Source: an uncultured Actinomycetes bacterium | GTDB lineage: Bacteria > Actinomycetota > Thermoleophilia > Gaiellales > JAICJC01 | Assembly (NCBI GenBank): GCA_963729195.1 | Contig: CAVSNF010000004.1 | Location: forward strand, 25,958 to 89,957 | Length of the DNA stretch: 64,000 nucleotides | Direction of reading: 5' to 3' | Shown here: piece after piece, positions 1 to 64,000 of the stretch | How the letters are laid out: each line of letters starts with the position of its first letter | Numbering within the stretch: position 1 is the first letter of the stretch | The notes under the pieces: generated by a model | The model's input: the letters and a program-made list of their open reading frames with translations, nothing else | What the model was told of the DNA's origin: nothing | Database searches by the model: none | Position numbers and translations under genes: made by a program

Positions 1-335
1 TGGGCGACCGCCGCAAGCACCGGCCGTCCGAACTCTCCGGCGGGCAGCAGCAGCGGGTCGCGATCGCCCGCGCGCTGGCGTCACGGCCGACCGTGATGTT
101 CGCCGACGAGCCGACCGGCAACCTCGACTCTCACACGAGCGCCGAGATCCTGACGCTGCTGCGCGAGATGGTGACCACCTACGGACAGACCACCGTGATG
201 GTCACCCATGACGCCCACGCCGCGTCCATGGCCGATCGGCTGCTGTTCCTGGCCGACGGCAAGATCGTGCGAGATCAGGGCCGGGCAGAGCCGGGCGACG
301 TGCTGGCGGCGATGGCGGAGGTCAGCGCACTGTGA
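1..335 (+). CDS. ABC transporter ATP-binding protein, C-terminal part (5' end outside window)
   Basis: Frame 3 reads ...[33 protein letters not shown]... (ABC signature plus Walker B). Stop TGA 333-335 overlaps the start of the downstream FtsX-type permease. Confidence 0.88.
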
Positions 336-3144
336 TGCAGGTCGCCCTCCGCGGGTTGTGGGGCCGCAAGCTGCGCACTGTCCTGACGGCGCTTTCGATC
401 ATCCTGGGCACGTCCATGATCACCGGCACCTTCATCCTCCGCGATCAGATCAACAACGCCTTCTCGAGCATCTTCCACGAAGGCAACCAGGGCATCGACG
501 TGGTGCTCTCCAAGAAGACCGCCTTCACGTCGGACAACGGTGCGGTGCCGGGGCCGCTGCCCGAGCGGTGATCGCGACCGCGGCCGGCGTCGACGGCGTG
601 AAGAAAGCCGAGGGGCAGATCCAGGCCACCGGTTCGATCGTGGTGGACGGCAAGTACGTGACCGGCAGCGGCGGCGCGCCGAACCTGGTGTTCTCGTACG
701 TGACCGAGCCGTTCTCGAACTCTCAGTTCACCAGCGGCGGGCCGCCCACCGAGGGCTCGGTTGCCGTCAACCAGAAGCTCGCCAACGACGAGCATCTGAA
801 GGTCGGCCAACAGCTCCAGATCGCCACCGACAAGGGCGTGGTGGCTGCCAGGTTGTCCGGCATCTTCAAGCTGTCGGGGGTGTCGTCGATCGGCGGCGCG
901 ACCCTGGTGGTGCCGACCTTCAAGGACGCTCAGCGCTGGTTCGACCGTATCGGCAGAACGTCGGTGGTGTATCTCCAGGCCGAGCCGGGAGTGACACCCA
1001 CCGAGCTGAAAAAGCGCGTGGTGGCGGCGGTGCCGAGCGATGTCAAGGTGCAGACCGGCGAGCAGAACGCCGACGAGCAGACCCAAAACGTCGAGAGCTC
1101 CACCAGCTTCATCACCTATGCCTTGCTGGCGTTTGCCGGCGCAGCGGTGTTCGTCGGCCTCTTCATCATCTTCAACACCTTCTCGATCACCGTCGCCCAG
1201 CGCATCAGGGAGTTCGCCATGCTGCGCACCCTGGGCGCCAGCCGCCGGCAGGTGCTGCGATCGGTGCTGATCGAGGCCGGCCTGATGGGGCTGGTGGCGT
1301 CGGTGCTCGGAATCGGACTGGGCGTCCTGCTCGCCATCGGCCTCAACGCGCTCTTCAAGGCGATCGGTGTCGATCTGCCCACAGCTCCGATCTCGATCCC
1401 GCTGGTCAACGCGGTGCTGCTGCCGCTGGCAGTCGGCGTGGGCGCCGCGCTGATCGCATCGATAGCCCCCGCGATCCGCGCGACCAGGGTTCCGCCGATC
1501 GCCGCGCTGCGCGAAGGGTTCGTGCTGCCGCCGGGCCGGCTGGCGCCGTATGTGCCCTACATCGGGCTGGCCACAGCCCTGCTCGGAGTTGGGCTGATCG
1601 CCTATGCGATCAGTGCCGGCGGCGGCGGCAGCCGGGTGCTCTTGACGATGGCTGCGGGGGCGGTCATCGCGTTCCTCGGGGTCGCGATGCTCTCGCGGAT
1701 CCTGATCACGCCGATGGCGGCGGTGCTGGGAATCGGCCTGCAGGGTCTGCTCTGGTTCTGGCGGCTGCTGGGCCGGTTGCGAGACAAGGTGCCTCTGCTG
1801 GGTCGCTTCGTCCGCTGGCTCGGGTATGTGCTCACCCTGGGGTGCGTATGGATCGGCATCATCACGATCGTGGTGATGGCGATCATTCTGATCAGCTCGG
1901 GCGCGAGCGCTGGTGGTGCGGTGGGGGCACTGGTGGTGCTCGCCATCGGGGGAGCGCTGACGGTGTTTCTGTGGATTCGACGGCCGCGGGATTGGCCGTG
2001 GGATCCCGCTTCGCCGACGGCAGGGCGCCTGGCCCGCGAGAACACCGCCCGCAACCCCGGTCGCACGGCGGTGACCTCCGCCGCACTCATGATCGGGGTG
2101 GCGCTGATCGTGTTCGTGGCGACCTTCGTGAACGGCTTCAAGGACTCGTTCCTGGGCGCGATCGATCGATCGATCACAAGCGATTTGATCATCCAGGGCC
2201 AGAACTTCGGATCAGTCCCCGCAGCTGCCGTGGAGGCCGCCAATCAGGTGCCGGGGGTGAAGACCGCCTCGGGCCTGCAGTTCACCGAGGCAAAGATCAA
2301 CAATGGCGGCACGGACGTCGTCAACGGCGTCGATCCGGCGTCTTTCTCGCAGGTGTACAAGTTCGACTGGCTGAACGGCGGCTCAAACAGCCAGCTGACC
2401 AACCTGGGGTCGGATCAAGCGCTGATCGAGGAGCAGTTCGCCAAGTCCCACGACCTGTCGACGGGCGACTCGTTCACGCTCACCGGAATCGACGGCAACA
2501 AGCTCCACCTGGAAGTCGCCGGCGAGTACAAGGACCCCAATCTGATGACCGGCCTGATCATCCCGTCGACCACGTTCGACAAGTTCGCCCCCGGCAACAA
2601 GGATCCGGGGATCGTGCTGGTCGAGTTCGACCAAGGCCCTCAGGGCGACCACGCCAAACAGGCGATCACCCAGGCGCTCAAGTCGTTCCCCGGCGCCAAG
2701 GTGCAGACCAACGCCGAGTACAAGGCCGACGCTGAGAGCTTCGTCAACGGCCTTCTGCAACTCCTCTATGTCCTGCTCGCCATGTGCCTGATCATCTCGC
2801 TGATCGGCATCGTCAACACGCTTGCCCTCTCGGTGTTCGAGCGCACCCGCGAGATCGGCACCCTGCGGGCTGTCGGGATGACCCGCCGCCAGCTGCGCCG
2901 CGTGATCCGCTACGAGTCGACGATCACCGCCATCATCGGCGGAGTGTTCGGGATCGCTGTGGGGCTGCTGTTCGGGTGGATCGTCGCCCGGGGCCTGGCC
3001 GACCAGGGCCTGGTGTTCGTGGTGCCCTACACCCAGCTCTTCTGGTTCTTCGTCGTCGCCACCGTGTTCGGTGTGCTGGCGGCGATCCTGCCCGCCCGCC
3101 GAGCCGCCAAGCTGAACGTGCTCGACGCCCTCCAGTACGAGTAG
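332..3144 (+). CDS. ABC transporter permease, MacB/FtsX type with two FtsX halves; apparent frameshift near 565
   Basis: ORF 332..571 ([26 protein letters not shown]...) continues in the frame of ORF 208..3144 (VIATAAGVDGVKK...). Two FtsX-like TM blocks (LRTLGASRRQVL and LRAVGMTRRQLR). Start overlaps the upstream ATPase stop. Confidence 0.8.
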
Positions 3145-3175
3145 GTGAATAACGGTGCCTGGCACCGTTATTCAC
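3145..3175. repeat. Palindromic element copy 1: GTGAATAACGGTGCC-T-GGCACCGTTATTCAC (perfect 15-1-15)
   Basis: Read directly. Begins the base after the permease TAG stop (3142-3144). Same sequence recurs at 8 other positions. Confidence 0.95.
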
Positions 3176-3214
3176 CTCGGAGTACGACAGGCGGCCTCAA
3201 TATGATCCGCGAGC

Positions 3215-4231
3215 ATGATCGACTGGCTCCAGCAGTTGTGGGACACGCTCACCGCGATCTCCCTGCCGATCCTGATTCTGGGGATCACGTTTCAGACTGC
3301 GCAGACGCTTCTGGTGGCGCTCGCGTGGCGAAACATCCTGCGCGCCGCCTACCCTGACAGCAACGTCACCTACCGCCCGATCATGGGCTACTACGCCGGC
3401 GGGAACGGGCTGAACGCGATCCTGCCGGCATCGGCAGGCACCGTGGCGATGCTGGGGCTGTTTCGCACGTCGATCAAGGGATCGACCGTGGCCGGAGTGC
3501 TGGGCGCCACCGTGGTCGAAAACATCTTCTTCGGGATCATGGGCTTCATCGTGTACCTGTGGCTCTTCCTGGGCGTGGCCGGATCGTTCGACGTCAAGCT
3601 GGGATGGTTCTCGGAGCACTGGGGGCTCACGATCATCATCATCGTGGCCGGTGGCTTGCTGTGCTTCATCGTCGGCAAGATCCTGTGGCACAGGTTCCAA
3701 AAGACCTGGGAGAACGCCAAAGAGGGCGGCGCGATCGTCGCCGACCGCAAGAAGTTCATGACCCAGGTGGTCGGTGTGGAGGCGCTCTCCTACATCGCTC
3801 GGATGGGCGTGAACGCGACCTTCATGTACGCCTACGACATCCCGGTGTCGGTGACCAACGTGTTCCTGATCGTGGCCGCCTCCTCGATCTCGTCAACAGT
3901 GGCCGTGGCGCCGGGGGCGGTGGGCGCCCAGACCGCGCTCGCCCAGGTGGTGCTGGCGCCGGTGGCATCGGCAAGCGCCATCACCACCTATACGGTCGGC
4001 CAGGCGCTGATCACCACCGCCTGGAACGCCGCCTTCGGCCTCACCATGCTGGCCCGCACGATCGGCTGGAAGGACACCAAGGCACTGATTCATGTCAAGA
4101 AGAAGAAGGAGGGCGGGGATGTCCACGCCGCAGCCGGCGATGCCGGTGCCGTGCCGGTGACCAATCCCCCGCCCGACGCCAACCAGCCCCGCTGGCATGG
4201 GTTCCGCCGCCACCGCCACAAGGACGAGTGA
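3215..4231 (+). CDS. Polytopic membrane protein, UPF0104 / lysylphosphatidylglycerol-synthase TM-region (flippase-like) family
   Basis: Intact 338-aa ORF with multiple hydrophobic helices and a lysine-rich C-terminal tail. Resembles the C-terminal domain of the convergent gene 4245..6675. Confidence 0.65.
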   Translation: MIDWLQQLWDTLTAISLPILILGITFQTAQTLLVALAWRNILRAAYPDSNVTYRPIMGYYAGGNGLNAILPASAGTVAMLGLFRTSIKGSTVAGVLGATVVENIFFGIMGFIVYLWLFLGVAGSFDVKLGWFSEHWGLTIIIIVAGGLLCFIVGKILWHRFQKTWENAKEGGAIVADRKKFMTQVVGVEALSYIARMGVNATFMYAYDIPVSVTNVFLIVAASSISSTVAVAPGAVGAQTALAQVVLAPVASASAITTYTVGQALITTAWNAAFGLTMLARTIGWKDTKALIHVKKKKEGGDVHAAAGDAGAVPVTNPPPDANQPRWHGFRRHRHKDE

Positions 4232-4244
4232 CGCGAGCCGACCG

Positions 4245-6675
4245 TTACAGGTAGTTGTGCTGGGTGAGCCAGCGCATGGCGAAGAATCCCCACAGCGGCG
4301 GCAGATAGAACGTGCACACGCGGTAGATCAGCGCCGTTGCCAGCGCCGCCTCCTCCGACATGCCCGCGCCGGTCAGCCCCACCGTGAGCCCAAACTCGGT
4401 CACGCCGATGCCGCCGGGCACCGGGATGAAGCTCGCAAACAGTGACACGCTGAGGTTGATCACCAGCAGGTCGGCGAGCGAGATGTCGGCTCCGAGTCCG
4501 CGCGCGATGCATCCCAGCGCGATCGCAAACAGCACCTCGGTGGCGAGGTTGCCGCCCATCAGCATCGCCAGCTTGTGCGAGCCGCGCAGCGACGAGAGGG
4601 TCGTTCGCACCTGCGGCCACCACTTGTGCACGCGGCTCGTGATCTGCCGCCGCAGTCGGGGCACCAGGGTGAATACGAGGATGTTGATGACCGCCAGCGC
4701 GACCAGGATGAACAGCAGCTTTTTGGCGCCTTCGGTGGGGATGTTGAAGTCGACCGACACGTCGGATTGCGAGAAGATCAGCAGCAGCACCAGCAGAATC
4801 GCCTGCAGCACGTTGCCGGCGAAGGAGTCGATCGCGCCGGAGGTGACGGCTGAGGCCGGCGGCACGCCCAGCCGCTGGAAGAAGCGGATGTTCACGGCCA
4901 TGCGGGCGAAGTTGGACGGCAACGCCAGGTTCATGTAGCTGGTCGCCAGCTGCATCGCGTACACCGGCCCGAACGGGAGCTCGGCGGCCACCGAGCCCAT
5001 GGTCGAAAGCGATTGGGTCAGGCGCGGGGTCTGGGCGATCACAAAGCCCAGCGCGATCCACGCCCAGGTGGCATCCTGCAGGCTCTCGCGCAGCTGATCC
5101 ACGTCGACCCCGCTGACCGCCCCGATCACGGTGGTGGTGGCAAGCACCAACAGCGCCAGCTGGATCATCGACCCCCACGTCACTCGCCGCAGCTTGGCCA
5201 GCTGCGGCGGCTCGGCCCCCGCCAACTCGGTCGCGTCCTGCCGCAGCTTGTTGAGATCGACCTCCGCAGTCTTCAGCTGACGGCGCAGCGTCGTCCCGAT
5301 GGCGGCGGCCTGGAGATAGGGCAGCAGAGTGGTGATGCCGTCGGCACCGAGCGACTGGTGGGCTGCCTGCAACGCCCGCTCGGGGGTGGTCAGAGCGGCT
5401 GTGGTCGCGAGCAGGCGGGCATGGTCGGTCGCGATCTGCTCCTCCGAAGGGCGCCACGCTGGCCGCCTCGAAGTCGATCAGCCCGACCACGCCGTCGCGC
5501 ACGACCACGGTGCGGGGGCCGATGCGAACGTGAGCGATGCTCGCCCGGCCGAGCATGCTCACCGTCTGCCAGCACTCGCGCAGCAGTCCGTCGTCCAGCT
5601 CCTCGGCAGACAGATCACCGATGGGGCGACCGTTGCCGCGCAGTACCAGCAGCGCATCGTCATAGCCCGACGACCCCGCCGTCACCACCTGGCGGGTGGG
5701 CACGCCGGCGTTCTCGGCCAGCAGCGTGACGAAGGCCTCGTGCTCCACCGCCTGGGAACGGCTCGCCCGCAACCCGGGGCCAGAATCGCGGTACCACAGG
5801 GTGCGCCACAACTTCTCGACCAACTGGTTGTCGTAGGCGTCGCGGCCGTACACCTTGACCACCAGCGGCATGCCGTCGGGATCACGCCCACGGGCCACGA
5901 ACGCTCCGGTGTCGCCGCGATCGACCCGCTCCAGGTCGCTCGCCGGGACGCCCAGCTGCTTGAGCCCGTCCGACACCTCGTCCAGCTCGGGGTAGCCGGC
6001 CGACGTGCCGAACGCGAGCCGGATCGCGGTGGCAGCGATGACCGCAATCAGCAGTGCCGCCACGGTGCCGCCGGGGTTGACGTTGTCGGCGAAGAACGCA
6101 GACAACGCCCCGAGCAAAAACAGCCAGCGGGTCAGCCGCTGCAGCGGGCGAGTCAGGTGAGGCGAGATCGCGAGCACCACCACCGCGCTTTGCACCACCC
6201 GCACCGCCGGCAGGTTCTTGCCGCTGAACTCGCCACCGATGACCGCGCTCAGCTCCGGCCAGCTGCCGGATGCGATCCGCGAGACGACGAACGCGAGCAC
6301 CACCGCCAGTGCCAGCGAGGCCAGCGCCTGGCCGAGCACGATCCGCCTGCGACGGGCCAGCGCGGTGATCACGAGGATCACCGCCCACAGCGTCAGCAGG
6401 TCGAAGAAGAACGCCCACACCGGATCGAGGAACGACGGTGCGCTACTGAGAAACGTGGCCAGCGGGGTGGACGCGTCGCCTACCGGGAACGCGATCACGA
6501 TCGCCGCCAGAGCGATCACCGACGGCGCCAGCAGCAGCACGTCGGATGCCCGGCGGGACCGTGGCTGTCCCGGCGACGAGGAGTACACGCGGATTCCGTG
6601 CCGGAATACTCCAGGGGTTACCAGAACACCGCGCGGTGCGCGTGCGGGGTCGGCAGAGCCGGCCTGGTCGGTCAT
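4245..6675 (-). CDS. Fusion membrane protein: N-terminal TM region + protein-kinase-like domain + C-terminal UPF0104 (flippase-like) domain; apparent frameshift near 5455
   Basis: ORF 4090..6675 N-terminal 400 aa (TM helices, then ...PLVVKVYGRDAYDNQLVEKLW...GLIDFEAAS) joins ORF 4245..5372 (UPF0104-like TM domain). The alternative frame at the junction reads ...SEEQIATDHARLLATT... without a stop. Confidence 0.65.
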
Positions 6676-6774
6676 GAGGTGGAGTATGCAGACCGGTCAA
6701 GACGGCGCCCCGAATGCCGAACGCCCCCGGACGCTGGTGCGGCCGGGGGCGTTCGACGGGGAAACGGCGGCGAT

Positions 6775-6945
6775 TTAAGAGAGGAAGCCGATGACCGTCT
6801 GGATGGTGTTTTGAATCGAGCCGGTGAGCAGAAGCAGAGTGGCCAGCACAGCGAGCGTGATGACCGTCATCAGCACTGCGTATTCCGCAGTCGTCTGACC
6901 TGACTCCCGACCCGACCCAGCAACGGTGTGCGTTACCTGCTGCAT
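6775..6945 (-). CDS. flp: Flp/Fap family type IVb pilin (56 aa; below the ORF-track length cutoff)
   Basis: Hand translation: MQQVTHTVAGSGRESGQTTAEYAVLMTVITLAVLATLLLLTGSIQNTIQTVIGFLS*. Contains the Flp prepilin G/xxxxEY motif followed by a hydrophobic helix. GGAG lies about 11 nt upstream of the ATG. Confidence 0.7.
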   Translation of the reverse strand: MQQVTHTVAGSGRESGQTTAEYAVLMTVITLAVLATLLLLTGSIQNTIQTVIGFLS

Positions 6946-7036
6946 GATGAAAGAACTCCTACCGGATTGGTGTACTTCGAACGTACGCCAAAATCGCAGC
7001 TCCGCAAGACCCGACGGGCGAAATGCTTGTCCCCGG

Positions 7037-7475
7037 TTACGGCGCCGGCGTGAGGCCGTGGCGCACCATCACCGCTGCCATGGCGGCGGGATCCGGCGGG
7101 CCGCCCGCTGCCCGCACCAGGTCGGCCAGCTCGCGGAAGTAGTCCGGGCCCGAGAATCCCGGGGGTCACGATCGCCAGTGCAGTTGCGTCGGAGTCGTGC
7201 GTGTTCTCGAAGTGGTGCACAGCTCCACGGGGGATGCACAGCACCTCACCTTGGGCGACGTCGGTGACGGTTCCCTCGACCGTCCAGGTGAGCACGCCCT
7301 CGAGCCCGTAGATGGTCTCCTCGTAGCCGTCGTGGCTGTGTGCGATCGGCACCCGTGCGCCGGCGGGCACGTCGAACTCGAATACCGCCACCGATTCCGC
7401 GGAGGCCGCGCCCTCGAGCAGGAATCGAATCGACAGCTGACCCAGATTGATCTCTTCGTGTGTTCCGGTGCTCAT
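7037..7475 (-). CDS. Cupin domain protein; apparent +1 frameshift near 7150
   Basis: ORF 6933..7475 N-terminus (…PIAHSHDGYEETIYGLEGVL…IPRGAVHHFEN…) is cupin-like. After ...AIVTPGILGP the shifted frame reads DYFRELADLVRAAGGPPDPAAMAAVMVRHGLTPAP* (stop 7037-7039). Confidence 0.7.
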
Positions 7476-7496
7476 GGCGTCCCCTTCGTCCAGATG

Positions 7497-7550
7497 GTAA
7501 AGTCACTTGACTGTACATGACCGAAGACACTTCGTCAAGTCATTTTACTG
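7497..7550. promoter_or_regulatory. Candidate MarR operator: imperfect inverted repeat GTAAAGTCACTTGAC ... GTCAAGTCATTTTAC
   Basis: 13/15 complementary arms at 7497-7511 and 7536-7550. They lie in the divergent cupin/MarR intergenic region and overlap the annotated MarR start. Confidence 0.3.
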
Positions 7551-7993
7551 AATCTGCGATCTCGAGCGAGCCCTTCGGCCCGCCGCTGATCGGCGCGCTG
7601 CTGCGGATACCGCTCGATGCCGTGCGACGACGGATGCTGGAGCGACTGCACGAGCACGGGTTCGACGACCTCGACCCGGCCCACCTGACCGTCCTGCAGT
7701 ACCCCGGCCCCCAGGGCATGCGACCGTCCGACCTGGCGGTGCAGCTGCGCATCAGCAAGCAGGCACTCAACTACCTGCTGGGACAGCTCGAGAGCGGCGG
7801 ATACCTCGAGCGCCGACCCGACCCCGACGATCTGCGCTCCAAGCGGATCGTGCTCACCAAACGCGGCACCAAGGTCGCCCACGTGATTCGCGAGGCGGTG
7901 GCCGAGATGGAAGCGACCTGGTCGAAGCAGCTCGGCCGGGAGCGCTTCGAGCGCCTGCGCGGGCTACTGCTCGAGCTCAACCAGCTCGTGTAG
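7517..7993 (+). CDS. MarR family transcriptional regulator
   Basis: Intact 158-aa ORF with a winged-helix region (...PSDLAVQLRISKQALNYLLGQLESGGYLERRPDPDDLRSKRIVLTKRG...). Divergent from the cupin gene. Confidence 0.85.
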   Translation: MTEDTSSSHFTESAISSEPFGPPLIGALLRIPLDAVRRRMLERLHEHGFDDLDPAHLTVLQYPGPQGMRPSDLAVQLRISKQALNYLLGQLESGGYLERRPDPDDLRSKRIVLTKRGTKVAHVIREAVAEMEATWSKQLGRERFERLRGLLLELNQLV

Positions 7994-8015
7994 CGGCATC
8001 GCATGGGACGGCAAG

Positions 8016-8088
8016 TGGGCGCAACAGGGCTCGAACCTGTGACCTTCCGCGCGTGAAGCGGACGCTCTCCCAGCTGAGCTATGCGCCC
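8016..8088 (-). tRNA. tRNA-Val (anticodon CAC)
   Basis: Reverse complement GGGCGCATAGCTCAGCTGGGAGAGCGTCCGCTTCACGCGCGGAAGGTCACAGGTTCGAGCCCTGTTGCGCCCA folds as a 73-nt cloverleaf. Anticodon loop is TTCACGC. CCA is not encoded. Confidence 0.93.
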
Positions 8089-8145
8089 TGGGGTGCGCAC
8101 AGGATATCGCGACGGCCACCCCCGGGCGGAGGCACGAGCATTTGA

Positions 8146-9648
8146 TCATGCACCGCTCTCCGGAAGGACGCGACTCGGGAGGACGAGCCGCCGACCGGGT
8201 TGGTCACCGTCCCCAGGATCAAGCAGCGCATTGGTGCGCGTGAGCAGGTCGATTGCTGTCTCCATCGTTGACCAATCCATCTCTGCCACAAACAGCTGGG
8301 CGTATTCGAGGACGCGCACGAATGGTTGCGGGTTCTGGTTTCGGCTGAGTGCTCGGAGCGCATCGAGGTAGTTGTCCCGATACCCGGTCGGGATAATCAC
8401 TCGAGCCTGGTCGGCCGCCGCCAACTCCGCGTTCATCATCACCCGGGCGATCCGGCCGTTGCCGTCGTCAAACGGGTGGACCTCGGTCACGACGAACATC
8501 ATCACGGCCGCTCGCGCGAACGGGTCTGTGAGAGGCGCCACGCGCTCAAACCCCTCGCGCAGGGTTCCCTCCACCATCGCCGGGGCCACAAACGCTGTCC
8601 CACCGGCCCGATTCGGGAGTTCCTTGAACTCTCCGGGGTGAGCTTCAGGGCGCCCACCCATCAGCGTTGCGTGTCGCTCGCGCAGCAGCTCGACAAACTC
8701 CTCGTACGAGGACGGCGTACGCCGCATCTCGATGGGATCCGCAACGATCTCGTAGGTGCCTGTGATGTCGTGGGCATCAGCCGGCCGATTTGGGGGGATC
8801 ACACCGTCGAGGGCGATATGCGCGGCCTCCTCGATCGTAAACTCGGTTCCTTCGATGAAATTCGAGAAGTACGCCTCGAAGAAGGAGAGCAGGTGGGACG
8901 TGGCGGCGTCGATGTCGAGCGGTCGGGCGGTTGGAGAGAGCCCTGAGACATGGTGCGTCAGCAGTTCGAACAGCGCGATCCGCTCAGGGTCGTACGGGGC
9001 ACCAGCTTGGCGGCTACGAAGCACCGATGTCCGGGCGCCGATCCGGCGCGTCCCAAGCGCGGCGCCGATGAGCGGGTCAAGCACCTCCAACTCGCGCTCC
9101 AACCCAAGTTGTGGGGCGATCTCTCGCGCCTGCTCACGGTAGGCGTGTAGCCGATCCTCCCCCTGCGTTCGCACGATCCGGTCGAGCCAGAGTTCAAGCT
9201 CCTCGCGGTTGAGCGTGCGTGCAAGCCCCTTGGTCGCCCGGGAGGGCCGCAGGTTCTCCAAGAGCGCTCGAGGTGTCGCGCTCATCCACGCGGCGTCAGC
9301 AAGCTGGATGTCCGTTGGGTGGTGGCCGTGCCCACGCCTGGGGCGGACCGTCACCCCGGCAAGATTGAGATCGCGCGAGCGGGTCGGGTGCTCCACGAAG
9401 AGTTGTCCGCGCTCTGGCACGCCGCCCAAGTACGCGGACCGATCCGAGACGACCGCGTCGGGTATCACCCGTCCGACAATCCTGTGCAGGTTGCGCCGCA
9501 CCACCCGTTCCGGCTGCTCCGCGACGCGGTTCGTGTAGACCCCTGGCGCAAGGCGCATCAGCTCACCCCGGGCAGCCAGACGCGACACGGCGTTGTACTG
9601 GCCGACGGAGAAGACCAACTCGTCGTTATCACGCAGAATCTCAGCCAT
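8146..9648 (-). CDS. Fic-domain protein (probable AMPylase) with AbiEi-like N-terminal domain
   Basis: Intact 500-aa ORF. Fic core motif HPFDDGNGRIAR. Upstream SNFIEG matches the (S/T)xxxE(G/N) auto-inhibitory helix. N-terminus ...LAARGELMRLAPGVYTN... resembles AbiEi antitoxin wHTH domains. Confidence 0.85.
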   Translation of the reverse strand: MAEILRDNDELVFSVGQYNAVSRLAARGELMRLAPGVYTNRVAEQPERVVRRNLHRIVGRVIPDAVVSDRSAYLGGVPERGQLFVEHPTRSRDLNLAGVTVRPRRGHGHHPTDIQLADAAWMSATPRALLENLRPSRATKGLARTLNREELELWLDRIVRTQGEDRLHAYREQAREIAPQLGLERELEVLDPLIGAALGTRRIGARTSVLRSRQAGAPYDPERIALFELLTHHVSGLSPTARPLDIDAATSHLLSFFEAYFSNFIEGTEFTIEEAAHIALDGVIPPNRPADAHDITGTYEIVADPIEMRRTPSSYEEFVELLRERHATLMGGRPEAHPGEFKELPNRAGGTAFVAPAMVEGTLREGFERVAPLTDPFARAAVMMFVVTEVHPFDDGNGRIARVMMNAELAAADQARVIIPTGYRDNYLDALRALSRNQNPQPFVRVLEYAQLFVAEMDWSTMETAIDLLTRTNALLDPGDGDQPGRRLVLPSRVLPESGA

Positions 9649-9820
9649 GCTGAGAGATTATGCCATATAAGACGGGGTTGCGGAGATATTTTGTGGTTTA
9701 GTGAGCCTCAGTCCGTCCGTCAGAGGCTTCCGCTGCGCCGAGAGCACGTGTCAACGGGAGGGCGGCTAACAGTTGAGCCGCCGCGGTCGATCGGTTGGGT
9801 CGCATGGGGGACTCAGCCGG

Positions 9821-11780
9821 ATGACGACACGCAGGAATTTGCTGCTCGGCGCCTTGGGTGGCGTGGCGGCCAACGCCTCGTCGACTCCGGTGCTGGACGC
9901 CGCGGTCGCGGCGGCGAAGGTGGCGCCGTTTCTGACGGTCGACTTCACCCGCCGGCGCGACGACGATCACTGGTCGGGCGCGTCGGCGCGCTGGTTCACG
10001 CGGTTTGAGAAGCGGGTGCATATCGCCGCTGGACGCGGCCGGATCGTGCTGCCCGCCCCGCTGGCGTCGGCCGCGGACTCCCAGACGGTGCCGGTGTTCC
10101 TGCTGGATCACGACGGATCCACGCCGGTGCAGCGGATCGAGTTCACGATCGAGACACCGCAGGCGCGCCCGGGACTGATCATCGGTGCCACCAATCTCGA
10201 GTCGTACCTGGGCGTGACCGTCGAGGACACGTCGCTGGTGCTGTCGCGGTTTGAGCGCACCCGCCGGGTGGTGCTCCACCGCGCGGACGTACCGCCGCTC
10301 GCAGAGGGGCACGTACACGCACTCGAGGTGCGAGTGGAGCAGGACCGCATCCTTGCACGGGTGGGCCGAGCCGGCTCGCTGCCGGGCACGTATCAGCTCG
10401 ACATTCGAATCCGGGTCTCCCAGGGGATGCCCGGAGTGTTGATGCTGGCCGAGCCGCCGATGGGCGCGAGCGAGCTGGCGCTTCTGCGCTACAAGCTGGG
10501 CGGCCCTCGCGGGTCGGCCACACCCGTCCGCGAGACGTACCTGCTCTCCGGGACGCCGCGGCCCGACGGTGGATGTCCGGGTCGGCACCGAGCGGGCGAC
10601 CTCGGTGGTGGTGGAATGGTCGCGCGATCCAGGATTTCTGACCGGCGTCGAGCACGCCGCCGCGGTCACCACCGCCGCGCCCACGTTCACGACCAAAACG
10701 ACGCTCGAGGTGCGCTCCGGGGTGTGGTGGCGAGCCGCGCTGACCGATCCCGTCACCGGCGTGAGCAACACCACCGCCATCCAGAGCGTGACGCCCGCCG
10801 ACCTGTCCCGGCCGCTGGTGCTGGGAGCCGCCAGCTGCGCCCAGCTGTGGAACGCCGCCGGCTACCACGGCCTCACCCGGTTCACGCAGGAGGCCGCGCT
10901 GACGCAGCCGGCGATGCTCGTGTATCAGGGCGACTTCGGGTATCCGTCCAACTCCGTGAACAGCTGCCTGCGCCAGCAGCCGGACTTCTACCTCGATCGC
11001 ATCACCCGCTTCCTGCGGTCCCCCGACTTCATCGCCCTGCGCGCCGCGATGCCGGTGGGGTTCACGATGGACGACCACGAGTACGGCCCCCAGAACAACG
11101 CCGATCGCACCACCCTCCACCCATGGACGATTGAACTCTGGAACTCGCTGCACGCCGATCCCAGCGCCACCGGGTACATGGACTGGCGGTTCGGCGACGT
11201 GCACTGCCTGACGCTCGACGGCCGCCGCTACTGCGACCCGGTCAACGCTCCCGAGTCGCCCGCCAAGACCAAGCTCGGCTCCGCCCAGAAGCAGTGGCTG
11301 CGCGGCATCCTCGAGCGCAGCGATGCGCGGCTGTTTGTGATCTTCTCGGCCGACATCTTTGCCTCGCGAGGGGAGGGCCGCCCCCAGGTCGACTGCTGGT
11401 GGTACGGCTGGAAGACGGAGTACGCCGAGCTGATGATGCTGTTCCACGACGTCCAGCTGGAGGGCCGGCGGGTGGTGATCCTCAGCGGCGACGCCCACGG
11501 TCAGCGCATCCACCACCACCCCGACCCGGCCCAGCGCGAGCGCGCCGGCTCGGTGGTCGAGTTCATCTGCGCCGGCCTGCGCGCCCGCTCGTGGTCGATG
11601 GAACATCAGCCCGACCCGACCATCGACCCCAAACGCCGAGTGGAGGGCAAGAGCGGCCTGGGCATGATCACCATCGATCCACCGCAGTCACCGGGGCGCA
11701 CGATCACCCTGCGCAGCATCAACGGCGATGACGGCCCGCTCGACCTGTTCCCACCCCTGAGGCTCTCGTTCACCCCGTGA
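9821..11780 (+). CDS. PhoD-like phosphatase with Tat signal peptide; apparent frameshift near 10565
   Basis: MTTRRNLLLGALGGVAANA (twin-arginine) in ORF 9773..11134 joins ORF 10569..11780, which has metallophosphatase motifs (…FTMDDHEYGPQNN…, …VILSGDAHGQRIHHH…). Confidence 0.8.
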
Positions 11781-11787
11781 GATAACG

Positions 11788-12455
11788 TTGCCGGCCACGG
11801 TGACAATCGAGCGCGAGAAACAGGTGGCCGCCGAGGCGGCAGCAGAGGTCGTCGAGGACGGCATGATCGTCGGGCTGGGCACGGGCTCGACCGTCGCCTA
11901 CCTGCTGCCCGCGCTGGCCCGCCGGCAGCTGCAAGATCACCTGCGTCGCCACCTCTCCGGCAACCGCCCAGATCGCAACCGGACTGGGGATGCAGGTGTT
12001 CCCGTTCGCCGGGCCGGATGCGCCGCGGCGGCTGGATATCGCCATCGACGGCGCCGACCAGGTCGATCCCGACGGCTGGGCGATCAAGGGCGGCGGGGCG
12101 GCCCACACCCGCGAGAAGACCGTCGCCGCCGCCGCCGACCGATTCGTCATCATCGCCTCCTCGGACAAGATGGTCGATCGGCTCGGACCACCCGTGCCAC
12201 TGGAGCTGCTGGCGTTCGGATTGAACGCGACCCTGGCGCGGCTGGGCGCGGTCAAGCTGCGCGACGTGCCGCTCAGTCCCGACGGCGGGGTGATCGCCGA
12301 CTACATCGGCCGCGTTCGACGACCCGGCCCTGCTCGCCGCCGAGCTGTCACAGGCGGTGGGCGTGGTCGATCACGGGCTGTTCCCGCGCGCGATGGTGTC
12401 CGAGGTATTCGTCGGCCGCTGCGATCAGGCCGAGCGGATCGTCGTCAGTCGCTGA
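11788..12455 (+). CDS. rpiA: Ribose-5-phosphate isomerase A; two apparent frameshifts (about 11930 and 12311)
   Basis: Three frame pieces: ...GMIVGLGTGSTVAYLLPALARRQL / KITCVATSPATAQIATGLGMQVFPFAG...DGADQVDPDGWAIKGGGAAHTREK... / AFDDPALLAAELSQAVGVVDHGLFPRAMVSEVFVGR...* (TGA 12453-12455). Confidence 0.82.
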
Positions 12456-13119
12456 CCGCCGCGGCGTCGGCGATGATCAGCGCGTGCTCGGCTTCCACCC
12501 GCCCGCCGGGGATGGAGCGGTCGCCGGCGCGCAGCTTTGCCAGCGCCTCCACCTTGTCGGCGCCGGTCACCAGCCACATCACCTGCGCCGCCCGGTTCAG
12601 CACCGGATAGGTCAGCGTCATCCGCCGCCGGCCCATGTAGGGCTGGGTCACACCCACGTCGCGGTCGGTCACGTCCAGCACCGGATCGCCCGGCACCAGC
12701 GAGGCGGTGTGCCCGTCCGGCCCCAGCCCCAGGTGGATCAGGTCGAACCGCGGCGGCAGGCTCGCGGCATATTCGGCCGCGGCCTGATCGATGTCCTGCT
12801 CGCGCTCGACCGGCATCGCCCGCACGCCGCCATCCGCCTCCGCAGGCAGGCTGTCCATCAGGTGGGTGAGGTTGCGATCGGGATCACCGGCCGGGGCAAC
12901 TCGCTCGTCCACTTGGTAGAAGACGCACTGCGCCCACGGCATCTCCTCGTCGGCCAGCTCGGCGAACATCGCCCAGGGAGTGTGACCGCCGCTGACCGCG
13001 AAGCTGAACCGGCCGTGCTCGGCCACCGCCGCCCGGGCCTTCCCGGCCACGAAGTCGGCAGCCCGGCGGGCCACCGCCGCTGGGTCGGCCTGCGCCTCGA
13101 TCGCCGGCCCGACGCTCAC
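12445..13119 (-). CDS. pgl: 6-phosphogluconolactonase
   Basis: ...FAVSGGHTPWAMFAEL...LIHLGLGPDGHTASLVPGDPVL... GTG start 13119 overlaps the gnd stop (GTGA). The 3' end overlaps rpiA by 11 nt (convergent). Confidence 0.85.
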   Translation of the reverse strand: MSVGPAIEAQADPAAVARRAADFVAGKARAAVAEHGRFSFAVSGGHTPWAMFAELADEEMPWAQCVFYQVDERVAPAGDPDRNLTHLMDSLPAEADGGVRAMPVEREQDIDQAAAEYAASLPPRFDLIHLGLGPDGHTASLVPGDPVLDVTDRDVGVTQPYMGRRRMTLTYPVLNRAAQVMWLVTGADKVEALAKLRAGDRSIPGGRVEAEHALIIADAAAVSD

Positions 13120-14147
13120 GCCGGCTTCTCGTCGTGGCCGCCGAACTGCTTGCGCATCGCCGAAAGCACCTTGTCGGCGAAGTCGTCCGCTCCCCGCGAG
13201 GCAAACCGCGAATAGAGGGCGGTGGTCAGCACCGGCGAGGGTATGCCCTCCTCGATGGCCGCAATCGACGTCCATCGGCCCTCGCCCGAGTCGGACACTC
13301 GGCCGGCGAACTCCGCCAGCGTGGGCGACTCGAACAGAGCCTGGGCGGTGAGATCGAGTAGCCACGACCCGACCACGCTGCCGCGCCGCCACACCTCGGC
13401 CACCTCGGTGGTGTCGATCTCGTACTGGTAGTACTCGGGCCGCTCCAGCGGCGACGTCTCGGCATCCGCCTCACGGGTGCGCTTGCCCACATCGGCGTTC
13501 TTGATGATGTTGAGGCCCTCGGCATAGGCCGCCATCAAGCCGTACTCGATGCCGTTGTGCACCATCTTGACGAAGTGGCCCGCGCCGTTCGGCCCGCAGT
13601 GCAGGAAGCCCTGCTCGGCCTGGGTGGGCTCGCCGGATCGGCCGGGCGTACGCGGCGCGGAGTCGACACCGGGCGCAACCGAGGCGAAGATCGGGGAGAG
13701 CCGCTGGACGACCTCGTCCTCGCCGCCGATCATCAGGCAGTAGCCTCGCTCCCGGCCCCAGACTCCACCGCTGGTGCCGCAGTCGACGTGGTGGATACCC
13801 TTCTCCCTCAGCGCGTTCGCGTGCCGGATGTCGTCGTGGTAGTGGGTGTTGCCGCCGTCGATGATGACGTCGCCCGAGTCCAGGGCATCGGCCAGCATCG
13901 CGATCGTCTTGTCGGTGATGTCGCCCGCAGGCACCATCACCCACACCGCCCGCGGCCGCTCCAGCTTGGCCACGAACTGCTCGACGGTGGTGGCGCCGCC
14001 GGCCCCGTCGGCTTCCAGCGCGGCCACCGCATCGGCGCTCACGTCGTAGCCGACACAGCGATGCCCGTCGGCCATCAACCGGCGCACGATGTTCGATCCC
14101 ATCCGCCCGAGTCCCACCATCCCCAGCTGCATCGGATTGTCCGTCAT
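13116..14147 (-). CDS. gnd: 6-phosphogluconate dehydrogenase (decarboxylating), short GntZ/YqeC-like form
   Basis: Intact 343-aa ORF: MQLGMVGLGRMGSNIVRRL..., ...CGPNGAGHFVKMVHNGIEYGLMAAYAEG... Confidence 0.9.
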   Translation of the reverse strand: MTDNPMQLGMVGLGRMGSNIVRRLMADGHRCVGYDVSADAVAALEADGAGGATTVEQFVAKLERPRAVWVMVPAGDITDKTIAMLADALDSGDVIIDGGNTHYHDDIRHANALREKGIHHVDCGTSGGVWGRERGYCLMIGGEDEVVQRLSPIFASVAPGVDSAPRTPGRSGEPTQAEQGFLHCGPNGAGHFVKMVHNGIEYGLMAAYAEGLNIIKNADVGKRTREADAETSPLERPEYYQYEIDTTEVAEVWRRGSVVGSWLLDLTAQALFESPTLAEFAGRVSDSGEGRWTSIAAIEEGIPSPVLTTALYSRFASRGADDFADKVLSAMRKQFGGHDEKPA

Positions 14148-14196
14148 CTTGAGAGCTCCTGTTCGAGGTAGACACAGACATTAGTAGGATGCAGCG

Positions 14197-15609
14197 GTGC
14201 CGGCAGGGGAGACAGCAAGCGCACCACCCGTAGCCGACGCCCTGGTGGTGTTCGGGATCAGCGGCGACCTCGCGCGCAAGATGACGCTCAAGTCGCTCTA
14301 CCTGCTGGAGCGGCGCGGGATGCTCGACTGCCCGGTGATCGGGGTCGCCCGTGAGCGATGGACGGACGACCAGCTGCGCCAGCACGCGCTGGAAGCCGTC
14401 AAAGCTTCCGGGGTGCCGTTCTCCAAGAAGGTGTTCGAGCGGTTTGCGGCGCGGCTCAGCTACGTCGCCGGCGACTTCTCCCGGGTGACGACCTATCGCA
14501 AGCTGAAGACCAAGCTGCGCGGCGTCTCGAATCCGGTGTTCTACCTCGAGATCCCGCCGTTTCTGTTTGCGGGAGTGGTCGAGCACCTGCACGAAGCCGG
14601 GCTGACCAAGGACGCTCGGGTGGTGGTGGAGAAGCCGTTCGGCCACGACTTCGCGTCGGCCTGCGCCCTCAACGACGACCTGCGCAAGCTGCTCACCGAG
14701 GATCAGCTGTACCGGATCGACCACTTCCTGGGAAAGATGTCGGTCGAGGACATCATGTACCTGCGGTTCGCCAACACCATGCTCGAGCCGATCTGGAACC
14801 GGCAGTTCGTCTCGTCCGTGCAGATCACGATGGCGGAGAGCTTCGGCGTGGACGATCGGGGCAGCTTCTACGAACCGGTCGGGGCGCTGCGCGACGTCGT
14901 CCAGAACCACCTGATGCAGGTGCTGGCGCTGGTGGCCATGGAGCCGCCGGCGGGCATCGGGCACGACGTGATCGCAGATCGCAAGCGCGACGTGTTCCTG
15001 GCCATGCCCAGCGCCGACCCCGGCAAGTACGTGCGCGGCCAGTACGACGGCTACCTCGAGGTCAAGGGGGTGGCTCCCAACTCGACCACCGAGACGTTTG
15101 CGGCGCTGCGGCTCGAGGTCGACAACTGGCGCTGGAACGGCGTGCCCTTCTACATCCGCGCCGGCAAGGCCATGGCCGAGACGGTGACCGAGGTGCGGGT
15201 GGTGTTCCGGCACGCGCCCAAGCTGGCCTTCGCCGGCAGCCGCTGGCGCCACCCCGACCCCAACAACCTGGTGCTGCGGGTCGGCCCCAAACCGGGCGCC
15301 AGCATCTGGCTGCAGAGCAAGCGGCCGTCGTCGCCGGGCCTTCACTCGGTGCACCTGGACATGGACTTCGCCGAAGAGGGCGGCGAGGGGCCGACACCGT
15401 ACGAGCAGCTCCTGCACGGAGCCATGCACGGCGATCGCAGCCACTTCATCCGCGAGGACGCGGTCGAGGAGACATGGCGGATCGTGCAGCCCCTGATCGA
15501 CGAGCCGCCGCCGGTGGACGGCTACAAGCCCGGCTCGTGGGGGCCGGCCTCCGCCGAGAAAATGCTGGCCCACCGCGGTGGCTGGCACGAGCCGTGGCTT
15601 CCCGAATGA
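14197..15609 (+). CDS. zwf: Glucose-6-phosphate 1-dehydrogenase
   Basis: Intact 470-aa ORF: ...[13 protein letters not shown]..., ...YRIDHFLGK..., ...[11 protein letters not shown]... Divergent from gnd-pgl. Confidence 0.93.
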
Positions 15610-15629
15610 CGGTGGAGAGGACGACGTAG

Positions 15630-17052
15630 ATGGGCATCACTCCGCGAGTCGGCGAAGAGGTCACGCTCAAGCTCCCCGGCACCGACCACCGCGTCGTGAT
15701 CGTGGGATCGGGCTTCGGCGGGCTGTTCGCGGCGACGGTTCCTGCGCGGCGCGTCGATCGAGGTGACGCTGATCGATCGCACCAACCACCATCTGTTCCA
15801 GCCGCTCTTGTACCAGGTCGCCACCGGCATCCTGTCGGGCGGAGCGATCGCACCGGCGACCCGCGATGTCTTCCGAAACCACAAGAACATCGAGGTCGAG
15901 ATGGGTGATGTGACCGCCTTTGACCTGGACGCCAAGCGGGTCACGGCCACCCGCCCCGACGGGCGCGTGGTCGTGCACGAGTACGACAGCCTGATCGTGA
16001 GCGCCGGTGCCGGCGGCTCGTACTTCGGGCACGACGAGTTCGCCGAGTTCGCGCCCGGCATGAAGACGCTGGCCGACGCGCTCGATCAGCGCGCCCGCAT
16101 CTTTGGCGCGTTCGAGATGGCCGAGCTCGAGGAGGATCCCACGCGCCGCGCCGAGTGGCTGACATTCGTGGTGGTCGGCGGCGGCCCCACAGGAGTCGAG
16201 ATCGCCGGGCAGATCGCCGAGCTCTCACGCCGCGCCCTCAAGAACAACTTCCAAAACTTCAACCCCAAGACCGACGTCCGGGTGCTGCTGTTCGACGGCG
16301 GCAAGGAGGTGCTGTCCACCTTCGGCGACAAGCTGTCGGGGATCGGCCGCAAGGAGCTGGAGGCCACCGGCGTGGAGGTGCACACAGAGTCGATCGTGAC
16401 GCACGTGGACGGCGATCACGTCGAAGTCAAAGGCCCGAACGGCTCGGTCGATCGGTACGCCGCCAAGACCAAGATCTGGGCGGCCGGGGTGGCGGCGTCA
16501 CCGCTGGCCAAGGCGCTGGCCGACGCGGCCGGGGCCGAGTGCGACCGCAGCGGCCGGATCAAGGTGCAGCCGGACTGTTCGGTGCCCGGCTACCCCGAGG
16601 TGTTTGCAGTCGGCGACATGATGAACTTCGAGGACCTGCCCGGAGTGGCCGAGGTGGCGATGCAGTCGGGCATCCATGCCGCCCGCACGATCAAACGGCG
16701 AGTGGCAAACAACGCCGAGCCGCAGCCGTTTGTCTACCGCGACCTCGGCACCATGGCCGCCATCTCGCGCCGACGGGCGATCGTGAGCTTCCGGGGCAGG
16801 CACTTCTCCGGGTGGTTCGGCTGGCTGATGTGGATGTTCGTGCACCTGACCTTCATGACCGGTTTCCGCGGGCGGTTCGCGGCCGCCTGGTCGTGGTTCT
16901 TCAGCTTCGTCGGCCACCGACGCGGCCAGCGAGCGCTGACGATCACCAGGATCGGCGACGCCCCGGCCGACACGCCCGACTCAGCACCGCCCGACGACCC
17001 CGGCGACGACGAAGAATCCCCCACCGAGGCGCCAACAAAAGACCTTGAATAA
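15630..17052 (+). CDS. ndh: Type II NADH dehydrogenase (NDH-2); apparent frameshift near 15733
   Basis: HRVVIVGSGFGGLFAA (ORF 15630..15908) joins ...IEVTLIDRTNHHLFQPLLYQVATG... (ORF 15763..17052). Second dinucleotide fold VVVGGGPTGVEIAG. TAA stop 17050-17052 lies inside palindrome copy 2. Confidence 0.87.
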
Positions 17053-17074
17053 CGGTGCCTGGCACCGTTATTCA
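17046..17074. repeat. Palindromic element copy 2: TGAATAACGGTGCC-T-GGCACCGTTATTCA
   Basis: Read directly. Contains the TAA stop of ndh (+, 17050-17052) and the TAA stop of the convergent DUF1801 gene (-, 17068-17070). Confidence 0.95.
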
Positions 17075-17421
17075 TCCGGGTAGCGCTCGAAGGATTCGAG
17101 CCAGCATTTGCGGATGATGGTGCGCAGCACGGACTCGTCGATGTCGGACAGGCGCTTGATGTAGAGGCAGGCCTTGCCGGTGGAGTGCTGGCCGAGCCGG
17201 GCGAGCAGCCGGTCGTAGTCGTCCGGCTGAAACATCGCGTAGACGGTGAGATTGCGTGCCCGATCGGCGAATCCGATGCGCATGGCGTCGCCCTCGCGGC
17301 CCGAGGCATACACGTAGTGGTAGCTGCCGAAGCCGACCATTCCACCGCGCCACTCGGCCGGTTGCACGCCGGTCTCCTGGCGCATGATCTGCTCCAGCCG
17401 CCGGGCGTCCTCGCTGCTCAT
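17068..17421 (-). CDS. DUF1801 (YdhG-like) domain protein
   Basis: [13 protein letters not shown]...[33 protein letters not shown]...[18 protein letters not shown]... ATG 17421 overlaps the pgi TGA (ATGA). It is fused to pgi in ORF 17068..19053 only because of the pgi frameshift. Confidence 0.68.
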
Positions 17422-19053
17422 CTGAGCGATCGGTAACGCCGGATCAGGGCGTTGGTGGAGCTGTCGTGATCCAGCTCCGGCTCGGTCTGGCTGAGCAGCT
17501 CGGGCACGATCCGCTTGGCCAGCACCTTGCCCAGCTCCACGCCCCACTGGTCGAACGAGTCGATCCCCCACACCGTCCCCTGGGTGAACACGCTGTGCTC
17601 GTACAGCGCAATCAGCGTCCCCAGCGAGTGAGGGCGTCAGCTCTTCCACCAGGATCACGTTGGTCGGCCGGTTTCCCTGCATCACCCGGTGGGGGATGAC
17701 GTTCTCGGCAGTGCCCTCGGCCCGCACCTCGTCCTCGGTCTTGCCAAAGGCCAGCGCCTCGGCCTGGGCAAACACGTTCGACATCAGGATGTCGTGATGC
17801 TCGCCCAGCGGGTTGTGGGTCTTGCCAAACCCGATCAGGTCGACCGGGATCAGGGCCGTCCCCTGGTGGATCAGCTGGTAGAAGCTGTGCTGGCCGTTCG
17901 TCCCGGGCTCACCCCAGTAGACCGCGCCGGTGTCGTAGTCGACCTGCCGCCCATCCAGCGTCACGTGCTTGCCGTTGGACTCCATCGTCAGCTGCTGGAG
18001 GTATGCCGGGAATCGCTTCAGATACTGGTTGTAGGGCATCACTCCAACCGTCTGGGCGCCGAAGAAGTCCCGATACCACACCGCCAGAAGGCCCATCAAC
18101 ACCGGCAGGTTTCGCTCGAACGGCGCGGTGCGGAAGTGCTCGTCCATCGCGTGGAAGCCGTCCAGCAGCGCCCGGAAATTGTCGGGCCCGACCGCGATCA
18201 TGGTCGAGAGTCCGATCGCCGAGTCCATCGAGTAGCGCCCGCCGACCCAGTCCCAGAAGCCGAACATGTTTTGGGTGTCGATCCCGAACTCGGCCACGCC
18301 GGCGGCGTTGGTGGAGACCGCCACGAAGTGCTTGGCCACCGCCTGCTCGTCGCCCAGTGCGGCCAGCGACCACTCCCGCGCCGAGTGGGCATTGGTCATC
18401 GTCTCGAGCGTGGTGAACGTCTTGGAGGACACGATGAACAGCGTCTCGTCCGCGTTCAGGTCACGGGTGGCCTCGGCGAAGTCGGTGGAGTCCACGTTGG
18501 ACACAAACCGGAAGGTGAGCTCCCGCCGGCTGTAGTGCCGCAGCGCCTCATAGGCCATCACCGGGCCCAGGTCGGATCCGCCGATGCCGATGTTGACCAC
18601 GTTTCGGATCGGCTTGCCGGTGTGTCCGCGCCACTCGCCCGATCGCACCCGCTGGGCGAACGCCGCCATGCGGTCAAGCACCTGGTGCACCTCGGCGACC
18701 ACGTCCACACCGTCGACTGTCAAGCTGGCCGAGCGCGGCAGCCGAAGCGCCGTGTGCAGCACCGAGCGGTTCTCGGACACGTTGATGCGGTCGCCCCGAA
18801 ACATCGCGTCGATGTGTTGGCGCAGGCCGGATTGCTCGGCGAGTGCGACCAGCAGCGGCACCGTGTCTGCGGTGATCCGGTTCTTGGAATAGTCCAGGTA
18901 GAGGCCCACGGCCTCGGCTGTCAGCCGCTCACCGCGGTCGGCATCGGCCGCAAACAGCTCGCGCAGGTGCTGCCCCGAGATCTGCTCGTGGTGGCGCTCG
19001 AGCGTCTTCCAGGCAGGTCGGTCGCGCAGCGGAGTCGGTACTTCGTCAGCCAT
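17418..19053 (-). CDS. pgi: Glucose-6-phosphate isomerase; apparent 1-nt insertion near 17631
   Basis: N-terminal 470 aa of ORF 17068..19053 is canonical PGI (...[11 protein letters not shown]..., ...[19 protein letters not shown]...). After ...LVEELTP the shifted frame reads [34 protein letters not shown]...RRYRSLR*. Confidence 0.9.
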
Positions 19054-19081
19054 CGGGAGGACACTAGTAGACTCGCAAGGG

Positions 19082-19996
19082 ATGACGCTTGGATATTCGC
19101 AACCGCTGTACGTGCTGGCCTTCGATCACCGCGGCTCGTTCCAGTCAAAGCTGCTCGGCATCGCCGGGACGCCGACCGACGAGCAGCGTCGAGCAGATCC
19201 TCCGCGCCAAGCAGGTGATCTACGCCGGATTCCTGCGGGCATACGAAGGTGAGAGCGACCGCGAGGGCCTCGGCATCCTGGTCGACGAGCAGTTCGGCAG
19301 CGAGGTTGCGCGGGCCGGGCGAGAGCTGGGCGTGGCCGTTGCCGTGCCGGTCGAGAAGAGCGGGCAGGACGAGTTCGACTTCGAGTACGGCGAGCAGTTC
19401 GGCGAGCACATCGAGGCGCTCGACCCGACCTTCGCCAAGGTGCTCGTGCGCATGAACGTCGAGGGCGACCGCGAGATGAACCGGCGCCAGACCGAGCGGC
19501 TGGCCCGCCTCAGCGACTGGCTGCACGAGAACGACCGCAAGTTCCTGTTCGAGCTGATCGTGCCCGCCGAGCCGCACCAGCTGGCTCAGGTGGACGGCGA
19601 CGCTGACCGCTACGACCGCGAGCTGCGGGCCGGCCTGATGGTCGACGCCATCCTCGCGCTCCAGGCCGGCGGGGTCGAGCCCGACATCTGGAAGATCGAG
19701 GGCTTGGACACGACCGACGACTGCGACCGGGTCGCCCGCGCGACCCGCGCCGGCGGCGCGCGCGATCACGTGCACTGCGTGGTGCTCGGCCGCGGCGGGA
19801 ACGAGCAGAAGGTGATTCACTGGCTCCAGACCGGTGCGGTCACCACCGGCTACTCAGGCTTTGCGGTGGGGCGCACGATCTGGTGGGACGCGCTCACCGC
19901 GGTGGCTCGAGGACGGCGACGACGACGCCGCGGCGGAGGCCATCGGCGCCGATCTACCGGCGACTGCTGGATGCCTACCGCGCCGCCGCGCAGTAG
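19082..19996 (+). CDS. DUF2090-family (IolC-associated aldolase-like) protein; three apparent frameshifts (about 19187, 19900, 19953)
   Basis: [35 protein letters not shown] / [15 protein letters not shown]...[10 protein letters not shown]...[14 protein letters not shown] / [17 protein letters not shown] / [13 protein letters not shown] reconstructed across four frame pieces. Confidence 0.55.
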
Positions 19997-20433
19997 CGAT
20001 TAGCCCGAGTGCCGACGGCGGCCAAGGCCTCCTGAGCGCAGGCCTCGTCCTGCGCGCCGGTGCCCCCGCTGACCCCCACCGCTCCGCACAGTTGGCCGTC
20101 GGCGAACACCGGCAGCCCGCCGGCGTAGACGACCACTCGGCCGTCGGAGGTGGTGTTGAAGCCCCAATCGTCGCCGCCCGGCTGCGTACTCGACATGAAC
20201 TCGCCGGTTGGGGTCTGCCACAGCACCGCGGTGTAGGCCTTGTCGACCGCCAGCTTCATGGCACCCAGGGCTGCGCCGTCCATGCGTGCGCTCGCGATCA
20301 CGTGACCGCCGGGGTCGGTGACCGCCGCCGCCACGGCCAGTGATTGCGCTGCGGCGGCCTCCCGGACCGCCTCCAGCACCCGCAACGCCAGCTCCAAACC
20401 GATCTCCTGCCGATCCACAATTCCGTCGCTCAT
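19975..20433 (-). CDS. GlcG/HbpS-like heme-binding protein (DUF336)
   Basis: MSDGIVDRQEIGLELALRVLEAVREAA...DGAALGAMKLAVDKAYTAV...GGLPVFADGQLCGAVGVSGGTGAQDEACA... AAGGAG lies upstream of ATG 20433. Confidence 0.8.
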   Translation of the reverse strand: MSDGIVDRQEIGLELALRVLEAVREAAAAQSLAVAAAVTDPGGHVIASARMDGAALGAMKLAVDKAYTAVLWQTPTGEFMSSTQPGGDDWGFNTTSDGRVVVYAGGLPVFADGQLCGAVGVSGGTGAQDEACAQEALAAVGTRANRYCAAAR

Positions 20434-20666
20434 GCCACGCTCCTTGTCGTCAAGTGCCGGAATCAACGTACCAGCCGCACGTCGGATCAGGGGTGTGGAA
20501 GCGCCGCCCGAACCTGGGGCTAAACTTCTGCGGCAGCGGCAATCAACTCGGGTTAGAGTTACGCACAACGGGTTGGAGTACCTCGTGGGCGAGGGTCGTC
20601 GCAACAGTTGCTCCTAGGGAGGGTCGTAGTTTGAACACGCATCTCCGTGAGTCATTTCGCGACTCG

Positions 20667-20867
20667 ATGAACAACCAGAGCCACCTGATCCTGCCGGTGG
20701 TACTGGCCGCGATCGCGCTGACAGGCATCGGATTTGCGATTGCAGCGCTGGTGGGAACCGGCTCAGAGGCCTCGAGTTCGCCGGCTCCTCAGACAATCAC
20801 GATCCACTCGACCGTAACTGCGGCCGGCACAACGACGTCACCAAGGTATCCACGAAGAAGATGCTAA
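20667..20867 (+). CDS. Hypothetical small membrane-anchored protein (may extend into the GTCAC-rich tract if further frameshifts exist)
   Basis: MNNQSHLILPVVLAAIALTGIGFAIAALVGTGSEASSSPAPQTITIHSTVTAAGTTT... One TM helix followed by a Thr/Val-rich tail. No recognisable family. Confidence 0.3.
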   Translation: MNNQSHLILPVVLAAIALTGIGFAIAALVGTGSEASSSPAPQTITIHSTVTAAGTTTSPRYPRRRC

Positions 20868-20929
20868 GGGCAAGGACGATCACCAGGCACGGGAAGGTCA
20901 TCACGCTGCCCGGCACACTCCGTGAACGT

Positions 20930-21140
20930 TTACAACACCGTCACCACGCCGGGCCGAAACGTCACCAACACCCGCACGACCACGTCACACGCGTGACCGG
21001 TGCTCCGAGAACCGTCACCAGCCGACCTGTAACCGTCACTCTCGCCGGCGCCCGTCACGTGTTACAAGCCCGCCGATTACCGTAACATCACCCCCACGTG
21101 CACCGTGACCGCACACGGTCACCGTCCCAGTCACCTAGCG
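20930..21140. repeat. GTCAC-rich low-complexity tract (at least 9 GTCAC/GTGAC within about 200 bp; CCGTCAC five times)
   Basis: CCGTCAC at about 20938, 20960, 21012, 21032 and 21051, plus further GTCAC/GTGAC copies. Lies between the small ORF and the 3' end of the HAL-like gene. Confidence 0.5.
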
Positions 21141-21165
21141 CAGCGCGCTCACCAGCGGTGTGAGG

Positions 21166-22607
21166 TCAGCTGGCCGGCGGCTCGCCGTCGTGATGCCGCG
21201 GCATGGTCGCGCGCACGAGATCGTACGCAGCTCGAGTCCCGGTGCCGAGATCTCCCACCCGTTCGCGCAGGTCGACCGCCTGCGCCGCGCAGTACATCTC
21301 GGTGGCGGCGATGTACCGGGCAAGCTCGGTCAGCTCGTGCAGCCGGCGGGCCGCCACGGGCGTTGGGATCACGCGATCCTCGATGCCTTCGGCGATCGAG
21401 CTGGTGGGCGACTCGAGCGTCGCCGGCATCGCCAACAGCCGCACCTCGGCGGCCGCGGCGGCGGCGCCGTAGACGACGATCGCAAGACCGTCGCCGCTCG
21501 AGCTGTCGTCGCTGCGAAGCCCGGTGGGAAGTCCGCTGAAGGCCGAGTGCACGAGCTTCTGGGAGCGCTCGCAGGACGCGGTTGCGACGTGCGCCAGCGC
21601 CAATCGCAGGTAGTCCAGCGCGACTCCGTACGGCACCGAGTCGAAGTTCCCGTTCGAGAGCGCCCGCCCGTCGGGAGTGATGCAGGGGTTGTCGTGCGAG
21701 GACACCAGCTCGGCCTCGACCAGCATCCGGGCGTGCCCGAACGCCACCCGCCCGGCGGCATGCGTCTGCGGCACCACGCGCATGGTGAGGGGATCCTGGA
21801 GCTCGCGATGCAGGCCGCCCTTGAGCAGCTTGCCGTTGGCCAGAAGCGCCCGCATCCGCTCGATCGATTGCTCCAGCCCCGGCACCGGCCGTGCCTCGGC
21901 CACCGCCGGATCGAGCGCTTGAACGTTTCCGAGCATTCCCTCGAACGTGAGCGCCGCCGCCTGATCGAAGCTGACCAGCAGGCGGTCGATCGCCGCCAAT
22001 GCCAGCGCGGCAGAGCCCAGCGAGAAGGCGTTGGAGTTGACGAACGCAAGCGCCTCCTTGGCGTCGGGCCGCCACGGTTCGAGGCCCAGCCGGTGGAGCT
22101 CGGCAGCCCACTCCCCGGTGCCCGTGAGCGCCTCGGCGATGTCGGCCAACGGGCCCAGGTCTGACTGTCCCAGCGACCCCACCGTGCGTGCCCGCGGTGC
22201 CAGCCCGGCGTTCAGCGCCGCCACTAGCAGATCGGCCAGCGACTCGCGCACTCCCGAGCGGCCGCGGGCGAACCCGGCCAGCTGCGCCAGCAGGGTGGCC
22301 CGCACGACCGCTCCGCGCACGTTTGCGCCGGTGCCGGTGCGATGTGAGAGCAGCAGCAGCCGGTTGAAGTCGGCCTGCTCATCGGCCGCCACCGAGACGC
22401 GCTTCATCGCACCCACGCCGGTGGTCAGCCCGTACACCTGCGAGCCGTCGGCCAGCAGCCGCTCGGTGGCGGCGCGGCCCGCCGCGATCCGTTCGCGGGC
22501 TGCGGGCCGAGAGCTCCACCGGCCGCTGTTCGAGTGCGACCGCCGCCACCTGCTCGAGCGTGAGCGCTGTCGTCGAGCACCACCGTCTGATCGCCACCGG
22601 TGCTCAA
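21166..22607 (-). CDS. Histidine/aromatic ammonia-lyase family protein lacking the MIO Ala-Ser-Gly triad (ergothionase-like); two apparent frameshifts near the 5' end (about 22500, 22565)
   Basis: Family motifs: VYGLTTGVGAMK, LQDPLTMRVVPQTHAAG, SHDNPCI. The MIO position reads GSLGQSDLGPLA instead of G-S-V-G-A-S-G-D-L-A-P-L-A. TTG start 22607 overlaps the MttB-like stop (TTGA). Confidence 0.8.
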
Positions 22608-24031
22608 TCGCCCAGCTCCTTGCGGCGCACCGTCACGTACTCCTCCAGCTCGGCCTCGAGCGCCGCGTCGATCGGCGGCTTCTCATAGCTCTCGAGCGTG
22701 TCCCGCCAGATCTGCGACGCCCGCGCCGCGGCGTCCAGCCCACCGCGCTTCTGCCACCGCTCGTAGTTGTCGGTGGACGACAGCAGCGGACGATAGAAGC
22801 ACTCTCGGAAGCGCTCCAGGGTGTGCACCGCGCCCAGGAAGTGGCCGCCGTGTCCGACCTCCTGGTGCGCGCCGTAGGCCAGGCTGTCCTCGTCCACCTC
22901 GAGCGGCTGGAACTCGGCCTGGAGCACCCGCAGCATCTCGATGTCGACGATGAACTTCTCGAACGACGCCACCAGCCCCGACTCGAGCCAGCCGGCCGCG
23001 TGGGGCACGTAGTTGGCGCCGGCCATGAACGCCGGCAGCATCGTGTTGAGTCCCTCGTAGGCGGCCTGGGCGTCAACCGTCTGGCTGGAGGTCAGAAAGC
23101 CGCCACCGGCCCGCCAGGGCAGCCCGAACCGGCGCGCGATCTGCCCCGAGCAGAACAGCCCTGTGGCCGACTCGGGGCCACCGAAACCGGGCGACCCGGA
23201 CTGCATGTCGGTGTGCGACAGGAACGATCCCAGGATCACCGGCGCGCCCGGCCTGATCAGTTGGGTCAGCACCAGCCCCGCCAGCGACTCGGCCGTCTGC
23301 TGGACGAGCGCGGCCGGCACCGAGGCCGGAGCCATCGCCCCCATCAGCAGGAACGGCGTGATCACGGTCACCTGCCCGGCGGCGGCATAGATCATCATCG
23401 CGTCGAGCATGCGCGTGTCGTAGCGAAGCGGCGAGTTGACGTTGATCACGCCGTACACCGCGGGGCCGGCTTCCAGGCCGCCCCGCGAGCGCATCACCAT
23501 GTCGGTCACCACCATCGAGTCGCGAGCCGCCTCGGAGGTGATCACCGCTCCCTGATACGTGCGGTCGGTCAGCGTCGTCACCGCCAGCAGCATGTCCAGG
23601 TGACGGGAGTCGAGCGGGATGTCGTTGGGCTCACAGCACAGCCCGCCGGGAGTGTCGAGCTGGTCGAAGCTCTGGCTGAGTTGGCACAGCTCGGTGAAGT
23701 CGGCCAACGTGCCCTCGCGCCGCTCGTCTCCCTTGCGCACGAACGGCGGCCCCTGGGTGGGGGCGAAGAACATGTGCCTGCCGCCGACGTGAACATTGCG
23801 AGCCGGGTTGCGCGCGGCCAGCTCGAACTCGCTGGGCGCCGCCGCCACCTGCTCGAGCACGAACTCGGGGTCGAGCTTGACCACCGAGTCCTCGACCCGC
23901 TGCCCGGCCCGGCGGAAATGCTCGAGCGCCTCCTCGTGCAGAAACTCCACTCCGATCTCGGAGATCAGCCGCCGCCAGCCCCGTTCGAGCACCTCCATCG
24001 CCTCGGGCGACAAGATGTCGTAGTGGGGCAT
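22604..24031 (-). CDS. Trimethylamine methyltransferase (MttB) superfamily protein, non-pyrrolysine type
   Basis: Intact from ATG 24031 (MPHYDILSPEAMEVLERGWRRLISEIGVEF...) for 475 aa with no in-frame TAG. MttB-family-like throughout (...INVNSPLRYD..., ...GGPESATGLFCSGQIARRFGLPWRAGGG...). Confidence 0.86.
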   Translation of the reverse strand: MPHYDILSPEAMEVLERGWRRLISEIGVEFLHEEALEHFRRAGQRVEDSVVKLDPEFVLEQVAAAPSEFELAARNPARNVHVGGRHMFFAPTQGPPFVRKGDERREGTLADFTELCQLSQSFDQLDTPGGLCCEPNDIPLDSRHLDMLLAVTTLTDRTYQGAVITSEAARDSMVVTDMVMRSRGGLEAGPAVYGVINVNSPLRYDTRMLDAMMIYAAAGQVTVITPFLLMGAMAPASVPAALVQQTAESLAGLVLTQLIRPGAPVILGSFLSHTDMQSGSPGFGGPESATGLFCSGQIARRFGLPWRAGGGFLTSSQTVDAQAAYEGLNTMLPAFMAGANYVPHAAGWLESGLVASFEKFIVDIEMLRVLQAEFQPLEVDEDSLAYGAHQEVGHGGHFLGAVHTLERFRECFYRPLLSSTDNYERWQKRGGLDAAARASQIWRDTLESYEKPPIDAALEAELEEYVTVRRKELGD

Positions 24032-24101
24032 CTGATTTTCGAGCACGGACCGAAGGTTGGCATGCCGTCGTCCCCCTGGCAACTTGTTACCGTGCACGGC
24101 G

Positions 24102-24554
24102 ATGGACGAGCCGGTCGAACTGTGGACTGACGGCGCCTGTTCGGGGAATCCCGGGCCGGGCGGCTGGGCGGCGATCCTGCGCAAGGGCGATCGCGTCAAG
24201 GAGCTCTCGGGAGGCGAGCCGCAGACCACCAACAACCGCATGGAGCTGCAGTCGGTGATCGAAGGGCTGCGCGCGCTGAACCGGCCGGTGGACGTCGTCG
24301 TCCACCTCGACTCGAGCTATGTCGAGTCGGCGTTCACCAAGGGCTGGATCGATACGTGGCGGGCAAACGGCTGGCGCACGGCGGGCAAGCAGCCGGTCAA
24401 GAACCAGGATCTGTGGGAGCAGCTGATCGCCGAGGTGGCCAAGCACCAGGTCAGCTGGACGCTGGTGAAAGGCCATGACGGCGTCGAGCTGAACGAGCGG
24501 GCCGACGAGCTGGCTGTGGCCGCCCGCGATCTGGCGGCTGAGAGCGACGCATGA
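24102..24554 (+). CDS. rnhA: Ribonuclease HI
   Basis: [26 protein letters not shown]...[15 protein letters not shown]...[17 protein letters not shown]. Stop overlaps the ATG of the next gene (ATGA). Confidence 0.9.
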
Positions 24555-25530
24555 GCACCGAGGTGGCCGTCGAGGCAGACAACCTGGTGAAGACCTACAA
24601 GCCCGATGTGCGCGCCCTCAACGGGCTCAGCTTCAGCGTCGAGGCGGGCACCGTATTCGGCCTCTTGGGGCCGAACGGTGCGGGCAAGTCGACCGCGGTC
24701 AAGGTGCTGACCACGCTGGCCCGCCCGGATTCCGGCGGCGCCCGCGTGGCCGGGCTGGACGTCTTGTCCGACGCCGCCAAGGTGCGCCACCTGATCGGAG
24801 TGGTGGCCCAGCGCTCGGGGGTCGACCGGGAGCTGACGGGGCGCGAGAACCTCACGCTGCAGGCCCAGATATTTGGCATGGGCAAGGCCGCCGCGCGGCC
24901 GCGGATCGATGAGCTGCTGGGCCAGTTCGGGTTGGCGGACGCGGCCGACCGTGTCAGCCGCGGCTACTCGGGCGGCATGCAGCGGCGGCTCGACATCGCG
25001 ACCGCGCTTGGTGCACCGGCCGCAGGTGCTGTTCCTGGACGAGCCCACCACCGGGCTCGATCCCGAGGTCCGCGCCGGCATGTGGGAGGAGATCGCCCGG
25101 CTTGCCAAGGATGAGGGCATCACGGTGCTGCTGACCACGCACTACCTCGAGGAGGCCGACAATCTGGCCGCCAACCTCGCGATCGTCGACCGCGGCACGG
25201 TGGTTGCCTCGGGCACGCCGGAGCAGCTCAAGGGAGAGCTGCACGGCGACGCCATCCACGCCGAGCTGGCCGAGTCGGCCACGAGGAGGCGGTTGCCAAG
25301 GCGCTGGTGCCGGTGGCAGGCGTGCAGGAAGTCAAGAGCGACGGCCGCCGTGTGCGCGCACGAGTCGCCCACGGGGCAACCGCGGTGCCGGCGGTGCTGG
25401 CGGCGCTGGAGGCGGGCGGGATGACGGTGGCGTCGGTGACGGTCTCGCGGCCGTCGCTGGACGACGTCTATCTGCGTCATACCGGCCGCGCATACGCCGA
25501 GGCCGACGCCGAGGGGAGGCCGCCGCATGA
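24551..25530 (+). CDS. ABC transporter ATP-binding protein (DrrA/ABC-2 exporter type); at least 2 apparent frameshifts (about 25010, 25279); 3' end uncertain
   Basis: [12 protein letters not shown] (Walker A), [15 protein letters not shown] / [18 protein letters not shown] (signature and Walker B in different frames), then [19 protein letters not shown]... in a third frame. Confidence 0.8.
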
Positions 25531-26301
25531 CCGGCCTGCGCCACTCCCTGATCATGACCCACCGCGGATTGCTGTCGCTGCTGCGCCAGCCCTGGTGGAT
25601 CGGAGTCAGCCTGATGCAGCCGGTGGTGTGGCTGGTGCTCTACGGCGCGCTGTTCAAGCGGGTGGTCGATATCCCCGGCTTCCACTCCACCTCCTACATC
25701 CAGTTCCTGGCGCCGGGCGTGGTGATGATGACCGCCCTGTTCGGCGCCGGCTGGGGCGGCATGAGCATGATCTCCGACATCGACCGCGGGCGTGGTCGAC
25801 CGGTTCCTGATGTCGCCGGTGCACCGCGGGTCGATCATCGCCGGGCGGGTGCTCCAGAGCGTCTTTTCGATCGTGATCCAGTCGATCATCATCGTGGTGT
25901 TGGCGCTGATTCTGGGCGGGCGCTTCCCCAACGGCGTGTTCGGGATCGTGGTCTTGATCGTGGTGGCGTCACTGCTGGGTGCGTCCTTCGCCGCGATCTC
26001 GAACGGCATCGCACTGCTGGCGCGGCGGGAGGAGACGCTGATCGCCGTTATGAACTTCATCCTGCTGCCGTTGACGTTCCTGTCGGCCGCGTTCATGCAG
26101 CAGGATCTGATGCCCAGCTGGATGCAGTCGGTGGCAACGTTCAACCCGGTCAACTGGGCCGTCCAGGCCGGGCGGGCGGCGGTGCTTCCGCACACGGACT
26201 GGTCAATGGTGGCCCAGCGGACCGGGTTGCTGGTGGTGCTATTGGTGATCTGCAGCGCGTTTGCGACCAGGGCGTTTCGGTCGTATCAGCGCTCGGTCTA
26301 G
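25527..26301 (+). CDS. ABC-2 type transporter permease; apparent frameshift near 25790
   Basis: ORF 25527.. ([40 protein letters not shown]...ISDIDRG) joins ORF 25792..26301 (VVDRFLMSPVHRGSIIAGRVL...). Confidence 0.8.
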
Positions 26302-26357
26302 TGATGTGACCGGTGACGTTGGTGGCGTCGCCGGCAAACGTTGCCGGTCACATCACT
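26300..26357. terminator. Bidirectional terminator-like hairpin between convergent genes (14-bp perfect stem AGTGATGTGACCGG / CCGGTCACATCACT, 30-nt loop)
   Basis: Read directly. The left arm overlaps the permease TAG (26299-26301). The right arm ends 2 nt before the carbonic anhydrase stop (26360-26362). No U-tract. Confidence 0.6.
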
Positions 26358-26359
26358 CG

Positions 26360-26851
26360 CTACTTGACCTCGCGCAGGTGCCCGGTCTCGACCTCGTACA
26401 CGAAGCCGCGCACCGAGTCCTTCTTGGGGATGAACGGGCTGGCCTGGATGCGGGCGATCGACTGCTTGACGTCAGCATCGAGGTCCGAGAACGTCTCGCA
26501 GTCCCAGTCCGGCGTGACGCCGGTGTCCGCCTGGAGCGTGGCCTTGAACTCGGAGTCGGTGAACGTCAGCATGCCGCAATCGGTGTGGTGGATCAGCACG
26601 ATCTCCTCGGTGCCGAGCAGTCGCTGGCTGATCGCAAGCGAACGGATCTCGTCGTCGGTGATCACGCCGCCGGCGTTTCGGATCACGTGTGCGTCGCCCT
26701 CCTGGAGCCCCAGGAGGCCGTACGGATTCAGGCGGGCGTCCATGCAGGCGACGACCGCAACCTTGCGGCCGGGAGGCATGGGCAGATCGCCCTTGTCGAA
26801 CGACGCCTCGTAGCTCTTGGCGTTCTGAAGCAGGTCATCGGTGACTGACAT
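26360..26851 (-). CDS. Beta-class carbonic anhydrase
   Basis: Intact 163-aa ORF: ...VAVVACMDARLNP..., ...VLIHHTDCGM... (Cys-Asp-Arg / His-x-x-Cys zinc ligand pattern). Confidence 0.9.
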   Translation of the reverse strand: MSVTDDLLQNAKSYEASFDKGDLPMPPGRKVAVVACMDARLNPYGLLGLQEGDAHVIRNAGGVITDDEIRSLAISQRLLGTEEIVLIHHTDCGMLTFTDSEFKATLQADTGVTPDWDCETFSDLDADVKQSIARIQASPFIPKKDSVRGFVYEVETGHLREVK

Positions 26852-26964
26852 CGCATCCTCCGGGGATCGGCGTTGTCGCGGAGGCCCCTAAGCCCCAGCA
26901 ATTCACTGGGGTATATCACAGCCTGGATCCAAGCTGTGAGGGTTGGGACGCGGGCGAAACGCAG

Positions 26965-27054
26965 CGGAGAGGGCGGGATTCGAACCCGCGAACGAGGAAA
27001 CCCCCGTTACGCGATTTCCAGTCGCGCTCCTTAAGCCAACTCGGACACCTCTCC
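26965..27054 (-). tRNA. tRNA-Ser (anticodon GGA)
   Basis: Reverse complement GGAGAGGTGTCCGAGTTGGCTTAAGGAGCGCGACTGGAAATCGCGTAACGGGGGTTTCCTCGTTCGCGGGTTCGAATCCCGCCCTCTCCG. It is 90 nt with a long variable arm. Anticodon loop is CTGGAAA. Confidence 0.93.
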
Positions 27055-27138
27055 AGGCCCAGCAAGTATGCCACCCACTTGCCAGGCGGTGCCCGGTTCG
27101 GGGAGACTATGGGCCCCATCACCGAAATAGAGGTGAGC

Positions 27139-27570
27139 ATGCCCGACGAGCGAATCGACATTCTGCGCAAGGTGAGCCTGTTCGATGGTCTTTCCGACAA
27201 AGAGCTCGGCGCCATCGCCAAGGCCACCAAGGAGCGGCGCTTCGACACCGGCGACACGATCGTGAGCGAGGGCGACGCCGGCATCGGGTTCTTCGTGATC
27301 GCCGAAGGCACCGCCCGAGTCGAGGCTCATGGCCAGCGGGTCGCGACGTTGCTCTCCGGGAACTCGTTTGGCGAGGTGGCGCTGCTCGACGACGGTGTCG
27401 GCCGCCGCACCGCGTCGGTGATCGCCGAATCGCCGCTGCGGGTGTTTGGACTGACCGCCTGGCAGTTCACGCCGCTGCTGGATCAATATCCCGGGCTCGC
27501 GGTCAAGATCGCCCGCAGCCTGGCGCGGACTCTGCGCGAGACGCAGGAGCGGGCGGCAGCCGAAGGCTGA
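27139..27570 (+). CDS. Cyclic nucleotide-binding domain protein (stand-alone)
   Basis: ...LFDGLSDKELGAIAKATKERRFDTGDTIVSEGDAGIGFFVIAEG...GNSFGEVALLDDGVGRRTASVIA... RBS GAGGTGAG lies before ATG 27139 (alternative upstream start at 27079). Confidence 0.8.
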   Translation: MPDERIDILRKVSLFDGLSDKELGAIAKATKERRFDTGDTIVSEGDAGIGFFVIAEGTARVEAHGQRVATLLSGNSFGEVALLDDGVGRRTASVIAESPLRVFGLTAWQFTPLLDQYPGLAVKIARSLARTLRETQERAAAEG

Positions 27571-27584
27571 ACATTGCTGCTAGC

Positions 27585-27865
27585 ATGGCCCGCGACCGTG
27601 CTAAGCGGGGAGCTAGCGGTACCCTGTTTCCGGCAAGCCGCTCTAGCCGGGCCGAATTCCCACCCGAGGGGTGAAGGGTTCGGGAACGGGTTCGTGCGTT
27701 CGGTGTTGATCGCCAGGTCCCGCGCAACGGAGGCTTGCGAACCGCGTCAGGTCCGGAAGGAAGCAGCGCTAAGCAACGTCATCCGGGTGCCGCGGGCTAG
27801 CCTGGCAGGAGCCTGCGCCACGAGCACCACCCGAGTCCACCGCCACAGAGGTGGGTGCACGGTCA
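27585..27865 (+). ncRNA. ffs: Signal recognition particle RNA, long (Alu-domain-containing, Bacillus-type) form; ends +/- 10 nt
   Basis: Domain IV motif GTCAGGTCCGGAAGGAAGCAGC at about 27746-27767. The 5' part GTGCTAAGCGGGGAGCTAGCGGTACCCTGT...GCCGCTCTAGCCGGGCCGAAT closely resembles the B. subtilis scRNA Alu domain as I recall it. Terminal pairing GACCGTGC/GCACGGTC. Classic position just upstream of dnaX. Confidence 0.8.
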
Positions 27866-27908
27866 CTACTCAACCCGTCCACCCCTCGCCAAGTAAGCTG
27901 CACCTCAA

Positions 27909-29548
27909 GTGTCTGCGCTCTACCGCACCCATCGGCCGCAGGACTTCGCCCAGTTCGAGCCGGCCCAGGCGCACGTCGTCCGCACCCTGCGAAACGCGAT
28001 CGAGATGGACAGGGTGGCGCACGCGTACCTGTTCGCCGGTCCGCGCGGCACCGGCAAGACGTCGATGGCCAAGATCCTGGCCAAGTCGCTCAACTGCGAG
28101 CGCGGGCCGACCGTCTCGCCGTGCCTGGTGTGCGAGGCCTGCCGATCGATCCATGACGCCACCTCGATCGACGTGATCGAGCTCGACGCCGCCAGCAACC
28201 GCGGCATCGACGACATTCGAGAGATCGTGGACAAGGTCGCCCAGCGGCCGGCCGCCGGTCGCCGCAAGGTGTACATCGTGGACGAGGCCCACATGCTCAC
28301 CAAGGAGGCGTCCAACGCCGTCCTGAAGACGCTCGAGGAGCCCCCCGAGCACGTCATCTTCGTGCTCTGCACCACCGAGATGCAGTCGATGCTGCCGACC
28401 ATTCGCAGCCGCTGCCAGCGGTTCGTGTTCCAGCGCCCGGGGTTGCCGGAGATCGGCGCGGTGCTGCATCGCATCGCCGAGACCGAGTCGATCGACATCG
28501 ACCCCGCCGCGATCGGACTGGTGGCGCGCGCCGCCGGCGGCAGCTTCCGCGACGCGGTGTCGACGCTCGACCAGCTCTCCACCGCCTGTGACGGGCGGAT
28601 CGGCGTCGCCGACGTGCGCGAGCTGCTCGGCACCACCGACACCGAAGTGCTGTTCCAGACGCTCGACCTGGTCGCCGACGGCGATGCCGGCGGCTGCCTG
28701 CGGGTGATCGCAGCCCAGGTCGACGGCGGAGCCGACCTGGCGACGCTGGTGACCGACCTGCTGGGACACCTGCGCGCGCTGTTCCTGTGCCAGCAGCTGG
28801 GCGATCCGCCCGAGGAGGTGGCCGCCACCGACGACGAGCGGGCACGGCTGCTGACCCAGGCCGACCGGTTGCAGCCGGCCACGGTGCATCGCCTGGTCGA
28901 TCTGCTGCGCGACGCCAATGATCAGGTGCGCGAAGGCGCCGACCCGCGGCTTCCGCTGGAGCTGGCGCTGGTGCGCATCTGCCGGCCGGCCGGTGAGCTC
29001 GAGCTGCAGGCCTTGGAGCAGCGGATCGCCCGCCTGGAGGCCGGCAGCCCCGCGCCCGCGCCGGCCCCTGCGAAGCCGGCGGCGGAACCGTCCGCCGGCC
29101 CGCCGACGGACGAGCCCCCGGCTGCGACGCCACCACCACCCCCCCGCCGATCGCCGCGTCGCAGACCAACCTGGACGTCGTCCCCGAGCAGTGGCGCGAC
29201 ACCATCCTGCCCGAACTCTCGCGCCGCTCCAAGCCGCTGGCGGCGCTGATGCAACACGCCAACGAGGTCGAGGTCAAGGGTGACCAGGTCGTGATCAGCT
29301 TCCCCCAGTCCAAGTCGTTTGCCCGCGCGGGGACGGACACGCCGGCGAACCGCAAGGTGCTCGCCCAGGTGCTGGCGATGGCCGCCGGCGGAACGGTCGA
29401 CCTCAGTCTGAAGGTGTCGGACGACCCCGAGCCCGAGCCGGAGCACCAGGCCGAACCCGAGCACCAGCAGACCCTGTCCGAAGACGAGTTCTTGACCCAC
29501 GTGAAGCACACGTTCGATGCCCGCGAGATCGAGGAGCCGAAGCGATGA
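27909..29548 (+). CDS. dnaX: DNA polymerase III subunits gamma/tau; frame change inside a C7 run (29139-29145)
   Basis: GTG start. ...AHAYLFAGPRGTGKTSMAKILAKSLNCE..., ...VYIVDEAHML..., SRC motif TIRSRCQRF. After the poly-Pro/C7 run the other frame reads ...IAASQTNLDVVPEQWRDTILPELSRRSKPLAALMQHANEVEVKGDQVVISFP... through to 29548. Confidence 0.9.
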
Positions 29549-29868
29549 CGAAGATCGATCCCCAGAAGATGATGGCCCAGCTCGGGCAGATGCAGAAGCA
29601 GATGGAGGTCGCTCAGGAGGAGCTCAAGACCCAGTTCGTCGAGCACTCCGCCGGCGGCGGCGCGGTCACAGTGAAGGCCTCCGGAGCGCTCGAGATCGTG
29701 GAGATCACGATCAAGCCCGAGGCGATCGACCCCGACGACGCCGAGATGCTTCAGGATCTGCTCGTGAGTGCCGTCAACGGCGCCATCACCGCCGCCCAGG
29801 CATTGCAGCAGCAGCGAATGATGTCGGGCATGGGCGGTCTCGGGGGGCTCGGAATCCCGGGCATGTAG
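29545..29868 (+). CDS. ybaB: YbaB/EbfC family nucleoid-associated protein
   Basis: Intact 107-aa ORF: ...MMAQLGQMQKQMEVAQEELKTQFVEHSAGGGAVTVKASGALEIVEITIKPEAIDPDD... ATGA overlap with dnaX. Confidence 0.9.
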   Translation: MTKIDPQKMMAQLGQMQKQMEVAQEELKTQFVEHSAGGGAVTVKASGALEIVEITIKPEAIDPDDAEMLQDLLVSAVNGAITAAQALQQQRMMSGMGGLGGLGIPGM

Positions 29869-29883
29869 CCCGGGCTCGAAGTT

Positions 29884-30476
29884 GTGTACGCACCGTCAGT
29901 TGACAACCTGATCACCCAGCTCGCGCGGCTGCCCGGGATCGGCCAGCGGAGTGCCCAGAGGCTGGCGTTTCACCTGCTCAAAGCGACTCCCGAGGAGGCG
30001 GGCGCGCTGGCCGCAGCGATCACCGAGGTGAAGGAGCGGATCGGCTTCTGCGAGCGCTGCTACAACCTGGCCGAGGGGCCGCTGTGCACGATCTGCGCGG
30101 ACACCCGGCGCGACGTGTCCCTGATCTGCGTGGTCGAGGATCCCTCGGATGTGATCGCGCTGGAACGCACGCACGAGTACCGCGGCACCTATCACGTGCT
30201 GGGCGGGGCGCTGTCACCGATCGACGGCGTCGATCCCGACCACCTGCGCATCGCCGAGCTGATGGCTCGGATCGAGAGCTGGCCAGCGTGACCGAGGTGC
30301 TGCTGGCCACCAACCCCACCATGACCGGCGAGGCGACCGCCAACTACATCGCCGACCGGCTGCGCGACCGCACCACCGTCACCCGGCTGGCCAGCGGCCT
30401 GCCGGTCGGCGGCGACCTGGAGTACGCCGACGAGGTCACCCTCGGCCGAGCACTCCAAGGCCGCCGCGCGATCTGA
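29884..30476 (+). CDS. recR: Recombination protein RecR; apparent frameshift near 30277
   Basis: ...[20 protein letters not shown]..., C4 zinc finger [16 protein letters not shown], Toprim ...[17 protein letters not shown]... The C-terminus continues in ORF 30084..30476 (...[22 protein letters not shown]...). TGA stop lies inside palindrome copy 3. Confidence 0.9.
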
Positions 30477-30503
30477 ATAACGGTGCCAGGCACCGTTATT
30501 CAC
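30474..30503. repeat. Palindromic element copy 3: TGAATAACGGTGCC-A-GGCACCGTTATTCAC
   Basis: Read directly. Its first three bases are the recR TGA stop. Confidence 0.95.
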
Positions 30504-30516
30504 CACCGGCGCCCGC

Positions 30517-30549
30517 GTGAATAATCGGTGCCAGGCACCAATTATTCAC
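30517..30549. repeat. Palindromic element copy 4, variant form: GTGAATAATCGGTGCC-A-GGCACCAATTATTCAC (one C/A mismatch)
   Basis: Read directly, 13 nt after copy 3. Contains the TGA stop (30546-30548, minus strand) of gene 30546..31159. Confidence 0.92.
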
Positions 30550-31159
30550 GAGCAGTTGGCGCGCAGGTACTGTCGAACGAGCGTGAAGTCGCCGCGATGG
30601 GCGGCAGCGATCTCGCGGTCGGTCGCCCGCAGCGAGCTCTGGTCGTAGCCGCCGGCATCCTCGGACGCGCCGGCGGGGTGCAGCGGCATCATCCGCCGCA
30701 GCGTCAACGCCTCGGCGTATGAACTCCGACACGGCCGCGTCGTTGCCTGCGGCAGCAGCCGAATTCCAGTGCGCATACCACGCGCACTGCGCCTGGCCGA
30801 TGGCCGCGATCAGCGCGAACTGCTGCCCGTAGAGCGCGTGCGGCCGGCAGGTGCAGCGGCCTCCAGTGCGCACCCGGCGGCAGATCGATCGTCTTGGTGA
30901 TCGCGGCGAACTGGCGGTTCACGGTGGGTGCGTGGTCGTCGCCGGGAATCGAGGAGTACACGGTGGCAGCACCGGCCAGCACGGCAACGGCAACGGTCGC
31001 GGCCAGCAGCAGCGGCCGGCGGCGTCGCCGAGAACTCGTCCGCGAAACTGCCGAGCGGAGAATCCGGTCGCGCATCGCGGCGGCATCGGCGGACGGCAGC
31101 GGTCGCAGCTGGGTGGCGGGATCGTGCCGCCGGATGAGGGTGATGACGTCGTCAGGCAT
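30546..31159 (-). CDS. Hypothetical membrane protein downstream of an ECF sigma factor (anti-sigma candidate); two apparent frameshifts (about 30721, 30840)
   Basis: MPDDVITLIRRHDPATQ...RRRRRPLLLAATVAVAVLAGAATVY (one TM) / ...YGQQFALIAAIGQAQCAWYAHWNSAAAAGNDAAVSEF / YAEALTLRRMMPLHPAG...DFTLVRQYLRANCS*. The start overlaps the sigma-factor stop (ATGCCTGA). Confidence 0.4.
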
Positions 31160-31687
31160 CGGTTCCAAGACCTCCATGGGCAATCACGCGTGTGTTGGCA
31201 ACCGGCGGCGCGTCTGCCTCGGCAAGTTCGTGCGCCAGCCGGCGGCGGGCGCGCCTCAGCCGCACCGCCACGTTGGCGCGGGTACAGCCGATCACGACCG
31301 CGATCGCGTCACGGTCGAGCCGATCCCACGCGGTCAGCAGCAGCACCTCGCGGTCGCGCTCGCCGAGCCGTCCCAGCGCCGTCCAGAGCGCGTCGCGCTC
31401 ACCGACCTGATGGGTGGGATCGGGCGTCGTCACCGGTTCGCGCACCAGCCGACGGGTGAGCTGGTCGCGGCGGCGATCGCCGCGGCGCTGATTCAGCCGG
31501 ATCTTGCGAGCCACGCCGATCAGCCACGGCAGCGGCTCGGCGGGGATGTCGTCCAGCCGCCGCCATGCCACCAGAAACGTCTCGGCGGTGACGTCGTCTG
31601 CGAGCTCGGGGTCGCGGCGCCACAGGTAGGCGCGCACGGCCTCGCGGTGCGTGTCGAACAGTTGCTCGAACCATGCTTCTCGTTGGT
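31152..31687 (-). CDS. ECF-type RNA polymerase sigma-70 family factor
   Basis: TTG start 31687 preceded by GGAGGA. ...FEQLFDTHREAVRAYLWRR...DDVTAETFLVAWRRLDDIP... (region 2) and ...REVLLLTAWDRLDRDAIAVVIGCTRANVAVRLRRARRRL (region 4). Confidence 0.85.
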
Positions 31688-31821
31688 CGGGGGGCAATCG
31701 CCTTCCTCCAGTTCGGGACAGTCTGCCATCACATGTCCGGCAGCCCGGCGGGCATTGCACCCAAGCGACGCGATTACGACCGGCATCTGGGAAACTGCGC
31801 TGGGTGATCGACGCCACCTCC

Positions 31822-33174
31822 ATGCATCGCTACACCGACGTCACCGAGCGACTGGCCCAGTCGATCCTGGCCTACACGCGCGATCGGCTGCGGCTGAACC
31901 CGGTGCCGCTGGACGGTCCGCGCACGCCCGCCGAGCTGGCCGCTGCGGTCGGCGCGACGGTCACCGAGGAGGGCCTGGGCGGCCCCGAGGCGCTGCGAAT
32001 CTTCGACGAAGTGCTCTCCAATGCGTGCGTCTCGGTCGACAACCCGCGCTATCTGGCGTTCATCCCCGCGGCTCCGACCGAGTCGGCAACGCTGTTCGAC
32101 CTGGTCGTCGGCGCCTCCTCGATCTACGGCGGCAGCTGGCTGGAGGGCGCGGGGGCGGTGTACGCCGAAAACCAGGCACTGCGCTGGATCGCCGACCTGG
32201 CCGGCATGCCCGATCAGGCCGGCGGCTGCTTCGTCGCCGGCGGGACGATCGGCAATCTCTCGGCACTGGTCGCCGCCCGCTACACCTATCTGGCCGAGCG
32301 CGGCGGCGAGCGGCCGGCCCGGCTGCGGATCGCCGCCACATACGAAGCCCACTCCTCCATCAACTCGGCCGCCCAGGTGATGGACGTCGACGTGCTCCCG
32401 GTCGAGGCCGACGCAGACGGGCGGCTGACCGGCAAGAACCTGGAAGCCGCCATCGCCGAGCACGGCGACGACGGCCTGTTCGCCGCTGTCGCAACCTCAG
32501 GCACCACCAACCTCGGCATCGTCGACGACCTCGCCGGTGTGGCCGAGGTGTGCGACCGCCGCGACCTGTGGATGCACGTCGACGGCGCCTACGGCGGCGC
32601 CGCGCTGGCAGCGCCCTCCGTGCGGGCAAAGTTTCAGGGGATCGAGCGAGCCGACAGCTTCATCGTCGACCCACACAAGTGGCTGTTCGCGCCGTTTGAC
32701 TGCTGCGCGCTTCTGTACCGCCGCCCACACCTGGCCCGCGCCGCGCACACGCAGCACGCCGGCTATCTCGACGCGATCCAGTCCGAGACGGAATGGAACC
32801 CATCCGACTACGCCGTGCACCTGTCTCGCCGAGCGCGGGGATTGCCGTTCTGGTTCTCGCTGGCGGTGCACGGCACCGCCGCCTACTCGATCGCGATCGA
32901 GTCCACCCTGGCGCTGACCCAGGCCGCCGCCAAGGAGATCCGCGACCGTCCCGAGCTCGAACTCCTCACCGAGCCGGAGCTGTCGGTGCTGTGCTTCAAA
33001 CGAACCGGATGGACACCCGAGGACTACAACCGCTGGAGCGCCGACATGCTCGAGCGGGGGTTTGCGTTCGTCACGCCGACGGTCCACAAAGGCGAGATCG
33101 TCACCCGGTTTGCGATCGTCAACCCACGCACCACCCTCACCGACATCAAAGCCATCCTGGATACGATGCGGTGA
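31822..33174 (+). CDS. Pyridoxal phosphate-dependent group II amino-acid decarboxylase
   Basis: Intact from ATG 31822 (450 aa): ...NPRYLAFIPAAPT..., ...ATSGTTNLGIVDDL..., PLP-lysine motif SFIVDPHKWLFAPFDC. Confidence 0.85.
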   Translation: MHRYTDVTERLAQSILAYTRDRLRLNPVPLDGPRTPAELAAAVGATVTEEGLGGPEALRIFDEVLSNACVSVDNPRYLAFIPAAPTESATLFDLVVGASSIYGGSWLEGAGAVYAENQALRWIADLAGMPDQAGGCFVAGGTIGNLSALVAARYTYLAERGGERPARLRIAATYEAHSSINSAAQVMDVDVLPVEADADGRLTGKNLEAAIAEHGDDGLFAAVATSGTTNLGIVDDLAGVAEVCDRRDLWMHVDGAYGGAALAAPSVRAKFQGIERADSFIVDPHKWLFAPFDCCALLYRRPHLARAAHTQHAGYLDAIQSETEWNPSDYAVHLSRRARGLPFWFSLAVHGTAAYSIAIESTLALTQAAAKEIRDRPELELLTEPELSVLCFKRTGWTPEDYNRWSADMLERGFAFVTPTVHKGEIVTRFAIVNPRTTLTDIKAILDTMR

Positions 33175-34444
33175 ATGGCGGCCTCACACCCTTCCACTGA
33201 GCCATCCAGCCAGCGCGTGCTGGTGATGAAGTTCGGCGGCTCGTCGGTGGCCGACGCCGACAAGATCCGCCGGGTGGCGGCAGCGGCTCGTCTCCGCCCA
33301 CGAGGGCGGCCGGCGGGTGGTCGGCGTGGTGTCGGCGATGGGCACGACCACCGATCAGCTGGTGGCGCTGGCCGCAGACGTCTCGCCGCGCCCGCACCCG
33401 CGCGAGATGGACATGCTGCTCTCCACCGGCGAGCGCATCTCGGCTGCGCTGTGTGCGATGGCGATCGAGGATCTCGGTCACCGGGCCGTGTCGCTGACCG
33501 GTTCACAGGCGGGGATCGTGACCGACACCGTCCACACCAAGGCCAAGATCGTCGAGATCCGGCCGCGCCGCATCGAAGAGGCCTTGGCCCGCGACGAGAT
33601 CGTGCTGGTGGCCGGCTTCCAGGGCGTGTCAACCGCCTACGACGTGACCACGCTGGGCCGCGGCGGCTCCGACACCACCGCCGTCGCCCTGGCCGCCGCG
33701 CTGGGGGGCGACTGCGAGATCTACACCGACGTCGACGGCGTCTTCAGCGCCGATCCCCGGATCGTCCCCAGCGCGGTCAAGCTGTCGGAGGTATCGGCCA
33801 CCGAGATGCTCGAGATGGCCGGATCGGGCGCCCGGGTGCTGCAGCTGCGGTCGGTCGAGTTTGCCCGCAACCACGCGGTCGCCATCCATGTACGGTCAAC
33901 GTTCTCCGACGCAGAGGGAACCTGGATTCGAGAGGACGGAACGATGGAAGACGCCATCATCTCCGGTATCACCCACACCACCGACGAGGCCTACGTCACG
34001 CTCACCGACGTGCCCGACAAGCCCGGCACCGCCGCCAGCATCTTCAATGCGGTCGCGGCCGCCCACATCAACGTCGACACGATCATCCAAAACGCCGTCA
34101 CCCACGGCGACGCCGACGTCACCTTCTCGATCCCGACCGACGACCTGCCGCTGATGACCGACACCATCGAGCACCTGTGCCGCGACCTCGGCCTGCATTG
34201 GCGGGTGGACGACACCGCCGCCAAGGTGAGCCTGATCGGTGCCGGCATGAAGAGCCACCCGGGCGTGGCCGCCAAGATGTTCCAGACGCTGGCCGAGCAC
34301 GACATCAACGTGCGCATGATCGCGACCTCGCCGATCAAGGTGTCCTGCGTGATCCCCCGCGACAAGGTCAGCCAAGCCGTGTCGGAGCTGCACGAGGCGT
34401 TCCGAGCGGAGATCGAACTCAGCCACGGAGCGCCCAGTGCCTGA
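33175..34444 (+). CDS. ask: Aspartate kinase; apparent frameshift near 33285
   Basis: ...[21 protein letters not shown] (ORF 33175..) joins [25 protein letters not shown]...[18 protein letters not shown]... plus two ACT domains (ORF 33317..34444). Confidence 0.9.
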
Positions 34445-35475
34445 TCTCAAAGTCGCTGTCGTAGGCGCGACCGGCGCCGTCGGACCAGAAGTGCTGCGGC
34501 TGCTGGAGGAGCGCAAGTTTCCGGCGACCGAGGTGGGTGGCGTTCGCGTCCGCCCGCTCGGCCGGCAAGCGGGTGGCCTTCGCAGGCTCGCAGCTGGAGG
34601 TGCAGGAGCTGACCGCCGACGCCCTCGAAGGCTTCGACCTGGCGCTGTTCTCGGCGGGTGCCGGCACGGCTCGCGCGTTCGCGCCCGAGGCGGTCGCGCG
34701 CGGCTGCGTGGTGATCGACAAGTCCAGCGGCTTTCGGATGGATCCCCAGGTGCCGCTGGTGGTGCCCGAGGTCAACCCCGAGGCGACCGACTCCCACAAC
34801 GGCATCGTGGCCAACCCCAACTGCTCCACGATCCAGTTCGTGGCGGTGCTCAAGCCGCTGCTCGACGCCGTCGGCCTCGAGCATGTCACCGTGTCCACCT
34901 ACCAGGCTGTCAGCGGCACAGGTACCAAGGCCATGGACGAACTCAGCGCCCAGACCCGCGCAGTGGCTGCCGGCGAGCCCGTGGAGGTGAACGTCTACCC
35001 GCATCAGATCGCGTTCAACGTGCTCCCGCACTGCGACGTGTTCGACGACGACGGGAACACCCAGGAGGAGACCAAGCTGGTTCGCGAGACCCGCAAGATC
35101 CTGGGTCAGGCCGACCTGCCCATCTCCGCCACCTGCGTGCGAGTGCCGGTCTGGCGCGGCCACTCCGAAGCCGTCTGGATCGAGACCGCCGAGCCGCTTT
35201 CGCCAGAGGACGCCCGCCGGCTGCTGGCGGCGGCGCCGGGAGTGACGGTGGTCGACGATCCGGCGACCAACAGCTATCCCACGCCGCTGGCTGCCGACGG
35301 CCAGGATCAGGTGTTCGTCGGCCGCATCCGTCGTGACGAGTCGCGCCGCAACGGCCTCGCGCTGTGGGTGGTGGCCGACAATCTCCGCAAGGGCGCCGCC
35401 ACCAACGGCGTGCAGATCGCCGAGCTGCTGGTCGAGCGCCAGCTGGTACGGGTTCCGGGGGCGGCAGCGGCGTAG
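34437..35475 (+). CDS. asd: Aspartate-semialdehyde dehydrogenase; apparent frameshift near 34535
   Basis: [33 protein letters not shown] joins [15 protein letters not shown]...[11 protein letters not shown]... (active-site Cys) ...[13 protein letters not shown]... GTG start overlaps the end of ask. Confidence 0.9.
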
Positions 35476-35477
35476 GT

Positions 35478-35927
35478 ATGCAGCATCGACGCGGCACCCT
35501 GTGCCCCGTGTGCCTGGGGGAGGTACGACGGGGCGTATGTGATCACCACGGCCTGTGGTCTCCCCGCCAGCTCCTGACGATGCTCGACCGCCGCCACGCG
35601 ATCCGGCATACGTGGCATCCGTTCACCCCGATCCTCCACGCCTGTCCCCGCTGCCTGGGCGAGGTGGCTGAGAGCCGCTCCGGCGACTACGGCTGCATCG
35701 ACCACGACGGGCATGGGCCGTTCCAGCTGGACGAGCTGCTCGGCCCGAGCGCCCAGCGCGACGGCGCCATCGAGCGCGAACGGCTCGCGCGGGCACGCGA
35801 GCGCAAGCGAGACGCCGCCCCAACCGTGACTCTGCCCAAGCTCCACATCCCCAACCTCACGCACGTGACCCGCATCGCCGCCGCCGGTGCGGTGATCGTC
35901 ACGACCCTCTTCTTCCTCGCAAGGTGA
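35478..35927 (+). CDS. Hypothetical protein with duplicated CPxCLGEV zinc-ribbon-like motif and C-terminal TM helix
   Basis: MQHRRGTLCPVCLGEVRRGVCDHHG... and ...HACPRCLGEVAESRSGDYGCIDHDGHG...; the tail IAAAGAVIVTTLFFLAR is hydrophobic. TGA stop lies 3 nt before palindrome copy 5. Confidence 0.5.
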   Translation: MQHRRGTLCPVCLGEVRRGVCDHHGLWSPRQLLTMLDRRHAIRHTWHPFTPILHACPRCLGEVAESRSGDYGCIDHDGHGPFQLDELLGPSAQRDGAIERERLARARERKRDAAPTVTLPKLHIPNLTHVTRIAAAGAVIVTTLFFLAR

Positions 35928-35930
35928 CGG

Positions 35931-35961
35931 GTGAATAACGGTGCCAGGCACCGTTATTCAC
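35931..35961. repeat. Palindromic element copy 5: GTGAATAACGGTGCC-A-GGCACCGTTATTCAC
   Basis: Read directly, between convergent gene ends (TGA 35925-35927 on +, TAG 35962-35964 on -). Confidence 0.95.
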
Positions 35962-36646
35962 CTAGGCAACCTTGGTGGCGGCGATCGGCTGGGTGGTGGG
36001 CTGCTGTGAGCCGCCGGCCGGCTCCACGGTGACAGCGACGGTGTCGCCGGGATGGGCTTTGGTTTCGAGGTCGACGCTGGTGCGACCGCCGGCGAACACT
36101 CCCGCTGAGATCGGTTTTCCGCCTGGAGGAATCACCCAGGCCTGATAGGTCTTGCCGCTGGGAGCCGCGGACGCGTTCGCGACCAGGGTGGCTTGGCCGT
36201 CGGCGTCGACGAACACTGTGCCGACGTGCGGAAGCGCGGCGCTGGTCTGGCTGCCATAGACGATGTCCTGGGTGTTGGTGAGCGAGTTGCGGAGAGAGAC
36301 GTTCCAGGCCACCAACCCGATCACGACAACCGCCAGCACCGGAGCGGCGATCCGCGCAAACCGCGGCCACCAGCCGGGTGAGCGGTCGGAACGACGCTCG
36401 GCTGGTGCCTCGGGCTGAGGCACCGGCGGCGGGCTCAATCGCGGCCATCAGTCGGTCGCGCAACTCGGGCGGCGGCGCCACCTCGGGGGTGGCCAGCGCC
36501 AGCAGCGCGGTGGTCGACTCGGCCTCGCGCAGGCGAGCCATGCAGGCAGAGCACTCGGACACGTGCGATTCGACCTGCGCAGCCTCCTCCGGCGTGAGTG
36601 CTCCCAGCACGTGGGCGGGAATCAGCTCGTCGACGTGGTCGTCCAC
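35962..36646 (-). CDS. rskA: Anti-sigma-K factor RskA-like (zf-HC2 N-terminus + RskA C-terminal domain); apparent frameshift near 36435
   Basis: N-terminus ...LGALTPEEAAQVESHVSECSACMARLRE... (ORF 35954..36646) joins ...PGWWPRFARIAAPVLAVVVIGLVAWNV...GKTYQAWVIPPGGKPISAGVF... (ORF 35962..36438). Confidence 0.8.
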
Positions 36647-37272
36647 TGATCCCCCCCTCTGAACCCCGCCTCGTCCAACGCTTCCTGCAGCGCCTTCAGC
36701 GCCGCGAACGTGCGGCTCTTGATCGTCCCCACCGGCACCGACAGCATCTCTGCCAGCTCCGACTGCGAGTAGCCGCCGAAATACGCCAGCTCGATCACCT
36801 CTCGATGGGTGGCGGGCAGACCGGCCATGGCCTCGCGGATCTGCCCGCGAGCCGCCGACATCCAGGCGAGCTGATCGGGGCCCGGCTCCGTGCTGGGCAC
36901 CTCGGGCCGGTCATCATCGAGCTGGTCCGCGCGGCGTCGCTGCTCTCTGCGCACGAGATCCACTGCCTTGTTATGTGTCATCGTCAGAATCCATGTCGAT
37001 GCCTGTCCTCGTGCCGGATCAAATGCCGCGGCCTTTCTCCACACCGCGAGAAACGCGTCCTGCACCACATCGGCCGCGAGATCGCGGTCGCGCACAATCC
37101 GTACAGCCAGCGAGTACGCCGCCTCGCCGTACCTGTCGTACACCTGTGCGAACGCCTCCCGGTCGCCCTGGCGCACACGCTCCAGCAGTTCGCGATCCGG
37201 TGGGGTGTTCGGTGAGAGCTCCTTCGTGACGTTGGTTGTCTGGCATTCGTTCCTGGGCCTTGACCGGTTCAA
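36622..37272 (-). CDS. sigK: ECF sigma factor, SigK-like
   Basis: ...ELLERVRQGDREAFAQVYDRYGEAAYSLAVRIVRDRDLAADVVQDAFLAVW... and ...REVIELAYFGGYSQSELAEMLSVPVGTIKSRTFAALKAL. The proposed TTG start 37272 overlaps the upstream gene's TGA (TTGA). Start uncertain. Confidence 0.85.
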   Translation of the reverse strand: MNRSRPRNECQTTNVTKELSPNTPPDRELLERVRQGDREAFAQVYDRYGEAAYSLAVRIVRDRDLAADVVQDAFLAVWRKAAAFDPARGQASTWILTMTHNKAVDLVRREQRRRADQLDDDRPEVPSTEPGPDQLAWMSAARGQIREAMAGLPATHREVIELAYFGGYSQSELAEMLSVPVGTIKSRTFAALKALQEALDEAGFRGGDQWTTTSTS

Positions 37273-37881
37273 CGCACCGGCGCGGGAGTCGGTTGGAGCA
37301 CCGCCAGCCGCGACTTGATCCGCTCCAGCCGGCTTGCCTCCGGGGAGGATTCGAGTGTACGCAGGTCGAGTCTCATCAGCTGCACTCTGCCCGAAACGCG
37401 CATCGGCACAAACCCGAAGTCGGCCAGGAAGTCGTGAGGGAAGATCGTTCGATGGCGGAGAAACCGGGTCGGGAACGGCTCTCCCGGGGCGTACCGATAG
37501 CCAAATCCCTCCAGGGCCGGCCAGCCGCGGTCGTTGCACTCGCCGATCGCAGCGAGCACCAGGCTCTGCAGCACCCAGGGGCTGTTGACGTCGGTCAGGT
37601 ACGCGCAGGTGATCACCACCGCATCCCGGGCCGGTGGCCCGGCGGGCATCGTCGCCGCCCGCGGGAAGGCCGCGGCAGGGCCGTACTGGATCAGCCCGAT
37701 CACGCGGTCGTCCTCGCGGTAGATCTTGCCCCACGGGCCAAAATCATCCTCTGTTTCGGCGATGAACCGGTCGCGCTCGGCGGGCTGGCGGCCGGGTCGG
37801 GTCTGCCACCACATGCAGCGTGCGGCAGGGCGGCGGCGCGGTGTCCACGGTGGCGCCGGTGAGGTGATCGACTCGCGGCAT
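37269..37881 (-). CDS. Conserved hypothetical protein (Cys-x2-Cys-x-WWQ N-terminus; possible acetyltransferase-like fold); apparent frameshift near 37818
   Basis: MPRVDHLTGATVDTAPPPCRT / CMWWQTRPGRQPAERDRFIAETEDDFGPWGKIY... reconstructed from ORFs 37744..38019 and 37269..37814. Function not recognisable with confidence. Confidence 0.4.
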
Positions 37882-37886
37882 CGCCC

Positions 37887-38264
37887 TCAGCCGCTGGGGG
37901 ATTCGACGTCGTCGATCACAACGGAGACGTCGCCCACATCCAGCTCGGTGGTGGCGATCAACGACGCGCGCACCGCCTGCCGCACGCGCATTGCCAGGTC
38001 TGGCAGAAGCGTGCCCCACTCGGCCACCAACCGCAGCTCCACCTTGATCCGATCGCCGTCGGAGGACACCTTCACACCGCGGGGCGGGCGCTCCTCGCTG
38101 ATGCGACGGTCAAGTCCGCCCAGCAGGCCGTCGGAAATGCCCGCGACGCCGTCCACTTCGCGCGCGGCGGCGGCCGCGTAGGTGGCAATCACTGAATGCG
38201 AGATATGTGCCGACGCTGACGGCGAGTGAACCGACTCGACCGGGTCGGCGGAGGTGTCTGCCAT
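37887..38264 (-). CDS. Asp23/Gls24 family envelope-stress protein
   Basis: Intact 125-aa ORF: ...ISHSVIATYAAAAAREVDGVAG...GVKVSSDGDRIKVELRLVAEWGTLLPDLAMRVRQAV... Confidence 0.85.
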   Translation of the reverse strand: MADTSADPVESVHSPSASAHISHSVIATYAAAAAREVDGVAGISDGLLGGLDRRISEERPPRGVKVSSDGDRIKVELRLVAEWGTLLPDLAMRVRQAVRASLIATTELDVGDVSVVIDDVESPSG

Positions 38265-38286
38265 CGCGATCGAGTATACGGATCGA

Positions 38287-39127
38287 TCACACCGGGCGGA
38301 GGCGCAAGAGGCAGGCCTCGGGACGGGCCAGAAAGCGGAACGGCAGGAGCGTGGTACCGGTACCTCGGGAGACCACCACGGTGGTGGTGCCGTGCTGGAT
38401 CACCCCCTCCTCGAAGAGCCAGCGGTTGTGCGACAGCCGGCGTTTCCCAGAGAGAGTCGGGATGCAGATCTGGCCGCCGTGCAGATGCCCGGCCAGTACC
38501 AACGAGCAGGTGCCCATGGGAATTCTGCGCGGCGACGTCGGGGAAGTGAGCAAGCAGGATCCGAAACGCGCCGGACTCCTGAAAGAGCGTCTCGGCCGGC
38601 TTGCCGCCTTCGCCCAACCAGGTGTCGGCGTCTGAACCAGCGATCTCGATGGCGACACCTCCATGACGTACCGTCGCCGACTCGTCACGCAGCAGCCGGA
38701 CCTGCGCCGGGCTCCAGTCCTCGATCACCACCGGCTGCGAAAAGGGGTCGTTGGTCGAGGCCACCTCGTGGTTGCCGGTGACGGCGAAGGTGCCCAGCGG
38801 TGGGCTCAGCCGAGCCAGCTCGGCGGTCACCTGCCGGATTGCTCGGGGATGGCTGACGATGTCACCGGTCACGGCCACCAGATCGGGGCGGGCAAGCACT
38901 CCGAAGTCGATCGCCTTGCGCAGCGCGCGCATGTTCAGCGAGGGCGTCCCTGCATGGAAGTCGGACAGATGCAGGATGCTGAGGCCGTCCAGCGCAGGTG
39001 GGAGCCCGGCAACCGGCACCTCCAGAGTTCGCTCACGCAGCCACTGGGCCTCGAACAGCCCCCAGGCTCCGAGTCCGACTGCAGCGGCGGTGGCGGCCGA
39101 CGAAAGTCGGGCAGCCCTAGTCGCCAC
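38287..39127 (-). CDS. Membrane-anchored metallophosphoesterase; apparent frameshift at about 38500-38530
   Basis: ...ILHLSDFHAG..., ...VAVTGDIV..., ...FAVTGNHE... (ORF 38189..39127) joins ...LVLAGHLHGGQICIP...VVSRGTGTT... (ORF 38287..38688). Confidence 0.8.
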
Positions 39128-39317
39128 GCACGCTGTCGAGTTCGTCTCGCAGCCGCCGGCGGGCGGCTGCGATCCGCTCCTTCAGCACGGCTGTGCGGTC
39201 GGCGTCGCTGGAGTGCCCGTTGCCCGATGCCGGCACGGCCTCGTCACGGTCGTACAGGTAGTGGGCGACCGCGGCGGCCGCGACTGCCAGCACTGCAATT
39301 TTCACCAAGCGCGACAT
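39117..39317 (-). CDS. Hypothetical small membrane protein (66 aa)
   Basis: MSRLVKIAVLAVAAAAVAHYLY... then a charged helix. Sits tightly between the nuclease and phosphoesterase genes and overlaps the latter's GTG start. Confidence 0.35.
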   Translation of the reverse strand: MSRLVKIAVLAVAAAAVAHYLYDRDEAVPASGNGHSSDADRTAVLKERIAAARRRLRDELDSVRGD

Positions 39318-39342
39318 CCCGGCCAAGTCTAGTGAGCGCAGT

Positions 39343-39841
39343 TCACCGGCATGCGCTCCAGAGGCCGCGGCCGGCCAGCGCGGCCGCCCGCTCGATTGCG
39401 GCGTACTCCGACGCGTGGGCGGTGTTCGGCGGGATCGCGAGCGTGCGTGCGTAGCCCAGCCGCAGCAGCCGCTGCTCGACCGACACCGGTCGTTTCCCGT
39501 CGACGTAGACATACGCCAGGAAGCGTCCGTACTTGTCGTGGGTCTCGCGGTCGTACACCAGCTTGACCGACCGCCCGGTCAGCCAGTGCTTCACAAACGC
39601 CGAGGCCTGGGGGCCGTAGCAGCCAACCGGCCGATCGGGGTCGACCGTCTCGGGCGTATCAATGCCGATCAGGCGAACGTCCTGGGAATGCCCGCCGGAG
39701 GACACGTAGATGGTGTCGCCGTCGACCACGCGCGAGACGGTGCCGTGCGAGATCGGCGGGCTGTCGCTGCTGGAGGCGATGCCACACCACCGTGACGGCC
39801 AGGACCGCCACCACCGCGAGTACCGGGAAGGCTCGTTTCAT
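39343..39841 (-). CDS. Secreted/anchored thermonuclease (SNase) family protein; apparent frameshift near 39780
   Basis: Signal/TM MKRAFPVLAVVAVLAVTVVW (ORF 39659..39967) joins ...SRVVDGDTIYVSSGGHSQDVRLIGIDTPE...DKYGRFLAYVY... (ORF 39343..39729). Confidence 0.8.
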
Positions 39842-39978
39842 GCAGACGACGGTAGCGCCGGTGACCGTCACGCGTGTGTGCCGACCTGTGCCGGTATCGC
39901 GCGTCCAAGGCCCCGCCGCCGGCGACGTCTTCCGGGCGCGGAGGTACGACCGACCCACCACATACAATTCTTGGCCCC

Positions 39979-41068
39979 ATGAAGCTCCTCCACATCGCCG
40001 ACGTCCATCTCGACCGCGTGTTTCGAGGCGCCGAGACGCGGCACCACGCCGACCGTCGCCGAGCCGAGCTGCGCGATGCTCTGACGCGCGCGTTGACGCT
40101 CGGTCGTGACCAGGGCGTGGATGCCGTCTGCATCGCCGGAGACACCTACGAGCACGACTTCGTGCGGGAGGACACCGTCGAGTTCCTGCGCAACGCGCTG
40201 GCCGACGCCCGCGTGCCCGTGCTGATCACACCGGGAAACCACGACCCCTACATGCCCGGCTCGGTGTGGCAGCGCACCAGCTGGCCTCACAACGTCCACG
40301 TGTTCACGCACGACCGGATCGAGCCGTTTCCACTCGATCTCGAGGTGACGGTGTGGGGAGCGGCGTTCACCGCCAAGCATTGCTCCACCAACGCGGTCAC
40401 GGATTGGCGCGCGCCGCAGGACGGCGGCAACCATCTGCTCCTGATCCATGGAGCCCTCACCGGCGAGCAGTGGGCTGACGAGCCCGGGCACCGTCCGCTG
40501 ACGCGCGAGCAGCTGGTCGCCACGGGCGCGCGGTTCGTGATGCTCGGCCATTTTCACGACGGCCGCAGCGACGCCTTCCTGGCCTACCCCGGTTCGCTCG
40601 AGCCGCTGGGCTGGGGCGAGCGGTTCGGCACCCACGGGGCGGCGGTGCTCGAGACGCACAGCGACGGCACGGTCACCTGGGAGTTCCACGAGATCGCCCG
40701 GCGGCGCTACGCCGAGACCACCCTCGACGTCTCCGGCGCGGGAACGTCCACCCAGATCGAGGGCGCCCTGGCGGCGGCAGCCGCGGAGTTCGCCGGCAGC
40801 TCCCTGCGAGCAATCCTCACCGGACTGGTGGAGCCCTCCTGCGAGATCGATCCCCGGTTGCTGGCCGAGCGCTGCTGGCCAGGGCCTGGCCGAGCTGGTG
40901 GTGATCGACCACACCCGACCCGCCTATGACCTCGCGGCGATCGCTCACGAAGGCTCGGTGCGAGGCCGGTTCGTGGCCCGACTGCTGGCGACCGACGATC
41001 CGCTGGCAACCGATGCGGCGATCGCCGGCCTGCGGGCGATGGACGGGCACACGGAGCTGGTCGCATGA
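39979..41068 (+). CDS. SbcD/Mre11-like DNA-repair exonuclease (metallophosphoesterase; YhaO/SbcF-like); apparent frameshift near 40878
   Basis: MKLLHIADVHLDRVF..., ...VCIAGDTYEH..., ...ITPGNHDP..., ...MLGHFHD... The C-terminus continues as QGLAELVVIDHTRPAYD...GHTELVA*. The stop overlaps the next ATG (ATGA). Confidence 0.8.
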
Positions 41069-43232
41069 GGATCACCACGCTTCGCCTGCACGGGTTCGGG
41101 CGGTTCCGCGAGCGGGAATTCGAGTTTGGGCCCGGCCTCACGATCGTGCACGGGCCGAACGAGGCCGGCAAGTCGACTCTGCACGCGGCGCTGTCTGCAT
41201 CCACCTTCGGGCTCGCTCCCAGCGGTCGCCGGCTGGCCAAGCACACCGCGGTGATCGAGCGTCACCGACCTTGGCAGAGCGACCGCTACGCCGCCACGGT
41301 CGAGCTCGAGCACAGCAGCGGGCGCCGCCTGCGGATCGATTGGGACTACGATCGGCAACAGTTTGCCGTGATCGATTCGGCGACCGGCGACGACCTCTCA
41401 TCCGCGCACGGTGCCGGCACCAACACCGACGTTCTGGCCGAGACGCTGCACGGCGTCGGGCGCGACGTGTACCTGCGGGTGGGGTCGATCGGTCAGGACG
41501 AGCTGGCCCAGATCGTGACCGGTGCGACCGACGTGCGCGAGGCGATCGAGCGCGCCGCCGGCCAGTCCCAGTCGGATTCGAGCAGCCAGACTGCGGTCGA
41601 CCGCCTGCGGGCGCGCCGCAAGCAGCTGGTCGGCCTCAACCGCAAACCAGAGCAACCCGCTGCCTCGCGCGGAGGCACAGGTCGCCGAGCTTCGAGCACA
41701 GCTCTCCGACGCCGTCGGCACCCGAGCCGAGGCCGAACAGCTGTCGGCCGAACGCGATCAGGCCGCCGAGCAGGCCGGCGCACTCGAGCGCCGCATCCGC
41801 GAGCTCGAGTTCGCGCTCGAAGGGGCGCGCTGGCGATCGCTGCAGGCCACCGTCAACCGAGCCGAGGGGCTCAATCGCGAGCTGCAGGCGGCCACCGCCG
41901 CAGTGCAAGGGTCGGTGGCGCTGGCGGAGTTCGCCCCGATCCCCGGGGTTGCCGGAGCGCGGGAACGATACGAGCATCTGATGGCGGAGCGCGACCGCAC
42001 CCGCCCGCGCCAGGCGGCGGTCGCAGGGAAGTTGGAGGAGCTGCGAATCCCCGCGGTCGAGTCCTGCCAACGCTCCCGGACCGTCTCGGGCCGGCTGGGC
42101 GGTTGCCGCCGTGGGGGCGGTGGCCGCGGCCGTAGGCCTGGTGCTCTCGACGCTGCTGGTGGTGTTGGGTGTGCTGGTGCTGGTGGCCGGAGTTGCGGCG
42201 GCGACCGTCACCCGCCGAGCCTACGATGCCCGCCGCGAAGCGGCCCGCGAGCAGCGCGACCGTGAGGCTGCCGATCGCCGCGATCGCGCAAAAGGTCTCG
42301 AGATCGAGTTGGCCAAGATCGCAACTGTTGACGCTGAGTACGAGGCCACCGCCGAGCGTCTGGCCGAGATGCTCGAGAGCGACGACACAAGCCCCCAGGG
42401 GATCTCCCAGGCGCTGGCCACCTACGACGAGCATGTGCGGGCCCACACGTCCAGGATCGATGCCGAGCGTCGCCGCAAGCAGGCCGAGGCCGAACTCGAC
42501 ACGCTGCTCAACGGTGGCAGCCTGGAACAGGTGCAGCAGCGCTGCGCCGAGCTGGAGCGGTCACTCAACGGGCACCGCAACGCGGCCGGTGCAGAACGCG
42601 ACCCCGACGACATCGAGGCGGAGCTTCACCGGCTGCGGTCGTCGGCCCGGCAGACTGCAGTCGACGCGAGCGGCCTGCGAGCCACCGCCGCCGAACGGCT
42701 GCGGCTGGTACCGGACACGGGGGCGCTGCAGGAGCAGCTGGATGCGGCCGAGGACGAGCTGACCCGCCTGCAGCGGCTGGAAGGCGTGCTGAAGCTGGCC
42801 GAGAACGAGCTGCAGGAGACGGTGGCGGAGACGTACCGCGACTTCGCCCCGCGGCTGAACGCTGCGCTCGAGCGAAACCTGGTGCGAGCCACGGGCGGCC
42901 GCTACAGCAGGGCGTTCGTGGCCGACGACCTGTCGGTGCGCCTGGAAGCCCCCGAGACCGGTGCGGTAATCGACCTGGCGCAGGTCTCAGCCGGCACCCA
43001 ACGGCTGGTGTACCTGATGCAGCGACTCGAGCTGGTGCAGCTGATCGCCCCCAGCAGCGAACCGCTGCCGGTGCTGCTGGACGAGCCGTTCGCCCATCTC
43101 GACCGAGAACGTATGCGCGCGGCACTGGAGGTGCTGACCGACCTGGCCGGCGACCGCCAGATCGTCGTCTTCACCACCCAGCGCGACGCCGCCGAACTCG
43201 CCCCCGACTCCACCACCCTGCTCGAGTTGTGA
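41065..43232 (+). CDS. SbcC/YhaN-like AAA ATPase with coiled-coil and central hydrophobic segment; two apparent frameshifts (about 41648, 42075)
   Basis: Walker A HGPNEAGKSTL. Long Ala/Glu/Arg coiled-coil. Hydrophobic AVAAVGAVAAAVGLVLSTLLVVLGVLVLVAGVAAA. C-terminal SAGTQRLVYL signature and PVLLDEPFAHLD Walker B. TGA stop lies inside palindrome copy 6. Confidence 0.75.
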
Positions 43233-43259
43233 ATAACGGTGCCAGGCACCGTTATTCAC
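43229..43259. repeat. Palindromic element copy 6: GTGAATAACGGTGCC-A-GGCACCGTTATTCAC
   Basis: Read directly. Bases 43230-43232 are the TGA stop of the SbcC-like gene. Confidence 0.95.
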
Positions 43260-43274
43260 CACCGACGATCGCGA

Positions 43275-43306
43275 GTGAATAATCGGTGCCTGGCACCAAT
43301 TATTCA
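43275..43306. repeat. Palindromic element copy 7, variant form: GTGAATAATCGGTGCC-T-GGCACCAATTATTCA
   Basis: Read directly, 15 nt after copy 6. Carries the same C/A arm mismatch as variant copy 4. Confidence 0.92.
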
Positions 43307-43329
43307 AGCGCCAAGTCAACCGTCAGCTG

Positions 43330-43429
43330 CAAGGATCGAGCGAGCGGGCGGAGCGGAGGCGTGGCAAAGCCACGTTGAGCACCGCACCGCCGCGTGGGAC
43401 GCCGCCAGAACCGGCGCGGACCAGCCTCA
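43330..43429. repeat. Second repeat family, copy A (78-nt conserved core 43330-43407 + variable 13 nt + conserved CCAGCCTCA containing the recQ stop)
   Basis: Manual alignment to 61122-61198 gives 3 substitutions and 1 single-base indel. Contains an imperfect long hairpin GGGCGGAGCGGAGGCGTGGC-AAA-GCCACGTTGAGCACCGCACCGCC. Confidence 0.85.
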
Positions 43430-45154
43430 GAGCTTGCGCACCAGCGGATACGGCCCCTCGGTCTTTCGCAGCGTCCCGGCCGCGATCATCCCGTCGATGG
43501 CCGCCATCACGTCGTCCTGGGTCATGTGTACCAGCGCGCCGTGGCTGTCCAGCCGGTCGTGGCCGGCGCCCTTGAGCGCCTTGGCGCCGGAGCCACGCAG
43601 GATCGCCGTGAGCCGGGAGCGGCCGACCGCGCCGTTGGTCTCGTCCACCGCCTGCAGCACCGCCGCTGAGACGTCCACCCCCGGGATCGCAGGCGCGACC
43701 GTCGACGCGTGCCCGTCACAGCAGACCTCGTCGGGCCGCGGCGACGGCTCGTCACCGAAGTACTCCAGCAGCACCTTGCGGCGGCAGCCCGCCGTGGTGG
43801 CATAGGCATCGATCGCCTTCAACCGGTCCCACCGCTGCCGCTCCACCCGGCGACCGGCGATCATCCCAGCCGCAACATGCTTGGGCGACAGCCGCGGCGC
43901 CGCCAGCCGCCCCGAGACATGTCCGGAGGGAGCCGGAAACAGCTCCAACGCGCCCGCCCGCTCCAGCACCGCCAGCGCCACCCGCGGCTCGTCACCGGGA
44001 AGCTCGCGATCGGCCGACGCGAACAGGCCCTCGGGCGAGGCCACGGTCGCCAGCGCTCGGTGCATCCCGTTGAGATCACCCGCTGAGAGCTTGGCGCGAT
44101 TGATGAAGTACACGATCAGACCCTTGTCGGCGGGGCTGTACAGGAGCGTGCAGCGAGCCGGGAGCCCGTCTCGTCCCGCGCGACCGGCCTGCTGGTAGTA
44201 CTCCTCCGGCGATGCCGGCAGCGTCCAATGCACCACCGAGCGCACATCGGCCTTGTCGATGCCCATGCCGAACGCGGTGGTGGCCGCAACCACTTCCAGA
44301 TCGCCGGCCAGGAACCCGCGCAGCGTCTGTGATCGCGCATCCTGGGTGAGGCCGGCGTGGTAGGGCTCGGCCCTCACCCCGGCGGCTCGGAGCCGGTCGG
44401 CGACCTCCACACAGGTCTTTCGGCGGCCGCAGTAGACCACCGCCGGCAGCCGGTCGGGGACGCGCAGAAGCGATGCCAGCACCTTGGTCTTGCCGGCATC
44501 ACCGGCCACCCGGATCACCTCGAAGAACAGGTTGGCGCGATCGAAGCCGGTGGTCGGCGTGGCCGGATCCCGCAGACCGAGTGCGGCCACGATGTCCTTG
44601 GCCACGCGCGGGGTGGCGGTGGCCGTCAGTGCAATCGTGGGCGGCGAGCCCAACCGCTCGCGCACGTCGGCCAGCCGGCGGTAGTCCGGCCGGAAGTCGT
44701 GACCCCACTCCGAAAGGCAATGGGCCTCGTCCACCGCCAGCCGCGAGACGTTGGTGGCCGCCAACGTGTCGAGAAATCTTCGACTCGAGAACCGCTCCGG
44801 GGCGACGTACACCAGTCGCGTACCACCCTCGCCGATCCGCTCCAGCGTGGCGGTGACGTCCTCGCGCGACATGCTCGAGGCGAGCATCTCGATGCCGTCG
44901 AACCCGCGCGCGACCAGCGCCGCGTGCTGATCCTGCATCAACGCGATCAGTGGCGAGACGACCACCGTCAGACCTGCTCCGACCACCGCCGGCAGCTGGT
45001 AACAGAGCGACTTGCCCGACCCGGTGGGCATGATCGCGAGCACGTCTCGACCCGCCAGCACGGCCTCCACCGCCTCGCGTTGGCCCGCTCGAAACTCCTC
45101 GAAGCCGAACCGGCTTCGCAGCTCCTGATCGATGTCGATGGTCGTTGCGCCCAC
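43427..45154 (-). CDS. recQ: ATP-dependent DNA helicase RecQ
   Basis: ...FRAGQREAVEAVLAGRDVLAIMPTGSGKSLCYQLPA..., DEAHCLSEWGHDFRPDY, ...TAFGMGIDKADVR..., YYQQAGRAGRDG, and a C-terminal HRDC-like region. GTG 45154 is the proposed start (ORF extends to 45277). Confidence 0.9.
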   Translation of the reverse strand: MGATTIDIDQELRSRFGFEEFRAGQREAVEAVLAGRDVLAIMPTGSGKSLCYQLPAVVGAGLTVVVSPLIALMQDQHAALVARGFDGIEMLASSMSREDVTATLERIGEGGTRLVYVAPERFSSRRFLDTLAATNVSRLAVDEAHCLSEWGHDFRPDYRRLADVRERLGSPPTIALTATATPRVAKDIVAALGLRDPATPTTGFDRANLFFEVIRVAGDAGKTKVLASLLRVPDRLPAVVYCGRRKTCVEVADRLRAAGVRAEPYHAGLTQDARSQTLRGFLAGDLEVVAATTAFGMGIDKADVRSVVHWTLPASPEEYYQQAGRAGRDGLPARCTLLYSPADKGLIVYFINRAKLSAGDLNGMHRALATVASPEGLFASADRELPGDEPRVALAVLERAGALELFPAPSGHVSGRLAAPRLSPKHVAAGMIAGRRVERQRWDRLKAIDAYATTAGCRRKVLLEYFGDEPSPRPDEVCCDGHASTVAPAIPGVDVSAAVLQAVDETNGAVGRSRLTAILRGSGAKALKGAGHDRLDSHGALVHMTQDDVMAAIDGMIAAGTLRKTEGPYPLVRKL

Positions 45155-45207
45155 GGTTCGCAGTGTGGCAGACGCGCAGGACCACACCGCCCATCCCGGC
45201 CGCGGAG

Positions 45208-45975
45208 TTACACGATCGTCATTGCCCCGTCGACAACCAGCGCATGTCCGGTGATGTAGGAAGCCTCGTCCGAGCACAGGAACGCCACCGCCGCGGCCAC
45301 CTCATCGGCCGTCCCCTGACGCCCCAGCGGCACCGCCGCCCGCACCGCTTCACCCACCTCCTGCTCGCTCATCCCCTCGAGGATGGGATCGCTGAATGCG
45401 GTATCGATCCAGCCCGGACAGACGGCGTTCACCCGCACCCCCTCGCCGGCGCAGTCCAGCGCGAGCTGACGGGCCATGTGGTTCACCGCCGCCTTCGAGG
45501 TGCAGTAGCCGAGGAAGTTGCGCTCGGCCACCATCCCCGCGGTCGAGCCGGTCAAGACGATCGCCCCGCGGCGACGCTCGCGCATGCCTGGAAGTACCGC
45601 TCGCACGGTCACGAAGATGCCCCGGACATTCACCGCGAAGGTGCGATCGAAGCGCTCGACGGTCTCATCCCACGCCGCCGCGGGCAGCAGCACGCCGGCG
45701 TGGGCATGCAGCACGTCAATCGCTCCCAGCACCTCGGTGACCTCGTCGATCGCCTGAGTCACCTGCGCCTCCTCCGACGCGTCGGCGACCCAGGCGCGGG
45801 CATCGATCCCCTCACCCCTGAGCCGCTCAGCCGCGGCCTCCACCTCGGGTTGGTTGATATCGATCAGCGCCACCCGCGCCCCCTGGCGCCCCAGCGTCGC
45901 TGCCGACGCAAGGCCGATCCCCTGAGCCGCTCCGGTCACAACCGCGACCCGACCGGTAAAGCGCTGCTGATGCAT
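45208..45975 (-). CDS. Short-chain dehydrogenase/reductase (SDR) family oxidoreductase
   Basis: Intact 255-aa ORF: VAVVTGAAQGIG, ...YCTSKAAVNHM... (YxxxK), ...PLGRQGTADEVA... Confidence 0.85.
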   Translation of the reverse strand: MHQQRFTGRVAVVTGAAQGIGLASAATLGRQGARVALIDINQPEVEAAAERLRGEGIDARAWVADASEEAQVTQAIDEVTEVLGAIDVLHAHAGVLLPAAAWDETVERFDRTFAVNVRGIFVTVRAVLPGMRERRRGAIVLTGSTAGMVAERNFLGYCTSKAAVNHMARQLALDCAGEGVRVNAVCPGWIDTAFSDPILEGMSEQEVGEAVRAAVPLGRQGTADEVAAAVAFLCSDEASYITGHALVVDGAMTIV

Positions 45976-46002
45976 CGAAAACCACCCCCGTCCGAAGTGG
46001 GA

Positions 46003-47425
46003 TCACACAGGCACGTGGTCGGGCTCGACCCCGACCGGAGCCCGACCGGGCCGATCGTCGTACAGCCAGCGGGTGGCGATCACGCCCACCAGGCCGACAC
46101 CCGCGACCGCCACATATGTCAGCCGCACCGTGTCCACCACCGCCGGCACGAACGCGCCGACATGCTCTGACGCGGAGATCTGGTGCGCCGAAAGCGTGGC
46201 GGCAAAGACGATTCCTGCCACCGCAGCACCCACACCCGAGCCGATCTGGCGGGTCAGCGGAATGGTGGACGTGGCCTGGCCCTCACGGCCTTCCACCTTG
46301 TCGGCGAGCACCGCGGCAAACAGCGCCGGGCTGGCGATGCCCATGCCCAAACCAGCGATGGAATAGGCGAGGATCACGAGCGCCGCGCCGCCGATCGGCA
46401 GCGCCATCAATCCCGTCGCGCCGACCGTCAGCGAGGTTCCGAGTAGCACCTGCGACCTGGTCGACATGTTGAGCCGGGCCGACGCCATCGAACCGGTCGA
46501 CCATCCCAGCGTGCACAACACCAACGCCAGGCCGACGATCGCGACACCGTGATGGAAGCCCACCTGCAGCTGCAGCGGCAGATAGGTCTCGGCGCCCAGG
46601 AACACCACACCGGTGGCGAACCCGGCCACGTTTGCAGCGATGGCGTTGGCAGAGTGGGTGAACACCGGGGTGGACGTGCGCCGCTCCCACCACACGAATC
46701 CGACCGCGGCGGCCACCGCCACCGGGATCAGCAGCGTCACCGGCATCGAGTGATGCGATGCGGCCAGTAGCGCAGCCACGATCACTCCCAAGCAGCAGCG
46801 GCCCCAAGATATTCAGCGGCGTGCGCGCCCCCACCCGCTCAAACGGCACTTGGCGACCGAGTGCCAGCTTGGCCGCCCAGGCAACAATCGCGATCAGCGG
46901 AAGGTTGATCCAAAACACCCAGCGCCAGCCGACCGTCGATGTCAGCACCGCGCCCAGCAGCGGCCCGACCAGAGCAGAGACTCCCCACATCGCCGCGTTG
47001 ATGCCAAACGCCCGCGGCCGCAGCTCATCGGGCACCCGCGTCGCGAACAGACCAAGCGGCACCGCGAACATGAAGCCCGCGCCCAGCCCCAGGATCGCGC
47101 GTGACAGCGTCACCACCGGCATCGACTGCGCCAGCCCGCCGACCACGTTGGCGACCACGAACAGCACACACGCGATCGTGAACGCAACGCCGGCACCGGA
47201 GCGGTCGATGACCGTGCCGGCGATCGGAAAGATGATCGCCACGGTCACGCTGGTCGCCCCGACGGTCGCGGCGATCAGCCCCACGCCGCCGATGTCCTCG
47301 GCCGCCGTCGGCAACGCGGTGGTGACCATCAGCGCGTCCAGCGACCCCAGGAAGGTCGCCCCCAGGGCGGCCACCATCAGCGCGCGATACGGCGACCTGA
47401 ACAGCGCGGCATAGCTCGGTGTCAT
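46003..47425 (-). CDS. MFS transporter; apparent frameshift near 46797
   Basis: ORF 46283..47425 N-terminal half (...LGATFLGSLDALMVTTALP...LSRAILGLGAGFMF...) joins ORF 46003..46791 C-terminal half. About 12-14 TM helices in total. Confidence 0.8.
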
Positions 47426-47440
47426 CGCACGCGTGGGGAT

Positions 47441-48334
47441 CTACTGAGCGGCGTAGATCTTGTCGGTCGCCGGATGGGCCTTGGTGATGTGCCGCTTGAA
47501 CTGCAGCTCGTCATAGCTCAGGCCCGCCGCCGCGCCCACCAGCTGCGCCAGATGGAAGATCGGCATATCGAACTGGATGTCGGCCTCCTTGGACGCCTTG
47601 CCCTGCCAGGCATCGAGCGACAGGTGGCACAGCGGACACGGCGTCACCATGGCATCGGCGCCGGCGGCCTTGGCCTCGGCCAGCGGCTGGATCAGCTCAC
47701 CCAGCGCGACCTCCTCGCGGGCCAGCACGATCGGGAAGCCGCAGCACTTGATCTTGGAGGGGTAGTCCACCGGGATCGCACCACAGGCCTCGATGATGCG
47801 CTCCAGCGACTGCGGCCGATCGGGATCCTCAAAGCCCAGGAGCTTGGAGGGACGCAGGATCTGGCAGCCGTAGAAGGGCGCGATCTTGACGCCTTCCAGC
47901 GGCCGCTGGGCGATCTCCTTGAGCCGCTCGTAGCCCTCGCCCTCGGCGATCTCCCACAGCAGGTGGCGAACCTCGACCGTGCCGTTGTAGGTGGCCGCAC
48001 CGACTTCGCGCAGGTTCTTGTTGATCCGCTCGCGCAGGTCGGGGTCGGCTTTGAGCTTGATGTCGGCCTGGCGCAGGTTGAGCGTGCACACGTTGCAGAT
48101 CGTCAGCAGCGTCTTCTGCTCGAGCTGCTCGGCCTGGCCCAGGATGCGCGCGTTGAGGTGCAGGTAGTACTCCGGCCGGGCCTCGTGGATGTCGCCGGCG
48201 CCGCAGCAGGTGAACCCGGGGATGTCGACCAATGAGAACCCGAGCTTGGCCGAGACCGCTCGGGTAGAGGTGTCCAGCTCCTTCTGCGACAGGCTCGCAA
48301 GGCAACCGGGGTAGTAGGCGTAACTCGAGTTCAC
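47441..48334 (-). CDS. Heterodisulfide reductase subunit B-like (two CCG domains) protein = probable SdhE-type subunit of a non-classical succinate dehydrogenase/fumarate reductase
   Basis: VNSSYAYYPGCLASL...FTCCGAG... and ...APFYGCQILRP...KCCGFP... (duplicated CCG motifs). GTG start 48334 overlaps the sdhB stop (GTGA). Confidence 0.8.
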   Translation of the reverse strand: MNSSYAYYPGCLASLSQKELDTSTRAVSAKLGFSLVDIPGFTCCGAGDIHEARPEYYLHLNARILGQAEQLEQKTLLTICNVCTLNLRQADIKLKADPDLRERINKNLREVGAATYNGTVEVRHLLWEIAEGEGYERLKEIAQRPLEGVKIAPFYGCQILRPSKLLGFEDPDRPQSLERIIEACGAIPVDYPSKIKCCGFPIVLAREEVALGELIQPLAEAKAAGADAMVTPCPLCHLSLDAWQGKASKEADIQFDMPIFHLAQLVGAAAGLSYDELQFKRHITKAHPATDKIYAAQ

Positions 48335-49323
48335 GACTCCTGCTCTCTGTCGATGGTGACTCCCTGGCGCTTGGCGTCGCGGTCGGCCTCTTCGATCGGC
48401 TGCAACAGCTTGTGCAGCTTGCGGACCTCGTCGAGCTTCTTGGCTCGGTGGGGCTTGAGTGGATTGGGCACCTTGCCCGATTTGGCCATCTGCATCGCGA
48501 ACTTGATGTCCATCGCCTGCTTGGGCGAGGTGTACGGGACCAGCGCGGTCTCGAGCAGATATCCGGTCATGCGGCTGGAGACATCGAACACCTGGGCGTG
48601 GCGGGCACCGCCGTCGGAGAGCATCCCCTCCGAGTAGATCTCGGCGCCCAGCTTGGCGATCGCGTCGCGCGGGTCGACCCCTTTGGGACAGCGCTGTTGG
48701 CAGAAGTAGCAGCGGGTGCAATCCCACACTCCGTGAGGGCCGTTGAGCGCGCGCAGCCGCTCCTTGCGCCCGCGGTCGCGCACATCACCGACGAAGCGGG
48801 CGGCCTTGGCCAGCGCCGCGGGGCCGATGAAGTCGGGATCGACCTCCATCGAGTTGCACTCCGAGACGCAGCATCCGCACTGGATGCACAGCGCTTCCTT
48901 GAAGATCCGGTCGAGTTCCTCCTGCTGGATTCGCCACTCCTTGACGGGAGGATCGTCGTCCTCCACCAAGTAGGGCTGGATCGAGCGGAACTTCTCCCAG
49001 AACGGCTCCATGTCGACGACCAGATCCTTGACCACAGGGAGGTTTCCCATGGGCGAGATCACCGGCACCTCGCCGGCTTCGACCACCGGCGCCATGGGCG
49101 TCTTGCAGGCCAGCACCGCGGCGCCGTCCATGCGCATTCCGCACGACCCGCACACCGCCATCCGGCAGCTCTTGCGGTAGGTGAGTGACCCGTCCTGCTC
49201 GTCCTTGATCTGGTCGAGGCAGTCCAGCAGCGTGGCCGTCTCGGGGGCGTCGATGGTGAACTCGTCGACGCCGGATTCTCCGGTGTCGGGGTTGTGACGC
49301 TGGACTCTGAGGGTGACTTGCAT
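48331..49323 (-). CDS. sdhB: Succinate dehydrogenase/fumarate reductase iron-sulfur subunit with an approximately 80-aa C-terminal extension
   Basis: MQVTLRVQRHNP...SCRMAVCGSCGMRMDG... (2Fe-2S), CIQCGCCVSEC and CTRCYFCQQRCP (4Fe-4S/3Fe-4S). Extra tail ...VFDVSSRMTGYLLETALVPYTSPKQAMDIKFAMQMAKSGK... Confidence 0.9.
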   Translation of the reverse strand: MQVTLRVQRHNPDTGESGVDEFTIDAPETATLLDCLDQIKDEQDGSLTYRKSCRMAVCGSCGMRMDGAAVLACKTPMAPVVEAGEVPVISPMGNLPVVKDLVVDMEPFWEKFRSIQPYLVEDDDPPVKEWRIQQEELDRIFKEALCIQCGCCVSECNSMEVDPDFIGPAALAKAARFVGDVRDRGRKERLRALNGPHGVWDCTRCYFCQQRCPKGVDPRDAIAKLGAEIYSEGMLSDGGARHAQVFDVSSRMTGYLLETALVPYTSPKQAMDIKFAMQMAKSGKVPNPLKPHRAKKLDEVRKLHKLLQPIEEADRDAKRQGVTIDREQES

Positions 49324-49330
49324 GACGCTC

Positions 49331-51016
49331 CTAGTAGCTGCGAACAGCCGGCTGGTGCTCGGTGATGGTGACGGGCTTATAGTCGAGCCTGACCTGGCCG
49401 CCCGGATCGTGCCAGGTGAGCGTGTGTCGCAGCCAGTTGTCGTCGTCGCGCTCGGGATAGTCGAGACGGCTGTGTGCCCCCCGGCTCTCGGTCCGCGCGA
49501 TCGCTCCGGTAACCAGGCAGTCGGCCATCTCGAGCATGGAGCCCAGCTCAATCGCCTGGATCAGGTCGCTGTTGAAGGTGGTGCCCTTGTCCTGCACGAT
49601 CACCCCGGCGTCGTAGCGTTCGCGCAGCGCCGTGACCGTGTCCTTGCAGGCCTCGAGCTTCTCGGCGTTTCGGAAGATGCCGGCGTTCTCGTACATCACA
49701 TCGGCCAGCTCCTGGCGGATCGCCCGCGGTCGCTCGCCGTCGAAGTTGTAGAGCATCTCCCGAATCCGCTTGTCGGTGACCCGCACCGCTGAGGGTGAGA
49801 ACACCCCGCCGAGTCCGTTCTGGCGCACCTCCTGAGCTGCTGCGGCGCCGGATCGGCGGCCGAACACGATCGTCTCCAGAAGCGAGTTGCCGCCCAGCCG
49901 GTTGGCGCCGTGCACCGACACACAGGCACACTCGCCGGCGGCGTAGAGCCCCGGCATGATGGTGCGTCCGTCCACGTCGGTATCGATGCCGCCCATGTGG
50001 TAGTGGCTGCCCGGCCGCACCGGGATCGGCTCCTCGATCGGATCGACACCGGCGTAGTCCATCGCCAATTCGCGGGAGCCGTGCAACCGCTCCATGATCC
50101 GCTTGGCGCCCAGATGGGTGAGATCCAAAAGCACGCAGCCGTCGACTCCCCGACCCTCGTCGATCTCGGTCTGCTCCGACCGCGAGACAACGTCGCGGGA
50201 GGCCAGCTCGACCGCGTTGGGGGCGTAGTTGAACATGAACCGCTCGCCCTCGCCGTTGCGCAGGTACCCGCCCTCGCCGCGGCAGCCCTCGGTGATCAGC
50301 ACCCCGTTGGCCTTGAGCGTGGTGGGGTGAAACTGCATGAACTCCATGTCCTTCAGCGGGACACCCGCGCGCCAGGCCATCGACATGCCGTCGCCGGTGC
50401 AGGCATAGGCGTTGGTGGTGCCGCGGTAGATCCGCCCCAGCCCGCCGGTGGCGAGCACCACCGCGCCGGCCTCGACGCCCTGGACGCCGCCGTGCAGCAG
50501 GTCCCAGGCGGTGACGCCGACACAGCGCTCACCGTCGGTTACCAGGTCGAGCGCGAACCACTCCTCGTACACGGTCACGCCACTCTTGACCAGCTGCTCG
50601 TAGAGCACGTGCAGCAGCACGTGCCCGGTGATGTCCGCGGCGTAACAGGTGCGCGGCGCGCCGCCGGCACCGAACGGGCGCTGGGCGATCCGGCCGTCCT
50701 CGGTGCGCGAGAAAATCGCACCCATGTGCTCGAGCTCGTAGATGTCGCCCGGGCCCTCGGCGCACATCACCGCGATCGCGTCTTGATCGCCCAGGTAGTC
50801 CGAACCCTTGACCGTGAAGAAGGTGTGATTCTCGGGGCTGTCTTCGCCGGCGTTTCCGAGCGCGGCATTGATGCCGCCCTCGGCCGCTCCAGAGTGGCTG
50901 CGGGTGGGATGCAGCTTGGACACAACACCGACGTCGGCGCCGTACCTGGCCGCCTCAATCGCAGCGCGCATGCCCGCAAGCCCCGCGCCGACCACCACCA
51001 CGTCGTGTCGAACCAT
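49331..51016 (-). CDS. sdhA: Succinate dehydrogenase/fumarate reductase flavoprotein subunit
   Basis: [19 protein letters not shown]..., ...[14 protein letters not shown]..., ...FHPTTL..., ...RGEGG..., ...[13 protein letters not shown]... GGAGGTGG RBS before ATG 51016. Confidence 0.93.
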
Positions 51017-51192
51017 TCCACCTCCGCGAAGTACCGCGCCATCGGCGCCCAAAAGCAGCCTACCAAGCGGGGTCATGGGTCGCCGCAGCTGAGACTTTGT
51101 GACACAGCATGTGAGCGCAAGTTCTCACGGTTCTGGGGTAGACTGGCAAGACGTTCGTGGGTCCGCAGAAGTCGTTTAACGGGGGAGATCCC

Positions 51193-52737
51193 TTGGCGAA
51201 GATGGTGTTTGCACTGCCCGAGGCGCGCAGCGTGCTGCGCGACCTCACGCAGCCGGAGCTGCACGCCTTGGCCGCTCAACAGGCAACGGCCCGCTCCACC
51301 GACTACGGGGCGGTGAACGTCCACACCGAGGTGCTGGCACGCTCCAAGGCGTCCACCTACATCGTGTCCGACGAGCCTGATTCAGAGCCGCACCAGGCCA
51401 TCACCCGCGACGAGTGGGAGCGCATCTCCGCCGAACAGGACGCCTTCATCGGCGAGCACGAGATGGTGCAGGTCGACGGCTACATCGGCAACGACCCCGA
51501 CCGGCGAGTGCCCGCCCGGCTGTACGTCGAGCGCCGCAACATCAACATCGCCGCCATGCAGGACGTGCTCTATTTCCACAATTCCGACACCGAGCATGAA
51601 CCGGAGCTGCTGGTCATCTACACGCCGAATCTGGCCATGCCCGGCTACCCGGACGACCGGCTGATCGCGGTCAACCTGGATCTCAACGTCACCCGCGTCT
51701 TCAACTCCGACTACTTCGGCGAGTCGAAGAAGGGCGGGCTGCGGATGTGGAACAAGCTCGTCTACGATCGCGGCGGGCTGGCGCTGCACGCAGGATGCAA
51801 GGTGATTCCGACCGCCTCCGGGGCCAAGACCGGGCTGATCGTGGGCCTCTCCGGCACGGGCAAGACGACCACCACATTCACCCGCCAGAACGGCTCGCTG
51901 CCGGTGCAGGACGACTTCGTCGCGTGGTGGCCGGACGGGCGCGTGTCGGCGACCGAGGCCGGCTGCTTCGCCAAGACGTTTGCGCTCAACCCTCGGGACG
52001 AGCCGACCATCCACGGGGCGGTCACCAAGGCCGACGCCTACCTCGAGAACGTGTCGATGGATGACGACGGGGCGGTCGACTTCTTCGACGAGAGCTACAC
52101 CAAGAACGGCCGCGCGGTGTTCTCGTTCAACGCCATCGACGCCGCCGACGCAACCGTGATCGAGGCGGCCGACTTCCTGCTGGTGCTGAACAAGAACGAG
52201 AACGTAATCCCGGCCGTGGCCAAGATGAAGGGCCCGCAGGCGGCCGCCTTCTTCATGCTGGGCGAGACCACCGGCACCGCTGCCGGCGGTAGCGACGAGG
52301 AGGGCAAGTTCCTGCGCGTTCCGGGCACCAACCCGTTCTTCCCCATGCACCACGACAACCAGGGCAACCGCTTCCTGGAGCTGCTCGAGCGCAATCCCAT
52401 CGACGTGTACGTCATGAACACCGGACGGGTGGGCGGCAAGGAGGGCGTGGCGGGGTCGAAGAAGGTCAAGATCCCGCACTCGTCGGCAATCGTCGAGGCG
52501 ATCGCCGAAGGCACCATCGAGTGGGAAACCGACCCCGACTTCGGCTATCTGGTCGCGGCCCGGGTGCCCGGCATCGACGCGGAGGACATCGACATCCTGC
52601 AGCCCCGGCGGTTGTACGAGGCGACCGGGCGATCCGACGAGTACGCCCAGCGGGTGGGGCAGCTGAAGACCGAGCGGGCCGAGTTCCTGGCCCAGTTCCC
52701 AAGCTTGTCGCGCGAGATCGTGGACTCGGTCGGGTAG
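51193..52737 (+). CDS. pckA: Phosphoenolpyruvate carboxykinase (ATP); start uncertain (51157, 51193 TTG or 51202 ATG)
   Basis: ...LHAGCKVIP..., kinase-1a GLSGTGKTTTTF, ...QDDFVAWW..., ...NTGRVGG... Intact ORF. Confidence 0.9.
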   Translation: MAKMVFALPEARSVLRDLTQPELHALAAQQATARSTDYGAVNVHTEVLARSKASTYIVSDEPDSEPHQAITRDEWERISAEQDAFIGEHEMVQVDGYIGNDPDRRVPARLYVERRNINIAAMQDVLYFHNSDTEHEPELLVIYTPNLAMPGYPDDRLIAVNLDLNVTRVFNSDYFGESKKGGLRMWNKLVYDRGGLALHAGCKVIPTASGAKTGLIVGLSGTGKTTTTFTRQNGSLPVQDDFVAWWPDGRVSATEAGCFAKTFALNPRDEPTIHGAVTKADAYLENVSMDDDGAVDFFDESYTKNGRAVFSFNAIDAADATVIEAADFLLVLNKNENVIPAVAKMKGPQAAAFFMLGETTGTAAGGSDEEGKFLRVPGTNPFFPMHHDNQGNRFLELLERNPIDVYVMNTGRVGGKEGVAGSKKVKIPHSSAIVEAIAEGTIEWETDPDFGYLVAARVPGIDAEDIDILQPRRLYEATGRSDEYAQRVGQLKTERAEFLAQFPSLSREIVDSVG

Positions 52738-52745
52738 CGGAGCGT

Positions 52746-53057
52746 TTGCCACCGTCCGAGACCAAGGTCGAGGTCCAGCGCACCGCCCGTGGCTTCGAGA
52801 ACGCCGTCAACGAGCACGACTCCGCGCGCCAGCGCGACCACTTCTCGGCCGAGTTCGCCGAGCGCGACAACGACCTGGGACCGCTGCTCGCCCAAACGAC
52901 CCGGGCCGAGCTGATCGGCACGGTGGCCAACCGCACGCTGTTCCAGCTGCACCTGGACGACGGCGACACCAACGTGGTGGAACTCTTGTGGCGCGACCAC
53001 GACGGCCCCTGGAAGATCCATGACTGCCGCGTGTTCACCCTCCTGCCGGGAATCTGA
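52746..53057 (+). CDS. Hypothetical protein (about 103 aa; possibly NTF2/SnoaL-like fold)
   Basis: Tail of ORF 52521..53057 after the pckA stop, TTG 52746. Coding-like codon bias. No family recognised. Confidence 0.3.
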   Translation: MPPSETKVEVQRTARGFENAVNEHDSARQRDHFSAEFAERDNDLGPLLAQTTRAELIGTVANRTLFQLHLDDGDTNVVELLWRDHDGPWKIHDCRVFTLLPGI

Positions 53058-53144
53058 GCATAACCGGGAAAGCCGGTAAATAGGAGGATTTTCTCGGGTT
53101 TCGGGGTATCGTTTAAGCCCCAAGACAGGCGAGGAACTCACGCG

Positions 53145-54026
53145 ATGGCACCACCACGAGCGATCTGGACCGGCAGCATCTCCTTCGGACTGGTCAATGC
53201 CCCAGTGCGCATGTACACGGCCACCACCGAGAAGACGCTTCGGTTCAACCAGCTACACCAGCCCGACGGCGGCCGCATCGGCTACCAGAAGGTGTGCAAG
53301 ATCGACAACGAGGTCGTGCCCGCCGAAGAGATCGTGCGCGCCTACGACGTCGGCGGCGGCGAGTTCGTCGAGGTCACCGACGAGGACTTTGCGGCCGCCG
53401 CGGAGGCCGCCCACCGGGTGATCACGATCCACGATTTCGTCCCGGCCACCGAGATCGACCCGATCTACTTCGAGAAGACCTACTACCTGGGGCCTCAGGA
53501 GGGAGCGGGCGAGTCGATCTACGCCCTGCTCGCCGAGGCGATGGAGAAATCCGGCCTGTCGGCGGTTGCCACCTACGTGCACCACGACCGCGAGCACCTC
53601 GTCTGCCTGCGCATCCGCGACGGCGTGATCACGCTGGAGCGCATGTTCTTCTCCGACGAGATCCGCGCGCCGGAGGGGATCGTCCCCGCAGGCGCCAAGG
53701 TGGACAAGCGCCAGCTGGCGATGGCCAACGACCTGATCAAGGCCTACACCGGGACGTTCGACCCCACCCAGTACGTCGATACCTATCGGGAGCGGCTGCT
53801 GGCCGTGATCGAGGCCAAGCGCGGCGGAACCACGGTCAAGGCCAAGGCGGCTGAGAAGGCGACCGCTCCGCCCGACCTGATGGCGGCGCTGACCGCATCG
53901 CTCGACCAGGCCCGGGATGCCCGCGAGGCCCGCACGAAGCAGGCCAAGGCAGCTCCCAAGCGGACTAAAGCCGGGGCAGGCGCTGGCGGTTCGAAAGCAC
54001 CGGCGCGTAAACGTCGCAGCGCCTGA
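53145..54026 (+). CDS. ku: Non-homologous end-joining protein Ku
   Basis: MAPPRAIWTGSISFGLVNAPVRMYTAT..., ...IDPIYFEKTYYLGP..., and a basic Lys/Ala-rich C-terminal tail. Intact. Confidence 0.92.
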   Translation: MAPPRAIWTGSISFGLVNAPVRMYTATTEKTLRFNQLHQPDGGRIGYQKVCKIDNEVVPAEEIVRAYDVGGGEFVEVTDEDFAAAAEAAHRVITIHDFVPATEIDPIYFEKTYYLGPQEGAGESIYALLAEAMEKSGLSAVATYVHHDREHLVCLRIRDGVITLERMFFSDEIRAPEGIVPAGAKVDKRQLAMANDLIKAYTGTFDPTQYVDTYRERLLAVIEAKRGGTTVKAKAAEKATAPPDLMAALTASLDQARDAREARTKQAKAAPKRTKAGAGAGGSKAPARKRRSA

Positions 54027-55693
54027 GCCGGTCGCGCACGCGATCCATCGTGAAACTGGCAAGGTCGAGCTGCGGCTCGACCTCGTCCCACTCCAGCGGA
54101 GCCGACACCAGCGCCGCGGGCACCGGCCGCACCGAGTACACCGTCGCGGTGGTGCGGCCGTAGCCGTTCTGGTTGGCGTCGATCAGCACGCCGTGCCGGC
54201 GTGAGCGCTGCCACTCGGTGGTGACCAGCTCGGGCGCGGTGTGTGCCAGCGCCCGTGCGATCGCGTGGGCGAAGTCGCGCACGGTGTCCTGGTCGTAGCG
54301 GCGGGCGATCGGGACGAGCACGTGGATCCCGCGTGAGCCGGAGGTCTTGGGATAGCCCTCCAGGTCGAGCGCGTGCAGTGCTGTGCGAAGCAGCAGGGCG
54401 ACCTCGACCACCGCGCCGAACTCGGTGCCCTCGGCCGGGTCGAGGTCGAACACCACCCAGTCGGGCCGGTCGGGGCGGTCTGCCCGAGCGCTCCACGCGT
54501 TCATGTCGATGCAGCCCATGTTCACCATCCAGGCCAGCGCGTCGGGCGAGTCGACGATCGGGAATCCGATTCCCTCCTGGTCAGAGCGGGTGATCCAGTC
54601 GGGCATGTGCGAGGGCGCGTCCTTCTGGAAGAAGTGCTTGCCGTGGATGCCGTCGGGATACCGCTTCATCGTGAACGGCCTGGCCCGCAGGTGCTCGACC
54701 AGCGCCGGGGCCACGTCCAGGTAGTAGGAGATCAGCTCGCCCTTGGTGATCCCGAGCTCGGGGAAGAACACCTTGTCGGGATTGGTCGGCGTGAACCGAG
54801 TCGGTGCCGGTGGCGGCGCCTGGCCGGTGTCGAGGCCGATGTAGACCGGCGCGCGCAGACGCCCCTGCGCCGTTCGCTCGGCGTACTCCACCTCGCAGCG
54901 AAGCGTCGGCTGTACCCAGGTGACCCGCCCGGGACGGGTGCGGACGACCTGCGCGGTGTCGGTCTCCAGCGGCTTCAGCAGCGCCGTCAGGCGGTCGAGC
55001 TCGTCGTCGGAGAAGCCCGTGCCCACATCTCCGCGCCACTCGAGTGCCCCCGCCACCGACTCGGCCAGCACCAGCGCGCCGAATCCGGCACGCGAGCCGG
55101 TGCCCGCGGTGTAGCCGGCGATGGTGAAGGTGTCGCGCTGCTTCAGCTTCAGCTTGAGCCAGTCGCGGGTGCGGCTGCCGGGGCGGTACAGCGAGCCCGA
55201 TCGCTTGATCATGACCCCCTCCAGGCCGCGGCGCTGAGCCTCGGCCAGAAGCGCCGGACCGTCGTCGTAGCTGTGGGAGATCCGCACCACCGGCCCCGGC
55301 GTGACCAGCCGGCTGAGCAGCTCTCGCCGCTCCTCCAGCGGCAGCCGGGTGACATCGCGGCCGTCGAGTTCCAACAGGTCGAAGCAGAAGGCCGCCAGCG
55401 TGCCCTCGCCGGCCTGGAGCAGGGAGAAGCTGGAGTGGCCCTGCGCGTCCAGCGCACACACCTCGGTGTCGATCACGCAGGGCGCGCGCCACCGCCGCGG
55501 GAAGCGCCTCGGCCACCGGCTCGAACCTGGCGGCGTAGTCGTGCCCGCCGCGGCTCCAGAGCCGTACTTCGGACTCGCGCAGATCGGCGATCATGCGGTA
55601 CCCGTCGAGCTTCAGCTCGTACACCCAGCCGCTGCCGGGGGGCAACGCTTTGGTGGTGGAGGCGAGCATCGGCAGTGGGTGTGTCGACGGCAT
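53965..55693 (-). CDS. ligD: ATP-dependent DNA ligase D (ligase domain + C-terminal primase-polymerase domain; no phosphoesterase domain seen); apparent frameshift near 55482
   Basis: MPSTHPLPMLAS...WVYELKLDGYR (motif I KxDG, ORF 54581..55822) joins CVIDTEVCALD...EGVMIKR...WLKLK... then the LigD-Pol region ...KRYPDGIHGKHFFQKD...SGSRGIHVLVP... (ORF 53965..55476). The 3' end overlaps ku by 62 nt. Confidence 0.88.
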
Positions 55694-55721
55694 CGGCGTC
55701 TGCGATGCTAATCCTTCGCCG

Positions 55722-56216
55722 ATGACGATCCGCGACCGCATCAATGGGCAACTGGTGGTTCTGGCCCCGCTCAACGTCGCGGACGCCCCCGCCTGGGCGC
55801 GCTGGCTGAACGATCCCGACACGACCCGCTACCTGTACGGCAGGCGGGGCGCCCCCGAGGAGCAGCCCACCGTCGACCAGATGCTCGAGTGGGGGCGGCG
55901 GATGCTGGCCGACCCGTGGCGGATGGCCGTGGGGCTGGAGGTACGAGGCGGCGGCACGGTGATCGGAAACGCACGCCTGACCCCGCACGGGCCGCGCCGG
56001 GCGCGGTTCTCGATCGTGATCGGCGAGGCCGAGCATCGCGGCCGCGGCATCGGCACCGAGGCCACCCGGATGATGGCCCAGCTCGGATTCGAGCGGCTCG
56101 ACCTGCGCGAGATCGTGCTGGACGTCGACCCCCGCAACGAAGCCGGCCGGCGCGCCTACCTGACCGCCGGCTTCACCCCCGGCCGCGGCGACTCCATGAC
56201 CCTCCGCCGTGAATAA
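55722..56216 (+). CDS. GNAT family N-acetyltransferase (RimJ/RimL-like)
   Basis: MTIRDRINGQLVVLAPLNVADAPAWARWLNDPDTTRYL...IGEAEHRGRGIGTEATRMMAQLGFERLDLREIVLDVDPRNEAGRRAYLTAGF... TAA stop lies inside palindrome copy 8. Confidence 0.8.
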   Translation: MTIRDRINGQLVVLAPLNVADAPAWARWLNDPDTTRYLYGRRGAPEEQPTVDQMLEWGRRMLADPWRMAVGLEVRGGGTVIGNARLTPHGPRRARFSIVIGEAEHRGRGIGTEATRMMAQLGFERLDLREIVLDVDPRNEAGRRAYLTAGFTPGRGDSMTLRRE

Positions 56217-56239
56217 CGGTGCCAGGCACCGTTATTCAC
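56209..56239. repeat. Palindromic element copy 8: GTGAATAACGGTGCC-A-GGCACCGTTATTCAC
   Basis: Read directly, between the GNAT stop (56214-56216, inside) and the reconstructed citrate synthase stop (56241-56243). Confidence 0.95.
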
Positions 56240-56240
56240 C

Positions 56241-57381
56241 TCACGCTACAGCAGGCTCGTCCGTGCGCTCTTCGATCGGCTGGTAGGGGCGCACCGGCGG
56301 GGCCGACGTACTCTGAACTCGGCCGGATCAGCCGGTTGTCGGCGTGCTGCTCCATCACGTGCGCGGCCCAGCCCACCACCCGGCTCATGGCGAAGATGGG
56401 CGTGAACAGCCCGGTCTCGATGCCGAGGTAGTGGTAGGTCGACGCTGAGTAGAAGTCGACGTTGGGATAGAGGCCCTTCTGCTCGAGCACGACGTGCTCG
56501 ATGTGGTCGGACATGTTGAACCACTGCGGCTCGTCGGACTCCTCCGACAAGCCCTTGGAGAACCGCTTGAGGATCACCGCCCGGGGATCGAAGGTCTTGT
56601 ACACCCGATGCCCGAAGCCCATGATCCGCTCGCGCCGTTCCAGCCGGGCGCGGATCTCCTCGTCCACGCGGTCGTCGCCGCCGATCGCCTGCAGCAGCTT
56701 CATCACCTGCTCGTTGGCGCCGCCGTGCAGCGGCCCCTTGAGCGCGCCGATGGCGCCGGTGATGGCGGAGTGCATGTCCGACAGCGTGGAGGCGATCACA
56801 CGGGCGGTGAAGGTGGACGCGTTCATCTCGTGGTCGGCGTGCAGAATCAGGGCAACGTCAAACGTCTTTGCGGCGGCCGGGCTGGGCTGCTCACCGGCCA
56901 GCATGTGCAGGAAGTTGGCCGCATGCGACAGCCCCGGGTCGGGCGCCACCGGATCCAGTCCGCGACGGCGACGGTCGTACCGCGCCACCATCGTCGGCAT
57001 CTTCGCGATCAGGCGGGTGGCCTTGGCGAAGTTGGCGTCCACGGCGTTCGAATTCTTGTCGGGATCGTCGAACGAGTCCGACGACACGGCAGTTCGCAGC
57101 ATCTCCATCGGCTCGGCGTGATCGGCCAGCATGTCGACCACCGAGGCGGTCTCGGGCGACAGCTCGCGGGCGTCGGCCAGAGCCGAGGTGAACGCCTTCA
57201 GCTCGGCCACGGTGGGCAGATGCCCGCGCAGAATCAGGAAACACACCTCTTCGTAGGTGGAATGCTCCGCGAGGTCGCCGACGTCGTACCCGCCGTAGAT
57301 CAGAACGCCGTTCTGACCGTCGATCGAGCACAGGCGGCTGCGCGCAACCACCACACCTTCGAGTCCACCTTTGTCTGCCAT
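56241..57381 (-). CDS. gltA: Citrate synthase (small, CitZ/GltA2 type); apparent frameshift near 56287 (C-run)
   Basis: MADKGGLEGVVVARSRLCSIDG..., ...ALILHADHEMNAST..., ...LKGPLHGGANE..., ...GFGHRVYK..., ...NVDFYSA... The C-terminus in the shifted frame reads YQPIEERTDEPAVA*. ORF 56236..58419 upstream of Met is antisense to icd. Confidence 0.9.
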
Positions 57382-57489
57382 GCGCGACCCTCCGCCGTGT
57401 CCTTGAGTGCTCTTGCGACTTCGACCCAATCCTAGCGTTCGTGCAAGAATCGCCCGGCCAGCCACCCTCAACCTTGTGGGAGTTTTCAC

Positions 57490-58587
57490 GTGAGTCATCG
57501 AGTCACCCTGATACCCGGAGATGGAACCGGGCCCGAGATCGCTGAAGCTACTCGCCGAGTGATCGACGCAACCGGTGTCCGGATTGAATGGGATGTCCAG
57601 GATGCGGGCGCCGATGTGATGGACAGGTTCGGCGGAAATCCGCTCCCCGATCACGTGCTCGACTCGATCAGGCAGAACGGCGTGGCCATCAAAGGGCCGA
57701 TCACGACGCCGGTCGGCACCGGATTCCGATCGGTCAACGTGGCGCTCCGCAAGGAGCTCGACATGTACGCCCAGGTGCGGCCCTGCAAGATCTACCCAGG
57801 CGTGCGCACCCGCTACGCCGATACGCCCGTCGACCTGGTGATCGTGCGCGAGAACACCGAGGATCTGTACGCCGGGATCGAGTTCGAGCGCGGCTCGCTG
57901 GGCGCCCGCGAGGTGGCCGCCGCGATCGAGAGCGCAAGCGGCGCGCACATTCGCGACGACGCCGGCATCTCGATCAAGCCGATCTCGGAGTTCGGCACCC
58001 GCCGGGTGGTGCAGTTCGCGTTCGATTACGCCCGTGCCCGCGGCCGCAAGAAGGTCACCTCGGTGCACAAGGCCAACATCATGAAACACACCGACGGCCT
58101 GTGGCTGGAGGTGTCCCGCGAGGTGGCGGAGAAGAACACCGACATCGAGTTCGAAGACCGGATCGTCGACAACATGTGCATGCAGCTGGTGCAAAAGCCC
58201 GAGCTGTACGACGTGCTGGTGCTGCCCAACCTCTACGGCGACATCGTCTCCGACCTCTGCGCCGGCCTGATCGGCGGCCTGGGGGTGGCGCCGGGCGCGA
58301 ACTTCGGCACCCACGCCGCGGTGTTCGAGCCGACCCACGGCTCGGCTCCCAAGTACGCGGGCCAGAACAAGGTCAATCCGATTGCGATGATGCTCTCCGG
58401 TGTACTCATGCTCCAGCACCTCGAGGAGCGCGCCGCCGCCGACCGGCTGGAGTCTGCGATCGCGGCGGTGATCGCCGAAGGCAAAAACGTCACCTACGAC
58501 ATGAAGCCACCGGGTGCGGCCGACACCGCAGTCGGCACCTCTCAGGTGGCAGATGCAATCATCGAGCAGTTGGGGGAAGTGGCATGA
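57490..58587 (+). CDS. icd: Isocitrate/isopropylmalate dehydrogenase family enzyme, probable NAD(P)-isocitrate dehydrogenase
   Basis: [17 protein letters not shown]..., ...[15 protein letters not shown]..., ...[25 protein letters not shown]... Context: coupled to mdh (ATGA) and divergent from citrate synthase. Confidence 0.82.
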
Positions 58588-59513
58588 GGCGAGAGAAGAT
58601 CACCGTGGTCGGAGCCGGCAACGTCGGCGCCACCACCGCACAGCGACTGGCCGAGCGCGACTACGCCGACGTGGTGTTGGTGGACATCGTGGAGGGGCTG
58701 CCGCAGGGCAAGGCACTGGACATGAACGAGGCCGGCCCGGTGGTGGGCTACGAGCCCAACGTGGTCGGCTCCAACGGCTACGAGGAGACCGCCGGATCAG
58801 CGATCTGCGTGATCACCTCCGGCCGCGCGCGCACGCCGGGCATGAGCCGCGACGACCTGCTCAAGACCAATCAGGCGATCGTGTCGGACGTGACCAAGAA
58901 TCTGGTGGAGCGCTCACCGGACACCATCCTGATCGTCGTCACCAACCCGCTGGACGCGATGTGTCAGGTGGCGTTCCAGCAGGCCGGGTTTCCCCGCGAG
59001 CGGGTGATCGGCATGGCCGGCGTGCTCGACACCGCCCGGTTTCGCACCTTCCTGGCCTGGGAGCTGGGCGTGTCGGTCAAGGATGTCACCGGGTTCGTGC
59101 TCGGCGGGCATGGCGATCAGATGGTGCCGGTGACGTCCAACACCAATGTGGCCGGCATCCCCATCACCGACCTGATCGAGCCGGAGCGGCTTGCCGAGAT
59201 CGTGCAGCGCACCCGCGACGGCGGCGCCGAGGTGGTCAAGCTGCTGAAGTCCGGCTCGGCCTACTACGCGCCGTCGGCCTCGATCTGCGAGATGGTCGAC
59301 TCGATCGTGCTCGACCAGCAGCGGGTACTGCCCGCTGCGGCACTGCTGCAGGGCGAATACGGACTCAACGGGCTGTACATGGGTGTGCCCTGTCGGTTGG
59401 GTTCCCGCGGACTGGAGCACGTCTACGAGGTCGAGCTGACCACCGAGGAGCAGTCCGAGCTGAATCGCTCAGCGGACGCGGTTCGCGAGCTCATCGATGT
59501 GATGGGCCTCTGA
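58584..59513 (+). CDS. mdh: Malate dehydrogenase (LDH-like family)
   Basis: [20 protein letters not shown]..., ...[17 protein letters not shown]..., ...VVTNPLD..., ...GGHGDQMVP... Intact 309 aa. Confidence 0.92.
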
Positions 59514-59526
59514 GCACCACGGCCAC

Positions 59527-61041
59527 ATGAATCGATCGGCCCGACTGAAGCAGCTGGCGGGCCAATCGTTCGTGTACGGCCTCGGCGGGCTGGTCTCGCG
59601 GGCTGTCGGGATCGTGCTTCTGCCGGTGTATTTCCGGCACGTCTCGCGCGTCCAGTTCGGCGATGTCGAGCTGATCATGTCGACCATCACGCTGGCGGCG
59701 ATCGTCTTTCGGTTGGGTCTGACGAACGCGATGTTCCGCTTCTCGTTCGATAACCCGGGCGACGGAAACCGCGAGAAGACGGTGCAGACCACGTTCACCT
59801 CGGTGATGATCCTATCCACCCTGGCGGTGATCCTGGGCCTGATCTTCCTCGATCCCCTGGCTCACGTTCTGGGCGGCCGGGCGCTCACGATCATCGGCCT
59901 GACCGGCCTTTGGGTGACGATGAACTTCGACATCGTCACCGGCATCTACCGGATCGAGCGGCGGCCCACCGCGTTCGTCGTGTACTCGCTGACGAACGTC
60001 GCAATCACGGTGGTGATGACGGTGCTTCTGGTGGTGCATTGGCACCACGAGGCCGCCGGGCTGATGATCGGCAACTTCTCCGGCACCTACGTCACCTACT
60101 TCCTGATGCTGATCGCCCGCCGCGACGTGATTGGGTTTCGGCTGTTCAATCGTGAGCTGTTACGCCGGATGCTGCACTTCTCGGTGCCCCTGATCCCCGC
60201 CGGCCTGGCCCTGTGGGCGCTGAACGTCGCCGATCGCTTCCAGGTCAAGTACCTGGGCTCGCCGGCGCTTCTAGGCTCGTACTCGGCGGCCTCCAAGATC
60301 GCGCTTTCGATCATGCTGCTGATCGCGGCGTTCCAGACCGCCTGGCCGGCCTTCGCCAACTCGATGCCGTCGGAGGACGAGACCCGCAAGGTGTATGCGG
60401 TGGTGCTGACGTACTGGTCGATGGTGATGGCCTGGGCGGTGGTGGCGATCAGCCTGGCGACCCCGACGTATGTGCACGTGGCGCTGCCCAAGTCGGTGTG
60501 GGACGCAGCGCCGGTGGTGCCGCTGCTGATGTTCGGGTCGGTGCTGTTCGGCGCCTACCTGATTCTCAACGCCGGGGTCAACCGCTCCAAGAAGACTCGC
60601 TTCACGCCGGTGGTGGCGACCACCGCGGCGCTCGTCAACGTCGGCATCAACTTCGCGCTGATCCCGTGGATCGGTATCGTCGGCGCAGGCGTCTCGACCG
60701 TGATCGGGTATGTGGTGCTGGTCTACCTGGGCTGGCGCAACGCCCAGCACTCCTACCCGGTGGATTACGAATGGAGCCGGGTGATCCGTACGGCCCTGGT
60801 AGCCGCGGCGTTCGTCCTGCTGTCGATGCTGGTGATTCCCGCCACCGGCTGGGTGGGAGTGCCGCTGCGGATCATCCTCGCGGTGCTCTTCCCGGTCGGA
60901 TTGGTGGCGACCGGAGTGGTTCACCGGGGCGAGGTCGGCCGGGTGCGCGACAACCTCAAGGCGATGGGCAAGCGCCGCAGCAAGGCAGCCGTGCTCGAAG
61001 CCGAAGAAGAGGAAGCGATCGAGGAAGAGCCCGTCGCCTGA
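59527..61041 (+). CDS. Polysaccharide/oligosaccharide flippase (Wzx/MOP superfamily) membrane protein
   Basis: Intact 504-aa ORF with about 12-14 TM helices and an acidic C-terminal tail. TGA stop lies inside palindrome copy 9. Confidence 0.78.
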   Translation: MNRSARLKQLAGQSFVYGLGGLVSRAVGIVLLPVYFRHVSRVQFGDVELIMSTITLAAIVFRLGLTNAMFRFSFDNPGDGNREKTVQTTFTSVMILSTLAVILGLIFLDPLAHVLGGRALTIIGLTGLWVTMNFDIVTGIYRIERRPTAFVVYSLTNVAITVVMTVLLVVHWHHEAAGLMIGNFSGTYVTYFLMLIARRDVIGFRLFNRELLRRMLHFSVPLIPAGLALWALNVADRFQVKYLGSPALLGSYSAASKIALSIMLLIAAFQTAWPAFANSMPSEDETRKVYAVVLTYWSMVMAWAVVAISLATPTYVHVALPKSVWDAAPVVPLLMFGSVLFGAYLILNAGVNRSKKTRFTPVVATTAALVNVGINFALIPWIGIVGAGVSTVIGYVVLVYLGWRNAQHSYPVDYEWSRVIRTALVAAAFVLLSMLVIPATGWVGVPLRIILAVLFPVGLVATGVVHRGEVGRVRDNLKAMGKRRSKAAVLEAEEEEAIEEEPVA

Positions 61042-61068
61042 ATAACGGTGCCAGGCACCGTTATTCAC
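61039..61068. repeat. Palindromic element copy 9: TGAATAACGGTGCC-A-GGCACCGTTATTCAC
   Basis: Read directly. Its first three bases are the flippase TGA stop. Confidence 0.95.
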
Positions 61069-61093
61069 CGAACGTCGATGTACGACTGACGCC

Positions 61094-61114
61094 CTGAGGC
61101 GAAGGCCGCCTCAG
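61094..61114. other. Perfect 8-bp hairpin CTGAGGCG-AAGGC-CGCCTCAG between palindrome copy 9 and repeat-B copy
   Basis: Read directly. It occupies the position held by the variant palindrome at the 43275 locus. Confidence 0.5.
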
Positions 61115-61121
61115 TCTGTGG

Positions 61122-61219
61122 CAAGGATCGAGCGGCGGGCGGAGCGGAGGCGTGGTAAAGCCACATGGAGCACCGCACCGCCGCGTGGGACGCCGCCACG
61201 GGCCCAACGGCCAGCCTCA
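61122..61219. repeat. Second repeat family, copy B (77-nt core 61122-61198 + variable 12 nt + CCAGCCTCA containing the rsgA stop)
   Basis: See copy A. Same order and orientation relative to the palindrome and to the convergent minus-strand gene. Confidence 0.85.
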
Positions 61220-62290
61220 GTAGGCGTCGGTTTTCATGGATTTGGTGATGGCGGCCCAGCGGCGGCGTTCCTCCGAGCGGGCACCCTTGTCGTCGCGGGT
61301 GGCTTGGAAGTGCAGCTCTCGCTGGAGCTTTCGGTAGCTCTCCAGCCGCTCCGCCGGCAGCGTGCCGGCGGCGATCGCAGCCCGCACCGCGCAGCCCGGT
61401 TCGGTCTCGTGCATGCAGTCGCGAAACTTGCACTGGGCCGCCAGCTCCTCCACGTCGTCGAAGGTCTGGGCGACGCCCTCGTCGGCCTCCCACAGCTGCA
61501 TCACCCGCATCCCGGGGGTGTCGATGATGCACCCGCCGCCGGGGAGTGCAATCAGCTCGCGATGAGTGGTCGTGTGACGCCCGCGGCCGTCGTCGCGGAT
61601 CTCGCGCGTGGCCAGCCGCTCCTCGTCGATCAGCCGGTTGATCAGCGTCGACTTGCCCACGCCTGACGACCCCACCGCGGCCGCGGTGCCGCTGCGTCCA
61701 ACCAGCTCGCGCAGCTCATCGATGCCCTCACCTGTGACCGAGGAGATCACCTGAATCGGCACCCCGGCTGCGACAGCGTCGACCGTGCGCACCGCCGCCG
61801 GCACGTCGTCGCAGACGTCGGCCTTGGTCAGGACGATCACCGGATTGGCTCCGCTCTCCCAGGCCACGGCCAGGTACCGCTCGATCCGGCGCGGATTGAG
61901 ATCCTGGTTCAGCGACGACACCAGCAGGGCGAGATCCACGTTGGCCGCCACCACCTGCTCGGTGGTGACCTCGCCGGCCGCGTTTCGCACAAACGCCGAC
62001 CGCCGGGGCAGCATGGCGGATACCTGGACGCGCTCGCTGGTCGGATCGCCGTCGTGCACGACCCAGTCTCCGACCGCCGGCCGGTCGATCGGTGAACTGG
62101 TTGCTTTGCGCATCGCGCCGGTCATCTCGGCCCAGCGATCGCCGCCGGTGACCGCGAGCACGTACGCCCCGCGGTGTTGGATGATCACGCGGCCCGGCTC
62201 GAGGCCGGCCGCTGCGTATGGTTCGAAGGCGGATGCCCAATCGGCATCCCACCCATAGCGTTCGAGATTCACTCGGGACTCCTGAGTCAT
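61217..62290 (-). CDS. rsgA: Ribosome small-subunit-dependent GTPase A
   Basis: ...VVLTKADV... (NKxD-like), ...VGSSGVGKSTLIN... (P-loop), ...GRHTTT..., zinc cluster CKFRDCMHETEPGCAV. Intact 357 aa. Confidence 0.9.
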   Translation of the reverse strand: MTQESRVNLERYGWDADWASAFEPYAAAGLEPGRVIIQHRGAYVLAVTGGDRWAEMTGAMRKATSSPIDRPAVGDWVVHDGDPTSERVQVSAMLPRRSAFVRNAAGEVTTEQVVAANVDLALLVSSLNQDLNPRRIERYLAVAWESGANPVIVLTKADVCDDVPAAVRTVDAVAAGVPIQVISSVTGEGIDELRELVGRSGTAAAVGSSGVGKSTLINRLIDEERLATREIRDDGRGRHTTTHRELIALPGGGCIIDTPGMRVMQLWEADEGVAQTFDDVEELAAQCKFRDCMHETEPGCAVRAAIAAGTLPAERLESYRKLQRELHFQATRDDKGARSEERRRWAAITKSMKTDAY

Positions 62291-62466
62291 GGGAAACGAC
62301 AGTGCCGGCTCTCAGGCGGCAGTTGGCTCAGGAGACGAACGCTCGAGCTCAGACAGGCGGCCTGGAGGCGGGGGAACACAGATCGGTTTTCATGGCCGCC
62401 TCCTTTCGTAACTGGCGTCGTCTGAACGGTTCGTGCACTCAGACTAGTCCACCGCGATGACGTTCG

Positions 62467-63417
62467 TCAATCGGCAGTGCCACGTACCGCCAGCGCCTTC
62501 AGCGACAGCATCTCGTGGCAGGCGCTCGCCGCCAGCCAGGAGGTGATCCCCGCCGGATCGTACGCAGGCGCCACCTCGACGCAATCGAATCCTCGGAAAT
62601 CGATGCCCTCGAGCGCCCGCAGATAGGCCATCGCCTGGGCGCTGGTAGGGCCTCCCACCTCGGGCGTGCCGGTACCCGGCGCAAACGCCGGATCGACAAA
62701 ATCGATATCGAAGCTGAGGAAGGCGCGCCGGTCGCCGACGCGGGCGCGAACCCGGTCGCCGTACTCGGCGGGGGTCAGCTCAGCCATCTCCAGCCACGGG
62801 ATCGCGTCGTAGCCGAGGTCGGCTGAGGCCGTCTCGTCCGCGGCCCCGTAGAGCGTTCCGCGCATCCCCGCCTGCACCGACGCGGTTGGGTCCACCAGGC
62901 CCTCCTCCACCGCCCGCTTGAACACCGTGCCGTGGAAATAGCGAACGCCGTAGTACTGCTCCCACACATCGGCGTGGGCATCCAGGTGCACCAGCGCCAG
63001 CGGGCCGTGCACCGCCGCGGCCGCCCGCAACTCCCCGAGCACCATCGAGTGGTCACCGCCCAGGCACAGCGGGGTCACCCCGGCGGCATGCACAGGGGCC
63101 AGAAACTCCTCGATCTGGGTGAGCGTCAGCTCGTGATAGCCGGGAACCGTAGGCGCGTCGCCGTAATCCACCATCGACAACACCTCGTGCACGTCCACGT
63201 GCAAGTTGGGGTTGTACGGACGCAGCAGGGCCGATGCCGAGCGAATCCCCTCCGGGCCGAAGCGCGCACCCGACTTGAACGAGACGGCGTCGTCGGTGGG
63301 AATCCCGATCACCACCACATCGACATCCTCGAGCGTCTGGACGTGGGGCAGGCGCATGAATGTGCGCGGCCCGCTGAAGCGGGGCATGATCGAGGCATCG
63401 ATCGGGCGGTAGTGCAT
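62467..63417 (-). CDS. speB: Agmatinase / ureohydrolase family enzyme
   Basis: From ATG 63417: ...VVIGIPTDDAVSF..., ...LGGDHSM..., ...VHLDAHAD..., ...LSFDIDFVDPAFAPGTGTPE... (Mn-binding motifs). The upstream part of ORF 62467..63945 is antisense to the next gene. Confidence 0.88.
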   Translation of the reverse strand: MHYRPIDASIMPRFSGPRTFMRLPHVQTLEDVDVVVIGIPTDDAVSFKSGARFGPEGIRSASALLRPYNPNLHVDVHEVLSMVDYGDAPTVPGYHELTLTQIEEFLAPVHAAGVTPLCLGGDHSMVLGELRAAAAVHGPLALVHLDAHADVWEQYYGVRYFHGTVFKRAVEEGLVDPTASVQAGMRGTLYGAADETASADLGYDAIPWLEMAELTPAEYGDRVRARVGDRRAFLSFDIDFVDPAFAPGTGTPEVGGPTSAQAMAYLRALEGIDFRGFDCVEVAPAYDPAGITSWLAASACHEMLSLKALAVRGTAD

Positions 63418-63441
63418 CGGCCGATCGTATAGCGTTCGGCC

Positions 63442-64000
63442 GTGGATCTGGGATTGAACGGCACGGTCGCGATCGTGGGCGGCGCCTCCTCCGGGATGGG
63501 CCTTGCGATCGCACGCGCTCTGGCCGCCGAGGGCACCGCCGTGACGATGCTGGCCCGCGACCCCGATCGCCTGGCCACCGCGGCCGACTCGGTACCCGGC
63601 GCGATCACCGTGGCCGGCGACGTGCGCGACCGTGACGTACTGGTGCGGACGGTCGACCAGACGGTTGCCCAGCACGGCCAACTCGACATCGTCATCAACA
63701 ACGCCGGCGGTCCATCGCCGGGGACGTTCGATTCGACTCCCGAGGACGCCTGGCTGGACGCCTTCGAGCTGTCGCTGCACGCCACCATCCGCCTGACCAA
63801 ACTGGCATTGCCGCACCTGCGCGCCAGCGGCCGCGGCAGAGTCGTCAACATCACCTCGTGGTCGGTGCGCGAGCCGATTCCCAACCTGATCCTCTCCAAC
63901 ACGATCCGCCCGGGCGTGATCGGCTGGGCCAAGACCATCGCCCACGAGCTCGGCCCCGAGGGCATCACCGTCAACACCGTGGCGCCGGGAATGATCGACA
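63442..64000 (+). CDS. SDR family oxidoreductase (3' end outside window)
   Basis: Hand translation from GTG 63442: VDLGLNGTVAIVGGASSGMGLAIARALAAEG...IVINNAGGPSPG...ITVNTVAPGMID. Open to the window end, so it is absent from the ORF track. Confidence 0.8.
   Translation, partial: MDLGLNGTVAIVGGASSGMGLAIARALAAEGTAVTMLARDPDRLATAADSVPGAITVAGDVRDRDVLVRTVDQTVAQHGQLDIVINNAGGPSPGTFDSTPEDAWLDAFELSLHATIRLTKLALPHLRASGRGRVVNITSWSVREPIPNLILSNTIRPGVIGWAKTIAHELGPEGITVNTVAPGMID

Follow-up and report, generated by a model that had tools for sequence, protein, structure and literature searches.

The 64-kb stretch of DNA analysed here (the window) carries nine short palindromes at seven gene-end loci, six of them between convergent genes and one, at 3146, between tandem genes (Table 1). 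These are the nine copies noticed in the initial annotation, and the window holds exactly these nine, with everything else at noise level. With filters off, a covariance-model scan of the entire window scored the nine elements at 41–60 bits and the next-best match at 12.9 bits, and all nine GAATAA and all nine TTATTC hexamers of the window fall within them. Seven copies match the 29-nt sequence TGAATAACGGTGCCNGGCACCGTTATTCA exactly; allowing three mismatches produced no further copies in the window, and 100 shuffles gave 0 matches. The remaining two, at 30518–30548 and 43276–43306, are 31-nt variants of the form TGAATAATCGGTGCC-W-GGCACCAATTATTCA and are members of sister subtypes within a wider family. 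The original description of the copies as perfect palindromes is thus accurate for the seven identical copies but not for the two variants, each of which has a single C.A mismatch on the plus strand that becomes a U.G wobble on the minus strand. No isolated half-sites were found in the window by hexamer count, and all cores in the loci collected elsewhere have both arms. Decayed relics were likewise not found in the window, where covariance scores drop directly from 41 to 12.9 bits.

The window also contains two copies of a second repeat, of about 100 nt and with a rod-like hairpin fold. A unique, non-repeated hairpin at 26302–26357 likewise adjoins both stop codons.

Table 1. Palindromes and neighbouring repeats in the 64-kb window, with the genes that end at them.
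Feature	Position	Strand	Basis and context
t1 palindrome (linker C/G), centre T	3146..3174	.	exact pattern match, covariance model; begins 1 nt after MacB/FtsX permease gene stop TAG 3142–3144; LPG synthase-like gene (+) downstream, start 3215
t1 palindrome, centre T	17046..17074	.	both convergent genes stop inside: Pyr_redox_2 gene TAA 17050–17052 (+), PGI gene TAA 17068–17070 (-)
t1 palindrome, centre A	30474..30502	.	first three bases TGA = recR (+) stop
t2-like 31-nt variant, linker TC/AA	30518..30548	.	C.A on +, U.G on -; right arm gives TGA stop 30546–30548 of convergent minus-strand ORF; composite pair with t1 copy 45 nt upstream
t1 palindrome, centre A	35932..35960	.	between convergent gene ends: + gene stop TGA 35925–35927; anti-sigma (zf-HC2) gene (-) stop TAG 35962–35964
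t1 palindrome, centre A	43230..43258	.	its TGA = stop of AAA/SbcC-like ATPase gene (+)
t2-like 31-nt variant (TC/AA), centre T	43276..43306	.	second half of t1-t2 composite, cores 47 nt apart
~100-nt rod-hairpin repeat, copy 1	43322..43432	-	starts at recQ TGA stop 43427–43429; followed by t2-like palindrome, then t1 palindrome
t1 palindrome, centre A	56210..56238	.	both convergent genes stop inside: GNAT acetyltransferase gene TAA 56214–56216 (+), citrate synthase gene TGA 56236–56238 (-)
t1 palindrome, centre A	61039..61067	.	its TGA = stop of Polysacc_synt gene (+)
~100-nt rod-hairpin repeat, copy 2	61112..61222	-	starts at rsgA TGA stop 61217–61219; followed by small unique hairpin (about 61088–61108), then t1 palindrome

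Anatomy and folding of the element

The unit consists of an AT-rich arm, (G)TGAATAA, a linker of 1–2 nt, the core GGTGCC-W-GGCACC, a complementary linker and the opposite arm, TTATTCA(C). Core and arms are invariant across the family, although part of this apparent conservation stems from collecting copies by exact match; of those that the pattern had not selected, 11 were exact and 5 had 1–2 mismatches. At its 5′ end the consensus reads (G)GTGAATAA, the leading G (position −1) being present in 137 of 197 copies. As originally reported, the first two canonical sites of the window have T as their central base and the other five have A. Because the sequence is a palindrome, this difference only marks orientation. 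In tandem contexts it is unrelated to the direction of transcription (A 3/T 8 at ++ sites, A 4/T 8 at -- sites), and the loop base is therefore not strand-specific. A restriction-modification or Dcm-type role for the CCWGG centre was considered and rejected; GGTGCC occurs 57 times and GGCACC 72 times elsewhere in the window, so that such sites are neither avoided nor special.

The linker varies symmetrically on both arms, as C/G, CC/GG, TT/AA, AT/AT or AA/TT, and the metagenome set adds CC/GG (69 of 92), CA/TG and AC/GT. Linker pairs were counted as CG 78, UA 28 and AU 6 with 4 unpaired, and as UA 20 and AU 19 with 1 unpaired. One copy has a private double change, GAAGAAC...GTTCTTC. The arm-core spacing shifts by 1 bp per side, placing the two arms 15 to 17 bp apart, and in a subset of copies (15/109) complementarity extends beyond the consensus by at least 5 nt. 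In the three imperfect t2-like copies that have a transition mismatch and a clear neighbour (window 30518, window 43276 and L056:312), the abutting gene's own strand carries the mismatch as a U.G wobble in every case.

The predicted hairpin has a folding energy of −22.2 to −24.4 kcal/mol (z = −4.7 to −6.3). With the A/U arms unpaired, a short stem core of 6 bp and a triloop remains. The t1 tail, UUAUUCAC, has 4 U in 8, below the threshold of 5 U in 8 used in a strict terminator scan, which did not call the element sites; the tail of the t4 subtype is UUUUAUUC. The terminator-like layout proposed at the outset is supported by the strong hairpin and by the enrichment at convergent gene ends described below; the U-rich tract is weak in the 29-nt type. 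A promoter scan flagged TTCACC-17-AATAAT at 43255–43283, spanning the t1-t2 composite there. With 2 such matches found and 0.9 expected, this is within chance, and promoter creation was rejected.

Gene ends and stop codons in related genomes

Besides the genome of the window, at least five related MAG species and 88 soil metagenome contigs contain the family. It is a clade-specific dispersed family whose hosts are uncultured, Thermoleophilia/Gaiellales-like soil actinobacteria. Its presence in independent ENA MAG assemblies and in JGI metagenomes rules out an assembly artefact. The copy density (9 in 64 kb; 123 in 578 kb of window plus loci) implies ∼100–140 per Mb, or hundreds of copies per genome in several species, and every copy sits at or between the ends of genes. 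The family pattern gave 0 matches in viral (phage) contigs and blastn with window positions 43200–43460 found no match in plasmid records; hence the element is not carried by phages, and for that region these collections contain no plasmid relative. No Rfam family covers the elements at gathering thresholds, and a permissive scan around 43200–43460 gave only chance matches to miRNA hairpins. Literature searches on the sequence string, on Gaiellales palindromes and on REP/RAYT in Actinobacteria returned nothing specific to the family.

The gene-end location noted in the window holds for the wider set, in which sites are enriched at convergent gene ends. Flanks were resolved at 100 sites, of which 63 lie between convergent, 31 between tandem and 6 between divergent genes, against a background of 19/66/15% (p of about 5e-29). 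That no copy lies in a promoter region is approximately correct, the exception being the palindrome at 3146, which is 40 nt upstream of the next start codon.

On either strand, two of the three reading frames meet TGA or TAA in the AT-rich arms, so that the element also terminates translation. The element itself provides the stop codon (TGA or TAA) of the facing gene at 133 of 216 gene ends (61%). Stops starting at element position 1 (TGA) or 5 (TAA) are seen at 56/105 gene ends of the MAG and window set and at 77/111 of the metagenome set. The frame without a stop in the arm is depleted in both, at 21/105 (p = 0.004) and 9/111 (p = 8e-8), respectively. At 200 of the 216 facing ends the stop falls in the arm or no more than 25 nt away, and reading through the element is seen at just 2 of 105 gene ends. 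The role of the arms as stop codons of flanking genes was absent from the initial annotation.

Subtype turnover and the question of mobility

Comparison of orthologous regions, suggested earlier as a way of detecting mobility, revealed both subtype swaps and presence or absence of t2 copies between relatives. At one orthologous site with 94% flank identity, L108 has t2 and L045 has t1, with identical junctions. Further swaps, again with identical junctions, are seen between L071 (t4) and L014 (t2+t1), L107 (t2) and L029 (t4), and L035 (t4) and L053 (t1). A t2 copy present in L044 and L056 is absent in L065 and the window, and the central base flips between orthologues. In more distant relatives, the end of the same citrate synthase gene has palindromes of other families. 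Composites of t1 and t2 with cores 44–48 nt apart occur at about 16 sites (17 including one at 39 nt), two of them in the window. In these the spacer has diverged while both palindromes are intact, which indicates maintenance, by selection or palindrome-limited conversion, and not merely recent insertion.

A REP/MITE-like element or a site for a dedicated factor had been proposed. A dispersed hairpin repeat is what was found, but the MITE option is unsupported because there is no target-site duplication: flanking direct repeats of 2–6 nt occur at the chance rate (for k = 4, 2 observed and 1.8 expected; 197 copies). By-eye inspection of the presence/absence pairs L044/L065 and L056/window for clean empty sites showed short direct repeats that are ambiguous and are not claimed as duplications. 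A phmmer search with E. coli RayT against six-frame ORFs of 0.62 Mb (about 2–3% of the genomes) gave a best E-value of 0.19. Integron attC-like cassettes were also considered. The 0.4–1.4 kb segments next to the relatives' palindromes carry unrelated ordinary genes and provide no cassette evidence. These inserts include a gene for a small membrane protein and, by by-eye assignment only, ORFs resembling a GST-like protein and an amidase.

Interpretation and comparison with known systems

Taken together, the anatomy, distribution, gene context, stop-codon use, symmetric covariation and turnover documented above make it probable, in our judgement, that the element is a REP/TRIT-like hairpin repeat: a bidirectional terminator or 3′-end hairpin with a built-in stop codon, kept uniform by copy-replacement. 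Transcripts of either strand would fold into a hairpin of 13–15 bp with a U-rich run, UUAUUCA or, in one subtype, UUUUAUUCA, after the GC core. For genes running into it, the element might serve as a bidirectional intrinsic terminator, a protective 3′-end hairpin, or both; it is probably a two-way transcription stop. Translation would end there too, most neighbouring genes taking their stop codon from the element. The copies would not be old conserved terminators; they appear to be kept uniform by copy-and-replace, whether through gene conversion, through switching of template from one copy to another or through an enzyme specific for hairpins, for example a Y1/RAYT-type transposase, a process that would leave no target-site duplication. 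Termination or RNA stabilisation by the element, and an agent that spreads the copies, are thus what we infer. Several points bear against the terminator part. The U-tract of the commonest subtype is weak, and the near-perfect sequence identity exceeds what an RNA hairpin needs. A ribosome that terminates at a stop within the 5′ arm would open up the hairpin, which under close coupling of translation and transcription could hinder rather than help termination. In M. tuberculosis, the TRIT motif overlapped only 2–4% of mapped 3′ ends.

A bolder and more doubtful version of this reading is a clade-wide, actively maintained 'gene-end module', in which a trans-acting factor recognises the invariant hairpin and TGAATAA arms and keeps rewriting gene ends. 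Such a factor might be a Y1-type enzyme specific for hairpins that has been domesticated, or a termination factor that binds RNA or DNA hairpins. If so, a large share of genes would owe both their translational and their transcriptional stop to a single repeat, and the lineage 'dialects' of the linker would co-evolve with the factor.

The turnover data would also fit a purely selfish hairpin repeat of the REP kind, spread by a Y1/RAYT-type enzyme or by conversion and with no host function, which we regard as unlikely. Its gene-end location would arise because insertion elsewhere is harmful, the arm stops making insertions at 3′ coding ends tolerable; the depleted read-through frame is as expected from such filtering. 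Subtype swaps, t2 presence/absence at orthologous sites, related species each with their own family at the same gene end and the lack of isolated half-sites are in agreement with it. However, the window lacks decayed copies, the composites point to maintenance, the U-rich tail and convergent-gene bias fit a terminator, and no transposase was found in the 0.62 Mb sampled. The unique hairpin at 26302–26357 moreover suggests that the host favours hairpins where both stop codons adjoin. The invariance of the 13-bp core and 7-bp arms across species, beyond the needs of base pairing, would be explained if the element were a site in duplex DNA for a sequence-specific dimer, for example a protein that organises the nucleoid, one that blocks or terminates transcription, or a recombinase, with the hairpin potential a by-product of two-fold symmetry. 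A motif-binding factor was likewise proposed by the TRIT authors in the available text (PMC3152330). We nevertheless consider such a site improbable: the linker changes on both arms together, also in length, and independent half-sites would not covary in this way; a rigid dimer would be sensitive to arm spacing that varies from 15 to 17 bp; and the complementary flanks beyond the consensus, the wobbles on the transcribed strand and the placement tied to the reading frame of neighbouring ORFs all argue against it. Least credible, and very improbable, is an uptake signal accumulated by biased transformation in the manner of Neisseria DUS pairs. The lineage-specific subtypes resemble DUS 'dialects', but the window has no lone half-site, every core in the collected loci has both arms, and to our knowledge natural competence is not known for this clade.

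Many C-termini in these MAGs are set by a repeat, which calls for caution in annotation. The element can serve as a marker of gene and operon ends in these genomes and is a candidate compact bidirectional terminator for actinobacterial synthetic biology. Its symmetric linker subtypes and in-place swaps offer a clean system for studying the homogenisation of palindromic repeats.

Among known systems, inverted pairs of Neisseria DUS form terminators at gene ends and have species 'dialects', and DUS pairs and Correia elements are, like the present family, short repeats, and they coincide with terminators. Uptake signals are, however, mostly single copies, many of them inside genes, whereas no isolated half-sites occur in the window; and Correia elements are far larger, with terminal inverted repeats and a TA duplication that are lacking here. 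Rickettsia palindromic elements (RPE) are also short repeats, tolerated within reading frames, but are read through, whereas the present element ends them. From MITEs the family differs in lacking target-site duplications. It shares with canonical bidirectional intrinsic terminators an A-rich tract, a GC stem-loop, a U-rich tract and a convergent-gene location, but those are unique sequences, whereas this one is repeated, with a short stem core and a 4-U tract in its main subtype.

REP/BIME elements, which are associated with RAYT transposases in Enterobacteria and Pseudomonas, are extragenic palindromes of 20–40 nt present in hundreds of copies. The present repeats are likewise short (29–31 nt), palindromic, extragenic and of high copy number, with a preference for 3′ ends and convergent pairs, species-specific families and no target-site duplications, and they occur singly or, like BIMEs, paired at fixed spacing (here t1-t2). 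REPs are, however, imperfect palindromes with a conserved 5′ GT(A/G)G, whereas no GTAG or GTGG adjoins the stem here, most copies are perfect palindromes and the 0.62 Mb sampled yielded no RAYT gene. We know of no routine supply of stop codons by REPs. E. coli REPs act as terminators and mRNA stabilisers (bioRxiv 10.64898/2026.03.23.713779).

The closest analogue is found in Mycobacterium. Canonical intrinsic terminators are considered scarce in high-GC actinobacteria, and TRIT is the one known sequence-conserved terminator-like motif there, although its role is still disputed. The palindrome family itself appears undescribed, as first noted, though its kind is known; to call the kind undescribed would be too strong, since the mycobacterial TRIT motif (PMC3152330) precedes it. 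In the portion of that report available, TRIT is a sequence-conserved palindromic hairpin with about 147 copies per genome, mostly bidirectional, lying across stop codons at a narrow position around −8 that overlaps the coding end, and a trans-acting factor was suspected because of the sequence conservation (Gardner et al. 2011, PMC3152330). Rfam contains no TRIT alignment, and the two were compared by their descriptions. Both are conserved palindromes at gene termini that straddle the stop codon, but TRIT, in the same text, is reported from Mycobacterium only, and arm stops (TGA/TAA) in two frames, frame bias and symmetric linkers, all present here, are not described for it there (PMC3152330). 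The finding of a second, apparently independent family that also straddles stop codons, in an uncultured and distantly related class of actinobacteria, suggests that repeats of the 'stop codon plus hairpin' kind recur in compact GC-rich genomes, be it as a solution or as a parasite.

Anatomy, distribution and linker covariation

The dispersed, near-identical palindromes reported in the initial annotation are real. A pattern search of the window returned seven exact matches, to which two variants are added; a tolerance of three mismatches gave no further copies in the window, and 100 dinucleotide shuffles of the window gave 0 matches. A covariance model derived from 117 members of the family, run over the window with filters off, scored nine elements at 41–60 bits, the next best match reaching 12.9 bits. 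All GAATAA and TTATTC hexamers in the window (G+C 66–71%) lie inside these nine elements. These scores and the hexamer placement confirm the observation and leave the window without half-sites or decayed relics. The reported T/A difference at the central base also exists, but it reflects only the orientation of the palindrome: A occurs in 35, T in 45 and G or C in none of 80 copies collected with the centre free, and the metagenome set has A 43, T 47, C 1 and G 1. No relation between the central base and transcription direction was seen in tandem contexts.

Coordinates of the palindromes and associated features in the window and in loci (L-numbers) from related MAGs
Feature	Sequence	Position	Remark
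Exact palindromes (starts)	Window	3146, 17046, 30474, 35932, 43230, 56210, 61039	TGAATAACGGTGCC-N-GGCACCGTTATTCA
Variant palindromes	Window	30518-30548, 43276-43306	TGAATAATCGGTGCC-W-GGCACCAATTATTCA
recR	Window	29884-30476	Two overlapping ORFs, 29884-30291 (N-terminal RecR domain) and 30288-30476 (C-terminal domain)
Anti-sigma gene	Window	35954-36646	Apparent frame change close to 3' end
Unique hairpin	Window	26302-26357	19-21-bp arms, TGATGTGACCGGTGACGTT ... AACGTTGCCGGTCACATCA; opposing stop CTA at 26360-26362
Sigma-70-type pattern	Window	43255-43283 (+), 43326-43299 (-)	AATAAT (t2-like arm) and TTCACC (t1 arm), 17 nt apart
~100-nt repeat	Window	43322-43432 (-), 61112-61222 (-)	
~100-nt repeat	MAG loci	L040:1410-1525, L045:5255-5368, L054:2120-2232, L034:833-945, L058:4970-5082, L047:5232-5345	
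Lineage-specific segments, 0.4-0.75 kb	MAG loci	L007:5727-6140, L021:3917-4680, L064:6712-7440, L038:1163-1760	
Duplicated gene 3' end	L060	2545-2729	~40 nt (…GCGCGGTCAGCGCCTACGCCGCGATG) present twice
Inverted pairs of TGAATAAGAGGGGTCAGTCGCCTTTTATTCA	L066	11138-11233, 14783-14879	Starts about 65 nt apart
27-nt palindromes	L067	11141-11167, 7851-7877	CGTGGGGGAACC-ATG-GGTTCCCCCACG, directly at TAA stops
Degenerate relic, CC/GG type	L067	3021-3051	TGGATAACCGGTGTCAGGCACCGGCTATTCA

When one genome per species was scanned with a 22-base core, at least 65 loci were found, and all of those among the matches listed are in five 'uncultured Actinomycetes' MAGs; several are orthologous to the window at 92–95% identity. 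These MAGs come from Danish soil samples (CAVRSB, CAVPTL, CAWESH, CAVSFZ and CAVQXH). A subtype-agnostic scan of JGI metagenomes gave 88 contigs with the family (mean G+C 71%); those with BLAST matches of 300 bases or longer shared 67–94% identity with the MAG loci. All subtypes have GGTGCC-W-GGCACC as their core and (G)TGAATAA / TTATTCA(C) as their arms, and they differ by a linker of 1–2 nt that is altered jointly on both arms. The MAG loci and window comprise 79 copies with C/G (t1), 18 with TT/AA, 10 with AT/AT and 6 with AA/TT (t4), together with a few imperfect intermediates. The two variants singled out previously are genuine copies, and their TC/AA linker (t2-like) places them among these intermediates. 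A fifth subtype, CC/GG, predominates in the metagenome set (69 of 92 copies), where CA/TG and AC/GT linkers are rare.

The first linker pair is CG in 78 cases, UA in 28, AU in 6 and unpaired in 4, and the second is UA in 20, AU in 19 and unpaired in 1. One copy carries a private double change (GAAGAAC...GTTCTTC), and 15 of 109 copies have complementarity that reaches at least 5 bases past the consensus, into flanks that otherwise vary. Such symmetric change would be expected of a nucleic-acid hairpin, through selection on pairing or hairpin-templated correction, and would not be expected of two half-sites read independently by a DNA-binding dimer, especially as the arm-to-core spacing varies too.

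Stop-codon use and hairpin features

The genes adjoining the elements are ordinary core genes, encoding a MacB/FtsX permease and an LPG-synthase-like protein, a pyridine-nucleotide oxidoreductase and PGI, RecR and an anti-sigma zf-HC2 protein, an AAA/SbcC-like ATPase and RecQ, a GNAT acetyltransferase and citrate synthase, and a Polysacc_synt protein and RsgA. The window also has genes for a large SRP RNA and two tRNAs. The split of recR is a frameshift, probably due to an assembly indel. Among named relatives, the citrate synthase is closest to those of Gaiellales/Thermoleophilia MAGs (∼80–82% amino-acid identity), and hence the host is not a Mycobacterium.

With flank coding potential assessed by a codon model trained on the same sequences, 63 of 100 element sites were at convergent junctions (background 19%), 31 at tandem junctions (66%) and 6 at divergent junctions (15%), a distribution that differs from background with p ∼5e-29. 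Of the window loci, 3146 is tandem and the other six are convergent. Read on either strand, the TGAATAA arm has TGA in one frame and TAA in another, and the arms are the stop codons of the flanking genes, which is the most striking feature of the family and was overlooked in the initial annotation. For the MAG loci and the window together, the facing gene's stop begins at element position 1 or 5 at 56 of 105 gene ends; the independent metagenome set gives 77 of 111, and 200 of 216 stops are within the arm or at most 25 nt from it. The third frame, in which the arm is read through, is underrepresented in both the MAG and window set (21/105, p = 0.004) and the metagenome set (9/111, p = 8e-8). 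The elements at 17046 and 56210 each hold the stops of both convergent genes within one 29-nt unit. Gene–element junctions are plastic among orthologues: the end of recR in the window reads gatcTGA-ATAAC, that in L007 gatcTGAgtcgTGAATAAC and that in L021 gatcTAGgTGAATAAC, and in L008 a 2-nt indel makes the gene upstream of 35932 terminate at the TGA of the element itself.

Either strand of the palindrome folds as RNA into a 14-bp stem with a C-W-G triloop (−22 to −24 kcal/mol, z = −4.7 to −6.3). The GC core alone (CGGUGC/GCACCG) gives −8.6 kcal/mol and is followed by UUAUUCAC, a tail in which just 4 of 8 bases are U. The window palindromes were not called by a strict terminator scan; the AA/TT subtype has a better tail, UUUUAUUC. 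Imperfect t2-like copies with a clear neighbour gene (window 30518, window 43276 and L056:312) have a mismatch that reads C.A on one strand and U.G on its complement, and the U.G is on the strand of the abutting gene in 3/3, which weakly suggests constraint at the RNA level. We propose that the element most likely combines a stop codon with a bidirectional terminator or a 3' hairpin, with a putative role in termination or RNA stabilisation.

A unique, non-repeated hairpin also adjoins both stop codons of a convergent gene pair in the window. It begins directly after a TAG stop, ends 2 nt short of the opposing stop, has TGA in all three frames of its arm and is without a U-tract; having hairpins right at stop codons thus seems to be widespread practice in this compact genome. 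Neighbouring t1 and t2-like arms match a sigma-70-type promoter pattern, and the count of such matches in that region is within chance.

Turnover at orthologous sites

Comparison of orthologous regions, proposed previously as a check for mobility, covered three window sites, each of which holds an element in every relative, with differences in content. A t2 copy of L044 is missing from L065. At the 17046 site L056 has an additional t2 copy and the opposite central base, and in L007 and L021 a segment of 0.45–0.75 kb with a small membrane-protein gene lies between t1 and t2 copies that are 14 nt apart in the window. Subtypes are swapped with identical outer junctions between L108 (t2) and L045 (t1; 94% flank identity), L071 (t4) and L014 (t2+t1 composite; 90%), L107 (t2) and L029 (t4), and L035 (t4) and L053 (t1). 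Since a swap requires matched changes on both arms, these look like replacement from another copy or hairpin-templated correction, not independent point mutation. Composites of t1 and t2 are present at about 16 sites, with cores 44–48 nt apart, a loosely conserved spacer and both palindromes intact. Taken together, the turnover results point to ongoing homogenisation or selection on the exact sequence, and speak against an ancient static terminator as well as against one recent burst. Most likely the family is kept uniform by copy-replacement, with a putative spreading agent.

The lineage-specific segments, some of which encode small membrane proteins, lie directly beside or between palindromes that other genomes have side by side, and the hot spots at which small genes are gained and lost coincide with palindrome sites. 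One of the duplicate segments in L060 precedes a t3 palindrome and the other a t1 palindrome 143 nt downstream, which looks like a footprint of recombination or template switching between palindromes.

A second, GC-rich repeat family of ∼100 nt, without an Rfam match, folds as a single long rod hairpin of 31 pairs, 7 with compensatory changes, and has two invariant G.U pairs (gene-sense strand). It starts with (C)TGAGGCTGG in 5/8 copies, the TGA being the stop of the preceding gene (in the window, recQ and rsgA), and a small variable hairpin and then a t1, t2 or t3 palindrome always follow downstream. More distant relatives have different palindrome families at the orthologous citrate synthase end. 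L066 (citrate synthase 88% identical in amino acids) has one of its inverted pairs at the orthologous citrate synthase/acetyltransferase junction; the AT-rich arms are those of the window family, and the core is different and asymmetric. L067 (81% identity; a 4.28-Mb contig) has one copy of an unrelated palindrome family at this gene end.

Comparison with known repeat systems

The MITE-like option raised in the initial annotation is not sustained, as target-site duplication, which defines such elements, is absent at the element flanks. A DNA-uptake sequence was also considered and rejected on its defining feature, there being no half-sites in the window. The palindromes are a real, undescribed REP/TRIT-like repeat family of an uncultured Thermoleophilia-like clade. 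They resemble REP/BIME elements in their size and copy number, in their bias towards 3' ends and convergent genes, in being arranged in pairs and in lacking duplications, although the REP hallmark 5' GT(A/G)G is missing; no gene for RAYT, the Y1 transposase of REPs, was seen in the 0.62 Mb sampled. In E. coli, REPs serve as terminator and mRNA stabiliser (bioRxiv 10.64898/2026.03.23.713779). The closest described analogue is TRIT, a palindromic, terminator-like motif whose host is Mycobacterium, whereas the host here is of a different class. TRIT has 147 mostly bidirectional copies, placed within very narrow limits across the stop codon at about −8, and its authors suspected a binding factor (PMC3152330); in later Term-seq TRIT overlaps few mapped 3' ends (bioRxiv 10.1101/2022.06.01.494293). 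With TRIT and REP as precedents, the interest of the present family lies in its frame-dependent use of stop codons and its symmetric linker 'dialects'.

Follow-up and report, generated by a model that had tools for sequence, protein, structure and literature searches.

How does one short stretch of DNA come to end two convergent genes at once, and what has brought stop codons into it? The question arises in the 64-kb window analyzed here (the whole stretch of DNA, 64,000 nucleotides), in which positions 17046-17074 (TGAATAACGGTGCCTGGCACCGTTATTCA) form a perfect 29-nt palindrome of two 14-nt arms and one central base, located where ndh and a convergent DUF1801 gene meet. In GC-rich actinobacteria, including mycobacteria, canonical terminators are mostly missing, and the way in which transcripts end is still debated. 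We found that the segment belongs to a family of perfect palindromic repeats with a high copy number.

Copies in the window and the stop codons they carry

The pattern TGAATAACGGTGCC[W]GGCACCGTTATTCA has seven exact matches in the window, starting at 3146, 17046, 30474, 35932, 43230, 56210 and 61039 (type A), whereas 0.00 were expected from 100 shuffles. Two variant 31-nt copies (30518-30548 and 43276-43306), each 15-17 nt 3' of a 29-nt copy, bring the total to nine copies per 64 kb. They are listed below without a strand of their own, with gene names checked against Pfam.

3146..3174: type A; the FtsX/MacB permease gene, arriving in the third (open) frame, has its TAG at 3142-3144, 1 nt upstream
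17046..17074: focal type A copy, TGAATAA-C-GGTGCC-T-GGCACC-G-TTATTCA; holds TAA 17050-17052 of ndh (plus strand) and TAA 17068-17070 of the DUF1801 gene (minus strand)
30474..30502: type A, left unit of a doublet; begins with the recR TGA, 30474-30476
30518..30548: type B-like, TGAATAA-TC-GGTGCC-A-GGCACC-AA-TTATTCA, right unit of the same doublet after a 15-nt spacer; holds TGA 30546-30548 (minus strand) of an anti-sigma-like gene
35932..35960: type A between convergent genes; TGA 35925-35927 of the plus-strand gene lies 4 nt before it and TAG 35962-35964 of an RskA_C gene 1 nt after it
43230..43258: type A, left unit of a doublet; holds TGA 43230-43232 of an SbcC/AAA-like gene
43276..43306: type B-like, right unit of the same doublet, spaced by 17 nt; it contains no gene end, and a second repeat family follows
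56210..56238: type A; holds TAA 56214-56216 of a GNAT gene (product ending in ...LRRE)
61039..61067: type A; holds TGA 61039-61041 of a Polysacc_synt (flippase-like) gene, and the second repeat family follows

The G of the FtsX TAG (3142-3144) is at the same time the first G of the extended palindrome (GGTGAATAA), and the next gene after this copy, LPG_synthase_TM, starts at 3215 on the same strand. The anti-sigma-like gene is frameshifted and lies downstream of an ECF sigma gene. The SbcC assignment scores under the Pfam cut-off, the gene ending at 35925-35927 (previously termed a zinc-ribbon gene) has no Pfam match, and an exact-protein lookup of the window Ndh returned no record. The citrate synthase gene convergent to GNAT has its TGA (56241-56243) abutting the extended palindrome only after frameshift correction; as assembled, its ORF terminates at the palindrome's own TGA, 56236-56238.

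The sequence-only reading had placed eleven stops in or beside copies, with a single copy terminating both ndh and the DUF1801 gene, and we confirmed all eleven positions as well as the shared copy. The four stops placed beside copies lie within 1-4 nt of them, and the one of citrate synthase depends on the correction mentioned above. The frame logic behind that reading also held: the heptamer TGAATAA offers TGA at positions 1-3 and TAA at positions 5-7 on both strands, hence an ORF arriving in two of the three frames ends there, while the third frame is open throughout.

Anatomy and distribution of the family

All copies share one layout: an outer box TGAATAA, a covarying linker of 1-2 nt and an invariant core GGTGCC-W-GGCACC, the extended consensus of type A being GGTGAATAACGGTGCCWGGCACCGTTATTCACC. 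The linkers are self-complementary (C/G, TT/AA, AT/AT or AA/TT), with a covariation score of 0.162 versus 0.071 after shuffling (0 of 500 shuffles as high). The central base is W in 129 of 131 copies; CCWGG restriction-modification as the cause was ruled out, as the genome does not avoid CCWGG. The flanks are symmetric (GG/CC), and a search for an asymmetric flank motif returned none.

A sample of about 580 kb, comprising the window and 65 loci from four related MAGs, contained 120 copies, a density biased by the choice of loci for carrying type A. Box and core are identical across genomes that share just 73-95% DNA identity. Outside full copies, the heptamer TGAATAA/TTATTCA occurs 19 times in 578 kb, mostly in decayed or near-perfect copies. 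The family was detected only in related nanopore MAGs from a clade of uncultured soil Actinomycetes (four species-level MAGs and further assemblies), and contigs from soil and plant metatranscriptomes are rich in it. No Rfam family matched the palindrome across the whole window at the gathering threshold, and at E <= 1 the region around 43200-43500 gave only chance sub-threshold miRNA matches. A BLAST search of PLSDB plasmids with a 33-mer gave no match, an exact-pattern scan of IMG/VR viral contigs found no copy, and a literature search by sequence strings of the palindrome returned nothing relevant.

Could the pattern be due to chance, or be produced by the assembly and polishing of nanopore MAGs? 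Indel errors are obvious in the window and in its relatives (a split recR, a PGI-DUF1801 fusion). However, zero copies are expected by chance, orthologous sites carry the palindrome in at least seven independent assemblies, and depth spikes with many different flanks appear at it in Illumina soil metagenomes and metatranscriptomes. Together with the states of the focal site in relatives, described below, these observations refute such an origin, to which we attach virtually no probability.

Stop usage across all copies

The family sits mainly at gene 3' ends. The 120 copies have 101 strictly called incoming CDSs, of which 48 terminate within a copy (30 at TGA and 18 at TAA), a further 15 terminate no more than 7 nt from one and two read through; the coding frames were inferred from codon-position GC in nanopore assemblies with indel errors. 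This strict set supersedes a looser coding test, in which 78 of 144 incoming ends used a palindrome stop and some antisense frames were counted as genes. Stops inside copies are about five times commoner than expected if stops were spread evenly over the adjacent 40 nt. Those abutting the palindrome are mostly TAG (9 of 15, versus 29% in the background, by our own count), and stop-codon usage near copies differed from the background in the strict set as a trend only. The 101 incoming CDSs are unevenly spread over frames a (45), b (35) and c (21), which pure spacer erosion does not predict. With regard to gene context, 20 copies are convergent, 20 co-directional and 5 divergent; an ORF reads through only two to four copies, and the palindrome is almost absent from coding sequence. 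A second repeat family of the same genomes, unrelated to the first, places a TGA stop in the terminal stem of all 4 copies examined.

Protein C-termini and doublets

The sequence-only reading had offered two explanations for this overlap: either the element inserts at or into stop codons and rewrites C-termini, or stop and terminator have been compacted together. Comparisons with orthologs (recR, DUF1801, GNAT and five more) speak against remodelling on a large scale, since the stop position was the same in most cases and only 0-3 residues were altered. RecR ends in ...RRAI in three genomes, whether its stop is the palindrome TGA or, in the orthologs of L007 and L020, a separate codon placed 4 nt (TGA) or 1 nt (TAG) ahead of the palindrome. 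The DUF1801 product ends in RYPDE where the palindrome is present and in RYPES or RYPAS in relatives without it, at an equal codon position, and the GNAT product ends in ...LRRE versus ...LRAG in its nearest homolog, at equal length. As the terminal Glu of frame-b genes is palindrome-encoded (GGT GAA TAA), the replacement of one or two residues is real, and to this extent the rewriting of C-termini stands. Ndh tails are too variable for alignment, and a metagenome scan for Ndh yielded 26 loci of at most 71% identity, none with the palindrome and none with DUF1801 downstream, so that these loci say nothing about the focal junction.

The compaction of stop and terminator fits better, with the terminator being our proposed role for the palindrome. 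Among close relatives, the spacer between stop and palindrome differs by small indels: it measures 0, 1 or 4 nt at recR, and at the 35932 site the RskA spacer is 9 nt in L008 versus 1 nt in the window, with the plus-strand gene of L008 reaching the palindrome TGA. Moreover, the focal site occurs in several states. Copies are found alone (singlets) or in A-B doublets of fixed spacing; we counted 15 pairs of type A with a type B or B-like unit and one A-D pair, all spaced by 15-18 nt, and 13 of 18 perfect type B copies as well as both B-like window copies are paired. At the ndh/DUF1801 junction, with identical flanks, the window has an A singlet, L094 a B singlet, and L096 and L097 a doublet (B-16 nt-A). 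Given these three states, we think that the shared focal copy is probably a collapsed doublet. Some copies possess asymmetric hybrid linkers, which are expected under recombination between units.

Possible insertion at stop codons

The overlap might instead reflect target choice, with no later compaction, if the palindrome were a non-autonomous mobile hairpin (REP/REPIN-like, moved by a Y1/HUH RAYT-type or similar enzyme) that integrates preferentially at or in stops and brings its own. Many copies are identical, the doublets resemble REPINs, and both the excess of stops inside copies and the placement of TGA in the second repeat family would be in line with such targeting. More distant relatives have empty sites (L049 versus L031, L024 versus L025, L045 versus L064), and in the last pair the palindrome TGA coincides exactly with the native TGA; nevertheless, these are not simple insertions, as the entire spacer differs. 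The sequence-only reading had asked for target-site duplications, and we found none at any boundary definition: 2-5 nt direct repeats show no excess at boundaries from -7 to +3 in 117 copies, which is not the behavior of a MITE-type element but is predicted for HUH-type single-strand insertion. However, apart from doublet/singlet changes and one variable segment, no copy was gained or lost in about 40 kb across genomes of 89-95% identity, a conserved asymmetric target motif is absent from the flanks, and the spacer-length differences in close relatives directly show convergence after insertion. When all ORFs of at least 70 aa in the window and 66 loci were searched by phmmer with IS200 TnpA, nothing scored below E = 1, hence no IS200/RAYT-like ORF in about 600 kb, with a single-sequence query of low sensitivity and some 3% of the genomes covered. 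Taken together, we regard stop-directed mobility as an unlikely, if still serious, account of the overlap.

A proposed 3'-end hairpin

The predicted fold has a stem of 13-15 bp with a GC-rich top and a 3-nt loop (-24.4 kcal/mol, z = -8.5). Transcripts from either direction would carry such a hairpin of 13-15 bp, GC-rich at the top and A/U-rich at the base, with UUAUUCA downstream of it. As a U-tract we required at least 5 T in the 8 nt after the stem; the tail after the GC core, TTATTCAC (also UUAUUCAC), contains 4 U among these 8 nt and is base-paired to the A-rich arm. A terminator scan of 26-45 kb called no palindrome copy, and canonical terminators were not in excess (3 found versus 5.4 expected).

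We infer that an RNA 3'-end hairpin is the most likely role of the palindrome. It would serve as a compact bidirectional element, i.e., a terminator and/or a barrier against 3' exonucleases, in a genome that lacks canonical intrinsic terminators. Native stop and palindrome would converge through small spacer indels and substitutions, the merged state being the limit beyond which more deletion would harm the protein or the palindrome, and protein C-termini would be altered by 0-3 residues only. Deletion between the two units of a doublet would leave one copy common to two convergent genes. This combination of a bidirectional RNA 3'-end hairpin, stop-palindrome convergence and doublet collapse is, in our opinion, the best explanation, with a probability of roughly 0.55. 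Against a 3'-end role, five copies are placed where two genes start divergently. Contigs derived from RNA continue across the palindrome, hence termination, if any, is incomplete, or the signal comes from contaminating DNA. Covariation in a DNA palindrome does not discriminate between an RNA hairpin, a DNA cruciform and copying from one arm to the other, and imperfect copies were too few for the asymmetry of G-U versus C-A mismatches to separate an RNA from a DNA role.

The identity of box and core exceeds the needs of a hairpin and suggests a copy mechanism or a protein partner. Alternatively, the palindrome could chiefly be a double-stranded DNA site for a dimeric protein (a nucleoid protein, gyrase as at BIMEs, a regulator or a DNA-uptake receptor), with gene ends as merely tolerated places. 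The strict conservation of box and core across species, the near-exclusive W at the center, the fixed center-to-center spacing of doublets, the copies between divergent promoters, and the synteny breakpoints and variable segments at palindrome edges would all agree with this. On the other hand, the four linkers each stay self-complementary, and their length of 1 or 2 nt shifts the outer boxes relative to the core, which fits a hairpin better than a rigid dimer site. The strong bias of copies to 3' ends, a few nt from stops, and their near absence from coding sequence (unlike uptake sequences) also disagree with a DNA site, and no candidate binding protein was identified; we hold this role to be improbable. 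We are also skeptical about a broader speculation, in which the palindrome and the second repeat family are both stop-codon-homing hairpins, either through stop-directed integration or through a dedicated protein that reads the TGAATAA/GGTGCC duplex and couples translation termination to 3'-end formation. Such a dedicated protein would make this a terminator system that is both sequence-specific and factor-dependent, an idea raised in the past as a speculation about TRIT.

Implications

About one in five gene ends in this clade is marked by one invariant palindrome whose arms double as stop codons. The family thus offers a clean natural system in which to ask if conserved stop-codon hairpins terminate transcription, stabilize mRNA or tune translation termination, and it also bears on the merging of repeats with stops and on the collapse of doublets into copies common to convergent genes. 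In the annotation of nanopore MAGs, the palindrome yields false fusions and extensions, recognizable by the tails (V)NNGAWHRYS or MNNWCLAPIIH. It could also mark the lineage in soil metagenomes.

Comparison with known systems

Inverted pairs of the Neisseria DUS, pairs of the Haemophilus USS and Correia elements are short repeats, each specific to its species, that give rise to terminator-like inverted repeats 3' of genes. Uptake sequences are also frequent in coding regions, where the palindrome is almost never found. Correia elements, which can provide stop codons or displace them and which influence transcript ends, are about 100-150 bp long and carry TA duplications, whereas the palindrome lacks target-site duplications. 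The MIRUs of Mycobacterium are reportedly intergenic repeats whose ends overlap stop and start codons of flanking genes; they are tandem direct repeats of 46-101 bp within operons and contain small ORFs. They thus share with our family the overlap with codons of flanking genes and a GC-rich actinobacterial host, but they are not palindromes at convergent 3' ends. In comparison with a canonical intrinsic terminator, the palindrome has the GC-rich stem-loop and lacks the U-tract.

Similarly to the palindrome, REP/BIME sequences of E. coli and REPINs of Pseudomonas are short extragenic palindromes with hundreds of copies, mostly after genes or between convergent genes, with variant types distinguished by one or two stem bases, doublets of different types joined by fixed short linkers, no target-site duplications, and a presence at points of recombination and rearrangement. 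REPs within about 15 nt of a stop are said to stall ribosomes and lower expression. Unlike the imperfect REP/BIME, the palindrome is perfect with a one-base center, shows no conserved GTAG/CTAC in place of the GTAG-type 5' tetranucleotide of REP (its flanks are GG...CC only), and resides in an actinomycete and not in proteobacteria; its stops belong to the conserved arm, and roughly half of the neighboring genes end at them. RAYT mobilizes REP/REPIN, while here a weak search covering some 3% of the genomes found no RAYT.

TRIT is a conserved palindromic hairpin with 147 copies in M. tuberculosis, mostly bidirectional (Gardner et al., 2011; PMC3152330). It was reported as Mycobacterium-restricted and located "largely within the coding sequence, around -8", with doublets unreported (PMC3152330). 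By Term-seq, TRITs overlap little with mapped 3' ends. We located one copy through D'Halluin Table S3 and the M. tuberculosis rpoB-rpoC locus: the RNIE/TRIT-annotated rpoC/Rv0669c site is a 61-nt hairpin (GGCGAGCAGACGCAGAATCGCA...TGCGATTCTGCGTCTGCTCGCC) with a TAG stop 3 nt before the stem, outside the conserved arm. This copy, the only one compared, shares no sequence with the palindrome, and its motif is absent from all other 94 loci searched (window excluded). The palindrome is analogous to TRIT and REP/BIME and, judging from this one TRIT copy, not homologous to TRIT in sequence. What it has in common with TRIT is a many-copy hairpin held in a tight position at the stop codons of many genes, a GC-rich actinobacterial host poor in canonical terminators, and a protein partner suspected by the TRIT authors there and by us here.

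Anatomy and occurrence of the palindrome family

The palindrome at window positions 17046-17074, TGAATAACGGTGCCTGGCACCGTTATTCA, is perfect, with 14-nt arms around a single central base. With A or T at its centre, the 29-mer occurs in 7 copies in the 64 kb (0.00 expected from shuffles; G+C of the window, 66-71%), and two of these copies are followed, after 15 and 17 nt, by a 31-nt variant, TGAATAATCGGTGCCWGGCACCAATTATTCA. Across about 130 copies in the window and in 65 loci from four related MAGs, the element has a common outer box, TGAATAA/TTATTCA, and a core, GGTGCC-W-GGCACC, joined by a linker of 1-2 nt whose two sides remain complementary (type A, C/G; B, TT/AA; C, AT/AT; D, AA/TT); asymmetric hybrid linkers occur in a few copies. 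The linker columns covary, with a score of 0.162 vs 0.071 after shuffling and none of 500 shuffles as high (26 distinct variants aligned). Of 131 copies, 129 are centred on A or T, the two being equally common and switching between orthologues, and the heptamer TGAATAA is almost absent outside the family. Type A extends to GGTGAATAAC...GTTATTCACC; the flanks further out are symmetric and unconserved. Units also form doublets at a fixed spacing of 15-18 nt (15 of A with B or B-like, one of A with D), with a loosely conserved spacer sequence. That box and core are so strictly conserved suggests either a protein partner or some copying mechanism.

In a scan that took one genome for each GTDB species, the exact 29-mer turned up in at least 65 stretches; the matches listed all come from four Microflora-Danica-type nanopore MAGs named 'uncultured Actinomycetes bacterium'. 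The window is 92-95% identical to parts of two of these MAGs and therefore derives from another relative. Since the element also appears as depth spikes with many different flanks in Illumina metagenomes from soil and in metatranscriptomes from soil and plants, it is real and abundant; soils widely harbour the lineage, or at any rate the repeat, which also occurs in RNA libraries. Element spikes at window 17016-17103 and 56190-56261 have summed contig word depths of 50-1170 (sequencing runs X1-X3, X19 and X24). The element was found neither in plasmids (PLSDB, BLAST of a 33-mer) nor in viral contigs (IMG/VR, exact-pattern scan).

Stop codons within and beside the element

As the sequence-only reading had proposed, the element supplies TGA at its positions 1-3 and TAA at positions 5-7, while the third frame is open and encodes NNGARHRYS. 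With frames taken from codon-position GC and gene names from Pfam, all stop positions listed in that reading were correct, that of citrate synthase only after frameshift correction: 7 stops lie inside a copy, among them those of ndh and DUF1801, both in the focal copy, and 4 lie 1-4 nt from one. Because antisense frames in GC-rich DNA can seem coding, the wider census relied on a strict test (stop-free 240-nt window, sense-like GC1 > GC2, high GC3, best of six frames), which 101 incoming coding ends passed.

Position of the stop codon relative to the element
Inside the element: 48/101 (30 TGA, 18 TAA)
Up to 7 nt upstream of the element: 15/101
8-46 nt upstream of the element: 36/101
Read-through of the element in the open frame: 2/101

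Abutting stops are mostly TAG, the sole stop that the element cannot encode, typically arranged as TAG-G-TGAATAA, where the last base of TAG doubles as the first G of the extended palindrome. The rare read-throughs yield protein tails encoded by the element. Where both sides were callable, 20 contexts were convergent, 20 co-directional and 5 divergent; placement favours gene 3' ends, though not exclusively.

C-termini of orthologues

C-termini compared between orthologues and homologues
recR: window ...GRRAI*, element TGA; identical end in L020 (TAG 1 nt before the element) and L007 (TGA 4 nt before)
Anti-sigma-like gene: element TGA in LRANCS* (window) and LRANCE* (L020); LRANC* with its own TGA in L007
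LuxR-like gene: L064 stops at the element TGA; L045, which lacks the element there, at a native TGA in the same codon position
'...SAYAAM' gene: element TGA in L058; TAA, then the element immediately, in L054
Gene at 35925: own TGA 4 nt before the element in the window; 3 more residues, to the element TGA, in L008
RskA gene: stop 1 nt from the element in the window, 9 nt in L008
DUF1801: RYPDE* in the window clade; RYPES* and RYPAS* in two element-less relatives, codon position unchanged
GNAT: ...MTLRRE*; nearest homologue (67%) ...MRLRAG*, equal length

The stop position is kept in most of these comparisons, replacement by the element is limited to the final one to three residues at most, and the stop-element spacer shows small indels between close relatives. 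Of the two explanations offered by the sequence-only reading, compaction of stop and element is the better supported; the mostly conserved stops, the outcome that had been set against insertion-driven remodelling of C-termini, argue against the latter, which is only marginal (up to three residues). Terminal Glu residues are indeed element-encoded in genes ending on the element TAA (GGT GAA TAA). Direct repeats of 2-5 nt, that is, the target-site duplications raised in connection with insertion, were absent around the copies under every boundary definition tried.

Probable history of the DUF1801/ndh junction

Flanks of this junction are identical in four related assemblies (...CCGGATGAATAA and TTATTCAAGGTC...), with pairwise divergence of 6-9%. 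In L096 and L097 the junction holds a B-A doublet with a 16-nt spacer, DUF1801 ending in B and ndh in A; L094 has a lone B unit, and the window a lone A unit, common to both genes. The simplest history is a double collapse, in which an ancestral doublet would have undergone inter-unit deletion twice, one lineage keeping A and the other B. Such collapse may also account for the A/B switches at other orthologous sites and for the asymmetric hybrids. One copy ending two genes would accordingly be an end state of compaction, the singlets stemming from a collapsed doublet.

Predicted hairpin and putative function

As RNA, either strand is predicted to fold into a 13-15 bp hairpin (-24 kcal/mol, z = -8.5). 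In this hairpin the GC-rich top, CGGUGCC/GGCACCG, has UUAUUCA after it and the complement of UUAUUCA before it, the layout predicted for a bidirectional terminator. Its U-tract is weak, though; the consensus terminator scan did not call the element, nor did canonical terminators exceed expectation in this DNA. Given these features, we infer that the element may be a compact bidirectional 3'-end hairpin, acting as a terminator, possibly factor-assisted, and/or as a block to 3' exonucleases. RNA contigs that continue through the element, and five copies placed between divergent gene starts, speak against termination. The copy at L064 7456-7484/L045 6102-6130 has start codons of divergent genes about 15-20 nt from each arm, a context that does not fit a terminator role; its right flank has a TANNNT-like -10 (TATCAT). 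A stop inside the stem means that the terminating ribosome must melt the hairpin. In E. coli, REPs near stops affect translation when the terminating ribosome must do so.

Neighbouring repeats, rearrangements and assembly quality

The palindromes are adjoined by a second family of repeats, about 115-130 nt long (...GCAAGGATCGAGCGGCGGGCGGAGCGGAGGCGTGGCAAAGCCACGTTGAGCACCGCACCGCCGCGTGGGACGCCGCC...CCAGCCTCAG), which has no Rfam match.

Copies of the second family
Window 43320-43430, with the stop of a RecQ-like gene at 43427-43429
Window 61076-61220, with the stop of an RsgA GTPase gene at 61217-61219
L036 ~1380-1560
L041 ~5220-5420, reverse strand
L007 ~6205-6250, short form

Since its end, CCAGCCTCAG, reads C-TGA-GGCTGG on the minus strand and contains the stop of the convergent gene in both window copies, and likewise in L036 and L041 (manual frame reading), this family also puts a stop in its terminal stem.

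Frameshifts, which bear on every frame-based reading near elements, split or fuse several housekeeping genes of the window.

Frameshift-affected genes
29884-30476: recR, split
17068-19053: PGI-DUF1801 fusion
30546-31183: anti-sigma-like gene
56236-57400: citrate synthase C-terminus

They are probably nanopore assembly indels rather than pseudogenes, because PGI is intact (544 aa) and DUF1801 separate in L094.

After recR, the A and B units enclose a segment that varies in length and content: 15 nt in the window (30503-30517), about 450 nt with a single gene for a small membrane protein plus decayed element copies in L007 (5727-6180), and about 750 nt with apparently two small genes in L020 (3917-4675). 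Related genomes lose synteny precisely at element edges or no more than about 14 nt away (L006 ~6880/L056 ~2072; L045 ~6144/L064 ~7498), and in L054 (2560-2760) a 22-nt gene 3' end, GGTCAGCGCCTACGCCGCGATG, is duplicated, each before a different unit; the repeats appear to act as recombination points. Tandem duplications of 10-11 nt in the 3' arm (L018 ~1983, CCATTTATTCA CCATTTATTCA; L019 ~5929, CCGTTATTCA CCGTTATTCA) are either hairpin slippage or assembly artefacts.

In the window and the 65 loci, GGACC (199 observed vs 663 expected, Markov model) and GGTCC (196 vs 693) are about 3.4-fold under-represented, with CCWGG at expectation, which suggests a GGWCC-specific restriction-modification system in the lineage. 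Ordinary features include an SRP RNA (27596-27862; Bacteria_large_SRP, 175 bits) upstream of putative dnaX, putative ybaB and recR, and two tRNA genes (8016-8088, 26965-27054).

Comparison with known systems

TRIT of Mycobacterium offers the nearest precedent, with 147 palindromic copies, mostly bidirectional and 'around -8', within coding sequence (PMC3152330). We compared one RNIE/TRIT-annotated site, at the convergent rpoC/Rv0669c junction of the M. tuberculosis rpoB locus, located from D'Halluin Table S3 (Term-seq preprint). Its 61-nt hairpin, the stem of which begins 3 nt past TAG, is unrelated in sequence to the element, and its motif was not found in the other 94 loci compared; the likeness, as judged from this one site, is hence functional and positional, not homology. 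With REP/BIME/REPIN repeats the element shares copy number, context, doublet organisation (resembling BIMEs/REPINs), lack of target-site duplications and a link to rearrangements, but it lacks their GTAG signal, and a weak test (IS200 TnpA phmmer of ORFs in the window and 66 loci, ~3% of the genomes) found no RAYT. Among the known 3'-end palindromic repeats, a class to which it belongs, the element forms a new sequence family; what is uncommon is that its conserved arms contain stop codons, which about half of the neighbouring genes use.

Follow-up and report, generated by a model that had tools for sequence, protein, structure and literature searches.

A translationally coupled gene pair encoding an MttB-family methyltransferase and a histidine ammonia-lyase-fold lyase without the MIO triad: a candidate betaine-catabolic operon of uncultured Gaiellales

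Among the abundant betaines of microbes and fungi are hercynine (histidine betaine) and ergothioneine, whose fate in soil is poorly known, and their known degradation releases trimethylamine (TMA), a gas relevant to climate and health. The ergothionase of Treponema denticola (Protein Data Bank code 6S7J), which converts ergothioneine to thiourocanate and TMA, has the histidine ammonia-lyase (HAL) fold without MIO, and its activity depends on Lys384, which binds the thiolate. Two further MIO-less activities were published in 2025-2026, the histidine betaine trimethylammonia-lyase (HBTL) Swoo_3913 of Shewanella woodyi and the N-pi-methyl-histidine-betaine lyase SO_3299 of S. oneidensis, both of which are periplasmic and coupled to flavocytochrome/urocanate reductases for anaerobic respiration. 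The characterized MIO-less lyases strictly require a trimethylammonium group. A sequence-only reading of the DNA studied here had regarded ergothionases as the only characterized MIO-less members of the fold, a view that the histidine-betaine-type lyases have made outdated.

Among the MttB-superfamily methyltransferases that lack pyrrolysine (Pyl) are MtpB, MtcB, MtyB, MthB and MtgB of D. hafniense (2QNE and 9YCE). In MtgB, Arg-312 pairs with the acidic group of the substrate (PMC13080624). Some members of the family are known to demethylate proline betaine, and in aerobic bacteria several MttB paralogues share unlinked corrinoid modules (PMC12478193). The MtgBCD system of the aerobe Ruegeria pomeroyi is an example, with its corrinoid and folate partners encoded elsewhere and shared among paralogues (PMC12478193). 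For none of the characterized MttB members has a lyase been reported as a partner gene, and a literature search found no paper linking MttB with ergothioneine, hercynine or an ammonia-lyase.

The gene pair described here lies on the reverse strand of a 64,000-nucleotide stretch of contig CAVSNF010000004.1 (the window), from an uncultured member of the Gaiellales. The upstream gene (positions 22604-24031) is an intact, continuous open reading frame of 475 residues for a non-Pyl MttB-superfamily methyltransferase, with its ATG at 24031 and its TGA at 22606-22604. The lyase gene (21135-22607) begins with a TTG at 22607-22605 that overlaps this stop codon as TTGA (22604-22607), an arrangement that had been noticed from the sequence alone as a sign of co-translation and that we confirm as translational coupling. 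A perfect Shine-Dalgarno sequence, AAGGAG, can be read at 22616-22621, 8 nt upstream of the TTG. On the other side, a short intergenic region (24032-24101), the presumed promoter region, separates the MttB gene from a divergent RNase H gene. Scans of 20600-24300 for sigma-70 promoter and terminator consensus sequences gave no match, which is uninformative because the host is an actinobacterium of 68% GC. Besides MttB and RNase H, the neighbors of the lyase in the window include an HbpS-like gene.

When three 1-nt insertions are removed, the lyase gene encodes 489 residues and ends with a TAG at 21137-21135. Its longest uninterrupted reading frame (21166-22437, reverse strand) has 423 residues, contains the catalytic core and the GSLGQSDLGPLA loop, and matches PF00221 with an E value of 6e-104 over profile positions 43-465 of 466. 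Frame-by-frame translation shows that the products of the three frames join into one protein, which is 96% identical to an intact 489-residue relative (P0001). DNA alignment to four related contigs (L001, L002, L024 and L026) places the insertions, all private to the window, at 22568 (GACGAC[A]GCG), at 22503 within GGCCCGCAGCC, and at 21171, where the third creates a premature TGA at 21168-21166. The first two had been recognized in the sequence-only reading and are real features of the assembly; the third had been missed, and the end of the gene had been set at 21166, in place of the TAG.

A true pseudogene, which would leave MttB alone functional in this genome and the pairing a relic, seems improbable to us. 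Three frameshifts fall in the 1.47 kb of the lyase and none in the 1.43 kb of MttB, but private non-triplet indels number 18 over 8.9 kb of the window (about 2 per kb), housekeeping genes included, and those for the ABC transporter, DUF2090 and PGI are among the genes affected. Two of the relatives, L002 and L024, likewise show private indels in their lyase gene, different from those of the window. Together with L001, these two relatives have 93-97% nucleotide identity to the window, so they are separate assemblies, and the relatives used in the comparison are long-read MAG assemblies. The dN/dS ratios of 0.105 for the lyase and 0.029 for MttB indicate purifying selection. Because the frameshifts match the indel noise of the window, the relatives are intact and dN/dS is near 0.1, all three are probably sequencing or assembly errors.

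The 423-residue frame contains the motifs VYGLTTGVG, LQDPLTMRVVPQTHAAG and SHDNPCI, as well as GSLGQSDLGPLA at the MIO position. Aligned as GSLGQS-DLGPLA, this last segment is one residue shorter than the corresponding HAL segment, GSVGASGDLAPLA, and has no Ala-Ser-Gly, so the lyase lacks the MIO triad. Replacement of Ala-Ser-Gly by Gln-Ser with a one-residue deletion was found in every family member tabulated (nine sequences read, a 19-sequence alignment and 70-plus lyases tabulated). The shortened loop has the same length as in the T. denticola ergothionase, SSIGEGDITTLS, and both enzymes have Leu in place of Tyr280. The alignment also shows that Y53, H83, N195, Q277, R283, N313, F329 and E414 are kept, and the lyase agrees with ergothionase in its catalytic Tyr, His, Gln, Arg, Asn and Glu. 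An AF2 model of the lyase (pLDDT 88.8) has ergothionase 6s7j as its best Foldseek match (E 1.7e-28, TM 0.91) and superimposes on HAL with a TM of 0.91-0.92. The proposal of a MIO-less, ergothionase-like lyase of the HAL fold is borne out by this structural match together with the shared deletion and the shared Tyr280-to-Leu change.

HutH, represented by the P. putida (1B8F) and T. acidophilum (7TQR) enzymes, has the fold of the lyase and agrees with it at every substrate-contact residue but Tyr280, and 7tqr is the best PDB match by sequence (2e-52). In contrast to the lyase, HutH has Ala-Ser-Gly and MIO. The 423-residue frame scores 275.6 bits against the HutH equivalog TIGR01225, whose cutoff is 539. 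The missing Ala-Ser-Gly, the sub-cutoff score and the lack of a hut operon rule out a canonical HutH, and NCBIfam assigns no equivalog-level name to the lyase or to MttB.

The residue at the position of the ergothionase Lys384 (T. denticola numbering) is a Tyr in the lyase (IVVYGAAA), as in the Thermoplasma HAL 7tqr. The lyase therefore has the residue set of the HBTL type, with the imidazole ligands H83 and E414, the carboxylate ligands Q277, R283 and N313, and a neutral Tyr for Lys. Swoo_3913 and SO_3299 likewise combine the absence of MIO with a neutral residue at the Lys position and conserved imidazole and carboxylate ligands, and a urocanate-type product is predicted for them as for the window lyase. 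The retained residues are mostly family-wide, and only H83 would argue for an imidazole or phenol side chain in the substrate. Whereas the Shewanella enzymes are periplasmic and work with reductases, inspection by eye of the N terminus of the window lyase, MSTGGDQTVVLDD, revealed no obvious signal peptide, no PF00890 reductase was found next to the gene, and its partner is an MttB in aerobic-type soil Actinomycetota. The spacing Y77-H117 of HBTL and Y58-H88 of the window lyase, compared by published spacing only, suggests that the latter belongs to a different clade.

The lyase clades found in other genomes bear on the choice between these two substrate types. A sister clade from Streptomyces and others adjoins a canonical urocanase (1x87, 9e-181), a GntR regulator and a CDO-like cupin; the PDB matches of the cupin are labeled only "cysteine dioxygenase", and we presume that it resembles ergothioneine dioxygenase. 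In the Streptomyces clusters of this clade there is also a second lyase paralogue, which has the ergothionase-type Lys. Tyr at the Lys position and the urocanase beside the sister clade favor a hercynine-type lyase over an ergothionase. That the lyase is a genuine ergothionase is very unlikely, even though it is MIO-less, has 6s7j as its best structural match and comes from the Actinobacteria, a group that makes ergothioneine. Its identity to 6s7j is only 30%, the essential thiolate-binding Lys is replaced, a separate paralogue bears that Lys in Streptomyces, and no genes for thiourocanate hydratase, desulfhydrase or ErtD-type proteins were found near the lyase, which has no ergothioneine-pathway neighborhood. 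In a neighbor-joining tree, 6S7J branches outside the large actinobacterial lyase clade. Of the earlier idea of hercynine or ergothioneine catabolism, a betaine-catabolic role is still the best reading, and ergothioneine is the unlikely part.

The MttB homologue matches PF06253 with an E value of 9e-173 and shares the TIM barrel of that family with MtgB. It has no internal stop and hence no in-frame TAG, the Pyl position is occupied by Leu, and the score against the Pyl-MttB equivalog TIGR02369 (242 bits) is far below the cutoff of 525, which together confirm the earlier assignment to the non-Pyl members. The PDB matches are 4yyc (1e-110) and MtgB (9yce/2qne, 1e-106), with Pyl-MttB 7xcl reaching only 2e-31. 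The carboxylate ligands R312 and H348 of MtgB are kept, and the position of R312 is Arg in all lyase-linked MttBs, whereas true Pyl-MttB has Tyr there. The missing Pyl, Arg in place of Tyr and the weak similarity to 7xcl rule out a TMA methyltransferase role. These features also make it highly improbable that the two enzymes form a scavenging pair in which MttB demethylates the TMA released by the lyase. The intuition behind the sequence-only reading was that TMA is the formal product of this lyase type and the substrate of this methyltransferase type, but the homologue has Leu for Pyl, carries the carboxylate-binding Arg of a betaine enzyme and is far nearer to MtgB than to Pyl-MttB. Against our own preferred reading, the two-aromatic cage of MtgB (Y97 and F356) is replaced by Gln and Gly; Gly at the F356 position is also found in 4yyc and in paralogues. 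The substrate in the window is probably not glycine betaine.

Unlike MtgB, the window MttB has no adjacent corrinoid-protein gene, and none was found in the window. Searches by tblastn with four proteins of locus L082, the corrinoid protein encoded at 4473-5141, the pterin-binding methyltransferase, RACo and DUF1638, matched neither the window nor the 8 kb around any lyase locus, in agreement with the earlier observation that no corrinoid protein is visible. In related contigs, genes for a B12-binding protein, Pterin_bind, RACo and DUF1638 adjoin a 69%-identical MttB paralogue, and cobalamin biosynthesis genes adjoin another. The related Gaiellales contigs resemble R. pomeroyi, although that organism belongs to the Proteobacteria, in that they have several MttB paralogues, with the B12, pterin and RACo genes clustered apart. 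Because aerobes use unlinked, shared corrinoid modules, the absence of a corrinoid gene beside the pair is probably not an anomaly.

The genes of the relatives were identified by home-made gene calling and then relabeled by reference BLAST, since fused open reading frames had merged MttB, enolase and lyase. In about 25 Gaiellales-like loci centered on the lyase, the gene order is MttB-lyase or MttB-enolase-superfamily gene-lyase, with 4-nt overlaps throughout; an overlap of the MttB/lyase type was seen in L001, L003, L008, L019 and L026. Look-ups centered on MttB found the lyase alongside in three of three cases, and a second, distant lyase clade (about 46% identity) has the reversed order enolase-lyase-MttB. 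The complete chromosomes OY970326.1 and OY969568.1 carry the operon too. Conservation in two gene orders rules out chance adjacency, and the recurrence in other genomes on which the sequence-only reading depended is therefore observed. Another lyase clade adjoins HutF (formimidoylglutamate-deiminase)-like and hydantoinase-like amidohydrolases and Fae, and further clades adjoin methyltransferases of other types, MetE-like PF01717 and PF02574.

From the sequence evidence, we give about an even chance to the reading that the two genes, coupled in translation, form an operon by which an alpha-N-trimethyl amino-acid betaine is broken down along a route not yet described. The likeliest substrate is hercynine or a close analogue. 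We infer which compound is used, which reaction comes first and whether the enzymes act on a shared molecule. The lyase would be a cofactor-free enzyme of the HAL/PAL fold, which would need no MIO electrophile because a quaternary ammonium is already a good leaving group. The conserved Tyr of VYGLTTG would abstract the beta-proton, and TMA would leave to give urocanate or a close analogue. The MttB homologue would be a corrinoid-dependent methyltransferase of the betaine type and not the TMA type. Its methyl donor would be a quaternary amine with a carboxylate, probably the betaine that the lyase uses or one close to it, and the acceptor would be a corrinoid protein encoded elsewhere in the genome, from which the methyl group would pass to tetrahydrofolate. 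In many relatives the operon has three genes. The existing annotations of the two genes, histidine ammonia-lyase and trimethylamine methyltransferase, are probably both wrong.

Several observations count against this betaine operon as we propose it. Genes of the hut pathway, a betaine transporter and TMA-oxidizing genes were not found in the window, and the need for both a demethylase and a TMA-lyase on one substrate is not obvious. A sequential route would account for the coupling of the two enzymes: MttB would demethylate the betaine once, and the lyase would then expel dimethylamine from the protonated N,N-dimethyl amino acid, gene order matching reaction order. Such an aerobic route, hitherto undescribed, would use an aromatic or imidazole amino-acid betaine and a lyase evolved for dimethylamine expulsion, assisted in many relatives by the enolase-superfamily racemase/dehydratase homologue. 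The order MttB-(enolase)-lyase with its conserved 4-nt overlaps, and the MetE-like PF01717 and PF02574 methyltransferases beside other lyase clades, are in its favor. We nevertheless consider both the sequential order and this fuller version of it fairly unlikely, as all characterized MIO-less lyases strictly need the trimethylammonium group and the second clade has the order enolase-lyase-MttB. If true, the sequential route would give the lyase a specificity not seen before and would be the first case in which an enzyme of the MttB family feeds an elimination.

The third gene of the relatives points towards proline-type betaines and is a further argument against hercynine. In L008 it spans 6892-7992. 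Among solved structures its closest match is 4mgg (3e-79), followed by the HpbD racemases 2pmq and 4e8g (about 1e-54), and its best NCBIfam model is NF043002 (cis-3-hydroxy-L-proline dehydratase; 333 bits). It is nearest to cis-3-hydroxy-L-proline dehydratase and to the proline/4-hydroxyproline betaine racemase-epimerase HpbD. In a pathway of that kind, MttB would act like MtpB on proline or hydroxyproline betaine, as known family members do on proline betaine, the enolase homologue would act as a racemase or dehydratase, and the lyase would open the ring or take a derivative. This appears quite unlikely. The NF043002 score is below the cutoff of 500, the enolase gene is missing from the window and its nearest relatives, and the lyase has retained H83 together with a pocket like that of HAL. 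Sister lyase clades occur with urocanase, or with the HutF-like and hydantoinase-like amidohydrolases. In HpbD operons the partners are Rieske demethylases, whereas the enolase gene of the relatives is found with MttB and the lyase.

Conserved copies of the operon occur in uncultured Gaiellales, in Thermoleophilia and in other Actinomycetota. Its composition suggests that soil actinobacteria recover methyl groups by B12 and folate chemistry while dismantling betaines. A betaine-catabolic role would widen the range of substrates known for MttB-superfamily enzymes in aerobes and would add a large actinobacterial clade to the MIO-less HAL-fold lyases, for which three activities have been characterized, and the operon provides concrete candidates for enzymology.

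The MttB-family methyltransferase and lyase genes both lie on the minus strand of the window, which has a GC content of 68%. The MttB gene extends from an ATG at 24031 to a TGA at 22606–22604 and encodes 475 residues without an internal stop, so it contains no in-frame TAG, as the sequence-only reading had stated. The lyase gene (minus strand) starts at a TTG at 22607 that shares TTGA with the MttB stop codon. This overlap, noticed earlier, was confirmed, and a perfect Shine-Dalgarno sequence, AAGGAG, is read 8 nt 5' of the TTG on the same strand. The longest intact lyase frame (21166–22437, minus strand) encodes 423 residues, matches the PF00221 aromatic-lyase domain (E 6e-104) and contains all the motifs quoted previously, GSLGQSDLGPLA among them.

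Two frameshifts had been claimed at the 5' end of the lyase gene. Both are present (about 22568 and 22503), but the count was too low: a third, at about 21171 near the 3' end, creates a premature TGA at 21166, and the true stop is the TAG at 21137–21135. In a three-frame translation of the 5' end, all 57 N-terminal residues can be recovered, scattered across three frames. A related metagenome contig, L001, encodes an intact lyase of 489 residues (P0001) that is 96% identical to that of the window, preceded by an intact 475-residue MttB; the two genes again overlap by 4 nt and are flanked by the same neighbors (RNase H, ABC transporter, carbonic anhydrase, DnaX, YbaB, and RecR). DNA alignment with L001 reveals a single-base insertion at each of the three sites in the window lyase, and a five-way alignment shows all three to be private to the window. 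The lyase genes of L002 and L024 also contain single-base insertions, different ones and again private; L001 and L026 are clean. A comparison of four related assemblies over a shared 8.9 kb counts 18 private non-triplet indels (~2 per kb) in the window and 9 to 14 in the others; the related loci come mostly from long-read MAG projects. Relative to three close relatives, private single-base indels occur across 17400–26300 (e.g. 25790, 25282, 25009, 19952, 19900, 19187, and 17631), and such indels also disrupt an ABC-transporter ATPase (about 24551–25424), a DUF2090 gene, and PGI; they resemble long-read assembly noise. Once the three extra bases are taken out, comparison with L001 gives a dN/dS of 0.105 for the lyase; that for MttB is 0.029. 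Given the intact relatives, the private insertions, the indels in other genes, and the low dN/dS, the lyase frameshifts are most likely assembly noise, and there is only a small chance that the gene is a real pseudogene.

Elsewhere the window encodes housekeeping functions (pentose-phosphate and TCA enzymes, DnaX, RecR, Ku, LigD, and aspartate kinase). A 500-residue Fic-domain protein (8146–9648, minus strand) and an arginase-family ORF (62467–63417, minus strand), possibly an agmatinase or formiminoglutamase, are unlinked to the operon. Between the lyase and an HbpS-like gene lies a noncoding, indel-rich spacer of 530 nt (20605–21134), dense in CGTCAC / GGTGACSGT repeats; of the 13 copies of GGTGACSGT in the window (1.8 expected), three fall in the spacer. 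An ABC transporter cassette takes its place in L026, L003, and L087, and the spacer could be the scar of a deletion or have a regulatory role. The repeat motif GTGACCGG recurs inside a 58-nt palindromic element (26300–26357; 21-nt arms, 90% complementary) between two convergent genes. This element is missing from the otherwise collinear L001; it could represent either an inserted REP- or MITE-like sequence or the hairpin of a terminator.

Alignment of the lyase with HALs from P. putida and Thermoplasma and with T. denticola ergothionase shows that the MIO-forming Ala-Ser-Gly is reduced to two residues. The same one-residue deletion is found in ergothionase, and HAL Tyr280 is Leu in both enzymes, while Y53, H83, N195, Q277, R283, N313, F329, and E414 are retained. 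The loop G-S-[LIV]-G-Q-[SA]-D-L is common to the family members inspected (nine homologues, a 19-sequence alignment, and 70-plus tabulated lyases). An AlphaFold model (pLDDT 88.8) has ergothionase 6s7j as its top Foldseek match (E 1.7e-28, TM 0.91), with HAL close behind, and the alignment and this match bear out the earlier description of the lyase as lacking the MIO triad and ergothionase-like. In a rough neighbor-joining distance tree, built without bootstrap support, all MIO-less sequences, ergothionase among them, lie apart from the two MIO-bearing HALs, and a Streptomyces/Solirubrobacterales clade is the sister of the window's clade.

The shared deletion, the shared Leu, and the Foldseek match would suit a true ergothionase, but Lys-384, the thiolate ligand that ergothionase requires for activity, is a Tyr in the window lyase, and we regard this assignment as improbable. 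The equivalent residue is Asn in a recently described histidine-betaine lyase and Gln in an N-pi-methyl-histidine-betaine lyase. The Tyr, together with the neutral residues of these betaine lyases, argues for a sulfur-free betaine over ergothioneine as the probable substrate. Of the two compounds named initially, ergothioneine is thus disfavored, and hercynine or a close analogue is the more likely substrate.

The window MttB is a full-length PF06253 protein (E 9e-173) that scores 242 bits against TIGR02369, the equivalog model of pyrrolysine-type trimethylamine (TMA) methyltransferases (cutoff 525). Its PDB matches are 4yyc (E 1e-110), an uncharacterized protein deposited as "Putative trimethylamine methyltransferase," the glycine betaine methyltransferase MtgB (9yce and 2qne, E 1e-106), and the pyrrolysine-type MttB 7xcl (E 2e-31). 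Four residues of MtgB bind glycine betaine, Y97, R312, H348, and F356 (PMC13080624). These positions are Gln, Arg, His, and Gly in the window MttB and in every lyase-linked MttB, so that the pocket is altered and probably roomier. R312, kept in all characterized betaine-type members, pairs with the substrate's acidic group. Scavenging of TMA by the pair is very improbable, because a true TMA enzyme has Tyr, not Arg, at the R312 position and its pyrrolysine aligns to Leu here. The PDB matches, the retained Arg, and this Leu indicate by homology a betaine-type rather than a TMA-type enzyme.

As noticed earlier for the pair, no corrinoid protein gene was found in the window, nor within 8 kb of any lyase locus. 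In aerobic bacteria, MtgB uses an unlinked corrinoid protein and methyltransferase that are common to several MttB paralogues (PMC12478193). Of two MttB paralogues in the 67–69% identity tier, one has as neighbors an IclR regulator, a B12-binding corrinoid protein, a pterin-binding methyltransferase, RACo, and DUF1638, and the other adjoins cobalamin biosynthesis genes. A corrinoid methyltransferase cluster of the former make-up is complete on the related Gaiellales-like contigs L082/L083 (267–7440), next to a paralogous MttB (IclR, B12-binding protein, an unknown 292-residue protein, Pterin_bind methyltransferase, RACo, and DUF1638, then an aminotransferase and a 2-hydroxyacid dehydrogenase), which would be a second, different MttB pathway in aerobic-type Actinomycetota. 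Because such modules are unlinked and shared in aerobes and related contigs encode one beside a paralogue, the missing corrinoid gene appears to be no anomaly.

Eighty loci, distributed over Gaiellales, Thermoleophilia, Solirubrobacterales, Acidimicrobiales, Streptomyces, and Chloroflexota, emerged from a genome scan seeded with a lyase alignment; about 25 of them form a near tier, with lyases at least 69% identical to that of the window. MttB is immediately 5' of the lyase in the window, L001–L004, L019, L024, and L026. Most other near-tier loci have MttB upstream with a single 366-residue enolase-superfamily gene in between, and every junction is a 4-nt overlap. In look-ups centered on MttB, the lyase was downstream in 3/3 at 77–82% identity and in 0/2 of the 67–69% paralogues. 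The sequence-only reading had let the pairing stand or fall with its recurrence, and the pair recurs, at about 25 lyase loci and in all three closer MttB look-ups. In a distant clade, whose lyases are about 46% identical, the order is enolase>lyase>MttB, with Fae, an FAD oxidase, a DDAH-like protein, an MFS transporter, IclR, and formimidoylglutamate-deiminase (HutF)-like and hydantoinase-like amidohydrolases as neighbors.

The closest solved relatives of the enolase-superfamily protein are 4mgg (3e-79) and, at about 1e-54, 2pmq and 4e8g/4izg, the HpbD group of proline-betaine racemases/hydroxyproline-betaine epimerases. Its best NCBIfam model is cis-3-hydroxy-L-proline dehydratase (333 bits, cutoff 500). 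These matches point, as a lead, to C-alpha chemistry on N-substituted amino acids and keep a proline-betaine-type route alive, but the gene is missing from the window and its nearest relatives, and we consider that route unlikely. In some near relatives (L087, L026, and L003) an ABC transporter sits after the lyase instead.

Other MIO-less clades have different surroundings. Streptomyces loci L028–L033 (about 1200–10100) carry two MIO-less lyases per cluster, one with the ergothionase Lys at the thiolate site and Arg for H83 and the other with Asn, adjoining canonical urocanase, GntR, a 3-hydroxyacyl-CoA-dehydrogenase-like gene, ornithine cyclodeaminase, and a CDO-like cupin; this resembles an island combining ergothioneine and hercynine catabolism. 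In L036–L076 (many MFD MAGs, around 6000–15000), genes for an MFS transporter, an ATP-grasp protein, and a MetE-like PF01717 methyltransferase precede the lyase, and those for a GFO/IDH/MocA oxidoreductase, a nucleoside hydrolase, and an Opp-type ABC transporter follow it. A variant has GNAT and a PF02574 homocysteine S-methyltransferase, the latter downstream of the lyase in some loci. Since MttB, MetE-like, and PF02574 enzymes adjoin different lyase clades, linkage of MIO-less lyases to methyl-transfer enzymes is a recurring theme. In L075, a fused CDO_I-rhodanese protein (6986–7972) directly 5' of a MIO-less lyase is a hint that a thio-histidine betaine undergoes sulfur chemistry.

The best-supported reading, to which we give about an even chance, is that MttB and the lyase form a betaine-catabolic module. 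The lyase would be a MIO-less trimethylammonia-lyase, most probably converting hercynine or a close analogue to urocanate and TMA, and MttB a B12-dependent betaine demethylase that uses a corrinoid system encoded elsewhere. We infer the substrate, a molecule shared by both enzymes, and the order of the two steps; demethylation first, followed by elimination of dimethylamine by the lyase, seems rather unlikely. Neither MIO-less HAL-fold lyases nor non-Pyl MttB methyltransferases are new as kinds of enzyme. In the literature searched, we found no published description of their operonic coupling and no account of the large actinobacterial lyase clade or the three-gene variant; these three features appear to be new, and the proposal is directly testable.

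Follow-up and report, generated by a model that had tools for sequence, protein, structure and literature searches.

A low-copy, non-coding hairpin repeat, probably mobile, at the 3′ ends of genes in Gaiellales-like soil actinobacteria

Why should two unrelated genes of one bacterium end in the same non-coding sequence? In a 64-kb stretch of actinobacterial DNA, called the window throughout, recQ and rsgA both lie on the - strand and both have their stop codon at the end of a sequence block that occurs twice. The recQ gene (43427-45151, with the frame open up to 45277) encodes 574-616 residues and stops at the TGA at 43427-43429; homologues bearing the name RecQ contain DEAD, Helicase_C and RQC domains. 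The rsgA gene (61217-62290) encodes 351-357 residues, stops at the TGA at 61217-61219 and has homologues named ribosome small subunit-dependent GTPase A. An exact-sequence look-up of the window RsgA gave no match, and its called start probably differs. MAFFT alignment of the two core blocks, 43330-43407 (copy A) and 61122-61198 (copy B), gave the three substitutions and single 1-nt indel that an earlier note on this DNA had counted by hand. A repeat finder delimits within them 64 ungapped nucleotides at 95% identity (family D4), and a 19-mer of the core has exactly two occurrences in the window, where 0.19 would be expected. Both copies end in CCAGCCTCA, as that note had also reported, and the TCA within it, read on the other strand, forms the TGA stop of recQ at copy A and of rsgA at copy B; the terminal sequence common to the two copies is CCAGCCTCAG.

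The 100-nt stretch at copy A folds on the + strand into the core hairpin as it had first been drawn, with an energy of -52.6 kcal/mol (z -3.5), and the stretch at copy B reaches -46.4 kcal/mol (z -1.7). The description of the repeat as non-coding holds: reading frames diverge past the indel, CAA in copy A corresponds to TAA in copy B, and there is no ATG in the hairpin, so that a coding reading was rejected. A tRNA or att-site fragment was rejected as well, no tRNA-like match being found at copy A or copy B. Upstream of copy A, an SbcC/SMC-like gene (41065-43232) is split into three frames (41065-42135, 41522-42265 and 42111-43232), whereas its orthologues at loci L014, L015 and L017 are single reading frames of 723-726 residues; the window gene thus has two frameshifts. 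It is either a pseudogene or the product of assembly indel errors, and the latter would also bear on the 1-nt indel between copies A and B.

When species-representative genomes were scanned once for a 21-nt core pattern, eight further copies came up in three soil MAGs (4+2+2), a lower bound as the pattern requires an exact match. These MAGs, MFD02134.bin.1.51, MFD08988.bin.2.30 and MFD02134.bin.3.227, are labelled 'uncultured Actinomycetes'. A ninth match, L009 in a Phycisphaeraceae genome, was rejected as a chance 21-mer match. With those of the window, ten copies are thus known at nine distinct loci in four genomes. They adjoin unrelated housekeeping genes, among them cytochrome b, purH and rarA/mgsA, and number two to four per MAG by exact core match, too few for a burst-type repeat. 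Judging by the named RecQ and RsgA homologues, the carriers would be a Gaiellales-like lineage near Gaiellales, a soil group at the genus level. Dozens of public runs from soil, wetland and peat contain words of the repeat, and so do sediment metagenomes. Chance likeness or a local segmental duplication in one genome would suit the fact that the window holds only two copies. This reading has next to no probability, given an expectation by chance of about zero, eight more copies at unrelated loci in three other MAGs and the many public runs that contain the repeat words.

Other searches returned little. Neither covariance model R1 nor a short-word blastn search over the roughly 290 kb of locus DNA revealed additional or diverged copies, apart from a leader relic at window position 3182 that is described below, and about 170 kb of related DNA around recQ and rsgA orthologues contained no other copy. 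Two scans of JGI metagenomes gave no match and four matches, all four by chance in unrelated coding DNA, and a viral scan of IMG/VR gave none. As a separate observation, the window encodes a large-type bacterial SRP RNA (27596-27862, 175 bits) and two tRNAs (8016-8088 and 26965-27054); the large SRP form fits a deep-branching, Gaiellales-like actinobacterium rather than typical Actinomycetes.

Seven copies are intact, and the intact copies in the three related soil MAGs define a unit of about 138-150 nt instead of the roughly 100 nt proposed in the earlier note. The unit consists of a leader of 11-25 nt (CGACWGRCGCC) followed by a 127-nt hairpin, referred to as the rod, that reads CTGAGGC...GCCTCAG. 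The leader motif is unpaired and common to all seven; it is sometimes preceded by TCGATGTA, and several copies have TCGAYGTA upstream of it. The ends of the rod, CTGAGGC and GCCTCAG, are inverted repeats that are invariant in 6-7 of the seven intact copies, and pairing continues inward. The unit has one sharp end and one leader end, as soil contigs confirm by parting ways precisely at two points, the C of CTGAGG and CGACAG.

The consensus structure of the rod is a single hairpin of about 47 pairs. Fold energies of the intact copies range from -84 to -97 kcal/mol on the + strand and from -70 to -92 kcal/mol on the - strand, the + strand folding better by 5-18 kcal/mol. Standard pairs occupy 97.3% of the pair cells, against 26-45% when the 3′ partners are slid by one to three columns. 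Compensatory double changes were found at seven pairs, against 2.5 in shuffled alignments, and none of 500 shuffles reached the observed value. The outer stem exists in at least two co-varying versions, ...GCGGTGGTTCTGGC / GCCAGAACCGGCGC... (version 1) and ...CGTTGGGTCTGTGGC / GCCACAGACCCAACG... (version 2), each 5′ arm being complementary to its own 3′ arm. The compensatory changes stem mostly from one arm swap, shared by locus L007 and copy B, and therefore represent few independent events. The middle stem contributes an independent series (C-G, U-G, U-A), and an apical-stem G-C pair is swapped to C-G in soil metatranscriptome contigs, beside a variable apical loop. Across copies, the 76-nt core is 95-100% identical and the sub-terminal arms vary with compensation. 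Rather than a spacer, the 'variable' segment of 12-13 nt that had been noticed behind the core is thus the outer stem's 3′ arm, which pairs with the 5′ arm in the intact copies. Among the invariant pairs, four are G-U on the + strand and none is A-C. This is a weak hint that the + strand may be the folded strand, perhaps under selection; as all copies descend from one master sequence, the asymmetry amounts effectively to one observation.

Measured against the alignment of intact units, copies A and B are decayed copies of this larger hairpin repeat. Copy A (43329-43430, + strand; blastn and model R1) is truncated at its 5′ side and begins at rod position 27, running to position 127; it matches R1 positions 27-102 with 72 bits, and blastn covers positions 41-141 of the 141 of an intact copy at 98% identity. 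Its 3′ arm and terminus (43408-43430, + strand) consist of version 1 of the outer stem, GAACCGGCGCGGA, and of CCAGCCTCAG, in which the TCA at 43427-43429 is the recQ stop. The same arm is found in L001, L002 and L006, where its partner is GCGGTGGTTCTGGC. In copy A, that partner and the leader are absent, so that only the core hairpin can form. The 26 nt upstream were considered as a diverged 5′ arm and rejected: by eye they match at 9 of 26 positions, no better than chance, and the arm is treated as lost.

Copy B retains its leader, GTACGACTGACGCC (61080-61093, + strand), and a full-length rod, CTGAGGC...GCCTCAG (61094-61220, + strand), whose TCA at 61217-61219 is the rsgA stop. It matches positions 1-127 of R1, with 109 bits as against 138-148 bits for intact copies, and its outer stem has decayed. 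The 5′ arm (61094-61114, + strand), aligned with CTGAGGCGAAGGCCGTTGGGT of L007, now forms a local hairpin, CTGAGGCG-AAGGC-CGCCTCAG. It reads GCCGCCTCAGTCTG where L007, the closest relative, has GCCGTTGGGTCTG: CCTCAG stands in place of TTGGG and is the complement of the adjoining CTGAGG, so that the arm folds on itself. A template-switch mutation in a quasi-palindrome would be expected to produce such a change. The 'second hairpin' in the order of elements reported as common to both loci differs by locus: at copy A it is a second palindrome (43276-43306) and at copy B the decayed 5′ arm of the repeat itself.

Decay is not confined to the window. The orthologous copies L004 and L008, from two MAGs and with 90-94% identity in their flanks, are truncated from the same side to an unequal extent. 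Altogether, the outer stem has been lost in 3 of the 10 copies, which nevertheless persist. One soil contig carries a copy with a deleted core, joined at a GCGTCC direct repeat. At 3182-3203 of the window (+ strand), 9 nt past a palindrome, the leader GTACGACAGGCG, with 15 of 16 leader bases matching, is fused to GCCTCA. This is probably a rod-less relic in which the leader has been joined to the last rod bases; the probability that a comparable match falls by chance within some 20 nt of any of the nine window palindromes is estimated at about 1e-5.

Three orthologous sites exist in filled and empty form: the L005 site, recQ and rsgA. The L005 region is 91.6-94.2% identical to window 28999-36897; it has an intact copy at the place where the window has an empty site occupied by a second palindrome (30504-30551). 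At recQ, the repeat is missing in L014, L015 and L017. L014 is the closest relative there (protein 96%, DNA about 90% identical), and its recQ-to-SbcC-like gap measures just 27 nt, filled by one palindrome. At rsgA, the repeat is missing in L018-L022, of which L018 and L019 (98% protein and 93-95% DNA identity) have two palindromes and no rod. Positions 1-5129 and 6178-11056 of L019 form an inverted duplication of the rsgA-arginase-SDR-rhomboid block at the end of an ENA contig, probably a long-read assembly artefact. Comparison of the aligned filled and empty sites shows that the repeat has been gained or lost at single intergenic sites since species of about 90-95% DNA identity diverged. Among the candidates put forward in the earlier note, a mobile element is thus the best fit.

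The contact with stop codons that drew attention to copies A and B extends to most other copies. The terminal CTGAGG of the repeat supplies the TGA of a long reading frame in six of the ten, and in two the gene's own stop touches the repeat (TAG or TGA immediately before CTGAGG). CTGA is invariant at the gene-side junction in all ten, including these two in which it lies outside the gene. In these eight copies, the leader end faces a REP-like palindrome and the CTGAGG end overlaps or touches a stop codon; the orthologous pair L004/L008 has no converging gene. Palindromes adjoin the other copies too. The statement that the repeat supplies stop codons is literally true, although the TGA may be either the original codon or a replacement. 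RecQ ends in GTG TGA GCGC plus palindrome in L014 and in CTC TGA GGCTGG in the window; RsgA ends in TAC TGA GG both in L018 (followed by TGAATAAAAGG...) and in the window (followed by CTGGCC...). Since the repeat makes no difference to the codon at which either protein stops, it left their length unchanged. At the L005 site, presence of the repeat goes with a protein shorter by one residue.

The REP-like neighbour is a perfect palindrome, (GG)TGAATAACGGTGCCWGGCACCGTTATTCA(CC), with nine copies in the 64 kb of the window (3147-3173, 17047-17073, 30475-30501, 30519-30547, 35933-35959, 43231-43257, 43277-43305, 56211-56237 and 61040-61066). Its inner part varies in the window and in relatives (AATCGG, AATTGG, AAAAGG), and its word depth is 70-300 times that of flanking genes in soil metagenome and metatranscriptome assemblies. 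Its number varies among close relatives, with one or two at the recQ, rsgA and L005 sites. The spacer to the repeat ranges from 0 to 17 nt and seven of the nine window palindromes occur alone, which speaks against the suggestion that repeat and palindrome form a fixed composite. The TGA or TAA of the palindrome is often the stop of the flanking gene. In the window, the palindrome TGAATAACGGTGCCAGGCACCGTTATTCA at 43230-43258 provides the TGA of the + strand SbcC-like gene and is followed at 43276-43306 by the variant TGAATAATCGG...CCAATTATTCA (repeat-finder family D9); the one at 61039-61067 provides the TGA of a + strand polysaccharide-synthesis, flippase-like gene (orthologue Pfam PF01943). 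As palindromes, too, end + strand genes with TGA or TAA, the convergent-gene gap of 25-75 nt is, in these genomes, a slot for interchangeable elements that start with TGA.

Two further observations concern the palindromes. Direct repeats of the leader region flank the palindrome in L001 (~6085-6135; 12 nt, GACGCCCTGAGG), L003 (~5395-5480; 29 nt with 2 mismatches) and L006 (~2530-2600; about 16 nt, diverged); palindrome insertion accompanied by long duplications would be one possible cause, unequal recombination another. In soil metatranscriptome run X42, a 233-nt contig aligned to L006:2596-2717 has a third version of the outer arm, with GCA instead of TCA at its end. This relative of the rod has no leader and lies inside another 18-nt inverted repeat, AGAACCGGTTTCAGAATG...CATTCTGAAACAGGTTCT, so that the rod may insert into other palindromes in other organisms.

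We searched all seven intact copies for a target-site duplication and found no flanking direct repeat at any boundary, which excludes insertion as a classical cut-and-paste MITE. A search of roughly 290 kb of locus DNA (8-22 kb per locus) turned up neither a transposase nor a longer parent element that shares these ends. The lack of target duplication, the unrelated neighbour genes and the lack of a nearby transposase together favour a non-autonomous hairpin repeat mobilised in trans. Our main reading, to which we assign a probability of about 60%, is that of a low-copy, non-coding, non-autonomous mobile hairpin repeat residing in the 3′ UTRs of Gaiellales-like soil actinobacteria. A recombinase or transposase, encoded by the host or by an element and acting in trans, would recognise the hairpin and copy the repeat into new sites without target-site duplication. 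The stop-codon end would stay sharp because the gene needs its stop, while the other end would erode by deletion and palindrome turnover. Erosion from the non-gene end would explain both the loss of the 5′ arm in copy A and its scrambling in copy B. Several features sit uneasily with this reading. Conservation is the reverse of that of a typical MITE, the core being more conserved than the ends, and resembles that of a functional structured RNA or DNA; the four invariant + strand G-U pairs, with no A-C, hint at selection on one folded strand; and the copy number of two to four per MAG, by exact match, is low.

Expression data bear on whether the repeat acts as an RNA. Repeat words occur in many soil metatranscriptome assemblies, the contigs of which are strandless and may include DNA carry-over. 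In soil RNA assemblies, depth is 4-7 for the flanking gene, 50-170 for the rod and 650-1880 for the palindrome; in soil DNA assemblies, the corresponding values are about 6, 60-148 and 434-724. The repeat-to-flank ratio is thus about 10-30 in RNA and about 10-24 in DNA; as the ratios are alike, copy number accounts for the signal and there is no sign of an abundant dedicated RNA. Copies A and B have no common promoter or terminator consensus and no U-tract. Rfam at gathering threshold over the whole window reported nothing at either copy, and permissive Rfam scans, run on copy A and on an intact copy, yielded nothing beyond weak generic hairpin matches to miRNA precursors (E ≥0.08 over the rod). 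The absence of a match to a known RNA family, which the earlier note had left to be checked, is thereby borne out; its small RNA candidate fares poorly on the promoter, terminator and depth data. Lying between convergent genes, the repeat would be transcribed passively inside 3′ UTRs. By analogy with ERIC and Correia elements, its RNA duplex of ~50 bp would form a barrier to 3′ exonucleases and a likely RNase III substrate, and any effect on the mRNA ends of recQ and rsgA would be a side effect, not dedicated regulation.

A trans-acting family of small RNA genes, read from the + strand with the single-stranded leader as seed, would take advantage of the better + strand fold, of the four invariant G-U pairs without A-C and of the conserved 11-nt unpaired leader ahead of the rod. 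It is very improbable: the copies share no promoter-like site and have no terminator, the leader is missing from three of the ten copies and from a soil relative, the RNA is not enriched relative to DNA assemblies, there is no Rfam family and the strand asymmetry, inherited from one master, counts as a single observation. A selected cis-acting 3′-UTR element (a U-tract-independent terminator or insulator, an mRNA stabiliser or an RNase III site), for which mobility would merely be the means of spread, is a less remote but still doubtful explanation. Every copy lies at the 3′ end of a gene, in direct contact with the stop codon in eight of ten; conservation of the core goes with co-variation of the stems; soil metatranscriptomes show the apical-stem swap and variable apical loop; the hairpin is very stable on both strands, and repeat words are found in many metatranscriptome assemblies. 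Such an element would be retained for its effect on the transcript of the neighbouring gene; yet the recQ, rsgA and L005 sites are repeat-free in close relatives, the neighbour genes are functionally unrelated, three of ten copies persist without the outer stem, a U-tract is absent and RNA depth does not exceed the copy-number prediction.

Other routes of mobility were weighed against the trans-mobilised repeat. Single-strand or rolling-circle transposition of the IS200/IS605 or IS91 type, inserting 3′ of a fixed (C)TGA with machinery possibly shared with the palindromes, would make stop codons the commonest tolerated targets. It would accommodate the absence of target-site duplication, the invariant CTGA at one junction of all ten copies (outside the gene in two, after TAG and TGA), the contrast between one sharp and one frayed end, the hairpin that the element forms, and the REP-like palindrome always beside it. 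We regard it as unlikely, as no Y1 or Y2 transposase was found in the locus DNA examined, as the element is one long hairpin rather than two subterminal ones, and as CTGAGGC has its pairing partner, GCCTCAG, at the opposite rod end, which makes CTGA look like part of the element and not like a pre-existing target. Non-autonomous elements of the IS200/IS605 type (PATEs) have neither inverted termini nor a target duplication, carry a subterminal hairpin at each end and insert 3′ of a fixed tetranucleotide. The present repeat shows no duplication and a constant CTGA at one junction (10/10); it is a single long hairpin in which this CTGA is paired with the opposite end, and no TnpA gene was found in the locus DNA examined. 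Finally, precise stop placement, a conserved core with co-varying arms and the lack of target duplication stay unexplained, and we therefore keep a novel mechanism in mind, at rather long odds. The repeat would then be a functional structured nucleic acid (76-nt core, co-varying arms) that homes without duplication to the bases past TGA, beside REP-like palindromes, through an undescribed hairpin-dependent mechanism mediated by single-stranded DNA or RNA; or it would be a portable terminator or insulator of convergent genes.

Whatever the mechanism, the repeat can be compared with known small intergenic repeats. ERIC/IRU (RU-1; PMC2759123) is an imperfect palindrome of ~127 bp, non-coding, located in intergenic and 3′ regions, transcribed with its neighbours, variably present between related genomes and with no known transposase. 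The rod is alike in size, at 127 nt, and in shape, as a single long hairpin, and its presence varies among orthologous sites; its transcription is suggested by the metatranscriptome contigs alone. ERIC/IRU hosts are enterobacteria or vibrios, whereas the present host is a Gaiellales-like actinobacterium, and the present repeat differs by a core more conserved than the ends, few copies, one end against a stop codon and an unpaired leader.

Correia elements (CREE) of Neisseria are MITEs of 100-160 bp, non-coding, with terminal inverted repeats, dispersed and insertion-polymorphic; their hairpins, present in transcripts, are RNase III targets. Like classical MITEs, they have TA target-site duplications and well-conserved long terminal repeats. 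The present repeat shares with them and with classical DDE-type MITEs a small non-coding body (<300 bp; 138-150 nt), terminal inverted repeats and a dispersed, insertion-polymorphic presence. It departs from them in that the seven intact copies show no target-site duplication, only 7 bp of the termini are invariant, the sub-terminal arms vary and co-vary, and a conserved leader of 11 nt or more lies outside the left repeat.

REPs and REPINs are palindromes of 20-40 nt or inverted doublets of them, with hundreds of copies, a description that fits the neighbouring palindrome (nine copies in 64 kb) and not the 127-nt rod with its two to four copies per MAG. As in BIMEs, which combine REPs with other motifs, the rod stands beside one or two REP-like palindromes in a post-gene gap, and target-site duplication is absent in both; but the rod is not built from the palindrome, is four times longer and 10-50 times rarer, and keeps no fixed spacing from it. 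No gene for a RAYT (Y1 transposase) appears in the Pfam lists for DNA orthologous to window 33-64 kb. MIRUs (mycobacterial interspersed repetitive units) are likewise intergenic in actinobacteria and overlap, at their ends, the stop or start codons of the genes beside them, as the present repeat overlaps a stop codon; they are tandem direct repeats of 46-101 bp within operons, with small reading frames, whereas here there is one hairpin per site, mostly between convergent genes, and no reading frame. An integron attC site was also considered and rejected: the termini, CTGAGGC (5′) and GCCTCAG (3′), are in opposite order to RYYYAAC...GTTRRRY, the sequence is highly conserved, and copies are single and dispersed beside housekeeping genes, without arrays. 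A literature search found no paper with the sequence of the repeat and nothing relevant on repeats in Gaiellales. The repeat is a new family of a familiar type of small bacterial intergenic repeat; it lies outside ERIC/IRU, Correia-type MITEs and BIMEs because it has no target duplication, ends less conserved than its core, an unpaired leader, a low copy number and a different host.

To a lineage known almost only from metagenomes, these results add a repeat family that is delimited and structurally modelled, with filled as well as empty sites and with products of its decay. The gap of 25-75 nt between convergent genes emerges as a high-turnover slot in these compact genomes, with palindrome or rod as interchangeable occupants. 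For annotation, the repeat explains spurious reading frames across these regions, and stop codons there may belong to repeats. If targeting, and not selection, accounts for the placement at stop codons, an undescribed mechanism of insertion would be indicated.
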